64,000 bases of DNA, taken from a bacterium (GTDB taxonomy: Bacteria > UBA8248 > JACPRG01 > G963555815). The notes below the pieces were generated by a model. It was not told the DNA's origin. It did no database searches and saw only the letters and a list, made by a program, of their open reading frames with translations. Shown here piece by piece: positions 1-64,000 of the stretch. The stretch is from NCBI GenBank assembly GCA_965218795.1, contig OZ244653.1:1312001-1376000 (forward strand). Reading direction: 5' to 3'. Each line of letters starts with the position of its first letter. The stretch's first letter is position 1. The translations under genes were made by a program, and so were the position numbers.

Positions 1-1083
1 TGCCTGGCGGAAATGACGAACAATGTATTCTACGCGTGCGACCTCAGAGACTCCGACCTCTTCTTCTGGTTCTCTGACATCGGGTGGATGATGGGCCCCT
101 GGGAGATGATTGGGGTCCAATGTCGCGGTGGAACGTATTTGATCTACGAAGGCGTTCCCAACCACCCCGAACCCGATCGTCTCTGGAAGACCCTGGTACG
201 CCACGGCGTCACGACGCTTGGGATCTCGCCCACGGCGATCCGGCTGTTGATCGGCGCCGGAGACAAATGGGTCGACCGGCATGATCTGTCAACCCTCCGG
301 GTTCTCGGTTCCACGGGGGAGCCGTGGGATCCGGAATCATTCATGTGGTATTTCGGAAAGGTGGGAGGGGGACGGTGCCCGGTCATCAATTGTTCGGGCG
401 GAACGGAGCTCGCAGGATGTCTGCTTTCTCCCCTGCCCGTTCAGCCGATGAAAGCCTGCTCTCTCGGCGGTCCGGCCTTGGGAAAGGATGTAGAAGTATA
501 CGATGATGACGGCCATCCAGTCCGTGGCGGGATCGGCCATCTTGTTTGCAAAAATCCCTGTCCTTCCATGACCAAGGGGTTCTTGAACGATCCCGATCGC
601 TATCTGGACACATACTTCTCCCGGTGGCCGGACGTCTGGTATCACGGCGATTGGGCCATGGTGGACGATGACGGATTCTGGTACCTTTTCGGGCGTTCGG
701 ACGACACGATCATGGTGGCCGGGAAACGGGTCGGGCCGGCGGAGGTGGAGGCGGCGCTTCTGCGAAATCCCGCGGTCGTCGAGGCCGCCGCCATCGGCGT
801 CCCCCATGAACTCAAAGGCGAGGCCATCGTAGCGTTTGCGGTCCTGGGTCCCGGGGTGGAGGTATCCGACTCGCTCCGAGAGGAATTGAATCATGCCGTA
901 GTGGATATATTCGGAAAATCCCTGGCGCCCGAGGCGATCTTGTTTGTGAAGGCCATACCCAAAACGAGATCGGCCAAGATTCTCCGTAGTTCCATTCGCC
1001 GCAAGTACCTGGGCGAGGAAATTGGAGACGTATCAAGCGTGGAGAATCCCGACGCCTTCGATGCCATCGGCAATGCTCAGTGA
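1..1083 (+). CDS. Acetyl-CoA synthetase-like AMP-binding enzyme, 5'-truncated by the window edge
   Basis: SDIGWMMG, GSTGEPW, YHGDW..GRSDD and PKTRSAKILR motifs of acyl-CoA synthetases. Confidence 0.9.
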   Translation, partial: CLAEMTNNVFYACDLRDSDLFFWFSDIGWMMGPWEMIGVQCRGGTYLIYEGVPNHPEPDRLWKTLVRHGVTTLGISPTAIRLLIGAGDKWVDRHDLSTLRVLGSTGEPWDPESFMWYFGKVGGGRCPVINCSGGTELAGCLLSPLPVQPMKACSLGGPALGKDVEVYDDDGHPVRGGIGHLVCKNPCPSMTKGFLNDPDRYLDTYFSRWPDVWYHGDWAMVDDDGFWYLFGRSDDTIMVAGKRVGPAEVEAALLRNPAVVEAAAIGVPHELKGEAIVAFAVLGPGVEVSDSLREELNHAVVDIFGKSLAPEAILFVKAIPKTRSAKILRSSIRRKYLGEEIGDVSSVENPDAFDAIGNAQ

Positions 1084-1538
1084 AGAGCACGACTGTCCAG
1101 GGAATGGTTGTGAGGGATCATCCGGGACGGAAAGGCGAATTCGCGGGGTCCGGGCGTAGAAACTGCTCCCTAACCCGCACCGTAAAGAAGAATCCCGCAC
1201 TCAAATTTTTGGATTGAGAAGAATACCGGGGGCGCTGACGGTAGCCGAACGATACGTTTTAGCGCATTACGTATTACGGCTTAAACTGTACAACTTAGGT
1301 ATCTTCCCGAACAAAAGATATTGTTATAAATCTCTCACTCCGTCAATGATGCGCCCGATTGCGTCATGTTAGGATAATTATCTGATTTTATTTGATTTTT
1401 TCGTTATTCACCCACCTCCAGCCCCTTGCATTCCCGCCACGCTTGTGCTCAAATACGCACCGATTTGATGCGGCTTGTGTTCTATTTGATTACGGAATTG
1501 CATACCGAATCACCATAGAACAAAGGCAAGGAGCGGCC

Positions 1539-2723
1539 ATGCCCAGACGAAGCGAGCTCAGGATCACCAAACGCGCCGTGGACGCGCTCACCGTCGAAGT
1601 TGAGGACGCCGTGTTCTGGGACCGGGACCTCCCGGGCTTCGGAGTGCGTGTCCATGCCACGGGCCGCAAGGCCTACGTGGTCCAGTCCCGGGGGAAGGCC
1701 GGACCAAAGCGCGTGACCCTGGGGCGGCATGGGGACCTGTCGACCGATGAGGCGAGGAAGCGGGCGGCCGTGGTCATCGACCGCATCAAGCAAGGCGAGG
1801 ACCCCATTCCCAAGCCGCCCGAACCGGAGCTCACCGTGGCCGTACTGTCCGAACGGTTCATGCATGTGCATGTCAACGTGCATTGCAAGCCGAGAACCAT
1901 TGCAACGTACCGGAGCGTGCTCGACAAGCACATTCTTCCCGTCCTGGGCGAGAAGGCCATCAGCGAAGTCGGACGAAAGGAGATCTCCGCACTGCATCAC
2001 GAACTTCGCGACACGCCTGCAATGGCCAACCAGACCGTCAAGATTCTGTCGACGATGTTCTCGCTGGCCGAGGCGTGGGGAAAAATACCGCCCGGCCGGA
2101 ACCCGTGTGAGTCGGTGCGCCGGTACAAGGAGAGGTCGCGCGAGCGGTTTCTGACGCCCGAGGAGTTCCAGCGCTTGGGCCGTGTATTGAGGGATGCGGA
2201 AACGGACGGCTCGGTGTGGCCGCCGGCCATTGCAGCGCTCCGCCTGCTCATGTTGACCGGATGCCGGAAGAGCGAGATCCTGACGTTGCGCTGGGACGAC
2301 GTGGACCGCACGGCGGGCGAGCTGAGGCTCAGGGACGCCAAGGCGGGCCCGCGCATGGTTCTCCTGACCGCGCCCGTGCGAACAGTGTTTGACGGCATTC
2401 CCCGTATCGACGGCGCTCCCTGGGTGCTTGCCGGGCAAAGGCCGGGGACCGGCCTGACGAAGCTCGATAACTACTGGCAATCCATCCGGGCAAAGGCGGG
2501 ACTCGAGGACGTTCGGATCCATGACATACGGCATTCCTATGCATCGAGGGCCCTGGCGCTTGGCGAGAGCCTGCCCACGATCGGGAAGCTGCTCGGTCAC
2601 AGGAAGGTGGGGACAACAGCGCGGTACGCGCACCTGATGCGGGACGCGGAGAAGGAGGCCGCCACCCGGGTGGGCGACAGCATCGGCGCCCATCTTGGGC
2701 CGGGGAGCACCGAGGCGGCATGA
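1539..2723 (+). CDS. Tyrosine recombinase/integrase with N-terminal arm-binding (DUF4102-like) domain
   Basis: WDRDLPGFGVRV N-terminus; catalytic TGCRKSE, HDIRH, LGH and RYAH motifs; AAGGAG upstream of ATG 1539. Confidence 0.92.
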   Translation: MPRRSELRITKRAVDALTVEVEDAVFWDRDLPGFGVRVHATGRKAYVVQSRGKAGPKRVTLGRHGDLSTDEARKRAAVVIDRIKQGEDPIPKPPEPELTVAVLSERFMHVHVNVHCKPRTIATYRSVLDKHILPVLGEKAISEVGRKEISALHHELRDTPAMANQTVKILSTMFSLAEAWGKIPPGRNPCESVRRYKERSRERFLTPEEFQRLGRVLRDAETDGSVWPPAIAALRLLMLTGCRKSEILTLRWDDVDRTAGELRLRDAKAGPRMVLLTAPVRTVFDGIPRIDGAPWVLAGQRPGTGLTKLDNYWQSIRAKAGLEDVRIHDIRHSYASRALALGESLPTIGKLLGHRKVGTTARYAHLMRDAEKEAATRVGDSIGAHLGPGSTEAA

Positions 2724-2734
2724 GGCTGGATGAC

Positions 2735-3969
2735 ATGGCGAAGCTGGAATACAAGACGCTCTCGAACCGCACGGTCGAGAAGCTGAAGGTCCAAAAGGAC
2801 ACGGTGTTCTGGGATCACGAGCTCACGGGATTCGGGGTGCGGGTCTATCCCACGGGCGGCAAGGTCTATATCGCCCAGGCCCGGGGACCGGGGGGACCGA
2901 AGCGGGTCACGGTGGGCCGGCACGGAGTGCTCGGCGCGGAGCAGGCGCGTCAGCGGGCGGCGCTGATCATCGCCCGGGTCAAGGCGGGCGATGAGCCCGT
3001 GCCCGAACCGATGAAGCCGGCCGGAGGTTCCACCGTGGGCGAGCTTGCGAGGCGGTATCTCGAAGAGCATGTGGCCGTGCGCTGCAAGCCGCGTACCGCA
3101 GCATCGACCCGCACGGTGGTGAACCGTCATATCGTGCCCGTTCTCGGCAGGCTGTCTCTCGTGGCGGTCGAGCGTTCGCAGGTCACGGAGCTGCATCAAC
3201 GACTGTGCGAGACGCCTTCCATTGCGAACATGGTGGTCCGCACCCTGTCGCTGATGTACAGGCTGGCCGAGGGCTGGGGACTCGTTCCGGAGGGATGCAA
3301 CCCCTGCCGCTCTGTCGTCAAGTACCCCGCGCGCAAGCGGGAGCGTTTCCTGACCGACGGGGAGTTCACCCGTTTGGGGCAGGTATTGGACGAGGCCGAG
3401 GCCCGGGGAGAGGCATCGGCCTCGGCGGTGGCGGCGATCCGTCTCCTCATGCTGACGGGATGCCGGAAGAACGAGATCCTGTGCCTGCGCTGGGAGGGCG
3501 TGGCGCTGGATCAGAACGAATTGAGGCTGCCCGACGCGAAGACGGGCGCAAGGGTGGTTCCACTGTCGCCCTCGGCTGTGAAGCTTCTTTCCGGTCTACC
3601 TCGAGAACCGGGCAATCCGTGGGTCATTCCCGGGCGGAAGCCGGGCGCGCACATGAGCAACGTGGATCAGGCCTGGAGGACGTCCGGATCCATGACCTGC
3701 GGCATTCGTATGCCAGCCGCGCACTGGCGCTGGGGGAGAGTCTTCCGATGATTGGGAAACTCTTGGGCCACAGCCAGGTGGAGACCACGGCCCGGTACGC
3801 GCATCTGGCGCGGGATTCGGTGCAGGAGGCCGCGGAGCGTATTGCCGGGAGCATCGCGGCGGACATTCTAGGCGAAGGTTTGGGGGTCGGGTGCGGCGTA
3901 ACTCGGCAACAAGGTCCGCCATTGAGGCGGCAGTGTCAGTTTCAACTTATTTCCGAACTAAAATCTTGA
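2735..3969 (+). pseudogene. Second paralogous integrase, frameshifted at about 3673
   Basis: Same domain layout as the first. The frame breaks at DQAW and resumes as GLEDVRIHDLRH...TTARYAH in another frame, joined at GGCCTGG. Confidence 0.88.
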
Positions 3970-4355
3970 TTAGTGGCGGGTGGTGTCTTGCCCAAAGCCT
4001 CGTTCTTAAATTTTTGCACCTTCCGCCCACATAGGTCAACGCCTACTAAACGGTACAGGACAAGTGTGGTTTTGAAAAGAGGTCTACGCATGGGCACCAA
4101 GCTCATCAAGGGGCCCTTCACAACCCAGGAATACTCTTTTTCAACCGCGATTATACCCTTGACACATCATCGTCTATATGTAGTGGTCCGCTCGGTTTTC
4201 CCCGAACCACAAGATGTAGGGGTTAATTCCGTGGAACCCCTGATTCTGAAAGCTTTTCCATCTCTTCCTGCTTGGCGGCTTTTGCCTTGGCAGCCGCTTC
4301 GGCCGCCGCTTTCGCTGCCCTCTGCCAGTCACTCCAAACCTTTCGCGGTTATCAA

Positions 4356-4382
4356 CTGGTCTCGTTTGAAGGGGGCAGGTCA
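4356..4382 (+). mobile_element. IS3-family right terminal inverted repeat remnant
   Basis: Ends in GGGGCAGGTCA. It shares TGGTCTCGTT with the degenerate end at about 4949-4972 and abuts the truncation point of the IS110 fragment. Confidence 0.5.
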
Positions 4383-4620
4383 ACCGGGAAGCTCTATCAG
4401 GACTTCATTCCGGCGCTTGGCGACATCGATGGCTACAAGTGCCGTATCGCTCGGCGTAGGGTGGTATCGGGTCATGGTCGGTCTGCCTCCAAAGTGGCGA
4501 ATGAGCGCGCTTACTCTAGAGACCTGCGGTCCGGCCATGACCGCCCGCTTGAGCGCTCGATGGGCTCCACGGGCGGTCATGGCCACCACCTGCGCTTCCT
4601 TCCCAATGTGCTACGGATCG
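4380..4620 (-). mobile_element. IS110-family remnant: non-coding leader plus the first ~31 codons of the recombinase
   Basis: MTRYHPTPSDTALVAIDVAKRRNEVLIELPG resembles the DEDD-RuvC N-terminus (GIDVAK-like); GGAGG precedes ATG 4475. Confidence 0.65.
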
Positions 4621-4972
4621 GATTCACGGCCAGGGTGGTCAGGGACTGGCTCAAGGCGGTTGGCGTGAGGACGTTGTCCATCGAGCCAGGGAGCCCCTGG
4701 GAGAACGGATATGTGGAGCGTTTCAACGGGAAGCTGAGGGATGAGCTCCTGAACGTGGAGGTGTTTGAGACGCTGAAGGAAGCCCAGGTGCTGGTGGAGA
4801 GGTGGAGGCGGGCGTACAACCAGCTACGGCCTCACAGCGCCTTGGCCTACCGGCCGCCTGCGTCAGAGGCCAGATTCTCAAGATCCCAAACCCCTGGCGC
4901 CGGTCCCCCGGAGTGGACTTCAAAGGGTCCCTTGTCTAACGTAACATGTGGTCTCGTTCGTGGGGTCAGATT
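4620..4972 (+). mobile_element. IS3-family transposase C-terminal (integrase core) fragment
   Basis: IEPGSPWENGYVERFNGKLRDELLN...YNQLRPHSALAYRPPA. Confidence 0.88.
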
Positions 4973-5086
4973 TCCCAGGTGTTTTGTGGGCCATGGACCG
5001 AATCCTCCCTATAGCTGTAATATGGGGCCGCAAGATCGGTTTGTCAAGATAGGGTTATAAGCCCCTTTCTCATAAGGAAGATTCCA

Positions 5087-6286
5087 GTGAACAAAAAAGT
5101 TCTCATAGCCATTGCCATTGCCGTTGCGGCGATGACGGTAACCGTGGCAGGCGCCAACGCTGAAAATGTAAAGCTTGGCATCATTGTCGGATTTACCGGC
5201 CCGATCGAATCGCTGACGCCGGACATGAGCGCGGGCGCGGAGTTGGCAATGAAGGAAGCAAGCGCATCCGGCCTTTTCCTCGGCGGCTCGACGATTACGG
5301 CCGTCAAGGCCGATTCGACTTGCATCGATGCCGCGGCCGCGACGACTGCGGCGGAACGTCTTGTGACCGCGGACAAGGTAAGGGGCATCGTGGGCGGCGA
5401 CTGCTCCGGCGTTACCAGCGCGATCCTTCAAAAGGTGGCACGTCCGAACGGCATCGTCATGATTTCGCCATCGGCGACCAGCCCCGCGCTTTCGACCGCG
5501 AAAGATGACGGTCTTTTCTTCCGCACCGCGCCGTCCGACACCCGCCAGGGCCAGGTCATGACGAAAATCATCACGGATCGCGGGATCAAGACCGTTGCCG
5601 TCACCTACACCAACAACGATTACGGCAAGGGGCTTGCCGAATCCTTCAAGTCGGCATTCGAAACCGCGGGCGGCAAAATCACGATCAATGCCGCGCATGA
5701 GGATGGCAAGGCCGATTATTCCGCGGAAGTCGGCGCGCTGGCTTCGGCGGGCGGAGAGGCGCTCGTCGTGGCTGGCTATCTTGACCAAGGCGGCCTCGGA
5801 ATCATCCGAATGGCGCTCGACACGGATGCCTTCAGAACTTTCGTCCTGCCCGACGGCATGGTCGGCGAATCGCTGGTCAAGGCCGTCGGTTCCGATCTCA
5901 ACGGCTCTTTCGGCCAGCATCCCGGAACCGACAGCCCCGGCGCGGCGTTGATCGTCAAGTTGGGCAAGGAGAACGGTTTCAAGGGCGACACCCCGTTTGC
6001 TCCGGAATCCTATGATGCGGCCGCGCTCATCATTCTGGCCATGCAGGCGGCCGGCTCCTCGGACCCTGCGGCCTACAAGAGCAAGGTGATGAGCGTCGCC
6101 AATGCTCCGGGGGAAAAAATTCTCCCCGGCGAACTCGGAAAGGCGCTGCGGATACTCAAGGACGGCGGCGATGTCGACTATGTCGGCGGGTCGGCGGTCG
6201 AGTTGGTCGGCGCCGGAGAATCCAAGGGCAACTACCGTGAAATCGAAATAAAGAACGGCAAGATCGTCACGGTACGCTATTACTGA
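5087..6286 (+). CDS. Branched-chain amino acid-type ABC transporter substrate-binding protein
   Basis: Signal peptide; ISPSATSP, FFRTAPSD and NNDYGKGL motifs. Confidence 0.92.
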   Translation: MNKKVLIAIAIAVAAMTVTVAGANAENVKLGIIVGFTGPIESLTPDMSAGAELAMKEASASGLFLGGSTITAVKADSTCIDAAAATTAAERLVTADKVRGIVGGDCSGVTSAILQKVARPNGIVMISPSATSPALSTAKDDGLFFRTAPSDTRQGQVMTKIITDRGIKTVAVTYTNNDYGKGLAESFKSAFETAGGKITINAAHEDGKADYSAEVGALASAGGEALVVAGYLDQGGLGIIRMALDTDAFRTFVLPDGMVGESLVKAVGSDLNGSFGQHPGTDSPGAALIVKLGKENGFKGDTPFAPESYDAAALIILAMQAAGSSDPAAYKSKVMSVANAPGEKILPGELGKALRILKDGGDVDYVGGSAVELVGAGESKGNYREIEIKNGKIVTVRYY

Positions 6287-6363
6287 GGCCGGCGATGCCG
6301 TCGCCTCGAGGCGGCGGACCGGACCGGTCCTTTTGTCCGCCGGTTCGCGCGGAGCGTCGGCAG

Positions 6364-7140
6364 ATGATTACCGTCGAGAACGTTTACAAGCATTTCGGGG
6401 GCGTACACGCGGTCGACGGGGTGTCTCTCGTGATCGCTCAAAACACGATCACCGGGCTCATCGGCCCCAACGGAGCCGGCAAGACGACGCTGTTCAATGT
6501 CATCGCCGGGATGTACCGGCCGGATTCGGGCAGTATCCGTATGGCCGACGAGGATGTCACGGGGCTGCCGCCTCACGAACTTTTCAACAAGGGGCTTCTC
6601 CGCACCTTCCAGATCGCCCACGAATTCTCGTCCATGACCGTACGCGAAAACCTGATGATGGTTCCCGCCGGCCAGTCGGGAGAAAGCCTCGTCTCGGTCT
6701 GGTTGCGCCCCGCGCGGGTAGCCGAAGAGGAACGGACCCTGGCCGCGAGAGCCGGGGAAGTCATGGAATTCCTTACCGTCGGTCATCTCGCCGACGAGCG
6801 CGCCGGAAACCTGTCGGGCGGGCAAAAGAAGCTTCTCGAGCTGGGCCGGACGATGATGGCGGAGGCCCGGATCGTCTTCCTCGACGAGGTCGGCGCGGGC
6901 GTGAATCCGACGCTGATGAAAACCATCGGAGAGTCGATCGTCAGACTCAACCGGGAGCGCGACTATACCTTCTGCATGATCGAGCACAACATGGATACGA
7001 TCTCGAGTCTCTGCGATCCGGTTATCGTGATGGCGGAGGGCAAGGTGCTGATGGAGGGTTCGGCGGAACAGGTGATGGCGAACGAAGAGGTCATCATGAA
7101 ATATCTCGGCAGTGGGTTTTCCGGAGACGGTCCGGCATGA
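6364..7140 (+). CDS. livG: ABC ATPase, LivG-like
   Basis: GPNGAGKTT, LSGGQKKLLELGR, FLDE. Confidence 0.88.
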   Translation: MITVENVYKHFGGVHAVDGVSLVIAQNTITGLIGPNGAGKTTLFNVIAGMYRPDSGSIRMADEDVTGLPPHELFNKGLLRTFQIAHEFSSMTVRENLMMVPAGQSGESLVSVWLRPARVAEEERTLAARAGEVMEFLTVGHLADERAGNLSGGQKKLLELGRTMMAEARIVFLDEVGAGVNPTLMKTIGESIVRLNRERDYTFCMIEHNMDTISSLCDPVIVMAEGKVLMEGSAEQVMANEEVIMKYLGSGFSGDGPA

Positions 7141-7841
7141 GCCTGCTTGTCGGAAAGAACATGACCGGAGGATACGGCGGCGACGATATCCTCGACGGCT
7201 GCACGATCGCCGCCGAAACAGGACAGATATCGGTGATCGTCGGTCCCAATGGAGCCGGAAAATCGACCGCGATGAAGGCGATCTTCGGGATGATCGACCT
7301 TCGCCAGGGATCGGTGTGGTTGCATGGGGAAGACATCACCCGGCTTTCGCCCCGGAACCGGGTATCGAAAGGGATGGCTTTCGTTCCCCAGACCGACAAC
7401 GTGTTCCCGTCAATGACGGTGGAGGAAAACCTCGAAATGGGGGCCTTCCTTCGTCGGGACAACATCATGGAAACGATGGAACAGATCTACGAACTGTTCC
7501 CGGTCCTCAAGGACAAGCGGCGGCAACTTGCCGGCGAGCTGTCCGGAGGCCAGCGCCAGCAGGTCGCCATCGGCCGCGGCCTCATGACGCTGCCGAAGGT
7601 TCTGATGCTCGACGAGCCGACCGCGGGGGTGTCTCCGATCGTTCGAGACGAGATCATGTTCCGGATCATGGAAATTGTCCACACCGGGGTCTCGATCCTG
7701 ATGGTCGAGCAGAATGCGAGGCAGGCCCTGGCCATCGCCGATGCTGGCTATGTCCTCGTCCAGGGCCGAAACCATTATACGGATGACGGCGTCAAGCTGC
7801 TCATCGACCCCGATGTCCGGAAGTCGTTCCTCGGACAGTGA
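7137..7841 (+). CDS. livF: ABC ATPase, LivF-like
   Basis: GPNGAGKST, LSGGQRQ, LDEPT, VEQNA; ATGA overlap with the previous gene. Confidence 0.88.
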   Translation: MSLLVGKNMTGGYGGDDILDGCTIAAETGQISVIVGPNGAGKSTAMKAIFGMIDLRQGSVWLHGEDITRLSPRNRVSKGMAFVPQTDNVFPSMTVEENLEMGAFLRRDNIMETMEQIYELFPVLKDKRRQLAGELSGGQRQQVAIGRGLMTLPKVLMLDEPTAGVSPIVRDEIMFRIMEIVHTGVSILMVEQNARQALAIADAGYVLVQGRNHYTDDGVKLLIDPDVRKSFLGQ

Positions 7842-7844
7842 ACG

Positions 7845-8855
7845 ATGGATTTCCTGAACGCGGTCATCCTCCTCTGCAACTTCGTGATTATTCCGGCGAC
7901 CGCCTATGGCTGCCAGCTGACCCTCGGCGCGCTCGGGGTCACGCTGGTATACGGGGTTCTGCGATTTTCCAACTTTGCCCACGGCGACATCATGGCCTTC
8001 GGCACGATGATTACGATCCTCGTGACCTGGTGGCTGCAGGCGTCCGGCGTGTCTCTTGGCGTTCTGCCGACGGCGCTGCTCGCCCTTCCGGTCGGAATCG
8101 CCGCGGCCGCCGCCTTGTTGCTGGCCACGGATCGGATCGTCTACCGGTTCTACCGGCGCCGCAAGAGCGACGCGATGATATTCATGATCGCCTCCGTCGG
8201 CGTCATGTTCGTTTTCAACAGTATCGTCCGCCTGGTCATCGGCCCGGAGCATCAGCGCTTTGCCGACGGCGCCCGGTTTATCGTCAAGGCGCGTGAGTTC
8301 AAGAAGGCGACCGGGCTTTCCGAAGGTCTGACGATCAATGTGCCGCAGTCCATCACCGTCGTCGCCGCCGTCATCGCCGTCACGGCCCTGTTCTGGTTCA
8401 TCGGACGGACCCGCACCGGAAAATCCATGCGGGCGATGGCCGATAACGAGGATCTCGCAGCTCTGTGCGGTATCAATGCCGAGCGCGTGATCGCGGTCAC
8501 CTGGATACTCACCGCGGCGCTCGCCACCACGGCCGGCGTGCTGTACGGCCTGGACAAGGGCTTCAAGCCTTTCACCTACTTCCAACTCCTGCTGCCGATA
8601 TTCGCCGCGGCGATTGTCGGCGGACTCGGCAATCCGGTCGGCGCCATCGCGGGAGGGTTCGTGGTCGCTTTCTCCGAGATATCGATTACGTACGCTTTCA
8701 AGAAATTTCTCGGCTATATCCTGCCGGAGAGCATGAGGCCCGAAAACCTCGTCCAGATTCTTTCGACCGATTACAAGCTGGCGGTTTCTTTCGGCATCCT
8801 GATTCTCGTCCTCATGTTCAAGCCGACTGGCCTTTTCACGCGCGGATCGAAGTGA
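7845..8855 (+). CDS. livH: ABC permease, LivH-like
   Basis: LRFSNFAHGD; GKSMRAMADN. Confidence 0.88.
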   Translation: MDFLNAVILLCNFVIIPATAYGCQLTLGALGVTLVYGVLRFSNFAHGDIMAFGTMITILVTWWLQASGVSLGVLPTALLALPVGIAAAAALLLATDRIVYRFYRRRKSDAMIFMIASVGVMFVFNSIVRLVIGPEHQRFADGARFIVKAREFKKATGLSEGLTINVPQSITVVAAVIAVTALFWFIGRTRTGKSMRAMADNEDLAALCGINAERVIAVTWILTAALATTAGVLYGLDKGFKPFTYFQLLLPIFAAAIVGGLGNPVGAIAGGFVVAFSEISITYAFKKFLGYILPESMRPENLVQILSTDYKLAVSFGILILVLMFKPTGLFTRGSK

Positions 8856-10150
8856 ACCGGAAAAACACCGCTCTGTTTGCGGCCGTCTTTGCGCTGCTCG
8901 TTCTCGTCGGTCTGGCGCAGAGCTGGTCCGTTGCGCTGACGATTCTCAACCTGTGCCTGATCTCGGCGATCATGAGCCTCGGGCTCAATGCGCAATGGGG
9001 GTATGCGGGCCTGTTCAACTTCGGAACCATGGGCTTCGTTGCGCTGGGCGGCGTGGCCGCCGTCATCGTCGGCATGCCGCCGGTCGGAGCGGCCTGGGCC
9101 GCGGGAGGATTGCAGGTCATCGCCGCGCTGCTGCTTGGCGCCGGAACCGTCACCGTCGCGATATTCCTCTGGAGACGGATGAGTCCCGGCCGCCGGCGCT
9201 GGTTCGCGCTCATTGCAATCCTGGTCGCCGGCGGTTTCCTGTTCCGACTCGTCTTGGATCCGGCGGTCGCCGCCATTGAAAGGGTGAATCCCGCCGCCAC
9301 CGGTTATCTCGGCGGGCTCGGCCTTCCCATCCTTATTTCCTGGCCCGTCGGCGGGCTGCTGGCGGCCGGCGCCGCCTGGATCGTCGGCAAGATGGCGCTG
9401 GGGCTTCGTACGGATTACCTGGCCATCACGACGTTCGGAATCGCCGAAATCATCATTATTGTCATCAAGAACGAAGACTGGCTTGTCCGCGGCGTCAAGA
9501 ACGTCACCGGTCTTCCCCGTCCGGTCGCCTACGAGGTGGATCTTCAGAAATCGGAAGCCTTCCTCGGATGGGCGTCGCGTCTCGGCGTGGATCCGGTCGA
9601 TCTGTCATCGGCATATGTGAAGCTGTCCTATGCCGCCCTGTTCGCCGCCGTGCTGCTGGTTCTGCTGTGGCTGTCCCAGAAAGCGCTCAATTCGCCCTGG
9701 GGGCGGATGATGCGCGCGATCCGCGACAACGAGACCGCGGCGGAAGCCATGGGAAAGAACGTGGCCGCTCGACACTTGCAGACATTCATTCTGGGCTCGG
9801 CCGTCTGCGGCATCGCGGGCGCGATGATCACCACGCTGGACGGCCAGCTCACCCCCGGTTCCTACCAGCCTCTGCGTTTCACGTTCCTGGTCTGGGTCAT
9901 GGTGATCCTCGGCGGCTCCGGAAATAACTGGGGCGCCGTTCTCGGGGGCATGATTGTCTGGTTTCTTTGGGTAGAGGTCGAACCGGTAGGGCTATGGCTG
10001 ATGGACGTAGTTACCGCCGGCCTGCCGGAAGGCAGCGGCCTGCGCGCCCATTTGCTGCGCTCGGCCGCTTACATGCGGCTGTTGACGATGGGCGTTATTC
10101 TTCTTCTTGTCCTAAGATTCTTTCCGCGCGGACTTATTCCGGAAAAGTGA
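8852..10150 (+). CDS. livM: ABC permease, LivM-like
   Basis: GYAGLFNFG, LRTDYLAI, WGRMMRAIRDNE, GGSGN. Confidence 0.88.
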   Translation: MNRKNTALFAAVFALLVLVGLAQSWSVALTILNLCLISAIMSLGLNAQWGYAGLFNFGTMGFVALGGVAAVIVGMPPVGAAWAAGGLQVIAALLLGAGTVTVAIFLWRRMSPGRRRWFALIAILVAGGFLFRLVLDPAVAAIERVNPAATGYLGGLGLPILISWPVGGLLAAGAAWIVGKMALGLRTDYLAITTFGIAEIIIIVIKNEDWLVRGVKNVTGLPRPVAYEVDLQKSEAFLGWASRLGVDPVDLSSAYVKLSYAALFAAVLLVLLWLSQKALNSPWGRMMRAIRDNETAAEAMGKNVAARHLQTFILGSAVCGIAGAMITTLDGQLTPGSYQPLRFTFLVWVMVILGGSGNNWGAVLGGMIVWFLWVEVEPVGLWLMDVVTAGLPEGSGLRAHLLRSAAYMRLLTMGVILLLVLRFFPRGLIPEK

Positions 10151-10347
10151 GACCCGCGACAGGCAACCGAAACGTCCGCTGACAGTTCCTGCTCATTGCG
10201 AACGGCCATCCCGCACACGATCATGACAGGCTATATGGACGCCTCCCGGTTTGTGAAGGACGATTCGGAGCACCTGGAGTCGCCCCGATTCGGTGGATAT
10301 TCTCAGGCTGTGCGTTTGGGTATCTCCTGTCTAACGAAACGAATGCC

Positions 10348-12753
10348 GTGAAGACACTGATCCATGCCTTGGCTCTTTTCGCCCTGATTGCGGCTTCGGG
10401 TTGTGGGGGCGGAGGTGGTGGATCGTCTCGGATGCCGCCTCCACCACCGCCCCAGCCGCAACCTCCGGCGCCGTCCCAGCCGCAGCCTCCGGCCCCGCCC
10501 CAGCCGCAGCCGCCCTGCATTCAGACCGCCGAGCTGGGATGCCTGTCATCGGCGGAGTACGAACAGAGGCGTGACGAAATCGCCGAACTCCACAATGGCG
10601 AGGACGATTTCAAAAACCAGTGGGGGCTGAGCACGATCCGGTCGGACCGGGCCTACGCGCAACTCGAGCTGGAGCACGGCGCCGGTACGGAACCGGGCAG
10701 CGGCATCACGGTCGGCGTGATCGACTCCGGGATCGATACGGGGCACCCGGTGTTCGCCGGCAAGACGGTGACCGAGGAGTTTCTGAGCGGGGCAACGGAC
10801 GAGACCGGCGACGAGAGGTCCCACGGCACGGCGGTCGCGAGCGTGATCGTGGGTAAGCCGAGCGCCACGTTCACCGACGCGGTGACTGCCGCCCGCGGCG
10901 TCGCCCGGGGCGCCGATATCGCGATGTTCGCCATCCGGGCCGGTTCGAGAAGCGGCAACTATGTCCCGGTATCGCTGGCCGGCCTCGACAGCGGAGACGA
11001 CGTATGGGCGGGTTGGTTAAGCCGCGCGCTCGAATGGAACAGCGGCGGCCGGACCATCGATTTCGTGAATCTGAGCGTGGGCTACCACGGAATCATCGAC
11101 CAGTACAGCGAACAGCAGCTCCGCGACAACTTCGGCGACGCGATCGCCGCGATCGCACAGAGCGGCGCGAGCGACAAGACCGTCTTCGTCTGGTCCGCCG
11201 GCAACGCCCACGGAGACCCGTGCGATGCGGCCGACTTTCCGAACCATCCGGAACTCTGCGCAGGGGACGCCGTCGTCGCCAAGTCGGTCGAGGTGCTGTC
11301 CGGCCTGCCCGCGCGAATCTCCCAGTTGCGCGGGCACCATATCGCCGTCGTGGCGATCGGTGGGGACGGCGAGATCACCTCCTTCTCCAATCGCTGCGGC
11401 ATCGCGGCCGACTGGTGCCTCGCGGCCCCCGGCGCAGGGGTGCGGGCGGCCTATTTCGGACCCCACCCCGACGACAACACTCCGGGAGCCCGGGGCGCCT
11501 ACACCGCGAACGGAACATCCTTTGCCGCGCCCATGGTGACGGGCGGGCTCGCGGTGATGAAGCATTATTTCCGCGACCAGCTCTCGAACACCGCCCTGGT
11601 CGCACGGCTTCTGGCGACGGCCAACAACGAGGGCATCTATTCGGACGGCGACACTTACGGCCAGGGTCTGATGGACCTGGCCGCCGCGACGGCGCCGGTC
11701 GGCGTCGCGAGCGTCGCGCTCAGCGACCGGGTGGACGGCCCCGGCAACGATCTGGCGGCGACCCGTTTCGCGCTTGGCGGCGCGCTCGGCGACGGTCTCA
11801 CACAGGCGCTCGCCGGGCTGGAGATCGCGGCCTTCGACTCCCTGGGCGCACCGTTCTGGTTCTCGCTCGGCGATTTCACCGGCGCCGGTCCCGGCCTCCC
11901 GGCGGCTGGGCGGCTGCGCGGCTTCATGGCGCCGCTGCGGGCGGGTCGGGAGTCCGGGGCATTTCGGCCCGCCTTCGGTGCGGTCGCGGCCGATGATAGC
12001 GCCGCCGGCCCGGCCCCGTTTCGGCTCGGTCTGCTGGAAGCGCCTGCCCTGGGCACCGACGGCGGGCATCTCTCGCTCGCCGGGCCGGCGCTGACCCTGA
12101 GCACGGCGGAGCGGGAGGGGTTGAGCTTTGCCGCCTTCTCGACCGAAGGGATGCGCGGACAAGCGCCGGCGTCAGGCGCCACCTTGTCGTGGCGGCCGTC
12201 CGAGGCGCCGGTCGGTGTGCGCGGCGGCTGGGTGGCCGAGGGCGAGACCCTGCTCGGCAGCACGTCAACCGGCGCCTTCGGGCGGGTATCGGCCAGTTCC
12301 GCCTTCGCCGGCATCGAGGGGAACGCGCGGATCGGCGCGTGGCGGATCGACGCCGGCGCCGAAATCGGCACGGTTAACGCGGCGGCGCGCGGCGGGATAC
12401 TCGCCGGCTTGTCGCCCCTGACCACCAGCGCGTTTGCCCTCCAGGCGGAGAGGCCGCTGGCCGAAGGGACTACGCTGCTGCTCTCGGTGGCGCAGCCGCT
12501 CCGCGTCGAGGCCGGCCGCGCCAGGCTCTCGGTTCCGATCGGCCGCACCAAGGACGGGCGCGTGCTGCGCCGGTCGGTGTCGGCCGATCTCGAGCCCACG
12601 GGCCGGCAGATCGACGTCACGGCCCAATGGCGTCTGGCCCTGACAGAGGACGGCGAACTGCGCCTGGGCGCGGGCTGGACCTGGCAGCCGGGACACAACG
12701 CGGCGGCGGACCCCGATCTCAGCCTCCTCGCCGGTTGGCGCTACACTTTCTGA
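10348..12753 (+). CDS. S8 subtilisin-like serine peptidase lipoprotein with probable C-terminal beta-barrel
   Basis: Lipobox-like ASGC; catalytic triad in VIDSG, SHGT and GTSFAAP; C-terminal WRYTF. Confidence 0.88.
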   Translation: MKTLIHALALFALIAASGCGGGGGGSSRMPPPPPPQPQPPAPSQPQPPAPPQPQPPCIQTAELGCLSSAEYEQRRDEIAELHNGEDDFKNQWGLSTIRSDRAYAQLELEHGAGTEPGSGITVGVIDSGIDTGHPVFAGKTVTEEFLSGATDETGDERSHGTAVASVIVGKPSATFTDAVTAARGVARGADIAMFAIRAGSRSGNYVPVSLAGLDSGDDVWAGWLSRALEWNSGGRTIDFVNLSVGYHGIIDQYSEQQLRDNFGDAIAAIAQSGASDKTVFVWSAGNAHGDPCDAADFPNHPELCAGDAVVAKSVEVLSGLPARISQLRGHHIAVVAIGGDGEITSFSNRCGIAADWCLAAPGAGVRAAYFGPHPDDNTPGARGAYTANGTSFAAPMVTGGLAVMKHYFRDQLSNTALVARLLATANNEGIYSDGDTYGQGLMDLAAATAPVGVASVALSDRVDGPGNDLAATRFALGGALGDGLTQALAGLEIAAFDSLGAPFWFSLGDFTGAGPGLPAAGRLRGFMAPLRAGRESGAFRPAFGAVAADDSAAGPAPFRLGLLEAPALGTDGGHLSLAGPALTLSTAEREGLSFAAFSTEGMRGQAPASGATLSWRPSEAPVGVRGGWVAEGETLLGSTSTGAFGRVSASSAFAGIEGNARIGAWRIDAGAEIGTVNAAARGGILAGLSPLTTSAFALQAERPLAEGTTLLLSVAQPLRVEAGRARLSVPIGRTKDGRVLRRSVSADLEPTGRQIDVTAQWRLALTEDGELRLGAGWTWQPGHNAAADPDLSLLAGWRYTF
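10435..10516 (+). repeat. About 3 x 24-bp coding tandem repeat (PQPQPPAP linker)
   Basis: cccagccgca(a/g)cc recurs at a 24-nt period. Confidence 0.8.
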
Positions 12754-12924
12754 TTCCGGTCGAGACGGGCCGTGTGGCCGGAGGTGGGGCTGGACGAGGT
12801 GGGATGATCGCCAACCGGGAGCCAGGCGCCGTGCCTCGTCCGTTCTGGCCGGGTACGCGGCGCGTCGGCTTGTGGAGGCTGCCGGCGCAGCGCCGGTTTG
12901 CCCGCCGGTTTCTCTTCAGGCCGC

Positions 12925-13390
12925 CACCGGGACAAATAGGCTGTTACCTATCTCACTTCAAAGCCTACCGCGCCCTGTTGGACTCCGGAGACGAGTCCGC
13001 GCTTATCCTGGAGGACGATGCCGAACTCTCGTCCGAGTTGCCCGATTGCCTTGACCCGATGACCCACGCGGCCCAGGAGATCGATCTCCTGTTCCTGGAG
13101 GACCGGCGCCCGCATCGGGCCAATTGGTCCGATAAGCCCGGCCCGCCAGATTTGCCTCAAGCGTTTTAGCGGAATTGGCGCCACCTCTTACACGATCAAC
13201 CGCCGCGGAGAGCCAACTCGGCGATCATCGCCTCCCCCTGCGCCGTCGGTCCGGCTGGATCGATCGGGCCGCGTGGCGGATTCATCGAACCCGGGACAGG
13301 CTTGTGAAGCATCTTTTTTCAGGGTTCAACAAAAGAGAATGGTGCGCGCCTATCGCAAGATCTCAATGCCCGCCTTTTTCATGCGGATTC
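12925..13390 (+). pseudogene. Glycosyltransferase family 25 remnant
   Basis: GQIGCYLSHFKAYRALLDSGDESALILEDDA is GT25-like; no proper N-terminus and an early stop. Confidence 0.7.
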
Positions 13391-13609
13391 CCACGCAAGC
13401 GGGAATGACGGGCTTGGGGGCTAGTCCCCGAAGGCTCCCGTTGGAGGCCATGCCGCATGGGTTCCCGTCCCCGTCCGGCAACAAGGCCGCTCCGCCGCGT
13501 GAAGCCGAACAGCCGTCTCCCCCCCACCGGCTCGGCTGCGCCTTGCCGACTCCCCCTCAAGGGGGGAGTGATTCAAGGACCAGGGGGAGGCTTCCACGGG
13601 AATGACAGT
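13385..13609. repeat. Composite of REP-like palindromes
   Basis: GGATTCCCACGCAAGCGGGAATGAC, CTCCCCCTCAAGGGGGGAG and CCACGGGAATGAC between convergent genes. Confidence 0.65.
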
Positions 13610-13629
13610 CGGAACGCTTCGCGCATTCC

Positions 13630-14040
13630 TCAGTCCGGCTTCGCCTCGACCAGCTCGATCAACGCCCCGTTCGTGCTTTTGGGATGGAAAAAGAAGATCA
13701 GCTCGCCCTGAATGCCCGGCCGCGGCTCTTCGTCCAGCGGTTCCAGGCCCTCCTCGATCATGGTTTTGACCGCCTTGTGGATGTCCGGCACCTGGTAGGC
13801 CAGGTGATGGATCCCCTCCCCCCGCTTCTTGAGGAACCTGTCCATGACCGTACCCTCTTTGGTCGGAGCGAGGAATTCGATGGCCGTATCGCCGATCATC
13901 ACAAAGGCCGCATCCACTTCGTCGTTGTGGTTGGGATGGCGGCTTCGGACCTTTCCCCCCAGCGTTTTTTCGTAGTTCTCGATGGCCGCCTCCATATCCG
14001 ACACGGTTACGCCGATGTGATCCAATTTTCCCAGTTCCAC
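13630..14040 (-). CDS. mce: Methylmalonyl-CoA epimerase / VOC family protein
   Basis: LDHIG, FLKKRGEGIHHLAY, FFHPKSTNGALIELVE; GGAGG upstream of GTG. Confidence 0.82.
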   Translation of the reverse strand: MELGKLDHIGVTVSDMEAAIENYEKTLGGKVRSRHPNHNDEVDAAFVMIGDTAIEFLAPTKEGTVMDRFLKKRGEGIHHLAYQVPDIHKAVKTMIEEGLEPLDEEPRPGIQGELIFFFHPKSTNGALIELVEAKPD

Positions 14041-14195
14041 GGTGATCCCTCCAGGCATGAGGAAACGCGCCCGCTCTGATTTCGCCGGGCACAGGGCCAA
14101 TGATTTACAATTCCATCGTTCGCCCGGCTACGGCGCTCATTGGGCGCCGCGAAAACGGAGAGGCGCGTTGCCTCCCCAAAAGCCCCCTGAATCCA

Positions 14196-14750
14196 TCAAG
14201 CGCGGTCAATCACCACCTCATCGCGGTCGTCGACTTCGCGCAGGAGCACCCGGACGCGGTCCTCCGGGCCGGTGGACACCTTCCGGCCGACGAAATCCGC
14301 GCTGATCGGCAACTCGCGGCCCTCGCGGTCAACCAGGACGGCCAGGCTGATGCGGCTCGGCCGGCCGAAGCTCATCACGCCCGTCATCGCGGCGCGCACC
14401 GTCCGCCCCGTCCATAGCACATCGTCCACCAGGACGATGTGAATCCCCTCCACGCCGAAGGGGATCTCGGTCCGATGGATCTGGATACCGGTCCGGAGGG
14501 GGTCATAATCATCCCTGTATATCGTGGCATCAAGCACACCGGCGGGAACCTGTCCCTCTCCCCGGGAATCCTCTCCGTGCGCCGCGACGGACTCCCGGAG
14601 GCGATTGGCCAGAAACTCACCCCGCGTCCGAATTCCCACCAAGGCCAGGTTGCGGACCCCCCGGTTTTCTTCCACGATTTCCGCTCCCATTCGGTCCAGG
14701 GCCCTTTGAATGTCGTCCATCGTCAGGATGCAGCGCGCGTTGCCGCTCAT
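14196..14750 (-). CDS. pyrR: Bifunctional pyrimidine regulator / uracil phosphoribosyltransferase
   Basis: GIRTRG, LDATIYRDD, VLVDDVLWTGRTVRAA, DREGRELPISADFVG. Confidence 0.93.
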   Translation of the reverse strand: MSGNARCILTMDDIQRALDRMGAEIVEENRGVRNLALVGIRTRGEFLANRLRESVAAHGEDSRGEGQVPAGVLDATIYRDDYDPLRTGIQIHRTEIPFGVEGIHIVLVDDVLWTGRTVRAAMTGVMSFGRPSRISLAVLVDREGRELPISADFVGRKVSTGPEDRVRVLLREVDDRDEVVIDRA

Positions 14751-16015
14751 GGCGTTTCCCCTTCGGGCTCGGCATCCGCCAGCCGCCGGACCGCCTCCAG
14801 GACGACCCGCGAACCCTGGACGACCTCCTCCAGCTCGGTCCATTCGGCGGGGTTGTGGCTGATGCCTTCCCGGCAGGGGACCAGGACCAGGCCGGTCTTC
14901 GCGATCCGGGCGATCTGCATCGCATCGTGTCCCGCGCCGCAGGGCATCAACCGGTAGGAAAACGCCTCCGCCCGGCAGGCCTCCTCGATCAGATCGACCA
15001 TCTTCGGCTCCATCGCCACGGGAAGCCCCCGGGCCAGCCGGTTGATCTCCACTTGGAGGTCCCGCTCGCGCGCGATGGCTTCGGCCCGTGATTTCACCTG
15101 TTCCTCGATCTCGTCCTTGGCCGGTTCCGACGTGCTCCGGATATCGATACCCAGCTCCACGCGGCCGGGGATCACGTTCATTGCGCAGGGATGGACGCGG
15201 ACGACGCCCACCGTCCCCACAACCGACGGGTCGGTCCCCCGGCAGAGGGTTTCGACAGCCGCGGTCAGGTGGGCCGCCGCCACGAAGGCGTCGCGGCGGA
15301 GGTTCATGGGCGTCGCGCCGGAATGGTCCGCCCGTCCGATGAAGGTCACCTGCAACCGCGTCGAGTTGGCGATGGCCGTCGCGATTCCGATGTTCAGGCC
15401 TTCGGTCTCCAGCACCCTCCCCTGCTCGATGTGGACCTCGAAGAACGCATGTACATCCCCAGGCGACAGCCTTGCCGAGGCGATCGTATCCGCGTCGAAC
15501 CCCTGGATGGAGAGGAGGTCCCCCAACCGGTACCCTTCGGCGTCCTTGAGCTCCAGGAATTCCTCGGGCCGGAAAATCCCCGCGGCCACACCGGAGCCGA
15601 TGGTCGCCAGCCCGAACCGGCTGGATTCCTCCGAGACGAACACCACGGCCTCCACCGGGCGGCCCGGAGGTTCCGGGTCTTCGCGCAAGGCCCTTGCGAC
15701 CTCCAGGGCGGCCGCGACGCCGACGCTTCCGTCGAACTTGCCGCCGGAGGGAACGGTGTCGATATGGGACCCGACCCAAATCGGGGCCGTTTCCGGACTC
15801 CGGCCCTCGACTCGCCCGAAGAGGTTGCCGATGCCGTCCATCCGTACAGACAGACCGGCCGCCTGCATCAGATGAAAAGCCAGTTGCCGGGCTGCAATCT
15901 CCTGCTGAGAGAAAGAGAGCCTCTGAACGCCTCCGTCGGGCCGGGCGCCAATTCGGGCAAACCGGACCAGATCCGAACGTATGCGGCCGGATTGAATTGC
16001 GGGCCTTGTCCTCAT
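14747..16015 (-). CDS. M20 Zn-dependent hydrolase (N-carbamoyl-amino acid / allantoate amidohydrolase family)
   Basis: GSHIDTV..GGKFDG, EESSRF, EVHIEQG, GAGHDA, GISHNPAE. Confidence 0.92.
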   Translation of the reverse strand: MRTRPAIQSGRIRSDLVRFARIGARPDGGVQRLSFSQQEIAARQLAFHLMQAAGLSVRMDGIGNLFGRVEGRSPETAPIWVGSHIDTVPSGGKFDGSVGVAAALEVARALREDPEPPGRPVEAVVFVSEESSRFGLATIGSGVAAGIFRPEEFLELKDAEGYRLGDLLSIQGFDADTIASARLSPGDVHAFFEVHIEQGRVLETEGLNIGIATAIANSTRLQVTFIGRADHSGATPMNLRRDAFVAAAHLTAAVETLCRGTDPSVVGTVGVVRVHPCAMNVIPGRVELGIDIRSTSEPAKDEIEEQVKSRAEAIARERDLQVEINRLARGLPVAMEPKMVDLIEEACRAEAFSYRLMPCGAGHDAMQIARIAKTGLVLVPCREGISHNPAEWTELEEVVQGSRVVLEAVRRLADAEPEGETP

Positions 16016-17044
16016 CGATGTCTCTCCTGACCGCAAACCGCTGGAATCGGCATCGTGCGAAATCCCCGGCCCTGTGTCAATATCGGATCAATTTTCTTTA
16101 GAAACCCTATCTGCACGGCAAAAAGTGTATGCCGCATAGTCAGACAAAAAGGAAACCGAAAGGGCCTTTGACCTGAAAAGAGGGTCAGATGTTGCGTTGA
16201 TCCATTGTGTCGTAAAGGAGTCACCATGAGGGAAGCCGCTCTGACTTACTTACGCAAATCTGCAAGGGATGGACTGCTCGATGGTCAAAGGCCTGACGCC
16301 GGAGCCATTGCAGGGCGCGCTTACAGACGAAGAAACGAGCCTGCCGGACTCTATCATCCCTGAAGAAGAACAGCCCTGACCCGTTAGGTCCGGTCCCCCG
16401 GCCCTCCCCGGAAGACTGATTTCCCGTCTGCTTTCCGTATCGACTGAGAAAAAATCTCAGCGTCGAATGCCTCGGGTATTCATCGGCTCATCAAAACCGA
16501 TTCGATCGAAATGACGACGATATTTGCGTGCTGCACCAAGCCAGAACAATCAGGAAAAGGGCAAACCATCACAGGGAGTCGAGGACTTGCCGGGGATGTG
16601 TTCGCCGTGAGGCCCGTCCTGCACCGGAACCGTGGCGCCCGACCCGACGGCGGCGTTCCTGAACATCTCCCCCGGGAAGAGCGAGACGACGTTCGACGTC
16701 TTCTCATTGGGGTGGACATGACGCCACTTCCTCTTACCGAAAATCAATCCCACAAGAGGGCCTCATCAATATCACCCCTCACTGCACATCGGCGCAATCC
16801 ATGCTTTCAACGACCATCAATCATGAAGAACCCCCGCCTATCATCATTCCATTTAATCCAGTTAATCCAGGCTCATTGACTCACGCAATTCAATGGGATT
16901 TCCGCTGCACTTCCCACCAAATTCCTTTCTCCCGCGGGCTTATCAATCCAATTCAATTGCCCCCCCTCAGGGGTTTTGTTAGGATGGCCCGACGAAGATC
17001 CAATCATCGCGGGGGAAGGCAACGGCAGAGGGGGATTACAGAAT

Positions 17045-18235
17045 ATGAGTGCTTCCGTCTTAATCAAGAACCTGGCGACCATCGTTTCAGGAGATATGAA
17101 GGCTCCTCTGATCGACGGAGAGGCCATCCGGATCGAGGACGGCAGGATCGCCAGGATCGGCAGCGAATCCGACTGCTCGGGAGACGTGGACCAGACGATC
17201 GACGCGGGAGGAATGACCGCCACCCCCGGCATGATCGATTCCCATGTGCACACGACCCAAGGCGACTTCACCCCCAGGCAGAACACCCTCGGCTGGATCG
17301 AGAGCTGCATGAATTGCGGGATCACCGCCATGCTGTCCGCCGGAGAGGTTCACACGCCCGGCCGCCCGCGGGACGGTCAGGGAGCCAAGGCCATGTCCAT
17401 CCTGGCCGCCAAATCCTTCCGGAACCTCCGGCCGGGGGGCGTCAAGGTGATAGCCGGCGCCGTCATGCTGGAACCCGGCCTGAAGCCGTCGGACTTCGAT
17501 GACATCGCCGATGCCGGCGTGGAGCTGGTGGGCGAAGTGGGGCTGGGCGCCATCCGGGACCCCGAAGAAGTCCAGCCGCTGCTGGCCGCCGCCCGCGCCA
17601 AGGGCATGCGGGTCCTTTGCCACACGGGAGGCGGCTCCATCCCCGGAAGCATGGTGGTGGACGCCGACATGATCCTGGCCGTGGGACCCGATATCGCGTG
17701 CCACCTGAACGGCGGCCCCACGGGCCTCCCCATGCCGGACATCGAGCGCGTCGTGAAGGAATCGGACCTTGCCCTCGAGCTCGTACAGACGGGCAATCAA
17801 AAACGAGCGGTCGAAGCCATGGACCTGTTTCTGGCCGAAGGGGTGGTCGATCGGGTCATCGTGGGGACCGATATGCCCTCGGGGACCGGCGTCATCCCCT
17901 ACGGCGTGATGCGGACAGTGGCCGTCATGTGCGCCTTCAGCGACATCTCTCCGGAAGAGGCGCTTTGCACGGCAACGGGCAATACCGCGCGCATTCACAA
18001 GATGGACGTCGGCTTCCTCAAGGAGGGCGCCCCCGCCGACATCGGGATACTGGATGCTCCGTGGGGTTCTTCGGGAGAGGACGCCCTCGCCGCCCTGAAA
18101 GCCGGGGATACGCCTTCCGTCGGGGCGGTTCTGATTGACGGCGTTCTCCGCGTCTCCAAGAGCCGCACGGCCCCGCCCTGCACACGAAAAATTCATTTTG
18201 AAGGGGGCCACATCCCCGCCGCAGCGGGACACTGA
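17045..18235 (+). CDS. Enamidase-like amidohydrolase
   Basis: DSHVH..GDFTPRQ, HTPGRP, GEVGLG, HTGGGSIPGS, HLNGGPT and PSGTG recall enamidase of nicotinate catabolism. Confidence 0.85.
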   Translation: MSASVLIKNLATIVSGDMKAPLIDGEAIRIEDGRIARIGSESDCSGDVDQTIDAGGMTATPGMIDSHVHTTQGDFTPRQNTLGWIESCMNCGITAMLSAGEVHTPGRPRDGQGAKAMSILAAKSFRNLRPGGVKVIAGAVMLEPGLKPSDFDDIADAGVELVGEVGLGAIRDPEEVQPLLAAARAKGMRVLCHTGGGSIPGSMVVDADMILAVGPDIACHLNGGPTGLPMPDIERVVKESDLALELVQTGNQKRAVEAMDLFLAEGVVDRVIVGTDMPSGTGVIPYGVMRTVAVMCAFSDISPEEALCTATGNTARIHKMDVGFLKEGAPADIGILDAPWGSSGEDALAALKAGDTPSVGAVLIDGVLRVSKSRTAPPCTRKIHFEGGHIPAAAGH

Positions 18236-18291
18236 TCCTCCCGGATACGCCCCATTGAAAGTTCGTCTTTCAGGCCGGCCGCACTGAGCAC

Positions 18292-19338
18292 ATGAACTTC
18301 GAGCTACCCCCGAAAGTAGACGCCGCTCTCCTTCCGACCCGGCTGGAGCGCCTGGACCGCTACAGCGACCGGGTGGGCCGGAACGTCTGGATCAAGCGCG
18401 ATGATCTGACCGAAGCCGCTGCCGGGGGAAACAAGATTCGAAAGCTCGAATACCTGATCGGCGACGCCCGGGAGCAAAAAGCGGATGTCCTGATCACGTG
18501 CGGAGGGATCCAGTCCAATCACGCCCGGACGACCGCCATCGTCGGCCGGAGGCTCGGCCTGGACAGCGTCCTGGTGCTCCGGGGAACCCCACAGGACGCC
18601 CTCGAGGGCAACTACTTGCTGGACCGTCTCGTGGGTGCTGAAGTGGTCTTTGTTTCCCCGGAAGAATACGAGCGGCGCGACGCGGTGATGGCGGACCTCG
18701 CCGAGGACCTCCGCTCGGAGGGGCGGAACCCTTACGTGATTCCGGAGGGGGGAAGCAACGCGCTGGGCGCGATGGGCTACGTGGAAATGATCCGGGAGCT
18801 GAAAGAACAGATGGACGAACAGGGGGTATCGTTCGAATCAATCGTTTGCTGCCTGGGGTCCGGGGGGACCTATGCGGGCATCCTCATGGGGATTGCGTTG
18901 TACGGCATCTCGGCGAAAGCCTTCGGCGTCCTGAATCAGCGGGACGCCGAATATTTCCAAGACCACCTGGAAACGCTGATGAATGACGCCGTCCGGAATC
19001 TGGGCTTCCCCCACGCCGTTCCTCCCGAGGCAATCAAGATGATCGACGGCTACACCGGCCCCGGATACGGCCAGAACACGCCCGAAGAAATCGTGCTGAT
19101 GAACGAAACGGCCCGCGAGGAAGGGATCATCCTCGACCCGGTCTATACAGGCAAAACGTTCTTCGCGCTCGATGACATCCTTCGCAATGACCCATCGGCC
19201 GCCGGCGAGCTCGGCCGGAATATCCTGTTTGTCCATACGGGCGGAATCTTCGGACTTTTCCCGAAACAGAGCGCCTTCGAGGAAGTCTTGACGGAGGGCT
19301 CGCGCCAAGCCGCGGGAAGGAGGCCCCCAGCGGAATGA
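18292..19338 (+). CDS. D-cysteine desulfhydrase / ACC deaminase family PLP enzyme
   Basis: KRDD, GGNKIRKLEY, QSNH, EGGS, LDPVYTGK, HTGG. Confidence 0.92.
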   Translation: MNFELPPKVDAALLPTRLERLDRYSDRVGRNVWIKRDDLTEAAAGGNKIRKLEYLIGDAREQKADVLITCGGIQSNHARTTAIVGRRLGLDSVLVLRGTPQDALEGNYLLDRLVGAEVVFVSPEEYERRDAVMADLAEDLRSEGRNPYVIPEGGSNALGAMGYVEMIRELKEQMDEQGVSFESIVCCLGSGGTYAGILMGIALYGISAKAFGVLNQRDAEYFQDHLETLMNDAVRNLGFPHAVPPEAIKMIDGYTGPGYGQNTPEEIVLMNETAREEGIILDPVYTGKTFFALDDILRNDPSAAGELGRNILFVHTGGIFGLFPKQSAFEEVLTEGSRQAAGRRPPAE

Positions 19339-20303
19339 ACGCGACCGAACGGCTGGGTGAAGGAGTGACATTCGGAATCAACATCGGCGCTCCGTTCGCC
19401 GATCGCATGCCGGACCCCCGGTGGCTTTGCGATCTGGTCGAGGAGATCGAAGCGTTGGGCTTCGACGCAATGTGGGTGAGCGACCACATCCTGCTTCACA
19501 AGGACGTGCACGACAGCCTGGTATTTCTTTCGGCCTTCGCCGCGCGGACGACCCGGATCGTCCTGGGTACGAGCGTCCTCCTGCTCCCGTTACGGCATCC
19601 GACCGTCGTCGCCAAGTCCGTCTCGATTCTCGATCACCTTTCGAACGGACGGATCGTTCTCGGCGTCGGCGTGGGCGGAGAGTTCGCCGAGGAGTTCGAG
19701 GCCTGCGGCGTTCCCCTGAAAGAGCGCGGCGCCCGGGCCGACGAGGCGCTGGAGGTCCTCCGCCGATTGTGGACGGAGGAATCCGTCACGCACGAGGGCC
19801 GCTTTTACCCCTTCCGGGACGCGAACATGCTGCCCCGGCCCGTCCAGCCGGGAGGCCCGGCCATCTGGGTCGGCGGGCGATCCGATGCCGCGCTCCAAAG
19901 AACGGCACGGTTCGGCCGGGCCTGGCTGAGCTATCTCCAGTCGCCCGACAGGGTCGCCGCGGGGATGGAGACCGTCAGGGGACTGGCCCGGGACAACGGG
20001 AGAACGCCGGAGGACATTTTCAGCGCCATTCTCCAATTCGTCTGCCTGGACGACTCACGCGAGAAAGCCCGGACAACGGCGCTCCATGAGATGAACCGGG
20101 GCTACCGCACGAATTTCGAGAAGGTGTTCGACCGATACGTCCCCCACGGCCCGCCGGACGACATCGCGGAGAACGTGGCCCGGTACCAGGAAGCCGGCGT
20201 CCGCCACTTCATCTTCCGTCTCGCTTGTCCATCCGACCGGATTCCGGCCCAGGTGCGGCGGATTGCCGGCGAAGTCATCCCCCGGTTCCGAACTTCAAGG
20301 TAA
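19335..20303 (+). CDS. LLM-class flavin-dependent oxidoreductase
   Basis: WVSDH, LDHLSNGR, PRPVQ..GPAIWVGG. Confidence 0.9.
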   Translation: MNATERLGEGVTFGINIGAPFADRMPDPRWLCDLVEEIEALGFDAMWVSDHILLHKDVHDSLVFLSAFAARTTRIVLGTSVLLLPLRHPTVVAKSVSILDHLSNGRIVLGVGVGGEFAEEFEACGVPLKERGARADEALEVLRRLWTEESVTHEGRFYPFRDANMLPRPVQPGGPAIWVGGRSDAALQRTARFGRAWLSYLQSPDRVAAGMETVRGLARDNGRTPEDIFSAILQFVCLDDSREKARTTALHEMNRGYRTNFEKVFDRYVPHGPPDDIAENVARYQEAGVRHFIFRLACPSDRIPAQVRRIAGEVIPRFRTSR

Positions 20304-20545
20304 GGCTCGGGATTTCCGGGAAACAGGTTTCTTCCAACCTCCCACGGCCGATTCGATTCCACACCGACCAAAAATCGGGGCCGAAATGGAATTCTTTCGA
20401 AAAAACCACTTCCGGGAACAATCAATCCGCCATTTTCCCCAAGAAAACCAGAGAATTTCTACTATGATGGGTATTAAATAAAGGAGTGGAGTCTTGCCAT
20501 CGATGATGGCCTTATACCCGAGGCGTTCGATAGGAGCGGCCGACC

Positions 20546-23134
20546 ATTACGCTGTCTACCGACAATACGGACAAACGCCCAGTTCATCCCGATCGGGCTG
20601 AGCCGGGTTCGGGAGGAACTCCGCTGGAAGACCAGGAAAGAATCACGCCCGAAGATGATTCTTCCTCCACTCTCTTTTCCAACCCCTCTTCCGAGCGCAC
20701 GATCGATATTTCCGTCACGGGGATGTCCTGCGCCGGATGCGCCTCCCGCGTTGAAAGCGCACTGATCGAGGTTTCAGGCGTTCGGACGGCAAGCGTCAAC
20801 TTCGGTAATCACCGAGCGACCGTCCATGTGAGCGATAACCTGGTGTCCGTTCCAGGTCTGGTCGATGCCGTTGAGGGAACCGGTTACGGAGTCGCCACCG
20901 CGCAGGCTTCGATCGCAATTCAAGGGATGTCCTGCGCATCCTGCGTCTCGAAGGTGGAACAGTCAATTTCCGACGTTCCCGGCGTCATCTCCGTTGCCGT
21001 CAACCTGGGGACGAGCCGGGCCTCCGTCGCATTTCTTCCGGGCTTGACGACCGTCCGGGAAATCAGCTCGGCGATCCGGTCCGCCGGTTATTCAACGATC
21101 GAGGCCGAAGAAGAAGAACTGGTCGATCGGGAAGAAGAAGCCAGACGGCGCGAAGTTCGGGACTTACAGCGCAAGCTCTCGCTATCGGTAGTCCTGTCCG
21201 CCCTTGTGATGATCGGGAGCATGGACGTTCTGACAGCCGTGGCTCCGGGCTGGCTTCGAAACCTTTACGTCCTGTGGCTCCTCGCGACGCCCATCCAGTT
21301 TGTCGCCGGCTGGCAGTTTTATCGGGGCGCCTGGGCGGCGGCGCGTCACCGCGCCTCCGACATGAATACGTTGATAGCCATTGGAACTTCCGCGGCCTAT
21401 TTCTATAGCGTCAGCGCGACGATCTTTCCGGAATTTTTCCGCAGGGGCGGAATCGAGCCCCGGGTCTACTTTGACACCGCGGCCGTCATCATCACGCTCA
21501 TTCTTCTGGGCCGTCTGATGGAAGCGCTCGCCAAGCGCCGGACTTCAGCGGCCATCAAGAAGCTGCTTGGGTTGCAGCCCAAGACCGCCCGGGTCGTGCG
21601 GGACGGCGTAGAGCAGGACATCCCGATCGACGAGGTTCGGGTCGGCGAACTGATTCAAGTCCGCCCGGGGGAACGCATCCCGGTGGACGGGGCGGTCTCG
21701 GACGGATGGTCGATCGTTGACGAATCAATGCTCACCGGCGAGAGCCTGCCCGTCGAGAAGCGGGTCGGGGATGAGGTGATCGGCGGGACGATCAACAAGA
21801 CGGGTGCCTTCACGTTTGAAGCCCGGAAAGTCGGGCGTGAAACGGCCTTGGCGCAGATCATCCAGCTCGTGGAAGCGGCTCAGGGAACCAAGGCGCCCAT
21901 CCAGCGGATGGCCGACCGGGTCGCGGCCGTTTTCGTCCCTGTCGTGATCGGCATCTCCCTTCTGACCTTTCTCGCCTGGGTTCTGTTCGGGCCGTCGCCC
22001 GCGCTGAATTCGGCGATCCTGAACTTTGTAGCGGTTCTCATCATCGCCTGCCCTTGCGCCCTGGGTCTTGCAACGCCTACGGCCATCATGGTCGGGACCG
22101 GACGCGGGTCGGAAAACGGCATCCTGCTCAAGGGCGGAGAGAGCCTGGAAATCGCCTCGCGGATTCAGACGGTCGTTTTCGACAAGACCGGAACCTTGAC
22201 CCACGGGAAACCGGAGGTGACCGATCTCGTCACGGTGAACGGATATTCGGCGGAGGAGGTCCTGCATCTTGCCGCATCCGCTGAGAAGCACTCGGAACAT
22301 CCCCTGGCAGAGGCCATCCTGGACAAGGCGAAGGAACGAAACATTCTTTTGTCGGATGCCCGGAATTTCATGGCCATTCCCGGCAATGGGGTTCAGGCCA
22401 CCGTCGAGGGAAGGGAGATCCTTCTCGGAAGCATCCGGGCGATGGATACAGCCGGCGTGGAGGTGGCCGCGTTTCAGAACTCCATCGAGCTCCAGACCGA
22501 GATGGGCCGGACCCCGATGTTCATGGCCGTGGACGGCGTCCTCGCCGCCATGATGACCATGGCGGACGCCTTGAAGGACAGTGCGGGATCGGCGGTGAAA
22601 AGGCTCCGGGAAATGGGCATTGAAGTCCTGATGATCACCGGCGACCACTCGCGCTCGGCCCGGGTCGTTGCACAAGAGGCGGGGATCGATCAGGTCCTGG
22701 CGGAAGTGCTGCCGGAAGACAAGGCCCGGGAAGTCGCGAAACTTCAATCCGCCGGAAAAGTCGTAGCCATGGTGGGTGACGGAATCAACGATGCGCCGGC
22801 CCTGGCCCAGGCCGATATCGGAATGGCCCTCGGCACGGGAACGGACGTGGCGATCGAGGCGTCCGATGTGACGCTGATCACCGGTGATCCCATGGGCGTC
22901 GTCAATGCCATCCGGCTGAGCCGCCGGACGATGAGGACCATCAAGCAGAATCTATTCTGGGCGTTCGCCTACAACAGCGCGGGCATTCCGATTGCCGCCG
23001 GCGTGCTGTACCCTTTCTTCGGCATCTTGATGAACCCCATCGTCGCTTCCGTGGCAATGGCGTTCAGCTCCGTTTCCGTCCTCCTGAACAGCCTGCGCCT
23101 CCGCCGCTTCCGCCCTCTGTCCGACAGGACGTAG
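20546..23134 (+). CDS. copA: Cu(I)-translocating P1B-type ATPase; start uncertain (possible ATT at 20546, first ATG at 20723)
   Basis: Two GMxCxxC HMA domains, TGES, CPC, DKTGT, SEHPL, GDGIND, YN and MAFSS motifs. Confidence 0.93.
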
Positions 23135-23148
23135 GCGGCCCGGTTCCT

Positions 23149-23499
23149 TTACGCGACCGTACGCTTCTCCCCGCCCGTCAGCGCTCCCTCCAGCGCGGCG
23201 GAAAGCCTTCCCGACGGGGCCGATCCCGCATGGTGGTAGACCGTCTCCCCGTCCCGGAAGATCAGAAGCATCGGGATGCTCCGGATCTCATAACGGACGG
23301 TCAGATCCACCTCTTTGTCGACATCCACCTTCACCACCCGGTATCGCCCGTCCGCCTGCCCGGCCAGTTTCTCCAATACGGGAGCCATCGCCCGGCAGGG
23401 CCCGCACCAGTCCGCGTAAAAGTCCACGAGAACCGGAACCTCCGCGTTCAGAACTTCCCGTTCGAATTCATCCGCTCGAATGGTTCGAATACCCGTCAT
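23149..23499 (-). CDS. trxA: Thioredoxin
   Basis: DFYADWCGPC. Confidence 0.93.
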   Translation of the reverse strand: MTGIRTIRADEFEREVLNAEVPVLVDFYADWCGPCRAMAPVLEKLAGQADGRYRVVKVDVDKEVDLTVRYEIRSIPMLLIFRDGETVYHHAGSAPSGRLSAALEGALTGGEKRTVA

Positions 23500-23804
23500 G
23501 GCGTCCTCTCCTCAATTGATTCCCGTCGGCGCAGATATTCCGCGGATTCCCTCAGGCGGTTGGAGGCGCCGTTCGTTCATTGAAGTCTTCCCGCGGCCAT
23601 TCGGCCGCCACAATCGATTAGACGCCCAAAACACGAAAACGATTCCGGAAACAGGTCCGACGCCCCTCGACAGGCGATGTGGAAACGGATTCCGAAGTAT
23701 CGCGGCGCGGAGGATTCCCGGTTCGGCGTTCTTCCCTTCAGGCCCAATCTGATAGGATGAACCCTCTTAGGGGCCGACTCGAAGGCGGAAACGGGCTGTT
23801 GAGC

Positions 23805-25160
23805 ATGACCATTGACTTGCGAAGCTTCCTCGAAGAAGCGGAACGCCGGGCGGACGGCGATTTCATCCGGGTGAAGCGGGAGATCTCCCGTGATTACGAG
23901 CTGGCCGGCGTAGTCGCCAAACTCGAGGCCGAGCGCCGCGTCCCCATTCTGATGTTCGAAAACGTTCAGGGAGCGGACTTTCCCGCGGTTGTCAACGTTT
24001 TGGGCTCGCGGTCGCGTATCGCGTCCAGTCTCGGAATCACGTCCAAGGAGCTTCTTCCCCGATTCCATGCAGCGGTCGATTCCCCCATTCCCCCCAAGGA
24101 GGTCGAGAACGCGCCGGTGCAGGAGAAAGTCATCGAAGGGGGAGACGTCGATCTGGGCCGCCTGCCGCTCATGCGCTATCACGACACCGACGCCGCCCCG
24201 TACCTGACGGCCGGAATCGTCATCGCCAAAGATCCCGAACGCGGGGAGTACAACCTGAGCTTCAACCGGTTGATGCTCAAGGACCGCAACCGTCTCGGGA
24301 TCTTCATGACCGTGGGAAAGCATCTGCACGAGATGTACAGCCGGATGGAGGAACAGGGCAAACCGCTGCCGATTGCCGTGTCCATCGGAAATCATCCGGC
24401 CTGGGCGGTGGGGACCTGCTACATCGGACCCTATCAGGTCGATGAACTGGGCGTCATCGGCGGGCTGATGGGAAGCCCGCTGGAGATGGTCCGCGCCCGG
24501 ACGGCGGACCTTCTCGTCCCGGCACGCGCCGAGATCGTCCTGGAAGGTGAAATCGAGCCGTTCACCCGTGAAATCGAGGGGTCCTTCGCCGAGTTCCACG
24601 GCTACGCCACGGAACCGAGGGAGCGGCAGGTCGTGCGCGTCAAGGCCGTGACTCACCGGGAGGGCGCAATTTATCAGGACCTGGTGGGGGGCGCCCACAG
24701 GGAGCATCTGGTCCTGCCCACAATCCCCATGGAAGCCAACGTGGACCGGGCGGTCCGGGCGGCGGTCCCTTCAATGGCCGCCCTACGGATCGCGGCGCCT
24801 TTCGTCCTGGCGGTTTCCATCAAAAAGCGGTTTCCCGGCCAGCCCAAGACCGCGGCCCTGGCCGCCTTCGCGGCCGAGATGTATCTGAAGCAGGTCATCG
24901 TCGTGGACGAAGATATCGACGTGAGCGATCTGTCCCGGGTCGTCTGGGCCATGGCAACGCGGTGCCAGTGGAGCCGCGACACGTTCGTTATCCCCGACGC
25001 GCCGGGCTCGTCGCTGGATCCGTCCGCCCTGACCGAGGGACTGGTCGACAAGGTGGGGATTGACGCCACGGCAAAGCCGACGCTCGAAAGCTTCGCGCCC
25101 CGCGGGCAGATCCCTTCGGACGTATTATCCCGCCTGAATCTGGACGATTACCTGTCCTGA
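23805..25160 (+). CDS. UbiD-family prFMN-dependent decarboxylase
   Basis: DLRSFL, VPARAEIVLEG, EGSFAEFHGY, VVDEDID, SLDPS, GIDAT. Confidence 0.92.
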   Translation: MTIDLRSFLEEAERRADGDFIRVKREISRDYELAGVVAKLEAERRVPILMFENVQGADFPAVVNVLGSRSRIASSLGITSKELLPRFHAAVDSPIPPKEVENAPVQEKVIEGGDVDLGRLPLMRYHDTDAAPYLTAGIVIAKDPERGEYNLSFNRLMLKDRNRLGIFMTVGKHLHEMYSRMEEQGKPLPIAVSIGNHPAWAVGTCYIGPYQVDELGVIGGLMGSPLEMVRARTADLLVPARAEIVLEGEIEPFTREIEGSFAEFHGYATEPRERQVVRVKAVTHREGAIYQDLVGGAHREHLVLPTIPMEANVDRAVRAAVPSMAALRIAAPFVLAVSIKKRFPGQPKTAALAAFAAEMYLKQVIVVDEDIDVSDLSRVVWAMATRCQWSRDTFVIPDAPGSSLDPSALTEGLVDKVGIDATAKPTLESFAPRGQIPSDVLSRLNLDDYLS

Positions 25161-25173
25161 CCTCGCGGTGATG
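25092..25173 (+). repeat. Direct repeat copy 1 (3' end of ubiD)
   Basis: 77/82 nt identical to 26261-26342 by manual alignment. Confidence 0.95.
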
Positions 25174-25332
25174 CCCAAAATCCATAGGGAAAGAAAATCG
25201 TGTCCCCAGAATCCCCTATAATGACGTTCAGAAGCTGCGCGACGGGTTGGAAACCCGCCTGCTTCAAAAGTCGGCGAAGCGTAGTGGGCAGTAGCCTGTC
25301 AAGGGAACCGGACAGACGGGTAGGGCTATGGC

Positions 25333-25458
25333 ATGGGAAGGAAAACCATTATCGCAATGACTGGATCACTGTTGATGGCCGCTGCCCTGGTGGGCTGCGC
25401 CAACTTGCAAACTGTTGGAAGAACCGCGCCGGCCTGCGGCCCGCCTGCAGGTCGGTGA
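25333..25458 (+). CDS. Small or truncated lipoprotein (41 aa)
   Basis: MGRKTIIAMTGSLLMAAALVGC is a lipoprotein signal with an LVGC lipobox. Confidence 0.5.
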   Translation: MGRKTIIAMTGSLLMAAALVGCANLQTVGRTAPACGPPAGR

Positions 25459-25589
25459 TGGACGCGAGCGGGTTTCTGTCGATACTCGATTGCCACGACA
25501 CACGGGACGCCGCGTTGGCGGCACTGTCCTGAACCTTCTCGAAACCGCTGGCCGCGGCCAGCCTTGCTCATGACCACGGAGCCTGTCCC

Positions 25590-26243
25590 ATGCTGACGTT
25601 CGCCGAAGAAATCCTGGTGCTTCTGCTGCACGATGAAAACGGCGCGTTCCTGCCCGTCAAGGGATACGCCATGAACCACGCCCTGGCCGGCTCGGTTCTG
25701 ATGGATCTGGCGTTCGCCAACCGGATCGACACCGATCCCGAGCAGTTGATGGTCATCGACCGCGCGCCCACGGGCAACCCCATGCTCGATCGCGTTCTGG
25801 ATCGGGTCGCGGACTGCGCGGAGACGAGGAACACCAAGGCATGGCTCGCGACGTTCTCCGCCGCGGCCGAGGCCGCGACCATCCGGGAGCTCGCGTTAGC
25901 CAGCCTGGTGGAGCGCGGCATCCTGGAGCGCCGGGAGGAGAAGTTCCTGTGGGTGTTCCGAACCCGGCGCTATCCGATGATCGACGGGAAGGTCGAACGC
26001 GAGGCCAAGAGGCGCATCGCGGGCGTACTGTTCTCCGACGAGATTCCCGACCCCAGGGACGTCGCCCTGATCTGTCTGGCCGAGGCGTGCGACATCCTGA
26101 ACGCCGTGTTCGGGAAAAAGGAAATGAAGCGCAGCAGGCCCCGCATCGTTCAACTGCTCAAGATGGATCTGATCGGACGCGAAATGGCCGGCGCGATCGC
26201 CGACATCCACCACACGATCCTGTCCGCCAGCGCGTTGCAGTAG
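25590..26243 (+). CDS. GPP34 (GOLPH3/Vps74-like) family protein
   Basis: MLTFAEEILVLLLHD, LAGSVLMDLA, LVERGIL..EEKFLWVF.TRRYP. Confidence 0.85.
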   Translation: MLTFAEEILVLLLHDENGAFLPVKGYAMNHALAGSVLMDLAFANRIDTDPEQLMVIDRAPTGNPMLDRVLDRVADCAETRNTKAWLATFSAAAEAATIRELALASLVERGILERREEKFLWVFRTRRYPMIDGKVEREAKRRIAGVLFSDEIPDPRDVALICLAEACDILNAVFGKKEMKRSRPRIVQLLKMDLIGREMAGAIADIHHTILSASALQ

Positions 26244-26260
26244 TGAGGCCGGCCGCGGGT

Positions 26261-26342
26261 TTCGCGCCCCGCGGGCAGATCCCTTCGGACGTATTATCCC
26301 GCCTGAACTTGGACGATTACCTGTCCTAGCCTCACGGTGATG
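26261..26342 (+). repeat. Direct repeat copy 2 (displaced ubiD 3' end)
   Basis: Encodes the identical FAPRGQIPSDVLSRLNLDDYLS* peptide. Confidence 0.95.
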
Positions 26343-26996
26343 GCCGGAATCCATCAGGAAGGGTCATTCACGGGGACCGGCCATCGGAAGGAGCCACCCG
26401 TTCCCCTCGATCCCGGCCTGCGCGGACGCTCTGGATCCCTGCTGCAGCCTGTCCTCGAACGTCTTCATCGGGGGCGGGAATCCAGGCAAGCCGAATCAAT
26501 ACTCATCAGAAAAAGGCCATGCACGCCTCTTGCAACGCCTTTGCACGGCCGTTTCCAGACCTTTTCATGATGCGTTTTCAGGGGGGATTCGGGCCGGCCC
26601 GCCACTTGTAATTCCACCCTGTCTGCGTGCGACGCACAGGCAGGTCGAAGCGGGAATGACCGAGAGCCTGCTCCTGCATGGTTTCGGCAGGGGGCGCCGG
26701 AATCCGACAAATCATTTATGAAGGAGGGTGTTCCGAGACTCGTCATTAGCCTTGTTTCCATGCTATTCTGCACATCTTAAGGAGGACGTCACGGGTAGAA
26801 CCATGTCGCAGTTTGCAGGCGAAAAGCATCGCCAAATTAGCGGCGCTTGCACGGTCTGGCTCTCCGGGTCACCTATCTTTTGTATTGCCCTCTTGCTTAG
26901 ACCAAGCTCGTGGTAGCCCTTCGGGCTTCGCCAGTTTCGAAATCGGCCGATGTTATGTGCTACAGTACCGTTCTACAGCACTCCGAGGACTAAGCC

Positions 26997-28001
26997 GTGG
27001 ACCGTGTTGAATACGAATCCTTAATTATCCAAGACTTGATCGGTTACCATGAGCGTGGTGAACTCAATATCGCTCCCTGGTATCAACGTAGATCCGTTTG
27101 GTCGCAACCACAAAAGGCATATCTAATTAACACCATACATGAAAACAAGCCTGTACCATCAATCTACATTCGCCATGCCGTAGACTTTCAAACGGAGAAA
27201 AGCATAAAGGAAATTGTTGACGGCCAACAACGTGTCCGCTGTGTAATAGAGTACAAAGGTAATAAATTTCCAGCGAGACACTCCAAACATGAAAACCCTG
27301 TCTATTATTCGGATCTCTCACGGAATGAACGAGTTCATTTCCTTCAGTCGACCTTATCGGTGGGCTACCTTGTTGGTGCAACAGACCCTGATGTGATCGA
27401 AATATTTGCACGGATAAACACAGTTTCAAAAACCTTGAATCCACAAGAAAAGAGGAACGCAAACTATAGTGGCGCATTTAAGCAATTCTGTCTCTCTGAG
27501 GCAGTAGAGCGACTGCCATTCTGGCGTGAAAATGGGATATTCACCGACAACCAGATCTCCAGAATGCTTGAAGTGCAGTTTGTTTCAGATTTGATAATAA
27601 ATCTTTTAGAAGGCCTACAGGATTTTTCTTCGAAAAAGATCAATGATTACTATGGAGAACACGAGAATAACTTTCCAAAGTCTTTAGAAACAAAGAAGAA
27701 GCTTGATCGTATATACACGACTTTACTTAACATGCCGGAGGGTCTCATAAAAGGCACCATATTCTCAACACCGCAACTTCTTTTTAGCCTGATCCTTGTG
27801 CTTGATTCAAAAACGCGCTTAAAACCGATAGTGATTTGCGAAGGTATCAACGATCTGGACGCCAGAGTCGAAGCAGTACGGTCTGGTGAAAATTCTCAGG
27901 CGCTTAAGACGGATATCTATGACGCCTTCACCTCTGGAAACTTACATCGAATTCGATCTCGTAAGCTAAGGGATAGAGAGATAAAAGCCTTCCTTAGTTG
28001 A
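26997..28001 (+). CDS. DUF262 (GmrSD/ParB-Srx-like) domain protein
   Basis: PWYQRRSVW, IVDGQQR, IFARIN..LNPQEKRNA; visibly AT-rich. Confidence 0.88.
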   Translation: MDRVEYESLIIQDLIGYHERGELNIAPWYQRRSVWSQPQKAYLINTIHENKPVPSIYIRHAVDFQTEKSIKEIVDGQQRVRCVIEYKGNKFPARHSKHENPVYYSDLSRNERVHFLQSTLSVGYLVGATDPDVIEIFARINTVSKTLNPQEKRNANYSGAFKQFCLSEAVERLPFWRENGIFTDNQISRMLEVQFVSDLIINLLEGLQDFSSKKINDYYGEHENNFPKSLETKKKLDRIYTTLLNMPEGLIKGTIFSTPQLLFSLILVLDSKTRLKPIVICEGINDLDARVEAVRSGENSQALKTDIYDAFTSGNLHRIRSRKLRDREIKAFLS

Positions 28002-28004
28002 ACA

Positions 28005-28619
28005 ATGCCGAAACCCAACCTTTCAGTCGACTGGAGTAGGTTTCAGGATAAGAGTGCTCGGTTGAAAGCACTTGTTTCCTCATTGAAACCCCTCTCCTTG
28101 AATCATCGTAAGCTCGTTGCAGAGATTGTGATGATTCGTCTTTTTCTTCTTTGTGAAAACACTGTTGCGTCTATTTGTACGAAGCTGCTTTGCGGCGCTG
28201 ACTATATTGACGGCAGTTCTCCCAAGAGAATCGTTTCTGCTTCCTCGAAGTCTAATGCGGAGACATTGATGAAAAAATATAAGAGGAAAAGGCCGAAACT
28301 GCACCTGTCTTGGACACGATCCAAAGAAATCAGAGACAACCTGAAAAACACTCTGCAGTCAGCCGACCCGCTCTTCCTAGTTGTAAGGAATCATGGTTCT
28401 ATACTAACGGAAATGAGATATGTCCGAAATCACATTGCACATAATAGCAAATCATCCCGGTCGGACTTCAGGAAAGTCGTACGCAGTTATTATGGTGGAT
28501 TGAAACAAGGTGTCACTCCAGGTCTTCTTCTGCTAACCGACGCGCTAGCGTCTCCGCCACTTGTGGAAAAATACCTCGTTTTCTATCGGCTTCTTATCAA
28601 AGAATTAGTACGCGCGTAG
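28005..28619 (+). CDS. Putative HEPN-domain RNase
   Basis: Rx4H motif RNHIAH; helical-looking and basic; starts 3 nt after the DUF262 gene. Confidence 0.7.
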   Translation: MPKPNLSVDWSRFQDKSARLKALVSSLKPLSLNHRKLVAEIVMIRLFLLCENTVASICTKLLCGADYIDGSSPKRIVSASSKSNAETLMKKYKRKRPKLHLSWTRSKEIRDNLKNTLQSADPLFLVVRNHGSILTEMRYVRNHIAHNSKSSRSDFRKVVRSYYGGLKQGVTPGLLLLTDALASPPLVEKYLVFYRLLIKELVRA

Positions 28620-28656
28620 GCACACAAACGTCAAACCGGAAATTGAGGTCTCTATC

Positions 28657-28940
28657 TGTACAGATAGGGTATTCCCCTGACAGCCGCCGCTCCTGTATGG
28701 GTTCAGTTTAGGCGGCTTTTTTCATTTTTTCCTCCTTTGGCGTTTTCGGTTTTGGCAGACAGCGGATGAAGACGAGGCAGGTGTCCTTCCCTTCATGCTG
28801 TGACCCTGATAGGGCCTTTTGGTGGTGCAGGTGATCAGATAGGCGTCAAGGTCGTTCTGCATGGCTTCGATGCTGTCGTAGAACTTCTTTCTTCCAATGA
28901 CGCGGAAGTGCTCGTCAAGCAACGTTCTGTGCAGCCGCCC
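28657..28940 (-). mobile_element. IS481-family remnant (transposase C-terminus plus right end)
   Basis: LDEHFRV.GRKKFY..IEAMQ.DLDAYL...RPYQG..MKGRTP; end TGTCAGGGGAATACCCTATCTGTACA. Confidence 0.78.
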
Positions 28941-29065
28941 AAGACGTTTGCCGCAGGGGAATTCTGAAAAGACTTGAGGAGAATAGAGAGCCGGACTGGA
29001 ACGAGATGATATTGGGGGCCGAGGTCGACTAGACTGCCTATCGCGGGCGGACCAGCCAGAGCCGC

Positions 29066-30034
29066 TCAGGAAGATTCATCGAGCGAGCGGCGGAGGGTGG
29101 CGGTCAACTGTTGGCGGAAACCCTCATCGTCACCCCTCGACCAGGGAACGGTCGTGCAGTGGTTGGTGTCGAAGTGGGTCTTTTCCTTATCAAACTTTCC
29201 CTTTTCGCAGATGTAGATGACGGGCTTGCCCAGCCCCTCCGCGTAACCGGCCTCCCAATAAGCCCCTGAATTGTCGTGCGTTAGATCGGCGATGACGAAC
29301 TTTGCGTCCCTGATCCGGGTACGCATTATGTTGTCGATTAACCCTGCGCGTGCAACATCGCGCATATCGACAAGGTCATAGCCGACATCCTCCTTCACCG
29401 CCGGTTTCAGGACTTCCTTGACTAAGGCTTCAAGTCTGGGTTTGTTAAACTGCATGGCAATGAACCCATAATTTCCCGCGAATTTGCCACGCTTCTCGTC
29501 TTCGTACCGTTTCCATCCGTCGAGGGTGAGGTTGATTTGAGATGGATTGGCGCCATTCTTATTCCCAATCATGAGTTGTCCGCGTTTGTCCAACTCCTTT
29601 ACCAGTTGAACACTCATCAAACGGTGAGGTGCGCCGATGATCGCCTGGAAATCGACAGGGAGTCGATCAACCGCTCTACCTGTACGGGATACTTCATCGC
29701 CAATAAACCGTATGATGTTTGTGGCCTGTACGATGGGGCTGGGAAGGAGGTGAGCGCCCGCCAGAAAATGATCCAACCATTCAGTCGTTATCAAAACAGT
29801 TTCTCCATCTCGCGATTTTATGCGCAATCGGTGAGAGAGGGACGCCCGCTGAACCGGCGTCAAACATTCTTTCGCAGGATTAAGTTTGCCAGCAAAGGCT
29901 GTCCTACTGATCTCGTACCGTCCGCATACAACGCATTCGAATCCGAAGGAATCCTTGCCGTTCGTCGAAAGCTTTTGGCACTGACCGCCGCCATCAATAT
30001 TCCGGCAGACGGGGCATTTAACCATGTCATTCAT
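29066..30034 (-). CDS. Zn-ribbon plus nucleoside 2-deoxyribosyltransferase/TIR-like domain protein
   Basis: CPVC...CVVC at the N-terminus; FIAMQF, IADLT..NSGAYWEAGYA.GLGKPVIY, HFD. Confidence 0.75.
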   Translation of the reverse strand: MNDMVKCPVCRNIDGGGQCQKLSTNGKDSFGFECVVCGRYEISRTAFAGKLNPAKECLTPVQRASLSHRLRIKSRDGETVLITTEWLDHFLAGAHLLPSPIVQATNIIRFIGDEVSRTGRAVDRLPVDFQAIIGAPHRLMSVQLVKELDKRGQLMIGNKNGANPSQINLTLDGWKRYEDEKRGKFAGNYGFIAMQFNKPRLEALVKEVLKPAVKEDVGYDLVDMRDVARAGLIDNIMRTRIRDAKFVIADLTHDNSGAYWEAGYAEGLGKPVIYICEKGKFDKEKTHFDTNHCTTVPWSRGDDEGFRQQLTATLRRSLDESS

Positions 30035-30059
30035 GGTGTCTCCTTTCGTTCAGATCGGT

Positions 30060-32903
30060 TCACCTCCCCTCCCCCAGATTCATCGCCAGCAGTTCCCTCA
30101 GTGCGTCATCCTCTGAGATCTCGGCGGGCCAGCCGTAGGCGGCGGCCACGGCGGCGTCGAGGGTTGCGTGGGCGTGGGCGAGCCATTGGGGGCGGGCGTT
30201 GTAGAGGTTGGTGAGGGTGCGCTTCCTGAGCTCTTTGGCCGCCGTTTCGTCGCGGGGGACCGGACGCTGGGGATAGCCCGGAACCGGCTCGTCCACCCAT
30301 TCCACCCATTCGGGCGGATTGAGCCAGCGGCCGCGCAATTCGACAAGCCGTTGCGCGGCCTCGGCGATGGCGACGGCGCGCGGGTCGTCCACGTAATCGG
30401 AAGCGGGAACGTCGGGCGACAACCCTTCGGGGAAGGGAAAGGTCTCGAAGGTGGTGGTGGGCGTGTAGCGCGGGCGATCTTCCAGACTGGTCCCCAGCCG
30501 GAGGGACCACGCCTCGTGGAACCGGCTGTGCAGGATGCCGAAGGTGGTGTCGTCGTCACGGGCGATGACGGTCAATGCGCTGTCGGGGCAAATCCGAACG
30601 TCACACCACACGAACAGCCTGTGTTTAGCCACGCGGGGAGTGGCGATGTAGCGGGACAAGCCGTCTAACGCTTGGCGAAGGTCCACCACGAAACGCCGAT
30701 GGCGCCACCATTCGTCCCTGAGCGCCTTGACGCGATTATTCGCTCGCGACGGCTTTACATGTTCGACGACATGGGCGAACGGCGCCTCATAGAGCGCGGC
30801 TTTGGCTTCGCTCATTTCATGCCCAAAATCAATGATCCATTTATCCTGTGGCCGTCGCGTCACGTCCATGCCGTTGATCCAGGGTTTGAGAACGTCGGAA
30901 TTCGGCCGTCCGTTCGGGTTCGCTGGCAGACGAAGCCACTCGCGAGCCAAGTCACCGGAAATGTCAAACGCACCACCTTTCTCCCCGCATCGGAAGCTCG
31001 CTCCCCGATTTGTCCGAAGCGGACGCACCGACGACCCAAGGGCCGAGGAGGAAGACGCCACCAGATCGGCGGAAATGCCGGGAGCCGGCATCCCATTCAA
31101 CCGCGCCCCAAGATGTGCATCCGCGCCAGCGAAGCAAACCAGCGCGACCCGCACGGCGGCCCCATCGATCACCCAGGGCTCGTCCGACCAGGCATCGAAG
31201 ATGGCGCCATGCTCAACGATACGGTCGAGCACAAGGCGGTTGGCCCCACCTCGAATGGAATTCGTGGCGACGAGGCCGCTACGGGCGATCTTTCCCTTCG
31301 CCACCAGTTCGCCCGCCTTGCGGAACCAGTAGCACACCAGATCCGCGGCTCCGGGAACCCGGCCCTCATACGCTGCCCGCAACCTCTCCGTGTAAGCATC
31401 GCCGAGCACGCTCCGTATGCGTGAACTTCCCAGGAACGGCGGGTTGCCGATCACGACATCGGCCTCGGGCCAGTCGGGCTCCTCGCCCTCGGGCGTGAGG
31501 ATGGCGTCCCGGCACTCGATGGTCTCCAGGGGCTTGAGGATGGGGTCGCGGGACTCGCTGAACCCGTTGCGCCGCATCCACTGGATCTCGCCGATCCACA
31601 CCGACACCCGGGCCAGCTCGGCCGCGTAGGCGTTGAGCTCGATCCCCCGGACGTTGGCCGGCCCGATTGTAGGAAACGCCCGCTCAAGCCCCAGGGCCTC
31701 GGCCTCCAACTGCACCCGGTGCTCCAGGTCCTTGAGGGCGTGCAGGGCCAGATAGAGAAAATTGCCCGAACCGCAGGCCGGATCGAGCACGGTGAAGCGG
31801 CGCAGGCGCTCCAGGAAGGCGCGCAGCAGGCGGTCGGCCTTGCTATGGTGCCGCGTCCCCGCCGAGGCCGATTTGGCCGCGCGGGACCGGTCCAGACAGG
31901 CGGCGATATCGGCCTTGGCCGTCTCCCACGCGGCGAGCCAGGGGCGCACCACCACGGGCTCCACGATCCGCATGATCTTGTCCCGGTCGGTGTAGTGGGC
32001 CCCGAGCTGGGAGCGCTTGTCCGGGTCCAGACCGCGCTCGAACAGAGTGCCCAGAATGGAAGGGTCGATCTCGGACCAGTCGAGGGCGGCCGCCGCAAGG
32101 GTTGTCTCGATACCGGCCCGGTCCAGGGGCAGGGCCGCGTCGTCGTCGAACAGGCCGCCGTTGAACCACGCCACCGTCTCGAAACCGACACGGCCGCCAA
32201 AGGACATGGCACCGAACAGGTCCCGGGCCAGGACGGAGAACTCCCCGGGCCGCTGCCGCGCCTGCTCCAGCATCCGGGTGAACATCCGGTTCGGAAGAAG
32301 ACCCGCGTCCTCGGCGAACATGCAGAACACCAGACGGTTGATGAAATGAGCCACGGCCTGGGGGGCGTGGCCGCCCTCCCGCAGGGACTGCGCCAGGGAG
32401 GCGAAGGTTTGCGCGGCCCGCTCGGTGACTTCCTGACGGCTCTCGCCCGGACGAAGGCGCCCGGGCTCGGACATGGCCCATTTGAGCCTGTCGCGGTTGG
32501 CCGCGTTGGCCAGACCCTCCAGGGCGAACTCGTGGGTCTCGCTTACGCTGTTGGTCCAGTTGGTGCGGATGCGGAACCGCCCCATGTCCGAGACGATCAG
32601 AAGCGGCGGGTTCTCAAGGGCGAGGGCGTATTGTCGAAGCTGGTTGAAGGCGGCGTCCAGGTCGGCGTGACGGCCCTTGTACTCCCAGGCGAAGTGGTGG
32701 CGCTTCCACACGTCGGCCCAGCCGTCGCCGCCGGTGTCCTTGCGGGCCCCGCGCTCGAAGCAGTAATGCTCGCCGGTCGGATCGGCCTCGGCAGGCGTGG
32801 ACTCGCCCAGGAGGCGGCACAGGTCGATGAAGTGCTCCTGAGAAGCGGAGCGCTCCTTCAGTTCCGACGCCCGCCACTTGGCGATGAACTCACCCGGCGT
32901 CAT
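30060..32903 (-). CDS. MmeI-like Type IIG/IIL restriction-modification fusion enzyme
   Basis: WAD..WEYK nuclease motif, GAHYT, LDPACGSGNF, GNPPF, RYTPTTTFETFPFP. Confidence 0.92.
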   Translation of the reverse strand: MTPGEFIAKWRASELKERSASQEHFIDLCRLLGESTPAEADPTGEHYCFERGARKDTGGDGWADVWKRHHFAWEYKGRHADLDAAFNQLRQYALALENPPLLIVSDMGRFRIRTNWTNSVSETHEFALEGLANAANRDRLKWAMSEPGRLRPGESRQEVTERAAQTFASLAQSLREGGHAPQAVAHFINRLVFCMFAEDAGLLPNRMFTRMLEQARQRPGEFSVLARDLFGAMSFGGRVGFETVAWFNGGLFDDDAALPLDRAGIETTLAAAALDWSEIDPSILGTLFERGLDPDKRSQLGAHYTDRDKIMRIVEPVVVRPWLAAWETAKADIAACLDRSRAAKSASAGTRHHSKADRLLRAFLERLRRFTVLDPACGSGNFLYLALHALKDLEHRVQLEAEALGLERAFPTIGPANVRGIELNAYAAELARVSVWIGEIQWMRRNGFSESRDPILKPLETIECRDAILTPEGEEPDWPEADVVIGNPPFLGSSRIRSVLGDAYTERLRAAYEGRVPGAADLVCYWFRKAGELVAKGKIARSGLVATNSIRGGANRLVLDRIVEHGAIFDAWSDEPWVIDGAAVRVALVCFAGADAHLGARLNGMPAPGISADLVASSSSALGSSVRPLRTNRGASFRCGEKGGAFDISGDLAREWLRLPANPNGRPNSDVLKPWINGMDVTRRPQDKWIIDFGHEMSEAKAALYEAPFAHVVEHVKPSRANNRVKALRDEWWRHRRFVVDLRQALDGLSRYIATPRVAKHRLFVWCDVRICPDSALTVIARDDDTTFGILHSRFHEAWSLRLGTSLEDRPRYTPTTTFETFPFPEGLSPDVPASDYVDDPRAVAIAEAAQRLVELRGRWLNPPEWVEWVDEPVPGYPQRPVPRDETAAKELRKRTLTNLYNARPQWLAHAHATLDAAVAAAYGWPAEISEDDALRELLAMNLGEGR

Positions 32904-33143
32904 GGCATCGGCCGCAAGGGCGCATCGCAGCCGGGGCGCCTGTCCGCCGGCCAGGCAGGCTGTCCGTCCATCGCGAACCCACGGCCTGTCGACCCCTCAT
33001 GTGGTTACAAAGCCCCCGGAAAAGCCGCTTGTTACGCTGTTTCCAGGCTACCAAGGCCAGAAAGCGGCGGTCGGATTTGTGACGAGAAAGCAGCATTTGA
33101 AACGCATCCTTGCAGCGCGCGCCGACGGCACCCACCGCCACTT

Positions 33144-33195
33144 TTCCACGGTATTCCACGGTATTCCACGGTATTCCACGGATAACCACGGTATT
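33144..33195. repeat. 10-bp tandem repeat (TTCCACGGTA, about 5 copies)
   Basis: ttccacggta ttccacggta ttccacggta ttccacggat aaccacggta. Confidence 0.92.
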
Positions 33196-33301
33196 TTCGG
33201 CCCTACAGTTGTTTATCTACCTCTTCACCGATCCTGCTGACGGTTTTCGCAACGGACGAAGTCCCCGGACATCAGGGTACTGAAACCCAAAGGGCGTCCG
33301 C

Positions 33302-34315
33302 TCAGAGTCCCAGCAAGCCCTTTGCCGTGCCGCCCAGGATCATGGCCTTGTCGTCCGCGGACAGGGAGGTGGCTTCGATGCTGGAGACGGCGCGGGAGAG
33401 ATCTCCGCTCAGAAACGGGTAGTCGCTCCCCAGCAGCAAATGGTCGGCGCCCGCAAAGGCGTGTGCGCACTCGACCGCCGGGGGATAGAACGACACGGTA
33501 TCCCAATAGAGGAGCTTGAAGTACTCGCCGGGCTTTTTGGGGATGCTCTTCTGAACCTCGGGGAATCGGCATCCCCGCTCCAGCCGATCAGCCAGGAACG
33601 GAACGGCCCCGCCCAGATGATTGAAGATCAGTTTCAGGTTCGGGTGCTCCTCGAGGAGCCCGTCGAAGACGAGGGTCGTCGCCACCAGGGTCGTTTCGAA
33701 CATGAAGCCGACCAGGGCCGCCAGGTGGAACCGCTCCAGGGCGGGATTGGGCTCCGCGTTGAGCGGGTGGATGAAGACGGGCCGGTCGAGCGCCTCCGCC
33801 TCGGCAAAGAAGGGCCGGAAACGACGGTCGCTCAGGTTGACGCCGTCAACGTTGGTGAAGGTCGAAAACCCCTTCAGTCCGAGCTCACCGACCGAGCGGC
33901 GCATCTCCTCCCGGGCGGCGTCCATGTCCTTCAGGAAAACCGAACCGAATCCCGCGAAGCGGTCGGGTCGCCGCCGGACCATCTCGGCGATATCGTCGTT
34001 GATGGCCCGCATGAGGGGAACGCCGTCCTCCGGCTCGAAGAGGTCGATGCTGGGATTGCCCATCGTCAACACCTGGAGGTCGAAGTTCGCCGCGTCCATG
34101 TGGGCCAGGCGGGGGCCCGGATCAATCCCCGTGGCCGAGATGGGGCCGAAGTCGAACCCTCGGTGGTAAAAACGGATGCGGCCGTCATCATCCTCTTCCA
34201 GGCGAAGACCGTAGCGCTCCTGCTTGTTTTTGAGCGTTTCCAAATAGACCATCGGATAGACGTGGGAGTGGAAATCGATATTCACGGTCAAGCTCCGTTC
34301 AAGTGTCTCTGTCAT
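33302..34315 (-). CDS. Amidohydrolase-2 family (ACMSD-like decarboxylase/hydrolase)
   Basis: IDFHSH, FIHP, HLGG.VPF, LLGSDYP. Confidence 0.88.
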   Translation of the reverse strand: MTETLERSLTVNIDFHSHVYPMVYLETLKNKQERYGLRLEEDDDGRIRFYHRGFDFGPISATGIDPGPRLAHMDAANFDLQVLTMGNPSIDLFEPEDGVPLMRAINDDIAEMVRRRPDRFAGFGSVFLKDMDAAREEMRRSVGELGLKGFSTFTNVDGVNLSDRRFRPFFAEAEALDRPVFIHPLNAEPNPALERFHLAALVGFMFETTLVATTLVFDGLLEEHPNLKLIFNHLGGAVPFLADRLERGCRFPEVQKSIPKKPGEYFKLLYWDTVSFYPPAVECAHAFAGADHLLLGSDYPFLSGDLSRAVSSIEATSLSADDKAMILGGTAKGLLGL

Positions 34316-34389
34316 TTCATGGCGATCGGATCGAAATCATCCTTCGGGGCCAGGAACGAATTGTCAACCAGGAGAACCATCCTGAAATC

Positions 34390-35244
34390 TCACTTCACGG
34401 CACCGACTGTAAACCCCGCGATGAAACGGTCCACGAAAAAATTGTACAGAATCGCTATCGGCACGCTGGCGATGAAGCAGGCCGCCATGAGCGACCCCCA
34501 GAAATACACGTCCCCCCGGACGAGAAACGTCGGCACCCCCACGCTCACGGTGAACGAGGAGGAAGACGTGATGAACGTCAGGCCGTACACGAATTCCTGC
34601 ATCACCAGGGTCAGCGAAAAGATCACCACCGTGAGAATCCCGGAGGAGGAGACGGGAACCGCAATCCGCATGAACGCGCCGAAGCGGCTGTGGCCATCCA
34701 CCATCGCCGCCTCTTCCAGGTCCTTGGGAATCGCTTTGAAGAAACCCATCAACAGCCAGGTGGAGAAGGGGACCGTAATGCTCGGGTAAACCAGAACCAG
34801 GGACCACAGGGAGTCCTGCAATCCCAGCGTGGCAACGACCCGCGAGAGAGGGATGAACAAAAGGGTTGGCGGTACCAGGTAGGTCAGGAAGATTCCGATG
34901 CCCATCCGCTCCCCCCATCGGCCTGAGAGCCGGGCCAGGCTGTAACCCGCGGGGACGGCCAGGAGCAGCGTGATGACCACCACGGCGCCGCCCACAAGAC
35001 CCGTGTTCAACAGCCAGTTTCCGTAGAGGGTGTCGAAAAACAGGAGCTTCAGGTGCTCCAGCGTCGGCGGAGCGTTATACAGAAAAGGGTTGTTTTGGGG
35101 ATTGAGGAGATCCCGGGTTTCCTTGAAGGTGGTGATCAGCATCCACAGGAAGGGGAAAGCCGCGAAAACGGCGAACAGGGTCAGCAGGGCGTAATGGCCC
35201 ACGCCGCCCACCCATCTTCCGAGCCGGGACCGGCCGCCGGCCAT
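34390..35244 (-). CDS. Carbohydrate ABC permease (MalG-like)
   Basis: IPKDLEEAAMVDG EAA loop. Confidence 0.9.
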   Translation of the reverse strand: MAGGRSRLGRWVGGVGHYALLTLFAVFAAFPFLWMLITTFKETRDLLNPQNNPFLYNAPPTLEHLKLLFFDTLYGNWLLNTGLVGGAVVVITLLLAVPAGYSLARLSGRWGERMGIGIFLTYLVPPTLLFIPLSRVVATLGLQDSLWSLVLVYPSITVPFSTWLLMGFFKAIPKDLEEAAMVDGHSRFGAFMRIAVPVSSSGILTVVIFSLTLVMQEFVYGLTFITSSSSFTVSVGVPTFLVRGDVYFWGSLMAACFIASVPIAILYNFFVDRFIAGFTVGAVK

Positions 35245-35245
35245 C

Positions 35246-36163
35246 TCAGGTCACCTCCGCCCGCCGGGCAATCCGCAGCATCAGGAAAGCGACGGCCACC
35301 AACAGGGGAAAGAGGAACAGGGCGATGGCCGCGCCTTCGGCCAGATCCCCCCCGTCAATTCCCGTGTAAAAGGCCAGGCTCGCCAGAACCTGGGTCGAAT
35401 CGTAGGGGCCGCCGCCGGTCAGCACATAGATGACGATCATGTCCGTGAACGCGAAGACGATGCCGAACAGAGCGGCGACGCCGAGGATCGGGAGCACCAT
35501 CGGGATGGTGATTTCAAGCTCGCGCCGCCAAAACCCGGCCCCGTCCACCGAAGCGGCGTCATGGATGTCCTGGGGGATGGAGCTGAGCCCCGCCAGCAGG
35601 ATCACCGTGGCCAGCGGGAGAAGCCGCCAAACGTGGATGGCGATAATGGAGGACATGGCCAGACGGGGAAAGCCCAGCCACATGGGCCAGGTTTCCGGGC
35701 CGAAGATTCCAATGGCGCGAAGCGTCCAATTGATCACGCTGTAAATGGAATCCAGGATCCACATCCAGCCGATGGCCCCCAATGAGACCGGCGCCACCCA
35801 AGGCAGGAGAATGAGCCCCCGAACGATCCACTTCCCCCTGAAGTCTTTCAGCAGGGCCAGCGCCAGAATCTTGGCCAGCACGAGAACAATCGCCTGGGAA
35901 CCGAAAGCGAAGATGAAGGTGTTCTTCACGGCGACCCGGAATGCGGGAGTCTCGAAGCTCTCTCTGAAGTTCTCAAGACCGACGAATTTGAAGCCCAGGC
36001 TGCCGACGGTGATGTCGCTCACGCTGTAGAACAAGGCCAGAAAGAAGGGGAAGCCGATCAGCGCTGCAATGTAGAGGATGGCCGGGGCGATCATCAACCG
36101 GGCAAGCCAATCCTCCCGGTCCAGGAGGTCACCGTATCGGCCCGTCCGCGCTCTGGCCGCCAA
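35246..36163 (-). CDS. Carbohydrate ABC permease (MalF-like)
   Basis: LAGLSSIP.DIHDAASVDGA. Confidence 0.9.
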   Translation of the reverse strand: MAARARTGRYGDLLDREDWLARLMIAPAILYIAALIGFPFFLALFYSVSDITVGSLGFKFVGLENFRESFETPAFRVAVKNTFIFAFGSQAIVLVLAKILALALLKDFRGKWIVRGLILLPWVAPVSLGAIGWMWILDSIYSVINWTLRAIGIFGPETWPMWLGFPRLAMSSIIAIHVWRLLPLATVILLAGLSSIPQDIHDAASVDGAGFWRRELEITIPMVLPILGVAALFGIVFAFTDMIVIYVLTGGGPYDSTQVLASLAFYTGIDGGDLAEGAAIALFLFPLLVAVAFLMLRIARRAEVT

Positions 36164-36196
36164 GGGGGGTTCTCCTTCTTCTCCATCGTTCCGGTT

Positions 36197-37226
36197 TCAG
36201 ATGGGCTTTTCACCCGTGCGAAGCCCGGTTTCCTGATCGAAAAACCGCACGTCCTTCCTCGCGACGGCGAACTCACGGATATCATCGGCCCGAAAGTCGA
36301 ACGGAAGGTTCGAGGAAAGCCGGGCGATGGCCTTCTGGTCCCGGAAGGGTCCTCCCACGACGCCGTAAATCAACGGTCCGCGCCCAGGGACTCCACGCGG
36401 TTCAGCCGAAACGGCAGACGGAATCCGTTTTCTCCTGCGTGGGAGCCTTCACCCGGGAGAAAGGTCTCCGGCCGGAATCCCACAATGGCGCCCTCCCCTT
36501 TCAGGAGATTCATCGGAGGGGAACCCAGAAATCCGGCGACGAATGTATCTGCGGGGTCGTCGTATATTTCCTGGGGGAAGCCGAGTTGCCGGAGCTTGCC
36601 CGAGTCCATGACAGCAATCCGGTCGCCCATTTCCATCGCCTCGACCTGGTCGTGGGTTACGTAAATGGTTGTGGTGCCGATTCGCCGCTGAAACTGGAGG
36701 AGCTCGTCTCTCGCGGACGCCCGCAGCTTGGCATCCAGGTTCGACAACGGCTCGTCCAGAAGGAAAAGGTTCGGCTCCCGGACGACCGCCCGGGCCAACG
36801 CGACGCGCTGGCGCTCGCCGCCTGAAAGCGCCCGCGGTTTCCGATCCAACAGGCGCTCGATGTCGAAAATCCCCGCGGCCCACTCCACCCGCTTGTTCCG
36901 CTCTTCCCTCGGCATGCCGGAGGCTTTCAACGGAAACGCGTGTTCTGGAAGACCGATTTGTGGGGGTAGAGGGCATAGCTTTGGAAAACCATGGCGATCC
37001 CCCGGGTCCGCGGCGGAAGGTGGTTCACCACGACTCCCCCGATCACGATATCTCCGTCGGTGGGCTGCTCCAATCCCGCGATCATTCGAAGGAGTGTGGT
37101 TTTACCGCAGCCGGAGGGTCCTAGAAAAACGAGGAACTCGCCTTCCTCGCTCTTCAGATCAACGCCGTCGACCGCCTTCACGTCTCCGAAGTATTTCTTG
37201 ATGCCAATCGTTTCGACCGTGGCCAT
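36197..37226 (-). pseudogene. MalK-like ABC ATPase with two 1-nt frameshifts
   Basis: [29 protein letters not shown]; breaks near 36941 (QNIAFPL expected) and 36372 (DRLIYG expected). Confidence 0.85.
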
Positions 37227-37368
37227 CTATGGCTCCCGTGCGAATCCCGTATCCGGCCTCGTCTCCGGTGGCTTCCCGGTCCGGGTAAAGAGAGAGGGAG
37301 ACCGCAACGGGCGGTCCCCCTCTTCCGTCTTCACTGAGCGCCCCGAACGCTCATCCGTAGGGCGCGTC

Positions 37369-38718
37369 TCAAACCTTTCCTTTGGTCCGCCACTTCTTGA
37401 AGATGCGGTCAACCGCCTTGGCCGCCTCATTGACGGCGGCCTCCGGGGAGAGAGCGCCCTGCGCGGCCTTGGCGAACATCGTCGAGACAATCCATGTACT
37501 GAAGATCTCATCGATGGCCGCGTTGGCGTAGCCCGGGTAACCGACATTGGTCGCCCAGTCCAGCACGTCTTCCAGGACCTTGTACTTGTCGGGCGGATTC
37601 GCCTTCGCGTCGTTGGCGAGCAGCTTCTTGAAATCGGGCACCGTATCCGGGAAACATGGGAAATTGTAATACTCGCTCGCCATGAATCCCCGCTTGAAGT
37701 TGCCGATGTAGTCGACCAGGAACTGCTTGGCGCCGTCGATGTTCTTGGCGAATTTTCAGATGACGTAGACGTCCATGACGTGCTCAAGGCCGATCCGCCG
37801 CACAGGACCCGCCGCGGCCTTGGCCAGCCAGATGTTGTCGGTCACGGGAATCTTCTTGTTCTCGCCCGTCCGTGTGATGGAGATGGCGTTCAGGGACAGC
37901 GACCCCTTCCCCGCCAGCATGAACCGGTTGTTCGAGGCGGCGTTCCAGGTGAACACCTCGGGCGTCATTGTTTCCTCGTAGAGGGCCTTGACGAACTTGA
38001 CGGCCTCGACCGTATGCCTGGACTTCAGGACGGGATTTCCGTCGGCGTCCTGCACGGAGCTCCCGAAGGAGTACATGATGGACCGCAGGGCCATGTTGGT
38101 GTCGATTTCCGATGCGAGGCCGATCCCCACGGGATTGCCGTACTTCTTCTTGATCTTGGCCCCGCCGACCCGGATATCGTCCCAGGTGTTGGGGCTCATG
38201 CCCACGCCGTCCCAAAGGTCTTTCCGGTAATTCACCGGATCCGGAACATAACTGTCCGAGAACCCGTAGTACTTTTTGGTTTTGGGGTTATAGGTGCTCC
38301 GGATGGCGAGCGGGATGGCCTTGCCGTATTTGCGCTGGCACTCTTCGTAGATCTCCTTGTGATCGATGACCTGATCCTCGTGGACCGGCGGCGGCCACAG
38401 GAACATGAACAGGTCGTGACCCTGCTGGGCCCCAACCTCCGCTGCCGCTCGGGCGTTCAGCCCCGCCAGTCCGATGTTGTCCACGATCACCTTCGTATCG
38501 TTCTTCTGCCCCCACTCTTTGATGTACTGGTTGTTGAACCACTTGTCATACCCTGGGACAAAGTGGTTCCATTGAAGAATCTTCAACGTCTTCCGTTGGG
38601 CCTCGGATCAGCCGGGGATGATGATTCCCGGTTCGAGACCAGCCGCTACGGCGCCTGCGCCGGCTACCTTCAATACGGTACGGCGGGAGATTCCTTGATT
38701 GTTCCCCTTTTTTGCCAT
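37369..38718 (-). pseudogene. Tat-exported sugar-type substrate-binding protein with two in-frame TGA stops
   Basis: SRRTVLK Tat motif; TGA at 38608-38610 and 37756-37758, all in one frame. Confidence 0.85.
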
Positions 38719-38938
38719 CACCCTTCTCCTCCGGATTCACAACAGTTCGGCCAAGGGGCCGCTCCTGGGACATCGTAGAAGGAACCAAACAGCAATCCGT
38801 TCCAGCCGACGAGGCTGAAAGGTACAGGAATCATTCGTCAAGGAGTCAATACGCAGTTCGCAGCAAGATCTTAACGCAATCGATTCTCCAGTCTCAAGGC
38901 TCCGGGATTCGGAAATGAGCGCAATTCTCATCATTGAA

Positions 38939-39445
38939 TCACCGCGGGGCCAGAATGATTTCGAATTCATACCAAGCCGCGCCGGGCTGAAAATCGTCGA
39001 TTTCAACGACAGGCCTGAAGCCGTTTCCAATACCCGGGGACTCTACAGTCCGGATTTTCCCCCTCCCCTCCAACTCCTTGAGATCAACCCAAACGGGCCG
39101 CGGCGGGACGACGAAGCCCTTCAGTTCCAATCCCGATGAATCACACCGGCAGTGAAGGCCCTCGTCTTCGCCGAAGGGCCATTCCGGGAACCAGGGCGAG
39201 CCATCGACCGTCGTAGGAAGATTTCGGTCGGTCCATCTTCCCGGCGCCACCCAATCCAGATGACGAATCCAGAGACGGCTGTCCTGAACGGCGAACCAGC
39301 TTCTCCCGTCGATGAAGCTTCGGATTCGCAGCGTAGCGGAAGAGCGGACGAGCTTCTTCTCGCCCTGGAACGCATTCTGCGCGCCGGCTGGAACGTTCCA
39401 TAAACAAAGCGCGGATGTGAGTGCCAACACCAAGACCGTCCGCAT
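38939..39445 (-). CDS. Hypothetical secreted protein
   Basis: Signal-peptide-like MRTVLVLALTSALCLWNVPAGAQ; no family recognised. Confidence 0.55.
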   Translation of the reverse strand: MRTVLVLALTSALCLWNVPAGAQNAFQGEKKLVRSSATLRIRSFIDGRSWFAVQDSRLWIRHLDWVAPGRWTDRNLPTTVDGSPWFPEWPFGEDEGLHCRCDSSGLELKGFVVPPRPVWVDLKELEGRGKIRTVESPGIGNGFRPVVEIDDFQPGAAWYEFEIILAPR

Positions 39446-39637
39446 ACTATCCCCCGGGCTGGAGGCCCTCATGGCTTCGCCCCGATTCCCATCGTTGAAT
39501 GAAAAGAAAAGGGAAAGATAAGTGCCGGGCCGTCGGCGAACTTAACCCTCAACCTGATCCAGTAGAAGGTAGAAGAATAATACCGAAAAAACAGCGGGGC
39601 GCGTGAACGAGCCCCCGGACGTCGCCGGCCATTTGTT

Positions 39638-40600
39638 TCAGTCGCCTTCGTCGATCTGGTGGATCTGTCCGGCCACCAGTTCGTTGGGGAGCTGGAACAC
39701 GACATTCTCATCCGGCCCTTCGAGCTCCTCGACCTCTGCGATGCCCCGCCCCTTCAGAAACTCGACCAGCTCCCTGACCAGAAATTCGGGAGTGGACGCG
39801 CCCGCGGTCACGCCGATCCGATCGGCCTCGTCGAACCAGGACATCTCAAGGTCGGAAACCCCGTCGATCAGGTGCGCCCGGATGCCAGATGATTCTCCCA
39901 CCTCTTTGAGCCGCATGGAGTTCGAGCTGTTTTGGGAACCCAGGACGAGAAGGAGACCGACCTTTCCGGTCATCTCCTTGACCGCGAACTGGCGGTTCGT
40001 CGTCGCATAGCAGATGTCCTCCTTGGCCGGCAGGGTCAGATCCGGAAACTTTTGCTTGAGCGCGGAGATGACCTCCGCCGTATCGTCAACGCTCAAGGTC
40101 GTCTGCGTGAGGCAGACCACCTTCTTCGGATCGGGTACCGTGACGCCATCGACCTCCTCCACTTCGCTGATGACTGTAATATCGTCAGGGGCCTCTCCGT
40201 AGGTGCCGATGACCTCGTCGTGGTCCATGTGTCCCACCAGAATGATGTGGAACCCGTTCCGAACGTACCGGCGGACCTCGCTGTGAACCTTGGTCACCAG
40301 CGGACAGGTGGCGTCCAGGGCCTTCAATTTCCGTCTTGTCGCCTCCCCCACGACGGTTGGGGCGATGCCGTGCGCGCTGAAAATGATGATTGCGCCTTCG
40401 GGGACCTCATCCAGCTCCTCGACAAAGATGGCGCCCTTCTTTCTCAGGTTCTCCACAACGTGCTTGTTGTGAACGATCTCCTTTCGGACATAAATCGGCG
40501 ACCCGTACTGTCCCAACGCGTGTTCGACCACCTCGATGGCTCGGTCGACGCCCGCGCAGAAACCCCTCGGTTTCGCCAGAATCAACTCATGGAAAGACAT
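39638..40600 (-). CDS. ispH: 4-hydroxy-3-methylbut-2-enyl diphosphate reductase
   Basis: PRGFCAGVDRA, IVHN, SAHG, DATCPLV, QTT, ICYAT.NRQ, SSNS, TAGASTP. Confidence 0.97.
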   Translation of the reverse strand: MSFHELILAKPRGFCAGVDRAIEVVEHALGQYGSPIYVRKEIVHNKHVVENLRKKGAIFVEELDEVPEGAIIIFSAHGIAPTVVGEATRRKLKALDATCPLVTKVHSEVRRYVRNGFHIILVGHMDHDEVIGTYGEAPDDITVISEVEEVDGVTVPDPKKVVCLTQTTLSVDDTAEVISALKQKFPDLTLPAKEDICYATTNRQFAVKEMTGKVGLLLVLGSQNSSNSMRLKEVGESSGIRAHLIDGVSDLEMSWFDEADRIGVTAGASTPEFLVRELVEFLKGRGIAEVEELEGPDENVVFQLPNELVAGQIHQIDEGD

Positions 40601-40716
40601 CGTCCCCCCTCTGCTGACGAAGGTCCCCGCCCAGATCCGCTTTCTTCAGCAGCCATTTTACCATAAGGGCCGCGCAGGATGCGGATGACGGCCGAAAAGC
40701 CGGGTCGGCTTGCGGG

Positions 40717-41325
40717 TCAACCGGAAAAAGTGATGCGGAAGAGGACCTCAAATCCTTCCTCCCAACGCTCGATGAAGAGCCCGTCGGCATCCAAGGTCGC
40801 GAAGGTCTCTGTAATGTTCATTGGTCCCGTGTCGTGTCGGTCGCCGAACTCGCCGTGCACCTCATTCAACATCTCCAGACCCGCCGGGTTCACGTCGGCC
40901 ACGACGAGACGGCCACCGGGTTTACAGACGCGCAGCATCTCCCGGACGGACTCGGCAGGCTTTTCCAGATGATGGATCAAATTGGCCGAGGCCACCAGAT
41001 CAAAGGTACCGTCCGCGAAGGGCAGGCGCGCGGCATCGCCGCGGAGAAACCGAATTCGATCCGCCACGCCTGCATCCGCCGCATTCTTGCGCGCCGTGTC
41101 GACCCCTTCGGCTTCGAATTCCAGCGTTGCAACCCCCGCCTCTTCCTTGGCCAGCAAGATCGCGAAGCGTCCCGGTCCGGTTCCGACATCCAGCACCCGC
41201 CCCGCAATCGGACGGGCGCCCTCCACCACGCGGGCGCACATCTCGCCCACGTCGTAGCCCCGCTCTTTCAGAACATGGTGGCGGTCCTGATATTCCCGGA
41301 TTCCTTTTTCGCCGGTATCGCTCAT
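40717..41325 (-). CDS. Class I SAM-dependent methyltransferase
   Basis: VLDVGTGPG, GDAARLPF.DGTFD, RVCKPGG. Confidence 0.88.
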   Translation of the reverse strand: MSDTGEKGIREYQDRHHVLKERGYDVGEMCARVVEGARPIAGRVLDVGTGPGRFAILLAKEEAGVATLEFEAEGVDTARKNAADAGVADRIRFLRGDAARLPFADGTFDLVASANLIHHLEKPAESVREMLRVCKPGGRLVVADVNPAGLEMLNEVHGEFGDRHDTGPMNITETFATLDADGLFIERWEEGFEVLFRITFSG

Positions 41326-41598
41326 CCGATTCCGATCCTGTTTTCACCGAAGGATTATTGACGAACGACCCCGCACCCCAGTACGGTGAGCGGTCGGATT
41401 CATCCCGGATCGAACCAACCCAATGTCAGTTTATGGTACAGGATAGAGAAAGGCTCATCAAATCCCAGCCCCAGGCACGTCGCTCCCCAAGTGGATTTGG
41501 ATGCCTCTTTTGAATCGACGACATGAAACTTTGATTCCAGCCGCCTTCGAGATTTCAGAATTCGTCGAATTCACATTTCAACCGGGACGACGTTTTTC

Positions 41599-42465
41599 AT
41601 GAACCCAATCTTCGAAGTGCCCCTCGCGCTCGCCCTGTTAGGGTTCATTTTTCAGGGGTTCAGCGATTTCCTGCTGAAGCGTGGAGTGGATCAGGAGGGA
41701 AACCCTTTCTCCATCATCGCGATGTCGGTTCCCACCTTCTTCACGACCTCATTCCTCTCCGGGTTTCTCTTGGGCGAACTGGAGTTCAAGACAGAAACCA
41801 TCGGTTTTGGAATCATCGCCGGCATTCTCTCCGTCGTGGCCTTGAACCTCTTCATGATCAGCCTGAAGGATGGCGAGGTGTCCGTTACTTCCACGCTGTT
41901 CAGGCTGAATTTCGTCGTGACTTCTCTCCTGGCCATTTTCATTCTGGAGGAATCGGCGACCTGGTCCAAATGGGTAGGGCTCGCGCTCGCGGGGGGCGCC
42001 ATCTATTCGATATCCTGGGGCGGTCATCCACACCGAAAGGGAATGGCGCGCGCGACCGCCCTGGCCATCGCGGCGCTTCTCACCTATGGCATCAACAGCT
42101 TCTTTTTCAAAATTGCGACTCTCTACGAAGTGAGCGTGCCCGCTTACACAGTCGCCACATCGTTCACATTCGGCACCTTGTCCGTTGCCGTCCATTTTTC
42201 ACCTTGGAAAGCCGTACGCCTTCGAGTGAATCGGGTGGTCCTCCGATACGGCCTGATATCGGGCTTCATCATCGGGGTGGGGTTCAACGCCATGATCTGG
42301 TCGTTGCGCCTTGGCGGTGAGGCAAGCGTTGTCGTCCCCATTGTTCAGCTCAGTTTCGTCTTGACCGCCGCCTTAGGCGTCATCAGGCTGAACGAGCCCA
42401 TGACACCCCGAAAAGGGGTTGGCTTTGGCTTAGCCATTGGAGCCATTATCGTCCTGGCGCTGTGA
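41599..42465 (+). CDS. EamA/DMT transporter
   Basis: About 10 hydrophobic segments in two repeats. Confidence 0.82.
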   Translation: MNPIFEVPLALALLGFIFQGFSDFLLKRGVDQEGNPFSIIAMSVPTFFTTSFLSGFLLGELEFKTETIGFGIIAGILSVVALNLFMISLKDGEVSVTSTLFRLNFVVTSLLAIFILEESATWSKWVGLALAGGAIYSISWGGHPHRKGMARATALAIAALLTYGINSFFFKIATLYEVSVPAYTVATSFTFGTLSVAVHFSPWKAVRLRVNRVVLRYGLISGFIIGVGFNAMIWSLRLGGEASVVVPIVQLSFVLTAALGVIRLNEPMTPRKGVGFGLAIGAIIVLAL

Positions 42466-42475
42466 AAGGCCTTTT

Positions 42476-43636
42476 GTGAACCGGCACCTTTTCATCTCGG
42501 TTTCTTGCCAAACCGCGGTCGGAGGCCTGTTCCTCAACCTTGCTCCGGTTACATCGGATCTCGTCCGCGAGTTCGGCGTTTCCTACGCCGATGTCGGTCT
42601 GGTGACTACGTCGTTCATCGTGGGCCAAGCCCTGATCTCCATGCCGGCCGGATATCTTTCAGATCGCTTCGGCGTGAAACGGATCTATCTGACCGCGAAT
42701 ATCTGCGTGGTATTCGTCGCCCTCTTGCTGGCTCTTTCGACGAGCATGGTCCAGATCACCATTCTCCGCTTCTTCCTGGGCGTGGTGATGGGCACGCAGT
42801 TCGTCGTCGGGAGCAGTTACTTGGCGTATTGGAGCCCGCCCGAGCGGGCCACGCTGTATCAGGGCCTGTATGGAAGCGGGTTCAATATCGGGATCACCTT
42901 ATCTTTCCTGCTGGCCGGACCCCAGGTCGGGCTACTCGGGTGGCGGGGCGTTTTTCTGGTTCCGGGGGTATTGACGGTATTGGCGACACTGGTCCTTGGA
43001 ATCAGCGGCATCGAGCCCAGGGATAAACCCGCGGGTCCGTCGGTCACCCTGGGGAGGCTTTTGGAGCTTCCGGTCCTGAGGCTGACCCTCCTCGGCGTCT
43101 GCATGTCCACGGCTTGGGCGACATTCGTCGTTTTGGGCGCTTGGCTGACAGAATACTTGATGGTCGAGCGGCAGGGCATCTTCTGGCTGAGCGCCGTCCT
43201 GGCGGGGATCAACATGGCGGGAAGCGGGATCGGGCGGGCGATGGGAGGCGTGGCGGCCAAACCCGGGAATGAAGGCCGGGCCCTGGTCTGGGTCTACGGG
43301 GCGGTGCTCCTGGCGGCGGCGGGGCTCCTGGTTCCGGCTCCGTTGCTGGTGACGCTGTTGTTGGCGTTTCTTGTGGTCACCCTTTCCTCCATGGGATTTG
43401 CGCCTACGATCCGTCTGGCCGTGCAGGACAGCCGGCCGGGTCTTCAAGGAACGGCGGTGGGATACGTGCTGGCGCTGGGGATGATCCTTGGATCGCCCCA
43501 ACCCTCGATTTTCGGGTGGCTGGTGGGGGTTTCGGGGTCCTTCACCGTGGGATTCCTCCTGATCCTGGCCTCTCCTCTGGCCGGCATCCTGGCCATCATC
43601 GGGTTTCGGGGGAAGAAAGCGGGGATTGCGGCGTAA
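42476..43636 (+). CDS. MFS transporter
   Basis: Motif A GYLSDRFGVK; about 12 hydrophobic segments. Confidence 0.88.
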   Translation: MNRHLFISVSCQTAVGGLFLNLAPVTSDLVREFGVSYADVGLVTTSFIVGQALISMPAGYLSDRFGVKRIYLTANICVVFVALLLALSTSMVQITILRFFLGVVMGTQFVVGSSYLAYWSPPERATLYQGLYGSGFNIGITLSFLLAGPQVGLLGWRGVFLVPGVLTVLATLVLGISGIEPRDKPAGPSVTLGRLLELPVLRLTLLGVCMSTAWATFVVLGAWLTEYLMVERQGIFWLSAVLAGINMAGSGIGRAMGGVAAKPGNEGRALVWVYGAVLLAAAGLLVPAPLLVTLLLAFLVVTLSSMGFAPTIRLAVQDSRPGLQGTAVGYVLALGMILGSPQPSIFGWLVGVSGSFTVGFLLILASPLAGILAIIGFRGKKAGIAA

Positions 43637-43794
43637 GCGTCAAGGAGGAGACGCAAGAATTACCAACGCCGAGGCGATTCCCTCGCGTTGTTCAGTCTGG
43701 GAGAAATAAGCGTCAGTCTTCCTTCCGGATGCCGGAAGGGCCGAACAAGCCCCGCATCCGGTTGGCCGGTCCTGCTTGAGCTCTTCGTAGGGAG

Positions 43795-44256
43795 TCACAT
43801 CTCCTTCAGTTTCTCCGCGAGCCTCTCCACAAATTCACGCAGTTCAGACAACTTCACTGTGGCACGGAACCCGCTAGCGTCATCGAACCGGAAAGCCGTG
43901 ACTTCGCCGCGCTCCGGTACCGGTTTAAAGCGGAAATGTGCGACTGCATTTCTTAGATGCCTCACCAAGTCGCGAAGAGTAGCCCGGTCATTTTTGAAGA
44001 GCGTGCCACAATACTCACATCGTGATTTCCTCCCGTATTTACCCCAATTCTGAATCGCATCGGGTGAGATTCCCCACTTCCGTCGGTCATCAATCGGGTC
44101 TGTTGGGATCGAATCCAGGCAGCTCTCACTCGGCACCAACAACAGACCGAGCAAGCAGTTCAACAGCAGAGTGGCATCGTAAGGTGTCTGGCAGTCTTTT
44201 ACGAGCTTAAGGCTCCTCTGTATAAATGCACTCTCGAAGTCAGAATTGAAGCTCAT
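43795..44256 (-). CDS. Stand-alone HEPN-family nuclease (pEK499_p136-like)
   Basis: F..RSL, YDATLLLNCLLGLLLVP.E, HLRNAVAH. Confidence 0.75.
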   Translation of the reverse strand: MSFNSDFESAFIQRSLKLVKDCQTPYDATLLLNCLLGLLLVPSESCLDSIPTDPIDDRRKWGISPDAIQNWGKYGRKSRCEYCGTLFKNDRATLRDLVRHLRNAVAHFRFKPVPERGEVTAFRFDDASGFRATVKLSELREFVERLAEKLKEM

Positions 44257-44284
44257 CGACTCATTACCTCCCAACTACAGAAGC

Positions 44285-44660
44285 TCAACCGCTCACAGTC
44301 TTCCGCTGGTAACCTGGCTGGTACAACTCAACCGTGAACCCGCCGGGGACCTTGATGGGGGTCGCCATGCCATATCCCGCGTCGGTCACCGCGTCCGTGA
44401 ACTCCACGCCTCGCTCCTTCAACTCGGAAACCGCCCTGTTGATGTCGTCGCAGTGAAAAGAGATGGACGAGGGACCGGAAGCAACGGACTGACCGCCCTC
44501 CATCTCTGATGGGCTGACAACCCATCTCCGCGTCAGGGAGGTCGAAGATCAGCCAGCCATGACCGACGTCCGTGGAGGGCAAGCCGAGCTTGTCGCGGAA
44601 AAACGCTCGGAGCGCTTCCGGCTCCGAGCCGTAGAACATGGCGTGTACTCCGGCCATCAT
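44285..44660 (-). pseudogene. VOC/glyoxalase family protein, frameshifted near 44512
   Basis: RAFFRDKLG..GWLIF in one frame; ISFHCDDI..ELKERGVEF..VELYQP in another. Confidence 0.75.
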
Positions 44661-44850
44661 CGGAACCTCCTCCAATCGCATTGCGCTCCGTCTCGGCAGC
44701 GCGCAGAGAGTCCGTTGAACAGAGTCCGGGTCAGAGACCCGGTTCATGGCCAAGAGTGGAATCGTGTTCAGGTCGAAGGGGTCGCGCGGCGAGGAGGGCG
44801 GAGATGCTTCGGTCACAGGGGTTCGCCCAAGGCGTGACGCCCCGCCCCTC

Positions 44851-45789
44851 CTACTCGCCGAGCGCGGCGTGGGCCTGTTTCTGGCGATTGGCGGCAATGA
44901 GGTTGTCGGGATCGAAATCGGGGTCCAGCATGCGCCAGCTCTGCATCCACTCGTAAGTGCGTTGGAGCTCTTCCTCAGGGACCGGCGACGGCTCGATCAC
45001 CTGAAGCCGGCTTAGCGGGAAGTCGTCCACCGTCAGCGCGGCGAGCCCCGGGTGTTGGCCCTCGTGATAGTCCAGGAAGTAACGGAGGTACTTGCGCTTG
45101 TCGGCGTTGATCCGGTGGACGGCTTCGCTGACGGCGCGGTTGAACGCTGCATAGGTTTCAACGTCGACTTTTTCCGACGCCACCTCGGTTCCATGGTACG
45201 GCGCGAGAACCATGACGCGGCAGCCTTCCTTTTCGGCAAGCGTGAGAAAGGGCTCGGTCAGGGTGGTCGCCGCGATCTCACCCTTCATCAGCGAGTCGTA
45301 TCGTCTGCCCGAACCATTGGGCGCGCGGCAGGTCTTGATCGCCTCACGGGGCAGGAATCCCTCGATCATCAGCAGCGCAAGATAGTGGGTGCCGAAATAA
45401 TAGGGAATGCCGATCAGCTTGCCTGCGAGCTGCTGCGGGGTGTAGACATCCGAGCCCGGCGGGACGACGAGTCCGGCATAGACGATGATCGCCCGCCGGC
45501 CGATCTGGCGCCCCTTGACCGATGTGTCCTGAACGCGGCGGTAATTTCCCCATTCGCAGGCGTTGTACATATCGGCGCCGCCGGTCTCGAACGCCGCGCC
45601 GTGACTCGTGAAGGCGCTCAAACCGTCCGGCGTATTGATATCGACTTCGGTGGCCTTCGGCGCCTTTTTGTCGCGCTCCACCCATTCGATCTCCAGACCT
45701 TCCGCCTCGAACAGACCTTCATCACAGGCAACCAGTTCCGGCAGTCCCTGGAACGGCGCGGTCGTTTCCAGCGCAAGCTTGCGTTTCAT
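44851..45789 (-). CDS. SsuA/NMT1-like ABC substrate-binding protein
   Basis: LFEAEGLEIE, QLAGKLIG, TLTEP; no obvious signal peptide. Confidence 0.72.
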   Translation of the reverse strand: MKRKLALETTAPFQGLPELVACDEGLFEAEGLEIEWVERDKKAPKATEVDINTPDGLSAFTSHGAAFETGGADMYNACEWGNYRRVQDTSVKGRQIGRRAIIVYAGLVVPPGSDVYTPQQLAGKLIGIPYYFGTHYLALLMIEGFLPREAIKTCRAPNGSGRRYDSLMKGEIAATTLTEPFLTLAEKEGCRVMVLAPYHGTEVASEKVDVETYAAFNRAVSEAVHRINADKRKYLRYFLDYHEGQHPGLAALTVDDFPLSRLQVIEPSPVPEEELQRTYEWMQSWRMLDPDFDPDNLIAANRQKQAHAALGE

Positions 45790-46156
45790 CAGCAACCCCC
45801 TTTTCGGGCACATCAAACCCGGGTCAATACCCGCAATATAGCAGATTTCGGCGCCCGTTGGACGTTCCTGCTTGATCGGAAGTTCGCCCTGGCATGCGGG
45901 GTCATGGCTTCTTCCCCGTACTGAAGACAGAATCCAGCCGCTGGAGCCTGAACCGTCCTCAACGGGTCGTATGAGGTGTTGGGACTGATCCTGGGCGGCC
46001 ATGAAATCCCGATCGAGCAAACGCGCCCGCAAAGATGCCCTGAATTATTGATAAAGTAAGGTACTCTGATGACACACTGGGTGTGCGGCATTCCCAATCT
46101 GGCGTCACCCGGGCAATTCCGGTTCGAGGATTCCCCTTGGGTGAAGGGAAAGAGAA

Positions 46157-47155
46157 ATGGCTCAAGCGCAGGTCCAAAAGACCCTTCGGCGGGAAGGCTC
46201 CCTCTGGCCCGCTCTGCGGGATTACTGGCATGTGGTCGCCTGGTCGGAGGATGTGCGGGAGAACGGGATATTTCCAGCCACCCTGTTGGACGAAGATATC
46301 GTCGTGTGCAGGATCGAGGGCGAAGTCGTCGCGTTTTCCGATTTGTGCGTCCACCGGGGAACGCCCCTGTCCCTCGGGACCGTCGAAAACGGGCGGATCG
46401 TGTGCTGTTACCACGGCTGGGAGTATGACCCCGAGGGAAAGTGCACGCGGATTCCATCAATTCCTGACGAACACCCCATCCCCAAGAGGGCCTGCCTCGC
46501 GAAGTATCAGGCGGCGGAGCGTTACGGGATGGTCTGGGTCTGCATGTCCGACGAGCCGAGAACACCCATACCCGATTGCCCTCTGGCCGAGGATCCCGAT
46601 TTTCACATCTTTTTCCGGAACCATTGGCTTTGGAAGGCCGGAGCGGCCCGCGCGACGGAGAATTTCTTCGACCAGGCCCACTTCGCCTTTATCCATCGGG
46701 GGATCTTGGGAAGCCCCGACCATCCCCTCGTGACTGAAGCGCGGATTGACCGGGACGGGGAGGTTCTCCATTTCCAGGTGGATGCCCCGGCCACCATGAC
46801 CGCCGCCGATCCGCACGTCCGGAACTACAGCGTCTTCCGGCCTTTCCTGATCTATCACCGCAAGGAAATGCCCAACGGCGAGAAGGAGGTCTTCCTGAAT
46901 TACTCCAGCCCAAAATCCGCCAAGGAGACCATGCGGTTCATGACCGTCTACCGGAACTTCGAACTCGATCCAACCAAGGTGACGAATACCGAAGAATTGC
47001 AGGAGCTCATCATCGAGCAGGACCGGGTGGTCGTCGAGCGCCAAAGACCGGAGGAGCTGCCGCTGGACCTTTCGGAGGAGCTACATATCAAGTCGCCGGA
47101 CGCCATCGCTGTCCAGTACCGGAAATTTCTGCACGAGTTGGGCGTCGATACCTGA
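46157..47155 (+). CDS. Rieske non-heme iron oxygenase (VanA/demethylase-like)
   Basis: CVHRG...CCYHGW; ENFFDQAHFAFIH. Confidence 0.92.
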   Translation: MAQAQVQKTLRREGSLWPALRDYWHVVAWSEDVRENGIFPATLLDEDIVVCRIEGEVVAFSDLCVHRGTPLSLGTVENGRIVCCYHGWEYDPEGKCTRIPSIPDEHPIPKRACLAKYQAAERYGMVWVCMSDEPRTPIPDCPLAEDPDFHIFFRNHWLWKAGAARATENFFDQAHFAFIHRGILGSPDHPLVTEARIDRDGEVLHFQVDAPATMTAADPHVRNYSVFRPFLIYHRKEMPNGEKEVFLNYSSPKSAKETMRFMTVYRNFELDPTKVTNTEELQELIIEQDRVVVERQRPEELPLDLSEELHIKSPDAIAVQYRKFLHELGVDT

Positions 47156-47231
47156 GGCTGTGCGTCCTGTCCCTCCAGCCCCGGGGAGGCGGACTTCCAG
47201 CCCGTCTTCAACAGACGCTCGGGGCCAAAGA

Positions 47232-47288
47232 GCCGGGGAGACGTTTTGAAAACTGTCCTCCCGATACCCTCTCCCCAAAAACTTTTGC
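47232..47288 (-). repeat. GGGG..TTTT/AAAA..CCCC palindromic intergenic repeat (copy A)
   Basis: Reverse complement aaaagtttttggggagagggtatcgggaggacagttttcaaaacgtctccccgg resembles 48183-48236. Confidence 0.45.
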
Positions 47289-47462
47289 AGGCCAAGCCGG
47301 AGGCTTGGCCTGCTCGCGGTGTGAGGAGTGGGTCCGTTGACCGCCGGTGCAGCCAGGGCGGAAGGGTGATCCCGTACATGAACAGAGGGAGGGGAAAAAA
47401 CATGAAAACAAGGAAAAGAGGAGGATGCCCCGCCTCCCGGTTGTCTCAGGACTTGGGCTATA

Positions 47463-47783
47463 TTATTTCACCAATCGCGCGCTCACGAGCCGGTTTAGAC
47501 TCACGCCTTCTTCCGCTGCCTGGATAGCCAGTTCGCGGTGCATTTCAGGCGGTATGCGTACCACGAACTTTCCGCTATAGAAGCGGTCGGACAGCGGTTT
47601 GGGCACTGTCTCTCCGGTGGCGCGCATGTCCGCGACGACGCTACGAACCAGCCTTTGGATCCCTGATAGAGCCTTATCGGGAGTAGGCGCCAGCCAGCTC
47701 AGCGATGGGAATTCAGCGCACAGGCCAACGTTCTCGTTGTCTTCGGCAGACCATGTGATGCGGTAGGTGTAACGGTCGTCCAT
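47463..47783 (-). CDS. hicB: HicB-family antitoxin
   Basis: YTYRITWS.ED..VGLCAEFPSLSWLA; YSGKFVVRIPPEMHRELA...SLNRL. Confidence 0.9.
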   Translation of the reverse strand: MDDRYTYRITWSAEDNENVGLCAEFPSLSWLAPTPDKALSGIQRLVRSVVADMRATGETVPKPLSDRFYSGKFVVRIPPEMHRELAIQAAEEGVSLNRLVSARLVK

Positions 47784-48031
47784 TCCATGCTCTCCAATTT
47801 CTCGATTGCCTTGATGACTCGGCGGACTTGATATGGTTTTGCCATGCCTTTGGCATTCTGAATATTCACTCTGGGGTCGCCCGGCCACGGAGTGCGGTAA
47901 ACCCGATGGCTTGCGCCTTTCTGGCGTGGTTTTCCGAAGAATTTGTCACATGTTTCAGCCAGGTCGGAGAACCGGACACCCTTCGGGTTGCGACGAAGCG
48001 CTTTAAGAATTGTCTCAGCATCCTTACCCCT
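47699..48031 (-). pseudogene. hicA: HicA-family toxin lacking a normal start and stop
   Basis: NPKGVRFSDL..FGKPRQ..SHRVYRTPWPGDPRVNIQ..AKPYQV; AGG at the expected start position. Confidence 0.7.
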
Positions 48032-48182
48032 TATAATAGTATCGTTAATAGTATTAAACTGTAGCGATATCAATACATTTCTTTCATTTTTCTCAAAAAA
48101 TTTCAAAAGGCTTTAGAACGGAAATTTCCTCGGCCGGATGCCGGCTTTTGTGCGGACGCGCAAGGCGCGCCGTCACGAATGG

Positions 48183-48236
48183 AAAGTATCGCTTGGGGGT
48201 ACGGGGGGGGGGCGGCTTTTTAAAAAGCGCCCCCGC
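48183..48236 (+). repeat. Palindromic intergenic repeat (copy B), possible terminator
   Basis: gggggcggctttttaaaaagcgccccc hairpin. Confidence 0.45.
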
Positions 48237-48378
48237 TTGCAATGAGCACGACCTGCACCAATCTTCACCGGACACAAGGGTTCATGATTTTCGATTTCAC
48301 TCTTCAGCCCGGCTGCGGCGCCCGATGGGCGCCGCGAGATCGCGGAGGCACGTTGTCTCCCGGACGGGAACTGTTGAC

Positions 48379-50079
48379 TCAGTGCGTGTTGAAGACGGCT
48401 TGATAGGCCTTGAGCTTCTCTCGGATTGCCGCCAATTCCTTCTCGGTCGGGTTGTCGGGGTCCGCCGCCGGAGGCAGGCTGCCGAACTTCATCTGGCAGG
48501 CCATCAACAGCAGCCGCGCTTTGGTGGAAGTCAGGTTCGAGCCGCTGACAAAAAATTCGTAACGGGGCGGAAACCCTTCCGTGTTGCCGCGACCAACGCG
48601 CACCACCGGCATCCCGCAGTGTACGGCTTTGAGCATGAGCCGTTCGCGCGCCATGGAGGTCATCAATCCGTAAGGCGATAGACCTTCCACGGCAAACCCC
48701 GCCAGCGGCGCATGATCCAGGTTGTATTCGATGAGAGCAATCAGATCGACTTCCCGGCTGGGATCAACCTCAAAGTCGTCGGCAATATAGCTGCCGTCTT
48801 TGACGATCGAGACCTTCGGGATGGCGTCCTCAACAAGTTCACCGTCAGGCGTCTTGATCGCCACGGGAACCGTCGTGAGGCCTCCATCCGTACGTCTCAC
48901 ACCCATGACCTGATCCGGCAACCCGGAGATATTGACTTCCGATAGATGCGTGTGGCGCGTAGCCGGGAGGTAATGCAGCACCGGTGAGCCGTCATGACCG
49001 GCCGCACCGAGGATACCGCCATGCCCGCCGGTTGCCACATAGCCGCCCGGACGCGCATCGGCCTTCATCACTTCCCGGGCGGCAAAGACCCGCTGCTCCT
49101 GGATGAGAACCATTCCCGCGCGGTTGCGGCCGTTGTCATCGGCCCAGACCCGCGAGCAGATATAATCAACGGAATCAACAATGTTCTTCGGCCCATCATT
49201 GCTGATCTGGCCCTGAGGGCGCTGTGCGGCATTACCGCAGATCGGCAAGGTCGTATCGAGCAGCAAGTTGAACCAGTAGATCGTTTCTTCGATACGCGGA
49301 CTTCCCTGGGTCCAGATCGCCCCATCATAGTCGCCGCTGGAAAGGACCCGTTGCACGATGTTTGTCATGCGGGCCAGGCTCGGACGGGGCGGCGCTGCGC
49401 CGAGGTGGAACGGTTTGTATGGGAAGAAATCCTTGCCACGGCGTTCAGGGGCGATGTCGCCCGTCCCGACATCCGTTCGGCGAGCAGCAGAAAGGCCTTT
49501 CGTATAGCCCGAGGGAGGGAGCACCCGGAAGTAATCAACATCCGCTTTGGAGGAGATCGTGTTCCCTACGCCCTCTTTACTCACATTCAGCCGGTCGATT
49601 TCCTCGAAACTGCGAGAGCCGTCAGGAAAGAACGGCTGCCGGGCTTTTTCCATCGGGGCTTTGGGAGCCGCGCACTCCTCCTCCCAGGCTTGGCCATCAG
49701 CCTGACGGGCCATATACGGCAGGGGGTACAGCCCATCCTCCGGCTCAATCAGGACCTCGTAGACGGGCGTGTCGCTTTCACTTTGCGGTTCCTTATGGAA
49801 GTCCCCTTTTTCATCAATGTAGCCGTCCGGAGGGCCGTATAGTTCAGCGGCATCCGCTTCAAGCGGGTGGGCGCTGAATTGTTCGACGTAGACGGTGGCG
49901 GACTTGGCCAGGCGCTGCGGCCGAAGCACGTCGAAACGTACCGGCGAGTTGTCGGGATGGGTCATCTCCGGAAGATCATACTTTTTTCGCGCCTTACTGC
50001 TCGTCACAAGGGGGGGAGTGTTCTGGATCGTGGCGTTCGGACCGGACAGATGTGCAATACGGGGTCTGGAAGTGTTCAT
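48379..50079 (-). CDS. Divergent asparaginase/glutaminase-fold protein
   Basis: YDGAIWTQGSPRIEET, AAQRP..SNDGPKN, AREVMK, NLTSTKARLLLM. Confidence 0.75.
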   Translation of the reverse strand: MNTSRPRIAHLSGPNATIQNTPPLVTSSKARKKYDLPEMTHPDNSPVRFDVLRPQRLAKSATVYVEQFSAHPLEADAAELYGPPDGYIDEKGDFHKEPQSESDTPVYEVLIEPEDGLYPLPYMARQADGQAWEEECAAPKAPMEKARQPFFPDGSRSFEEIDRLNVSKEGVGNTISSKADVDYFRVLPPSGYTKGLSAARRTDVGTGDIAPERRGKDFFPYKPFHLGAAPPRPSLARMTNIVQRVLSSGDYDGAIWTQGSPRIEETIYWFNLLLDTTLPICGNAAQRPQGQISNDGPKNIVDSVDYICSRVWADDNGRNRAGMVLIQEQRVFAAREVMKADARPGGYVATGGHGGILGAAGHDGSPVLHYLPATRHTHLSEVNISGLPDQVMGVRRTDGGLTTVPVAIKTPDGELVEDAIPKVSIVKDGSYIADDFEVDPSREVDLIALIEYNLDHAPLAGFAVEGLSPYGLMTSMARERLMLKAVHCGMPVVRVGRGNTEGFPPRYEFFVSGSNLTSTKARLLLMACQMKFGSLPPAADPDNPTEKELAAIREKLKAYQAVFNTH

Positions 50080-50824
50080 AGGACCACCTGTTCCCTTCGC
50101 GATAAGAAATCTCTATGTAGGATTGTCATCATGGGTCAGTATGTACCAAAGCGGCACAAACTGTTTTCAATGGAAAATGCCCATTTCAAGTGTCGGACAG
50201 GCTTGTACCCATCACTCGTTACTGTTCAGCCAGATTAGACTTCTCTCTACTGAACCTGTCAACGCCTTCTCGAGCGCCCGAAACCGTCATCGGAGCGGTG
50301 TATTTGATTGAATACGGCGCCACCCCTCAGGGTAGCCGAGCCTTGCCCGCAGACCCACCGAAGACAAAATGCTGAATGACCGGAATTCCCCATATTGCCC
50401 TGTAAGATTCGCCTTCCGGTCCATCTTGCCGATGGAATCAAATTGAAACCATCCCCTTCCTCCTCTGAAAGTTCTCCAACCCGACGGAATGGTAGCCTGA
50501 TGGGCTTTGCGCGTGCGGAAATAACTGCCCCTCGACTCTCGGTCGCCTTGGCCCGCAATCCAACCCGATAAACATACAACTTTCTGCCAGCGAGTAACCC
50601 TATGGGAGGGAGAACGTCCATCCGGGCACCCGAGCCTTCAATGCCTGACCCTTCTTTGCGCTTCAGCCAAGATGCTGGAATATAATGCCTGATGTATTTT
50701 CGCCCCCCCTTGGTGGAGCGGAAATCTCTGGCTGACATCTTGGCATTCAGAGTGGCTTACCCGGAAGGCTCCCGGACAAGTGCCGGCGGAGACACCCGGG
50801 AAGGAATTTCCAAAGGCGCTCCAG

Positions 50825-53119
50825 ATGGTTACCGATGACACGGTCGTCTCTCTAATCGGGCAATCGCCTACAAGAGCCGATGCCGTTGAGAAGGCCGCCG
50901 GTGTGACCCGGTTCAGCGATGACGTGTCGCTGCCGGGTATGCTTTGGGGCCGCGTCCTCAGAAGTCCGATGGCCAACGCCCGCATCCGCAAACTGGACGT
51001 TCGCGCGGCGGCCGGCCTGCCCGGCGTCCGCGCTGTCATCACCGCGAGCGACATCCCCGGTGTCAATCTGCGCGGCAACCTCCTCGGGGGTCGCGACGAC
51101 CAGCCCGTTCTTGCCGAGGATTGTGTTCGGGCGGTCGGGGACCCGGTAGCCCTCGTCGCCGCGGAGTCGATGGAGGCCGCCGAAGAAGCCCTCTCGCGCA
51201 TCGACGTTGAATACGAACCCCTTCCCTTGATGGTGGACCCGCTGGAGGCGGCGCAGGCGGATGCTCCCCTCGTCGATGAGCGCGGCAACCTGCTGGCGCA
51301 TTACGGGTTCCGGCGCGGGGACGTTGAGGCGGGCTTCGCCGAGGCCGCAGCTATCGTTGAAGAAACCTACCGTACCCAGTGCGTAGAGCATGCTTATCTG
51401 GAGGCGGAGGTCGGGACGGCATGGCTCGACCCGGGAGACGTCGTGCACATCCGCTGCGGGACCCAGATGATCGAAAACTTCCGATTCGTCGCACGGACAC
51501 TGGGCGTACCGCACAGCAAGGTGCGTATTGAATGCCCGGAGCTGGGCGGAGGGTTCGGCGGGAAGATCATGATCACCATCGAGCCCTTTCTGGGCCTCCT
51601 GGTGCAGGCCACCGGCCGGCCGGTGCGCATGTGCCTCACGCGGGAGGAGTCCATCCTGTCCTCCACGAAGCGCCACCCGTATGTCCTGCGATACAAGGCG
51701 GGCGCGGGAGAGGACGGGCGGCTGACCGCCCTCGTCGCGGATATCGTCGGGGATGCCGGCGCGTATGCGGACGTGAGCGGAATTATCTGCAAATACTCGA
51801 TGGTCCAGGCCTCGGGGCCCTATCGCTGTCCCAACGTTCAGGTGGACATGCGGATGGTCCTGACCCACAACCCGACGGCCACCGCCATGCGCGGCGTGGG
51901 ATCGCCCCAGATTACGCTCGCCCTGGAAGGTCTCATGGACAACCTGTCCGAACGGCTGGCAATGGACCCCTTCGAGTTCCGCAGGCGGAACTACGTCTCC
52001 AAGGGTGATGCGCTCGCGACGGGACAGCCCCTCAAGTACGACGTCCGCCTGCCCGAAACCTATGAGCGGGCGAGTCAGGCGCTGGAGAGAGCCGTTTTCG
52101 GTAACGGTCAATCATTGGAAGAAAATCGAGAGCCCAACCGGCGGCTTCGGGCCAGAGGCATGGCTTCGAATATGACCGGCTACGGGCGACATGGGACTTT
52201 GGCGGAAGCGTATGTTGCGGTGCAGCTGGACGGGAGCGCCGTTGTCGCGGCGGGCGCGCCCGATCTGGGCGCCGGGCAGGGAGCGGCCTACCGGCAGGTT
52301 GCCGCCTCCCTGCTGGGTCTTCCGGTGGACAAGGTCACCGTCCTCCTGTCCGACTCCCATACCACCCCTCTGGTGGGGATGACGGCGGGCAGCCGGCAGT
52401 TTCTCAATACCGGCAGCGCCATCACATGCGCCGCCGAGCCCATCGTGCGCGGTCTGAAGGAGGCGGCGGCCGATCTCCTGGAAGCCCCGGCCGGCGACAT
52501 CATTCTGGCTGAAGGAACGGCATCCGTTCGAGGGGCGCCGGAGCGAAATGCAGCCCACCCGGAGCTGATCGCCGCGTGCACAGCCGCCGGGACTTCTCTC
52601 ACGAATCTGGGGACCTTCAAAATCGAGCCTGAACCCTATCCGGGCTCGGACACGGCCCATGAGGCCGGGTGGGTGGACTACACGTTCGGCGGGGCTGCGG
52701 CGGACGTCTCCGTCGACACCGAAACCGGTGAGGTCACCCTCCACGGCCTCGGCGTGTCGCACGACGTCGGAACGGCCGTGAACCCTCAGTCCGTGACGGG
52801 TCAGTTCGAGGGAGGCGCCTCCTATGGCATGGGACTGGCGCTCTTTGAAGATTGCTGCGTGAAGCAAGGAAAGGCCGGGGCCCACGATTTCGCGGATTAC
52901 ATCCTCTCCACACCGATGGATGCCCCGGAAATCGGTACGGGTGTGATCGAGTCCGGCGAGGGGGCGGGACCCTTCGGCGCACGGGGCATCGGTGAAGCGG
53001 CCAACAACACCTCCGCCGCGGCCATTGCCAACGCCGTCTCCCGGGCCATCGGAGTTCGCGTCACCACGCTCCCGATCACGCCCGAGAAGGTCCTCTTCGC
53101 CTTGCGCGAGGGAATTTAG
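50825..53119 (+). CDS. Xanthine dehydrogenase-family molybdopterin-binding subunit
   Basis: EHAYLE, LGGGFGGK, AMRGVG.PQ, GQFEGG, GARGIGE, LPITPEKV. Confidence 0.93.
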   Translation: MVTDDTVVSLIGQSPTRADAVEKAAGVTRFSDDVSLPGMLWGRVLRSPMANARIRKLDVRAAAGLPGVRAVITASDIPGVNLRGNLLGGRDDQPVLAEDCVRAVGDPVALVAAESMEAAEEALSRIDVEYEPLPLMVDPLEAAQADAPLVDERGNLLAHYGFRRGDVEAGFAEAAAIVEETYRTQCVEHAYLEAEVGTAWLDPGDVVHIRCGTQMIENFRFVARTLGVPHSKVRIECPELGGGFGGKIMITIEPFLGLLVQATGRPVRMCLTREESILSSTKRHPYVLRYKAGAGEDGRLTALVADIVGDAGAYADVSGIICKYSMVQASGPYRCPNVQVDMRMVLTHNPTATAMRGVGSPQITLALEGLMDNLSERLAMDPFEFRRRNYVSKGDALATGQPLKYDVRLPETYERASQALERAVFGNGQSLEENREPNRRLRARGMASNMTGYGRHGTLAEAYVAVQLDGSAVVAAGAPDLGAGQGAAYRQVAASLLGLPVDKVTVLLSDSHTTPLVGMTAGSRQFLNTGSAITCAAEPIVRGLKEAAADLLEAPAGDIILAEGTASVRGAPERNAAHPELIAACTAAGTSLTNLGTFKIEPEPYPGSDTAHEAGWVDYTFGGAAADVSVDTETGEVTLHGLGVSHDVGTAVNPQSVTGQFEGGASYGMGLALFEDCCVKQGKAGAHDFADYILSTPMDAPEIGTGVIESGEGAGPFGARGIGEAANNTSAAAIANAVSRAIGVRVTTLPITPEKVLFALREGI

Positions 53120-53136
53120 CCTTCGTAGCTTCCTTA

Positions 53137-53161
53137 GTAGGGCGGGGCTCCGTACCCGCCC
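53137..53161 (+). repeat. GTAG-type REP-like hairpin
   Basis: GTAG followed by GGCGGG..CCCGCC. Confidence 0.5.
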
Positions 53162-53282
53162 AAAGGCCAGGGCCGCGCCGCGGGATGCCCCCCGAACAGG
53201 ATCATCACGCGGAGAAGTGGATAACAACGGGAAATGTAGCCCCCCCTTGCTTATCGGATCCTGATAGGCGAAAACTGAAAAC

Positions 53283-56200
53283 ATGAGCGGAACGGACACG
53301 AAACTGACGGCCGCGGTGGAGACCTACTTCACCGATCTCGGACGGGTGCGCGCGTCGGGCGGCGCGACCGGGGAGCGGTCGAGCTACGGGCCGCTCGCCA
53401 ACCTGCTCAACGCCGTGGGCGCGACGCTCAAGCCAAAAGTGTTCTGCGTGGGCGAGTTGGTCGATCAGGGCGCGGGCCACCCCGACTTCGGCCTCTATGC
53501 GGCGAAGCAGGTGCAGAAGGGCCGGCCCCGGGAAGGCCAGATCCCCGAACGCGGCGTCGTCGAGGTGAAGTCCGCGGATGACGACGCCTGGCTCACGGCA
53601 ACGGGCGATCAGGTGAGCAAGTATTGGAACCGCTACCACCTCGTGCTGGTCACCAACACGCGCGACTTCGTTCTGGTGGGCGAGGACGCGGCGGGCCGCC
53701 CTTCGAGGCTGGAGACCTTCCGGCTGGCGGACAGCACGGACGACTTCTGGCGCAAGCTGGAGAAGCCGCGCGTCTTCACCCGCGAAGTCGGCGCAGGTTT
53801 GGGCGAGTATCTTTGCCGGGCCCTCTCACACCGGGCCGCGCTCGCCGAACCCAAGGACCTGGCCTGGCTCCTCGCTTCCTACGCGAGAGACGCCCTCTTT
53901 CGTGTCGAGGCCGCAGGCGATGCGCCGTCGCTCGAGACGGTGCGCTCTTCCCTTGAGGAAGCCCTGGGCGTCCGCTTCGAGGGCGAGCGTGGCGCGGCCT
54001 TCTTCCGTTCGACCCTGGTGCAGACCCTTTTCTACGGCGTGTTCTCCGCCTGGGTGCTCTGGGCGCGGCAATTGCTGCCGCCTAAAGGCGATTTCAACTG
54101 GCATGAAGCGGTCTGGCACCTGCGCGCGCCGGTCCTGCGGGCGCTGTTCCAGCAACTGTCCGATCCCGGCCGCTTGCAACCGCTGGGCCTCGTCGAAGTC
54201 CTGGACTGGACTTCTGCCGCGCTCGACCGCGTGGACCGGGCCGCCTTCTTCGCCCGTTTCAACGAGGGGGAGGCGGTGCCCTATTTCTACGAGCCGTTCC
54301 TGGAAGCCTTCGACCCCGAGCTCCGCAAGCAGCTCGGCGTCTGGTACACCCCAACGGAAGTGGTGCGCTACATGGTCGCCCGCGTGGACAAGGCGCTGAA
54401 GGACGACCTCGACATACCGGACGGGCTCGCCGCGGAGAACGTCTACGTCCTCGATCCCTGCTGCGGCACCGGGGCCTATCTCGCAGAAGTCCTGCGCCGA
54501 ATCGCCGCCAATCTGCAAGGCCGGGGCATGGGCGCGCTCGCCGGCGCGCGGGTGAAGCAGGCGGCCTTGAAGCGCGTGTTCGGCTTCGAGATCATGCCCG
54601 CGCCGTTCGTCGTGGCCCACTTGCAGGTCGGCTTGACCATGCAGGACCTCGACGCCCGGCTGGCCGAGGATGAACGCCCCGGCGTCTTCCTCACCAACGC
54701 GCTCACCGGCTGGGAGCCGCGAACGACCAAGCCCTTGCCCTTCCCCGAGTTGGAGGAAGAACGCGACCGGGCGGAGCAAGTGAAGCAGGAGACGCCCATC
54801 CTCGTGATCCTCGGCAACCCGCCCTACAACAGTTTCGCCGGCATGGCGGTGGGCGAGGAGCGGGAGCTTTCGGAAGCCTACCGGACGACAAGACGGGTAC
54901 GCCGTCCCGAAGGCCAGGGGCTGAACGATCTCTACGTCCGTTTCTTCCGCATGGCGGAGCGGCGCATTGCGGAGAAGACGGGCCGAGGCGTGGTCTGCTT
55001 CATCTCCAACTACTCCTGGCTCGACGGCCTGTCCTTCACCGGGATGCGGGAGCGGTATCTTGAGGCGTTCGACGCGGTGCGGATCGACAATCTGCACGGC
55101 GACCGTATCGTCTCGGAATACGCGCCCGACGGGCGGACCAGCGAAACGGTCTTCGCGCTTCGGGGACAATCGCCGGGTATCAAGGTCGGTACAAGCATCG
55201 CCCTATTTTCGAGATCCGGGACCGTCGCGGATATATCGACGGGCGGGCGCATCCTGTACCGCGATTTCCATCAGGCAAGAGCCGATGAAAGACGGCAAGC
55301 GCTGTTGGACAGTCTCGACGCTCCCGCAATCGATGCGGGCTACTCGGCATTGGAGCCCAATCTTCGCCTCGGCTTGCCGTTCAAGCCAACCGCGGTGAGC
55401 GAGGGCTGGTTCGACTGGCCGGCCCTGCCTGAGTTGTTCCCGGTGTCGTTTCCCGGAGTTCAGACCAGCCGCGACGGGTTCCTCGTGGATGTCGATCTCG
55501 ACCGGCTGCGAAAGCGTGTAAGCGACTACTTTGACGCTGGCCTGAGCCATGAGGAAATCGCGAGACGCTATCCGGCGGTAATGAAGGCGACGGCGCGGTT
55601 CGACGCCCGAACGGTGCGGGACGTGCTGCTGAAACGCGGTGGACCGGATGAATCCGGCTTCGTCCGCTTCGCTTACCGGCCATTCGATTGCCGTTGGCTC
55701 TATTGGGAGCAGGACACGAAACTTCTCGATGAGAAGCGCGCCGACTACAGGCCCCATGTGTTCGAGGGGAATATGTGGCTGTCCGCCGCGCAGCACCTGC
55801 GGAAGGGCGCGGGAGAACCGCAATCGTGTTTCACGCAGCATATCGGTGCGCGGCATCTGATCGAGCGCGGCGCCAATTGGTTCCCCGCTTGGCTTCGCGC
55901 AGACGCCCTGGACGCGCCGGACTCCGGCCGTCGCCCGAATCTTTCGGAAGCCGCGCAACGCTGGCTCAACCGTTTGGGGCTCAACGTGGAAGACCTGTTC
56001 CATCACGTCCTTGCCGTGCTCCACGATCCCGCCTACCGAGAGGCCAACGCCAGCGCGCTCCGCATGGAATGGCCGCGCATCCCCCTTCCCGGCTGGCCCG
56101 ACGGCGAGGCCGACGGCGGGGCCGGCGACGCGCTTGGGACGGAAGGACCGCTCCCCCGCTTCCGGGCTCTCTCTCCCTCTGGAGGGAGGGAAAATGAGAA

Positions 56201-56816
56201 CCCCTCTCCCGATGGGAGAGGGGAAGGGGTGAGGGCTCGTGAGGAGCGGCATAGGGAGCGCCAGCCCCTCCCGGAGAGAGGGGCTGCTGCGTCTGACAGC
56301 GCGGCGGAAGCGCTCTCCCGATCGGCGGCGCGGGGACGCGAGCTCGCCCGGCTGCTCGACCCCGACACGCCCGTTCCGGGCGTCACGGCAGCCCCATTGC
56401 GGCCTGAGATCGCCGCTGTCGCCGTACCCGCCACGACGGAGGGGCGCAACATGAGGGATGACGACTTCGCCCTCACCGCCGGATGGGGTCATTACGGAAC
56501 AGGCGATGCCGTGATGCCCGGCCAGGGCCGGGTTGTCGAGCGGGCCTATACGCCGGACGAACGCGCCGCCCTGGGCGAAGCCTTGCCCGCTCTCGGCAAG
56601 ACCACCTTCGACATCCACCTGAACGCCCGCGCCTTCTGGCGCAACGTCCCCGCCGCGGTCTGGGGCTACAGGCTCGGCGGCTACCAGGTCCTCAAGAAAT
56701 GGCTCTCCTACCGGGAGCGCGGCATCCTCGACCGGCCCCTCGCGCCCGAGGAAGTCCAGCACTTCACGGACACGGCGAGGCGGATTGGGGCGATCCTGTT
56801 GAGGACCGTTCGATGA
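53283..56816 (+). CDS. Type IIG-like R-M fusion with Type ISP-like C-terminal specificity domain
   Basis: HPDF..VEVK nuclease motif, GVWYTP, LDPCCGTG, GNPPY, YRPFD, YRLGGYQVLKKWL.YR; no helicase motifs seen. Confidence 0.9.
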   Translation: MSGTDTKLTAAVETYFTDLGRVRASGGATGERSSYGPLANLLNAVGATLKPKVFCVGELVDQGAGHPDFGLYAAKQVQKGRPREGQIPERGVVEVKSADDDAWLTATGDQVSKYWNRYHLVLVTNTRDFVLVGEDAAGRPSRLETFRLADSTDDFWRKLEKPRVFTREVGAGLGEYLCRALSHRAALAEPKDLAWLLASYARDALFRVEAAGDAPSLETVRSSLEEALGVRFEGERGAAFFRSTLVQTLFYGVFSAWVLWARQLLPPKGDFNWHEAVWHLRAPVLRALFQQLSDPGRLQPLGLVEVLDWTSAALDRVDRAAFFARFNEGEAVPYFYEPFLEAFDPELRKQLGVWYTPTEVVRYMVARVDKALKDDLDIPDGLAAENVYVLDPCCGTGAYLAEVLRRIAANLQGRGMGALAGARVKQAALKRVFGFEIMPAPFVVAHLQVGLTMQDLDARLAEDERPGVFLTNALTGWEPRTTKPLPFPELEEERDRAEQVKQETPILVILGNPPYNSFAGMAVGEERELSEAYRTTRRVRRPEGQGLNDLYVRFFRMAERRIAEKTGRGVVCFISNYSWLDGLSFTGMRERYLEAFDAVRIDNLHGDRIVSEYAPDGRTSETVFALRGQSPGIKVGTSIALFSRSGTVADISTGGRILYRDFHQARADERRQALLDSLDAPAIDAGYSALEPNLRLGLPFKPTAVSEGWFDWPALPELFPVSFPGVQTSRDGFLVDVDLDRLRKRVSDYFDAGLSHEEIARRYPAVMKATARFDARTVRDVLLKRGGPDESGFVRFAYRPFDCRWLYWEQDTKLLDEKRADYRPHVFEGNMWLSAAQHLRKGAGEPQSCFTQHIGARHLIERGANWFPAWLRADALDAPDSGRRPNLSEAAQRWLNRLGLNVEDLFHHVLAVLHDPAYREANASALRMEWPRIPLPGWPDGEADGGAGDALGTEGPLPRFRALSPSGGRENENPSPDGRGEGVRAREERHRERQPLPERGAAASDSAAEALSRSAARGRELARLLDPDTPVPGVTAAPLRPEIAAVAVPATTEGRNMRDDDFALTAGWGHYGTGDAVMPGQGRVVERAYTPDERAALGEALPALGKTTFDIHLNARAFWRNVPAAVWGYRLGGYQVLKKWLSYRERGILDRPLAPEEVQHFTDTARRIGAILLRTVR

Positions 56817-57806
56817 AATTCAAGGATTGGTTGCGCCTGCCGCTGCTCATCCGCCGCGTGACCGGTCGGGATGCGTTCCGGTGGATGACCGGGATAGCGA
56901 TCGTACTGGCGACCGGCATCTTTTTCTCCTGGCGTTATTGGGGAGAGTTGCACGGGGATCAGGAATCGCTCAGCACGACTGTCCGCAATGTGGGCGTCGT
57001 GATCGGTGGCGTCATTGCAATACTGCTCGCTGTCTGGCGCGGCACGGTGGCGGACCGTCAGGCGAAGGCGGGGCAGCGGCAGTCCGAAACAGCGCAGCAG
57101 GGCCTGTCGAACGAACGCTACCAGAAGGGCGCGGAGATGATCGGCAGCGGCGTTCTCTCGGTCCGTCTGGGCGGCGTCTACGCCCTGCAACGTCTGGCCG
57201 AGGAGCATCCCAAGCAATACCACGTCCAGATCATGCGTCTGTTCTGCGCCTTCGCGCGCCACCCAACCGAGGACAGCGAGGAAAAAACCAAACAAGTCGG
57301 ACAGCCTGACTCCGAAACAAAACCGCTGCCCCGCCCGGATATTCAGGCGATCATGGAGGCTATTAGAGACCGCAGAGAGGCAGCCGTTGCTCTTGAAAAG
57401 CAAGATGGCTTTAAGTGGAATCTTGTGTCGGTCAATTTGAGTGGATCGCACCTCGCAAACATAGACTTTAGTCTGGGCGCGGCTTTGGAAAGCGAACCTA
57501 TCCGACGCGGTCCTCATAGCGGCAGACATGTCCGGTGCGGTTCTCAATGGAGCAAACCTATCCAACGCAAACCTCGTGAGTGCAAACCTGAATCTTGCGC
57601 GCCTTGATGGAGCAAACCTATCCAGGGCGTGGATTATAGACGCTAACCTGACCGGTGCGAACCTGTCCAACGTAACCGGACTGATGCAGCAGCAACTCAA
57701 TGAAGCCCGCGCCTATCCCGATTAACCGCCCAGGTTGGACGGCGCTCTTGCCGCCGAGACTGGCAAACCGCTGGTCTGGCGCGGCAAGCCGCCCGACGAC
57801 GAATAG
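56813..57806 (+). pseudogene. Membrane-anchored pentapeptide-repeat protein, frameshifted near 57493 with a stop at 57723
   Basis: ERYQKGAEMIG..VRLGGVYAL; ANLS/ANLT repeats in a second frame; tail GKPLVWRGKP after an in-frame TAA. Confidence 0.78.
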
Positions 57807-57834
57807 ACGCGCGGGGCGACGCATTTTGATTGAT

Positions 57835-57915
57835 GCGATGTTCGCCATCACCCCCGCGATAACCCTCTCCACACGCTCGGCCGCCTCGACGAGGTGGCCG
57901 TCGGCGTAGCGGATC
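57835..57915 (-). pseudogene. C-terminal remnant of a tyrosine integrase
   Basis: RYADGHLVEAAERVERVIAGVM resembles RYAHLARDSVQEAAERIAGSIA of the integrase at 2735-3969. Confidence 0.55.
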
Positions 57916-58243
57916 AAAAACAGTTGAGAATGGCCTGGAAAATCCGGGGGATTTCCGGGGCGAAACGGCCCGGGAATCGCCCCTGAGAGGGGGCGTGCAT
58001 CGACGTTGCTCGATGCCGGCGGTGGCCGATCTGCTGTATCGAACCAGGGGCGAGTTCTCGCCCATTAGGGGGGAAAGCCCGGATATCCTGACGCGGAATC
58101 CGTACTCAATCAATATGTTTCAATGGGTTCGTTTCATGTATAAAGTCTGAATCCATGCGGATTGCGTCCATCTCCGACAACCTGGCGAGAGGACTCCCCT
58201 TCTGTCGCCGCCTCGGCCGGGGTGACTCAGAGAGAACCCATTC

Positions 58244-59113
58244 TTGATCGACTCGCCTATCCCGCTCGCCCTTTGCGCGGCCGCGGCCCTGGCTTTTTCC
58301 GACTTCGCCATCCGCCCCGGCGCCCGCCACACGACCGCCTTCACCGGATCTTTCGTGCTTGCGGCTGTCCACTTCATCCTGTTCGCGCCGCTGGCCCTGT
58401 GGCGGTTTCCACAAATGGACATCTGGAACCCGGGATTCTGGTGGTACGTCGCCTCAGGCGTGATGGACCCCGGGCTCGGGCCCCTTTGTTATTTCATTGG
58501 GGTCTCCCGCGTGGGCATAGCGAGGGGGTCGAGCATCATCGCGACGTATCCGATCTTCAGCACCGCGGGGGCCATTCTGCTGGTGGGCGAACACCCAAAC
58601 CCATGGGTGTGGGTGGGGACGGTCGCCATTGTCGCAGGCGTCGCCTCGCTCGCCTATGAACGGCGCGCACAGACCGTCGATCGATCGGGCTTCGTCTTTT
58701 TGATACTCGCCGCTTTGTTTCTGGGACTGGCTCACCCCTTCCGGAAAATCGGGTTGACGTACATCCCATCGGCCATCGTGGGACTGGCCATTGCGCCGGC
58801 GGGATGCTTTGTCACTCTGTTCCTGATCGCCCCGTTGCTGCAGGCAGACGCCCGTTTCAATCTGAACCGAAAGGGGGTGGCTTACTATTCTCTGCACGCA
58901 GCGGGAAACGGACTGGCCCTCTTTCTGATCCTGACTGCCTTGCGGCTGGGACAGGTCAGCGTCGTCATACCGCTGACCCGCACGTTTCCCCTGATCGTCA
59001 TCTTTCTGGCCTGGCTCTTCCTGAGAAAAAAAGAGCCCATCACCGTTCGGCTTCTCTTTGGGGCAACCCTGATCGTACTCGGAGCGGCCGTTATCGCCGG
59101 GTTGGGAAAATAG
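58244..59113 (+). CDS. EamA/DMT transporter
   Basis: About 10 hydrophobic segments; VSVVIPL..TFPL..FL..KE. Confidence 0.82.
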   Translation: MIDSPIPLALCAAAALAFSDFAIRPGARHTTAFTGSFVLAAVHFILFAPLALWRFPQMDIWNPGFWWYVASGVMDPGLGPLCYFIGVSRVGIARGSSIIATYPIFSTAGAILLVGEHPNPWVWVGTVAIVAGVASLAYERRAQTVDRSGFVFLILAALFLGLAHPFRKIGLTYIPSAIVGLAIAPAGCFVTLFLIAPLLQADARFNLNRKGVAYYSLHAAGNGLALFLILTALRLGQVSVVIPLTRTFPLIVIFLAWLFLRKKEPITVRLLFGATLIVLGAAVIAGLGK

Positions 59114-59446
59114 AAGGCATGCCATCCAAGGTCAGTCCGCCGCTCTCATGGACTCTGCAAAGGCCGTGGGATTGCCGTGCGATGGTCGGTCGTCGCACCA
59201 GAAAGAAAGGAGAGGGAGCGTCATGGGCGGTCCAGTCGCCCGAACCTCGGGGGTTTGTCCGAATTCGACAGTTGATTGTTGACGCCATCTTGTCTTCTAT
59301 GCGAAAGTGCCTTGAATTCCATTGAGCCAATTCCAAAGGAACGGGACTGAAGCGGCGTGGTTGTTTGGATATCTCGCCTGGCTGGGGGACGGCGCCGGAA
59401 TTTCCAGCCCATGGTTCAACGAATCCAAGCCTTGGAGGAAAAAACG

Positions 59447-60487
59447 ATGACCTGGAAACACTGGCTCACCCTGGTTCTGCTCCTCACCCTCTTTGTCTCC
59501 CTTTCGGTCTCATCCTCTCAGGCCCAGATGAAAAAAAAGGTGACGTTAACCGAGGATTGGATCCTGTACGGAGCGCAGTTGCCTGAATTTCTGGCGAGGG
59601 AGAAAGGGTTTTATGCGGCCGAAGGGTTGGATGTCAATATCGTCCGGGGCTACGGTCCGGGCGACACCGTGAAGAAAGTCGCCGCAGGGGCTTCCGAGTT
59701 CGGTCGTTCGGCGGGCATCAGCGACATCCTGGGGCGGGCCGGCGGAGCCAAAATCAAGATCGTTGCCGTGCCCATGCTGACGCCTCCGTTCGGAGTGGTT
59801 TTTCTCAAGAGCAGCGGAATCCGAAACCCCAAGGATCTCGAAGGGAAAAAGCTCGGAGCGCCCGCCGCCTCTTCCGCCTTTCGCATGTTCCCGGCCTTCG
59901 CTCAAGAGACGGGAATCAACCAGTCCAAGATCACGGTTGTCAATATGGACCCCGCGGGCCTGGTCGGGAGCCTGGTGGTCAAAAGCGTGGACATATGCAT
60001 CTTTTGGCCCACCGAGATGCCCGCGTACGCCAAGGCCGCCAAACAACGGGGCGAAGAGGTGTCCTACATGCTCTATGCCGATTACGGGGTGAGGGACATG
60101 TACGGAAACACCTTTATCACCGCAGATAACATCATCGCGAAGAGCCCGAAAGTAGTCCGGGGCTTTGTCCGGGCGTCCCTGCGGGGGCTTTCGTACACCA
60201 TTGAACATCCGGACGAGGCGGTGAAGGCTTTCATGAAGCACAGCGCGGCCTCGGACCCGGCCGTCATCAAGGGAGAATGGCTCGAGACCGCAAAGCTGGC
60301 CTTTGATGACCTGTACGAAAAGAACGGGCTCGGTTTTGCAGATCCCGGAAAAATGAAGGCCTCTCTTCAGCTCGTGAGGAAATACTTCGACGCCAAAGCA
60401 ACGATCAAACCCGAGGACGTCTATACGAACGAATTCGTCCTGGCGACTCCGCGAGAGTGGCGAACCGCCAAGCGGCCGGCCAAATAA
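59447..60487 (+). CDS. NMT1/THI5-like ABC substrate-binding protein
   Basis: Signal peptide; EKGFYAAEGLDV, PKDLEGKKLG, HPDEA. Confidence 0.85.
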   Translation: MTWKHWLTLVLLLTLFVSLSVSSSQAQMKKKVTLTEDWILYGAQLPEFLAREKGFYAAEGLDVNIVRGYGPGDTVKKVAAGASEFGRSAGISDILGRAGGAKIKIVAVPMLTPPFGVVFLKSSGIRNPKDLEGKKLGAPAASSAFRMFPAFAQETGINQSKITVVNMDPAGLVGSLVVKSVDICIFWPTEMPAYAKAAKQRGEEVSYMLYADYGVRDMYGNTFITADNIIAKSPKVVRGFVRASLRGLSYTIEHPDEAVKAFMKHSAASDPAVIKGEWLETAKLAFDDLYEKNGLGFADPGKMKASLQLVRKYFDAKATIKPEDVYTNEFVLATPREWRTAKRPAK

Positions 60488-60693
60488 TCCGGCCGCCGGT
60501 TTTGCTGAAACTGTCAAAGGCTCCCGGAACCCGGTGCGCCGTCCGACCGGTGCGGGCGAAAGCCTGCATTGGAGTTCCCGACCGCTTCCCAGCGTCGTGA
60601 CGAATCGCGCGATGTGAAACGAATCTGAGCGACAGCGGGCCGGCCATTCGTCGGGAGAAGGCGCTGCGGCCCATGCCCCGAAGGAGGGCTATC

Positions 60694-61965
60694 GTGAAAA
60701 CCAAACGGGTTCGATCCGGTGCGCCCCAGCCGGTGGCCTACTATTCCGAGGCCATGACAGCCGGTCCCCTGGTATTCGCCGCCGGACAGATCGCCAGCGA
60801 TTTTACAACCGGCATTCCTCCGGAAGCCCGTGTAGATCCCGCCTTTCCCTACTACGGCTCCGACATCAAGCGACAGACCGAATACATCCTCAAGACCGTG
60901 TCGAAAACCTTCGAGGCGGCCGGGACATCCCTCGACAACGTGATCAAAGCCCAGGTCTTCCTCCCCGACCTCAACCATTTCTTCGCCTTCGACGAGGTCT
61001 GGAAAGAATTCTTCAAAATGCCGCCCCCGCGCACGACGGTCGGGACAACGGGCCTCCTCGCGCCGGGTTGTCTCGTCGAGATCGATCTTATCGCCTATCG
61101 TCCCCGTCCAGGGTGGAAGCACGAGGTGGTTCGATCGAAAGCGCCCCGGCCCCTCGCCAACTACTCCGAGGCCTTCCGGGTGGGAGACTTCGTCTTCGCC
61201 GCGGGGCAGGTCGCCAGCGACTACCGGACCGGCATCCCGCCCGAAGCCGGGGTAGACCCCGCCTTTCCCTACTACGGCTCCGACATCAAGCGGCAGACCG
61301 AATACATCCTCAACAACCTCTCCAAGACCTTCGAGGCGGCCGGGACCTCGCTCGACCATGTGGTCAAGGCCCAGGTCTTCCTCACCGACCTCGACCATTT
61401 CTTCGCCTTCGACGAGGTCTGGAAAGAATTCTTCAAAATGCCGCCCCCGCGCACGACGGTCGGGACGACAGGCCTTTTGGTGCCGGGCTGTCTGGTCGAA
61501 ATCGACCTCATCGCTTACGTTCCTCGAAAGGGGTTAAAACGCGAGGTGGTTCGATCGAAAGCGCCCCGGCCCCTCGCCAACTACTCCGAGGCCTTCCGGG
61601 TGGGAGACTTCGTCTTCGCCGCGGGGCAGGTCGCCAGCGACTACCAGACCGGCATCCCGCCCGAAGCCGGGGTAGACCCCGCCTTTCCCTACTACGGCTC
61701 CGACATCAAGCGTCAGACCGAATACATCTTCAACAACCTCTCCAAGACCTTCGAAGCGGCCGGGACCTCGCTCGACCATGTAGTCAAGGCCCAGGTCTTC
61801 CTGGCCGACGACGAGTTGGAGGGGCTTTACTCGAAGGCGGCCGCCCGGGATGAGGTTTGGCGAAGCTTCTTCAAGACACCGCCCCCGCGCACGACGGTCG
61901 GGACGACGGGTCTGCTGGTGCCCGGGAGCTTGATCGAGATCGACCTGATCGGCGTTATGGGTTGA
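60694..61965 (+). CDS. Triple tandem RidA (YjgF/UK114) domain protein
   Basis: Three ~140-aa units, each with YSEA, AGQ, PPRTTV and EIDLI; 420-bp DNA period. Confidence 0.92.
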   Translation: MKTKRVRSGAPQPVAYYSEAMTAGPLVFAAGQIASDFTTGIPPEARVDPAFPYYGSDIKRQTEYILKTVSKTFEAAGTSLDNVIKAQVFLPDLNHFFAFDEVWKEFFKMPPPRTTVGTTGLLAPGCLVEIDLIAYRPRPGWKHEVVRSKAPRPLANYSEAFRVGDFVFAAGQVASDYRTGIPPEAGVDPAFPYYGSDIKRQTEYILNNLSKTFEAAGTSLDHVVKAQVFLTDLDHFFAFDEVWKEFFKMPPPRTTVGTTGLLVPGCLVEIDLIAYVPRKGLKREVVRSKAPRPLANYSEAFRVGDFVFAAGQVASDYQTGIPPEAGVDPAFPYYGSDIKRQTEYIFNNLSKTFEAAGTSLDHVVKAQVFLADDELEGLYSKAAARDEVWRSFFKTPPPRTTVGTTGLLVPGSLIEIDLIGVMG

Positions 61966-61993
61966 GAAGAGATTCTCTCTTCGCTCGATCCTG

Positions 61994-62250
61994 CTACGGA
62001 TTCGCGGGTTTCCTTGGCTCGACGATTTCCAAGACCTTCTCGGGCGTGAACGGAAGAGTTTTGAGTAGGCGCCCGAGGGCCGGGAAGGTTCTCTTCACCT
62101 TGCGCGAGGGAATTTGGCCCTCGTAGCTTCCTTCAGTCGGCCGTTGACCGGATTGCGAATCGTCTCGAACGGTTCTCATCCTGAAGGCAGGTAGGAGGCT
62201 GGTGACCTTTTCCATGACATTTTCCGGCGTGAACGGGAGGAGTCTCCCGC
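61994..62250. repeat. Cluster of three XDH-like gene 3'-end fragments
   Basis: 62081-62133 matches 53083-53135 at 48/53 nt; minus-strand LPFTPEKV and LPFTPENV fragments flank it. Confidence 0.8.
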
Positions 62251-62312
62251 GAGTCGGACAAGAATCAGTGGAAGGAGGAGGAACGGCTATCCTCGGCAGT
62301 GGGCCGCGAATC

Positions 62313-63251
62313 TCACCCCGCTCCCTTCCGGTAGGGAATGCCGATGGCCGCCGGTCCCTGGGTGCGGCCGCCGAAAAGCACCAGGATGACGAGTGTGAGG
62401 ACGTACGGAAACATCAGCATGAACTGGTGCGGGATATCGAACCCGAGGCCCTGCGCCCGGAACTGGAGCGCGTCGGCCCCGCCGAAAATCAGGCAGGCGA
62501 TCAGTCCCCCAACCGGATCCCATCGGCCGAAAATCAACGCGGCCAGGGCGATGAACCCCCGTCCGCCCACCATCTCGTCCATGAAGAAATGAAGCTGGCC
62601 GAGGGACATGAAAGCCCCGCCCGCGCCCACGAGCACGCCTGAGATCACAACGCAGACGTACCGCACCCGCTCGGGATTGATCCCCACGGTGTCGGCGGCG
62701 CGGGGGTGCTCCCCGGTCGAGAGGACCATGAGTCCCCACCGGGTCCGGTACAGGATGACGGAGAACAGGGGGACCAGCAGGAGGGCGACATAGACCAGGA
62801 GGTGTTGATGGAACAGGATCGCCCCCACGTAGGGGATGTCTCCCAAAAGAGGGACCTTGACGGGATTGAAGTGGGGAACGATGCGCTGCTGGTCCTTGAG
62901 GCCGAAGAGGATCCGGATCAGAAAGCTGCTCATGCCCAGGCCGATAATGTTGATGGCGGCACCCGAGACAATCTGATTGGCCTTGAGGGATACCGAGACA
63001 AAGGCATGGACCCAGGCGATCAGCCCGCCGGCGAGAACTCCGCAGAGGAAACCAATCCAGGGACTGTGCAGGTACCACGCGCCGAGCACGCCCGTGAGCG
63101 CGGCCATGAGCATGATGCCTTCCAAGCCGATGTTGATCACGCCGGCCCGTTCGTTCAGGATTCCGCCCAGCGTAGCGAACAGAATGGGCGTCGACAGGCG
63201 GACCGTCGCCCCGACAAAGTCGGCGTCAAAGAGCTGGAGGAAGGCTTCCAC
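62313..63251 (-). CDS. Nucleoside/sugar (CUT2-type) ABC permease
   Basis: ERAGVINIGLEG, GEHPRAADTVGI, GRGFIALAALIFGRW. Confidence 0.9.
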   Translation of the reverse strand: MEAFLQLFDADFVGATVRLSTPILFATLGGILNERAGVINIGLEGIMLMAALTGVLGAWYLHSPWIGFLCGVLAGGLIAWVHAFVSVSLKANQIVSGAAINIIGLGMSSFLIRILFGLKDQQRIVPHFNPVKVPLLGDIPYVGAILFHQHLLVYVALLLVPLFSVILYRTRWGLMVLSTGEHPRAADTVGINPERVRYVCVVISGVLVGAGGAFMSLGQLHFFMDEMVGGRGFIALAALIFGRWDPVGGLIACLIFGGADALQFRAQGLGFDIPHQFMLMFPYVLTLVILVLFGGRTQGPAAIGIPYRKGAG

Positions 63252-63275
63252 CCGAAGGTCTCCTCGCCAAGCCGT

Positions 63276-64000
63276 CTAACGCTTCCGAGCCTGCAGCCAC
63301 TCACGGACCGCTACGCCCAGCATGAACAGAATGACCATTCCCTGAATGACCATCACCAGGGAGGTCGGAAGCCCGGTCTGCCGCTGCATTTGATTCGCGC
63401 CCACCCGAAGCGCCCCGAAGAGAAAGGCGGCGAAAATCACGCCGATGGGATCCGAACGGCCCAGGAAGGCCACGGCGATCCCGTCGAACCCATATCCCGG
63501 GGAGAAGAAATCCAGAAGCCGGTATTGTCCCCCCTGGATCTCCGTCGCGCCCGCCAGACCCGCCAGCCCTCCGCTGATTCCCATGGCCGCGAAGACGAAC
63601 CGGCGCACGGAAATCCCTGCGAACCGGGCCGCTTCCGGCCCCAGGCCGACCGCCCTGAGCTCCATGCCGAAGGGGGTTCTCCAGATCAGGTAGGAAAGAA
63701 TCATGGCGCACGCCACCGCCAGGAGGACCGCGACCGAAAGGTCCGTGCTCGCCTGGAGAATGGGAAGCCGGGCCGAGGGCTCGATTTGAGCCGTCTGATG
63801 GTAAAACCCGGGCGGCTCCGCAAGGGGACCCTGGACCAGATAGCTCACAAGATAGATGGCAACGAAATTCAGCATGATAGTCGTGATGATTTCGTTGATC
63901 CCCCGGGACGCGCGAAGATAGCCTGCGACCCCGCCCCAGAAAGCGCCGGCCAGAAACCCCGACAACAGACAAAGGGGGATATGCAGGAAAGACGGCAGGC
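63276..64000 (-). CDS. Nucleoside/sugar ABC permease, 5'-truncated by the window edge
   Basis: NEIITTIMLNF, GYGFDGIAVAFLG. Confidence 0.88.
   Translation of the reverse strand, partial: LPSFLHIPLCLLSGFLAGAFWGGVAGYLRASRGINEIITTIMLNFVAIYLVSYLVQGPLAEPPGFYHQTAQIEPSARLPILQASTDLSVAVLLAVACAMILSYLIWRTPFGMELRAVGLGPEAARFAGISVRRFVFAAMGISGGLAGLAGATEIQGGQYRLLDFFSPGYGFDGIAVAFLGRSDPIGVIFAAFLFGALRVGANQMQRQTGLPTSLVMVIQGMVILFMLGVAVREWLQARKR

Follow-up and report, generated by a model that had tools for sequence, protein, structure and literature searches.

Repeat pairs at the ends of a ubiD and an xdh gene: insertion scars of a known kind that recur in one bacterial genome

What brings small blocks of accessory DNA to lie between two copies of the end of one gene is the question raised by a 64-kb stretch (64,000 nucleotides, here called the window) of the 5.17-Mb genome of an uncultured bacterium, where the ends of a UbiD-family decarboxylase gene and of a xanthine-dehydrogenase-type (xdh) gene each occur twice, as direct repeats. 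An earlier note on this DNA had proposed that a trans-acting system may use conserved ends of paralogue-rich genes as landing pads for cargo. Both gene-end duplications that had been seen are real, their first copies spanning the stop codons of the two genes, and both blocks are a known kind of insertion scar, with about ten in this genome; nothing shows a special system that targets the ubiD or xdh families.

The first pair lies at the end of the UbiD-family gene (23679..25160, forward strand; Pfam UbiD, UbiD_C and UbiD_N). In a repeat search of the window, the gene-attached copy (25092..25191, forward strand) and the displaced copy (26261..26360, forward strand) were 90% identical over 100 nt, the former made up of 69 coding nucleotides, including the stop codon TGA, and a 31-nt trailer, and the latter encoding the same peptide with the stop codon TAG. 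By whole-genome BLAST, the copy with its flanks matched only its partner (E 7e-33), the remaining matches being of 36 nt or less, and each of the two pairs was found once in the genome, with no third copy. The flanks beyond both pairs agree at chance level (0.22–0.27 over 150 nt in register). The repeat-bounded ubiD unit totals 1169 nt, and its repeats enclose just 1.07 kb of accessory DNA (25192..26260, forward strand; 1069 nt), consisting of a 5'-truncated STAS-domain gene, of which the last 32 codons remain (about 25434–25532, forward strand), and a GPP34-family gene (25590–26243, forward strand; Pfam GPP34, 1e-46). The STAS remnant resembles, with 69% identity over 32 amino acids, the STAS gene upstream of GPP34 in 6/6 genus-g7 loci examined. 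No further copy of the ubiD end was found in 26361–33400, nor was a duplicated end of the neighbouring Amidohydro_2 gene (best matches 11–19 nt), and a 38-nt core of this repeat, sought as an exact match, was absent from the metagenome collection.

The 69 coding nucleotides of the two ubiD copies show two synonymous and no non-synonymous changes, with TGA vs. TAG as the stop codon, and the 31-nt trailer shows six differences. By our own arithmetic, such a pattern would have a chance below 1% under neutral decay of a spare ubiD copy, and, as far as the sequence can tell, the copies look like two diverged functional gene ends. The orthologues in the relatives G001, G003, G004, and G006 are 76–77% identical to this ubiD gene in nucleotides, and polarising the copy differences with these four outgroups was uninformative at 76% identity; likewise, the single ubiD end of G001 and G006, with Amidohydro_2 directly behind it, is at an identity (76%) too low to assign either copy to it.

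Most of the accessory DNA behind ubiD lies outside the repeat pair (26361..33301) and is absent between the flanking genes in G001 and G006. It comprises a MITE-like repeat split by 168 nt (26408–26741), with further copies in the genome, a GmrSD/NsnA-like defence gene (26997–28001; PADLOC, Pfam), an ORF (28005–28619), a TIR-like gene with a weak match (29066–30034, reverse strand; PADLOC), an MmeI-like type IIG restriction-modification (R-M) enzyme (30060–32903, reverse strand; PADLOC, Pfam), and a dispersed repeat, also with copies in the genome (32946–33228), the GC content at 27–30 kb of the window being 0.42–0.53. Then comes the Amidohydro_2 gene (33302..34315, reverse strand; Pfam and synteny), which relatives conserve as the neighbour to the right of ubiD and whose orthologue stands about 240–316 nt after ubiD in G001 and G006. 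Given that ubiD is directly followed by the amidohydrolase gene in these relatives, 25161–33301 is accessory DNA. At the same site, G004 carries another insert of about 13 kb, with chemotaxis genes and a Mutator-family transposase. The UbiD protein was found at 40 loci of the metagenome collection, and ATPase–ubiD synteny in one of them (contig L040, 81% identical), whose 985 nt of sequence past ubiD are different DNA; the remaining 39 reach no more than 58% identity and are not syntenic. The varied DNA found after ubiD in G001 and G006, in G004, and in the metagenome contig indicates that this site takes up DNA repeatedly, and the gap from ubiD to the amidohydrolase gene is a hot spot within the bacterial family. 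Both cases had been noted as standing next to defence genes; at xdh a type IIG gene is inside the repeat pair, and at ubiD the defence genes are all outside the repeat-bounded segment.

The second pair is found at the end of an xdh-type molybdopterin-binding subunit gene (50780..53119, forward strand; Pfam MoCoBD_1, MoCoBD_2 and Ald_Xan_dh_C), whose orthologues in G001, G003, and G004 are 78–80% identical in nucleotides and have a different neighbourhood in each. The gene-attached copy (53082..53135, forward strand) and the displaced copy (62080..62133, forward strand) were 91% identical over 54 nt in the repeat search of the window, and whole-genome BLAST with the flanks included returned the partner as the sole match of note (E 4e-15), the rest being of 36 nt or less; the repeat-bounded unit measures 8998 nt. 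Far from being a broken end, the displaced copy retains the ancestral stop, which comes three codons later, in a Trp-Pro-x-stop ending present in 3/3 orthologues (G001, G003, and G004), and it is the gene-attached copy that has a TAG stop where the orthologues have the Trp codon. An 18-nt identical stretch separates the differing sites into two groups: to its left lie three, at which the gene-attached copy is nearer to the outgroups (3/3 at two sites, 2/3 at the third), and to its right two, at which the displaced copy is nearer (to 3/3 in the Trp codon, and only to G001 at the remaining site). Such a mosaic would be expected after one crossover, and is only suggestive of it at a chance value of about 0.06–0.12; mutations acquired later by the individual copies can produce it as well.

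The first gene of the xdh cargo is a type IIG or type ISP-like R-M gene (53283..56816, forward strand; Pfam Type_ISP_C, N6_Mtase and Eco57I; PADLOC REase_MTase_IIG, 7e-91), followed by a stretch without a recognisable gene family (56817..58243; no Pfam, PADLOC, or PF00589 match), the ORFs at 56483–57607 on the forward strand and at 56708–57700, 57618–57917, and 57697–58113 on the reverse strand giving no Pfam or PADLOC match. Next come, all on the forward strand and assigned by Pfam, an EamA transporter gene (58244–59113), an NMT1/THI5-like gene (59357–60487), and a triple RidA fusion gene (60673–61965). The NMT1–RidA block (59274–61983) is 87–88% identical to G004 and G006 of genus g4, syntenic genes being 66–80% identical, and this part of the cargo is 2.1% diverged in the strain of runs X1 and X10 vs. 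about 0.55% in the flanks. With the truncated STAS gene and GPP34 on the ubiD side, the g4-like NMT1–RidA block, and this strain-divergent part, the cargo of the two units is patchwork DNA from elsewhere. An 80%-identical paralogue of the cargo type IIG gene adjoins two integrase genes at genome position 1885–1892 kb, all three being enclosed by a 39-nt repeat, and thus integrase-borne versions of such cargo exist in this genome.

Contigs of runs X6 and X9, possibly from the source sample, cover 51621–53369 and 61879/61978–64000 with no differences from the window, so both xdh copies are present in independent short-read assemblies, and the left xdh junction and cargo are carried by all four runs compared (contigs on 44001–64000). 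Among the contigs of these four runs, which by their nature drop rare forms and speak only for the parts that they cover, none joins across the xdh insert and none has an excision or circle joint at the xdh repeats. Joints at 53.4–57.8 kb fall within the type IIG gene, on which contigs of other organisms accumulate by the thousand, and the contigs of X1 and X10 depart from the window sequence between 62054 and 62284. No strain-level empty site for the xdh unit appeared in the four runs and no syntenic site in G001, G003, and G004, and neither an xdh remnant in the G000 gap where G004 carries xdh nor an internal xdh-end copy within the insert (best matches 11–19 nt) was found.

Neither pair encloses an integrase. 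A whole-genome profile scan gave 38 matches to PF00589 and none to PF00239, and in 25092–33301 and 53082–62133 it found no match to either family, with no recombinase gene or fragment; no transposase family was matched among the scanned ORFs of both inserts. Ends of RNA genes were also considered as the origin of the repeats and were ruled out because a tRNA/tmRNA scan of the 64-kb window found no genes and Rfam gave no match at gathering score. An intact integrase had been noted at 1539–2723, and there is, indeed, a tandem tyrosine-recombinase module on the forward strand (1392..3969; Pfam), with an intact-looking int1 (1392/1539–2723), which has a full-length catalytic-domain match in a single open frame, and a frameshifted int2 (2720–3969), which has its PF00589 matches in separate frames. 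Copies of this two-integrase module occur at at least nine other loci, with 84–90% identity and their own conserved ends, and around five full copies no direct repeat of 9 nt or more was found except for one chance 9-mer. The ubiD and xdh repeats, which had been said to share no obvious sequence, have no 8-mer in common on either strand and a single 7-mer on opposite strands, and either repeat has just one 8-mer in common with the module's ends, both at chance level.

The pattern itself recurs, as the earlier note had suspected, and the lack of further cases by which the note would have been refuted is not borne out. From 64 low-copy direct-repeat pairs, set against our own crude GC3-based gene prediction, 10 combined a copy lying over a predicted stop codon with an intergenic one, and looser ORF rules added two more. 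The displaced copy lay downstream of the gene in 8/10 pairs, a preference that is partly built in, given that a nearby upstream spare copy would fall inside the gene. About eight additional gene-end repeats of like build (63–423 nt, with 0.7–5.8 kb of cargo and no recombinase) stand behind a flavin reductase gene, a ComM/YifB-like gene, a type III methylase gene, a YHS-domain gene, and hypothetical genes; several units carry defence or addiction-type genes, and no scanned unit has a PF00589 or PF00239 match inside. The younger cases have near-identical copies (#44, 423/423 nt; #329, 74/76; #15, 181/186), and the ComM-like site, with a 1080-nt duplicate of 100% identity and two junctions with a common element-side arm, hints at recent activity. 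An all-against-all BLAST of 11 units found no common element beyond short dispersed repeats and no shared motif. Some pairs were dropped from the set, namely #103, whose ORF was spurious (the repeat is part of an 830-aa gene), #20, a piece of an aminotransferase gene flanked by two SDR genes, the IS-related #161, and, as paralogues or tandem arrays, #79, #156, and #213.

We give about an even chance to the reading that the repeat pairs are junctions left by reciprocal recombination with foreign DNA carrying a look-alike gene end. The incoming DNA, bearing a look-alike of the target gene's end and passing through a circular intermediate, would have recombined into the last codons of that gene by a single reciprocal (Campbell-type) crossover within the shared stretch; the insert would then lie behind a complete gene, the second gene-end copy would be pushed to its far side, and the repeat pair would be its two junctions. 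We infer both the crossover and the circular intermediate from the repeat pairs. Such insertions would survive because the target gene stays whole, and the inserts keep their junction repeats without a recombinase, which makes them akin to the CIMEs discussed below; the about eight like inserts behind unrelated genes point to a general mode of gene gain that is not aimed at ubiD or xdh paralogues. In favour of look-alike recombination are the unique, sharp-edged repeats that run across the stop codon, the spare copy being downstream. The silent-only coding differences at ubiD, the mosaic of the xdh copies, the repeated uptake of DNA behind ubiD, the patchwork cargo, the recurrence, and the integrase-borne paralogue of the type IIG gene also speak for it. 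In two cases, the copies look like alleles from different lineages. Against it, a strain-level empty site was seen for neither repeat-bounded unit, nor was a circular form, 0 of about ten units retain a piece of an integrase gene, a strange finding if they are decayed integrase islands, and the identical stretch of 18 nt in the xdh repeat is short for RecA-type recombination. As the maker of the crossover, a tyrosine integrase, either lost or acting in trans, and host homologous recombination are roughly evenly matched.

To our knowledge, the mechanism of the so-called insertion with long target duplication, reportedly introduced by Nobusato in 2000, has been open since that year. Applied here, it would mean that the DNA was inserted in place through widely staggered breaks or copying, so that both copies would be the recipient's own and would have drifted apart later, which we regard as rather unlikely. 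The build fits the published class, with inserts below 20 kb, repeats above 30 bp, and no mobility genes; an R-M gene stands at the edge of the xdh insert, stop-codon-spanning repeats are described as common in the parts of PMC2853133 used here, and the near-identical copies of #44, #329, and #15 also agree with it. However, the ubiD coding differences are all silent, the stop is kept, and 6/31 trailer positions differ, which is unlikely for an unselected spare copy, and the ubiD cargo has no R-M gene.

Homology-facilitated illegitimate recombination is a concept from Acinetobacter work. In this case, linear DNA of a related strain, homologous in the gene body, would have formed an illegitimate joint upstream of the recipient's gene end, and we hold this to be improbable; that the gene-attached copy is wholly donor DNA and the displaced copy recipient DNA is equally improbable. 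Neither a recombinase nor a circle is needed, and the silent-only ubiD differences, the truncated first cargo gene, and repeat lengths that change from case to case are all accounted for. However, by eye there is no clear microhomology at the displaced copies' left edge, and it would take a recipient-type strain to demonstrate a tract of donor DNA within the gene body.

Alternatively, the about ten units might be live recombinase-less cassettes whose gene-end copies recombine to give a circle with one copy that re-enters related cells, a quite unlikely state of affairs, with the ComM-like site as a hint of recent activity; re-entry at the same gene end through host recombination or the resident tandem integrases belongs to the same doubtful reading. 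If true, ordinary gene ends would form a distributed, integron-like capture system, by which defence and accessory genes would spread among co-resident strains.

The original proposal of a dedicated trans-acting recombinase, such as int1, with the ends of ubiD and xdh paralogues as cassette landing pads is very improbable. An intact-looking integrase of a multicopy module stands 21 kb away, both families are indeed very large (36 ubiD and 69 xdh-type loci), and with about ten cases and about 2.4% of genes in both families, two hits would have a chance of about 0.03 by our own post hoc arithmetic. Nevertheless, the paralogues are just 27–51% identical in protein and their ends are not conserved in DNA, either repeat belongs to a single gene, with no occurrence beyond its own pair, the repeats share no 8-mer with each other and one 8-mer each with the module ends, and the integrase modules have their own ends, without a gene-end repeat of 9 nt or more at the five copies checked. 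With about eight further scars behind unrelated genes and no common motif, the recurrence is real and the idea of paralogue-end landing pads is unsupported. Finally, that a second, nearly identical ubiD or xdh gene once stood downstream and was deleted down to the displaced copies is highly unlikely: the families are highly multicopy and tandem paralogues such as pair #156 occur in the genome, yet the similarity ends abruptly 17 nt past the GPP34 stop and 115 nt past the RidA stop, no other paralogue exceeds 51% protein identity, and relatives have a single ubiD at the site.

The closest known kinds for both units are the insertion with long target duplication, for which the parts of Furuta et al. 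(2010, PMC2853133) used here give inserts below 20 kb, direct repeats above 30 bp, and no mobility genes, and the CIMEs (cis-mobilizable elements), presented in the parts of Guedon et al. (2017, PMC5704250) used here as ICEs or IMEs in decay, with attL and attR retained and the integration and transfer genes lost. As in the former, our inserts are short (1169 and 8998 nt), the direct repeats are otherwise unique (100 and 54 nt), the scanned ORFs have no match to PF00589, PF00239, or a transposase family, the repeats span a stop codon where the published ones often span a start or stop codon, and the target gene is intact. An R-M gene at the edge of the xdh insert is a further likeness. On the other hand, the published copies, in the parts referred to, match the empty site almost perfectly, whereas ours are 9–10% apart, and the published cargo is essentially R-M, whereas the xdh unit combines a fused type IIG gene with four others and the ubiD unit has no R-M gene, the one at that site lying outside the repeat. 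As in CIMEs, so far as they are described there, the junction repeats are kept, as direct repeats spanning the stop codon and putative att sites, and integration and transfer genes are absent. Unlike what descent from an integrase-bearing ICE or IME would leave, no integrase-bearing relative with the same repeat exists in the genome, no conjugation or integration gene remains, and the repeats occur only as their own pairs, the pattern scan of the metagenome collection giving no match.

In ICEs and other genomic islands, a tyrosine integrase targets tRNA or protein genes at their 3' end, and the gene end is restored. Our units resemble them in the gene 3' end as target, the gene-end replacement, the diverged direct repeats, and the accessory and defence cargo, and differ in lacking the defining cis integrase (0/38 PF00589 matches and no PF00239 match in either insert), in their very small size (1.2 and 9.0 kb), and in the truncated chromosomal gene carried by the ubiD unit. 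With integron cassettes, they share the character of small, promoter-poor, recombinase-less units at a fixed place, the recombinase being encoded elsewhere; in contrast, no attC-like element or common attachment site is shared by the units (the BLAST of 11 units showed only short dispersed repeats), and a different gene is used each time. One complete genome with about ten scars of different ages, among them scars with non-R-M cargo and one kilobase-long duplicate of 100% identity, would be good ground for testing the mechanism of such scars, and, for annotation, accessory DNA has its borders marked by short orphan gene ends even without an integrase.

The earlier note had proposed that duplicated gene ends flank cargo at a ubiD and at an xdh gene, and both repeat pairs proved to be real and unique in the genome. 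In our repeat search of the window, the ubiD-end direct repeat (25092-25191 / 26261-26360) extends over 100 nt at 90% identity and the xdh-end direct repeat (53082-53135 / 62080-62133) over 54 nt at 91% identity, and in the whole genome, searched as a single contig of 5.17 Mb, each copy matches its partner only (E 7e-33 and 4e-15, respectively). The first copy of each pair contains the stop codon of its gene, a UbiD-family gene (23679-25160) in one case and an xdh-type molybdopterin-binding gene (50780-53119) in the other, and beyond both pairs the flanks are no more alike than by chance (0.22-0.27 identity over 150 nt). Both xdh copies were also recovered without differences in the short-read contigs of runs X6 and X9, which may represent the source sample. 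A tRNA scan and an Rfam search of the window found neither tRNA genes nor Rfam families, and the statement that neither repeat encloses an intact integrase was borne out by a whole-genome profile scan, in which none of the 38 PF00589 matches lies in the ubiD or xdh region and PF00239 has no match at all.

The pattern, for which a genome-wide scan had been suggested, does recur. A self-comparison of the genome, run on overlapping 140-kb pieces and taking pairs of 35-600 nt at ≥80% identity and 0.3-70 kb apart, yielded 358 direct-repeat pairs, 64 of them with three or fewer copies genome-wide. Judged by a crude, purpose-built, GC3-based set of 4343 genes, in 10 of the 64 low-copy pairs a stop codon lies within one copy and the other copy is intergenic, with the spare copy downstream of the gene in eight (#12, #15, #43, #44, ubiD, xdh, #135 and #329) and upstream in two (#154 and #168), a count that is biased because a close upstream spare copy would fall within the gene; looser ORF rules gave two further downstream cases (#133 and #220), and three low-copy pairs span gene starts. 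Flank identity is at chance in every pair examined (0.16-0.35), and no sequence is common to the units compared. The targets of the other cases are unrelated (flavin reductase, ComM/YifB-like, type III methylase, YHS-domain and hypothetical genes), and their cargo, 0.7-5.8 kb long and mostly below the genome in GC (0.51-0.59 vs. 0.605), includes a radical-SAM/SPASM gene and an M78/IrrE-like gene with CapP/RmrA-like matches, besides a ParE pair with an enoyl-CoA hydratase gene. Pair #168 (202 nt, 87%) encloses 63.6 kb, including a full-length integrase. In the case of the ComM/YifB-like gene, whose end occurs in three copies outside the window (genome 4552876-4589706), copies 1 and 3 run on into a 1080-nt duplicate that includes an enoyl-CoA hydratase gene and whose 100% identity points to a recent event; junctions 2 and 3 have a common 69-73-nt element-side arm (93% identity), and the 36 kb of this locus contain no recombinase genes.

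The idea that a trans-acting recombinase uses conserved ends of the ubiD and xdh paralogues as landing pads found no support and is very improbable: the paralogues are only 27-51% identical as proteins, and no third copy of either repeat exists in the genome; the paralogue gene ends match over short stretches only, at no more than 70-79%. Both families have undergone extreme expansion in this 5.17-Mb genome, with 36 UbiD-like loci and 69 loci of xdh-type (MoCoBD) genes, and the chance of 2 of ~10 cases falling in them is ~0.03 by post hoc arithmetic. The integrase that had been called intact, int1 (1392/1539-2723), does look so, and its tandem partner int2 (2720-3969) is frameshifted. Together they form a 2.6-kb module with P4-type arm-binding domains (window 1284-4971), found with a conserved left end and 84-90% identity at no fewer than nine other loci (e.g., genome 1835897-1838464, 2010139-2012722, 476293-478863 and 4772004-4774363), and its copies appear to form a family of integrative elements. 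Often, 3' of the module and after 0.7-6 kb of variable DNA, there is a sharply ending 358-nt repeat of ~10 copies, related to the end of an IS3-type rve_3 transposase. Flanking repeats of ≥9 nt were absent around the five module copies checked, and the module has only single 8-mers in common with the ubiD and xdh repeats. One module copy abuts a type IIG gene fragment.

The origin of the repeats can be judged from the differences between copies. Between the two ubiD ends there are 10 differing sites, all of them beyond nt 47: the 69 coding nt hold two synonymous changes, no replacements and a stop codon changed from TGA to TAG, and six sites differ in the 31-nt trailer. An unselected spare copy should gain mostly replacements and lose its stop, a drift that by our own estimate would give this pattern with a chance of <1%, which argues that the copies diverged as working gene ends; judging from these sites, they would have done so in different lineages, each ending a working gene. 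The xdh orthologues of three relatives (G001, G003 and G004) all end in Trp-Pro-x-stop, as does the displaced copy, and the gene-attached copy has TAG at their Trp codon position. On the left side of this repeat, the gene-attached copy is nearer to these outgroups at the three differing sites (3/3 at two, 2/3 at the third), on the right side the displaced copy is nearer at two (3/3 at the Trp site and 1/3, namely G001, at the second), and an identical 18-nt stretch lies in between. This is precisely what one reciprocal crossover between the host xdh end and a look-alike would leave, although later mutations arising independently in the copies could also yield it (chance ~0.06-0.12).

We give an even chance to Campbell-type insertion, in which the incoming DNA supplied its own gene-end copy and both repeat pairs are the resulting junctions; the inserts now lack a recombinase. 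The crossover would have been made by an integrase or by host recombination, and we hold these about equally probable: the units may descend from integrase islands, but none of the ~10 units keeps an integrase fragment, and RecA may have acted, but only a short run is identical between the xdh copies. Guedon et al. (PMC5704250) describe CIMEs as elements without integration and transfer genes that retain attL and attR, and also the stacking of elements at a gene end. Two rival readings are less probable but keep some weight: a long target duplication formed in place, and homologous recombination on one side with an illegitimate joint on the other. Furuta, Abe and Kobayashi (PMC2853133) report R-M genes whose insertion came with long and variable duplication of the target and with no mobility genes, the repeats often lying across a start or stop codon so that the gene is kept intact. 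The ubiD/xdh case is a further instance of an already described kind of insertion, notable for the number of cases within one genome, for cargo that goes beyond R-M genes and for copies that have diverged like alleles.

The ubiD pair encloses 1069 nt only, where the final 32 codons of a STAS-domain gene precede a GPP34-family gene (25590-26243); all six loci examined from genus g7 have an entire STAS gene immediately upstream of GPP34, and this cargo is therefore a fragment torn from some chromosome and not a tidy element. In G001, of the same genus, and in G006, the order is P-type ATPase, ubiD and, ~240-316 nt on, the Amidohydro_2 orthologue, so that window 25161-33301 (8.1 kb) is demonstrably accessory. 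The defence genes noted beside the inserts are real at both sites according to PADLOC, but those at ubiD all lie outside the repeat pair, beyond its second copy: a GmrSD/NsnA-like gene (26997-28001), a weak TIR-like match (29066-30034) and an MmeI-like type IIG enzyme (30060-32903), in a stretch where GC falls to 42-53% and dispersed short repeats are many. At the ubiD site, G004 has another insert of ~13 kb (CheA, CheW, MCP, CheR, kinases and a Mutator-family transposase), around which the ubiD-end repeat is absent, and L040, the sole syntenic metagenome contig (UbiD 81% identical), has different DNA in the 985 nt available past ubiD; the gap between ubiD and the amidohydrolase gene is a hot spot in this bacterial family. 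Nearby, a dispersed repeat of ~150 nt (some 25-30 copies, unbroken elsewhere) is interrupted (26408-26481 and 26650-26741) by a 168-nt insertion. Window 28653-28938 (286 nt), with no Rfam match and no open frame spanning it, recurs at genome 171132-171411 (88%) and 3487492-3487663 (78%), and G004, G020 and G030, of other genera and families, have matches of 70-80%.

The xdh pair encloses 8944 nt, in which a type IIG/ISP-like R-M gene (53283-56816) is followed by 1.4 kb of no recognisable family, an EamA transporter gene, an NMT1-like gene and a triple RidA fusion. The xdh orthologues in G001, G003 and G004 have different neighbours in each, and none of the three offers an empty site comparable to that of ubiD. 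A history of its own is hinted at for this cargo: identity of the NMT1-RidA block to genus g4 is 87-88%, against 66-80% for syntenic genes, the strain of runs X1/X10 diverges by 2.1% over 58011-60867 vs. 0.54-0.61% in the flanks, and the type IIG gene has a paralogue (80% identity) that adjoins two integrase genes, with a 39-nt repeat bracketing these three. The X1/X10 contigs depart from the window sequence at 62054-62284, the site of the displaced xdh copy. Just left of the window, the genome under study has two adjacent genes whose orthologues enclose xdh in G004, and G001 is without yet another gene of that row. This tightly packed row (genome 1308699-1313099, at the window's left edge), compared with G001:C1 and G004:C5, has 0, 1 or 2 extra genes between two constant neighbours, reading A-AMP ligase in G001, A-B-AMP ligase here and A-B-xdh-AMP ligase in G004, which shows gain or loss of single genes with clean joints; individual catabolic genes turn over in this bacterial family.

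The type IIG family is hugely abundant and diverse in the sampled runs: over window 53339-57340, summed contig depth rises in all four runs up to 300-500x the flanks (4,700-7,200 vs. ~15), with thousands of contigs matching the gene region at 90-99% identity, and six short fragments of the gene lie elsewhere in the genome. The RidA gene (60673-61965) has three tandem RidA/L-PSP domains in 420-nt internal repeats, 71-90% identical; the triple fusion also occurs in G004 and G006, and a 72-75% paralogue lies at genome 4479288-4480510.

Two more genes of defence or addiction type, HEPN (pEK499_p136 family; 43795-44274, minus strand) and HicB antitoxin (47463-47888, minus strand), lie outside both inserts. 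Genes for an ABC ATPase and a solute-binding protein (36370-38586, minus strand) seem split over several frames and may be pseudogenes; the orthologous stretch of G006 aligns across them at 79%. Three dispersed repeat families (13385-13607, 32946-33228 and 57845-58035; ~40, 17 and 10 copies), scattered in the window, form contiguous rows at other loci, arranged as 57.9k-type, 13.4k-type (often tandem) and 33k-type (e.g., genome 118676-119615 and 1051037-1051971). A 5.1-kb operon for a branched-chain-type ABC transporter (5074-10197), which in the window begins right after the 358-nt repeat, is duplicated in inverted orientation 1.4 Mb away (genome 2719216-2724339) at 99.96% identity.
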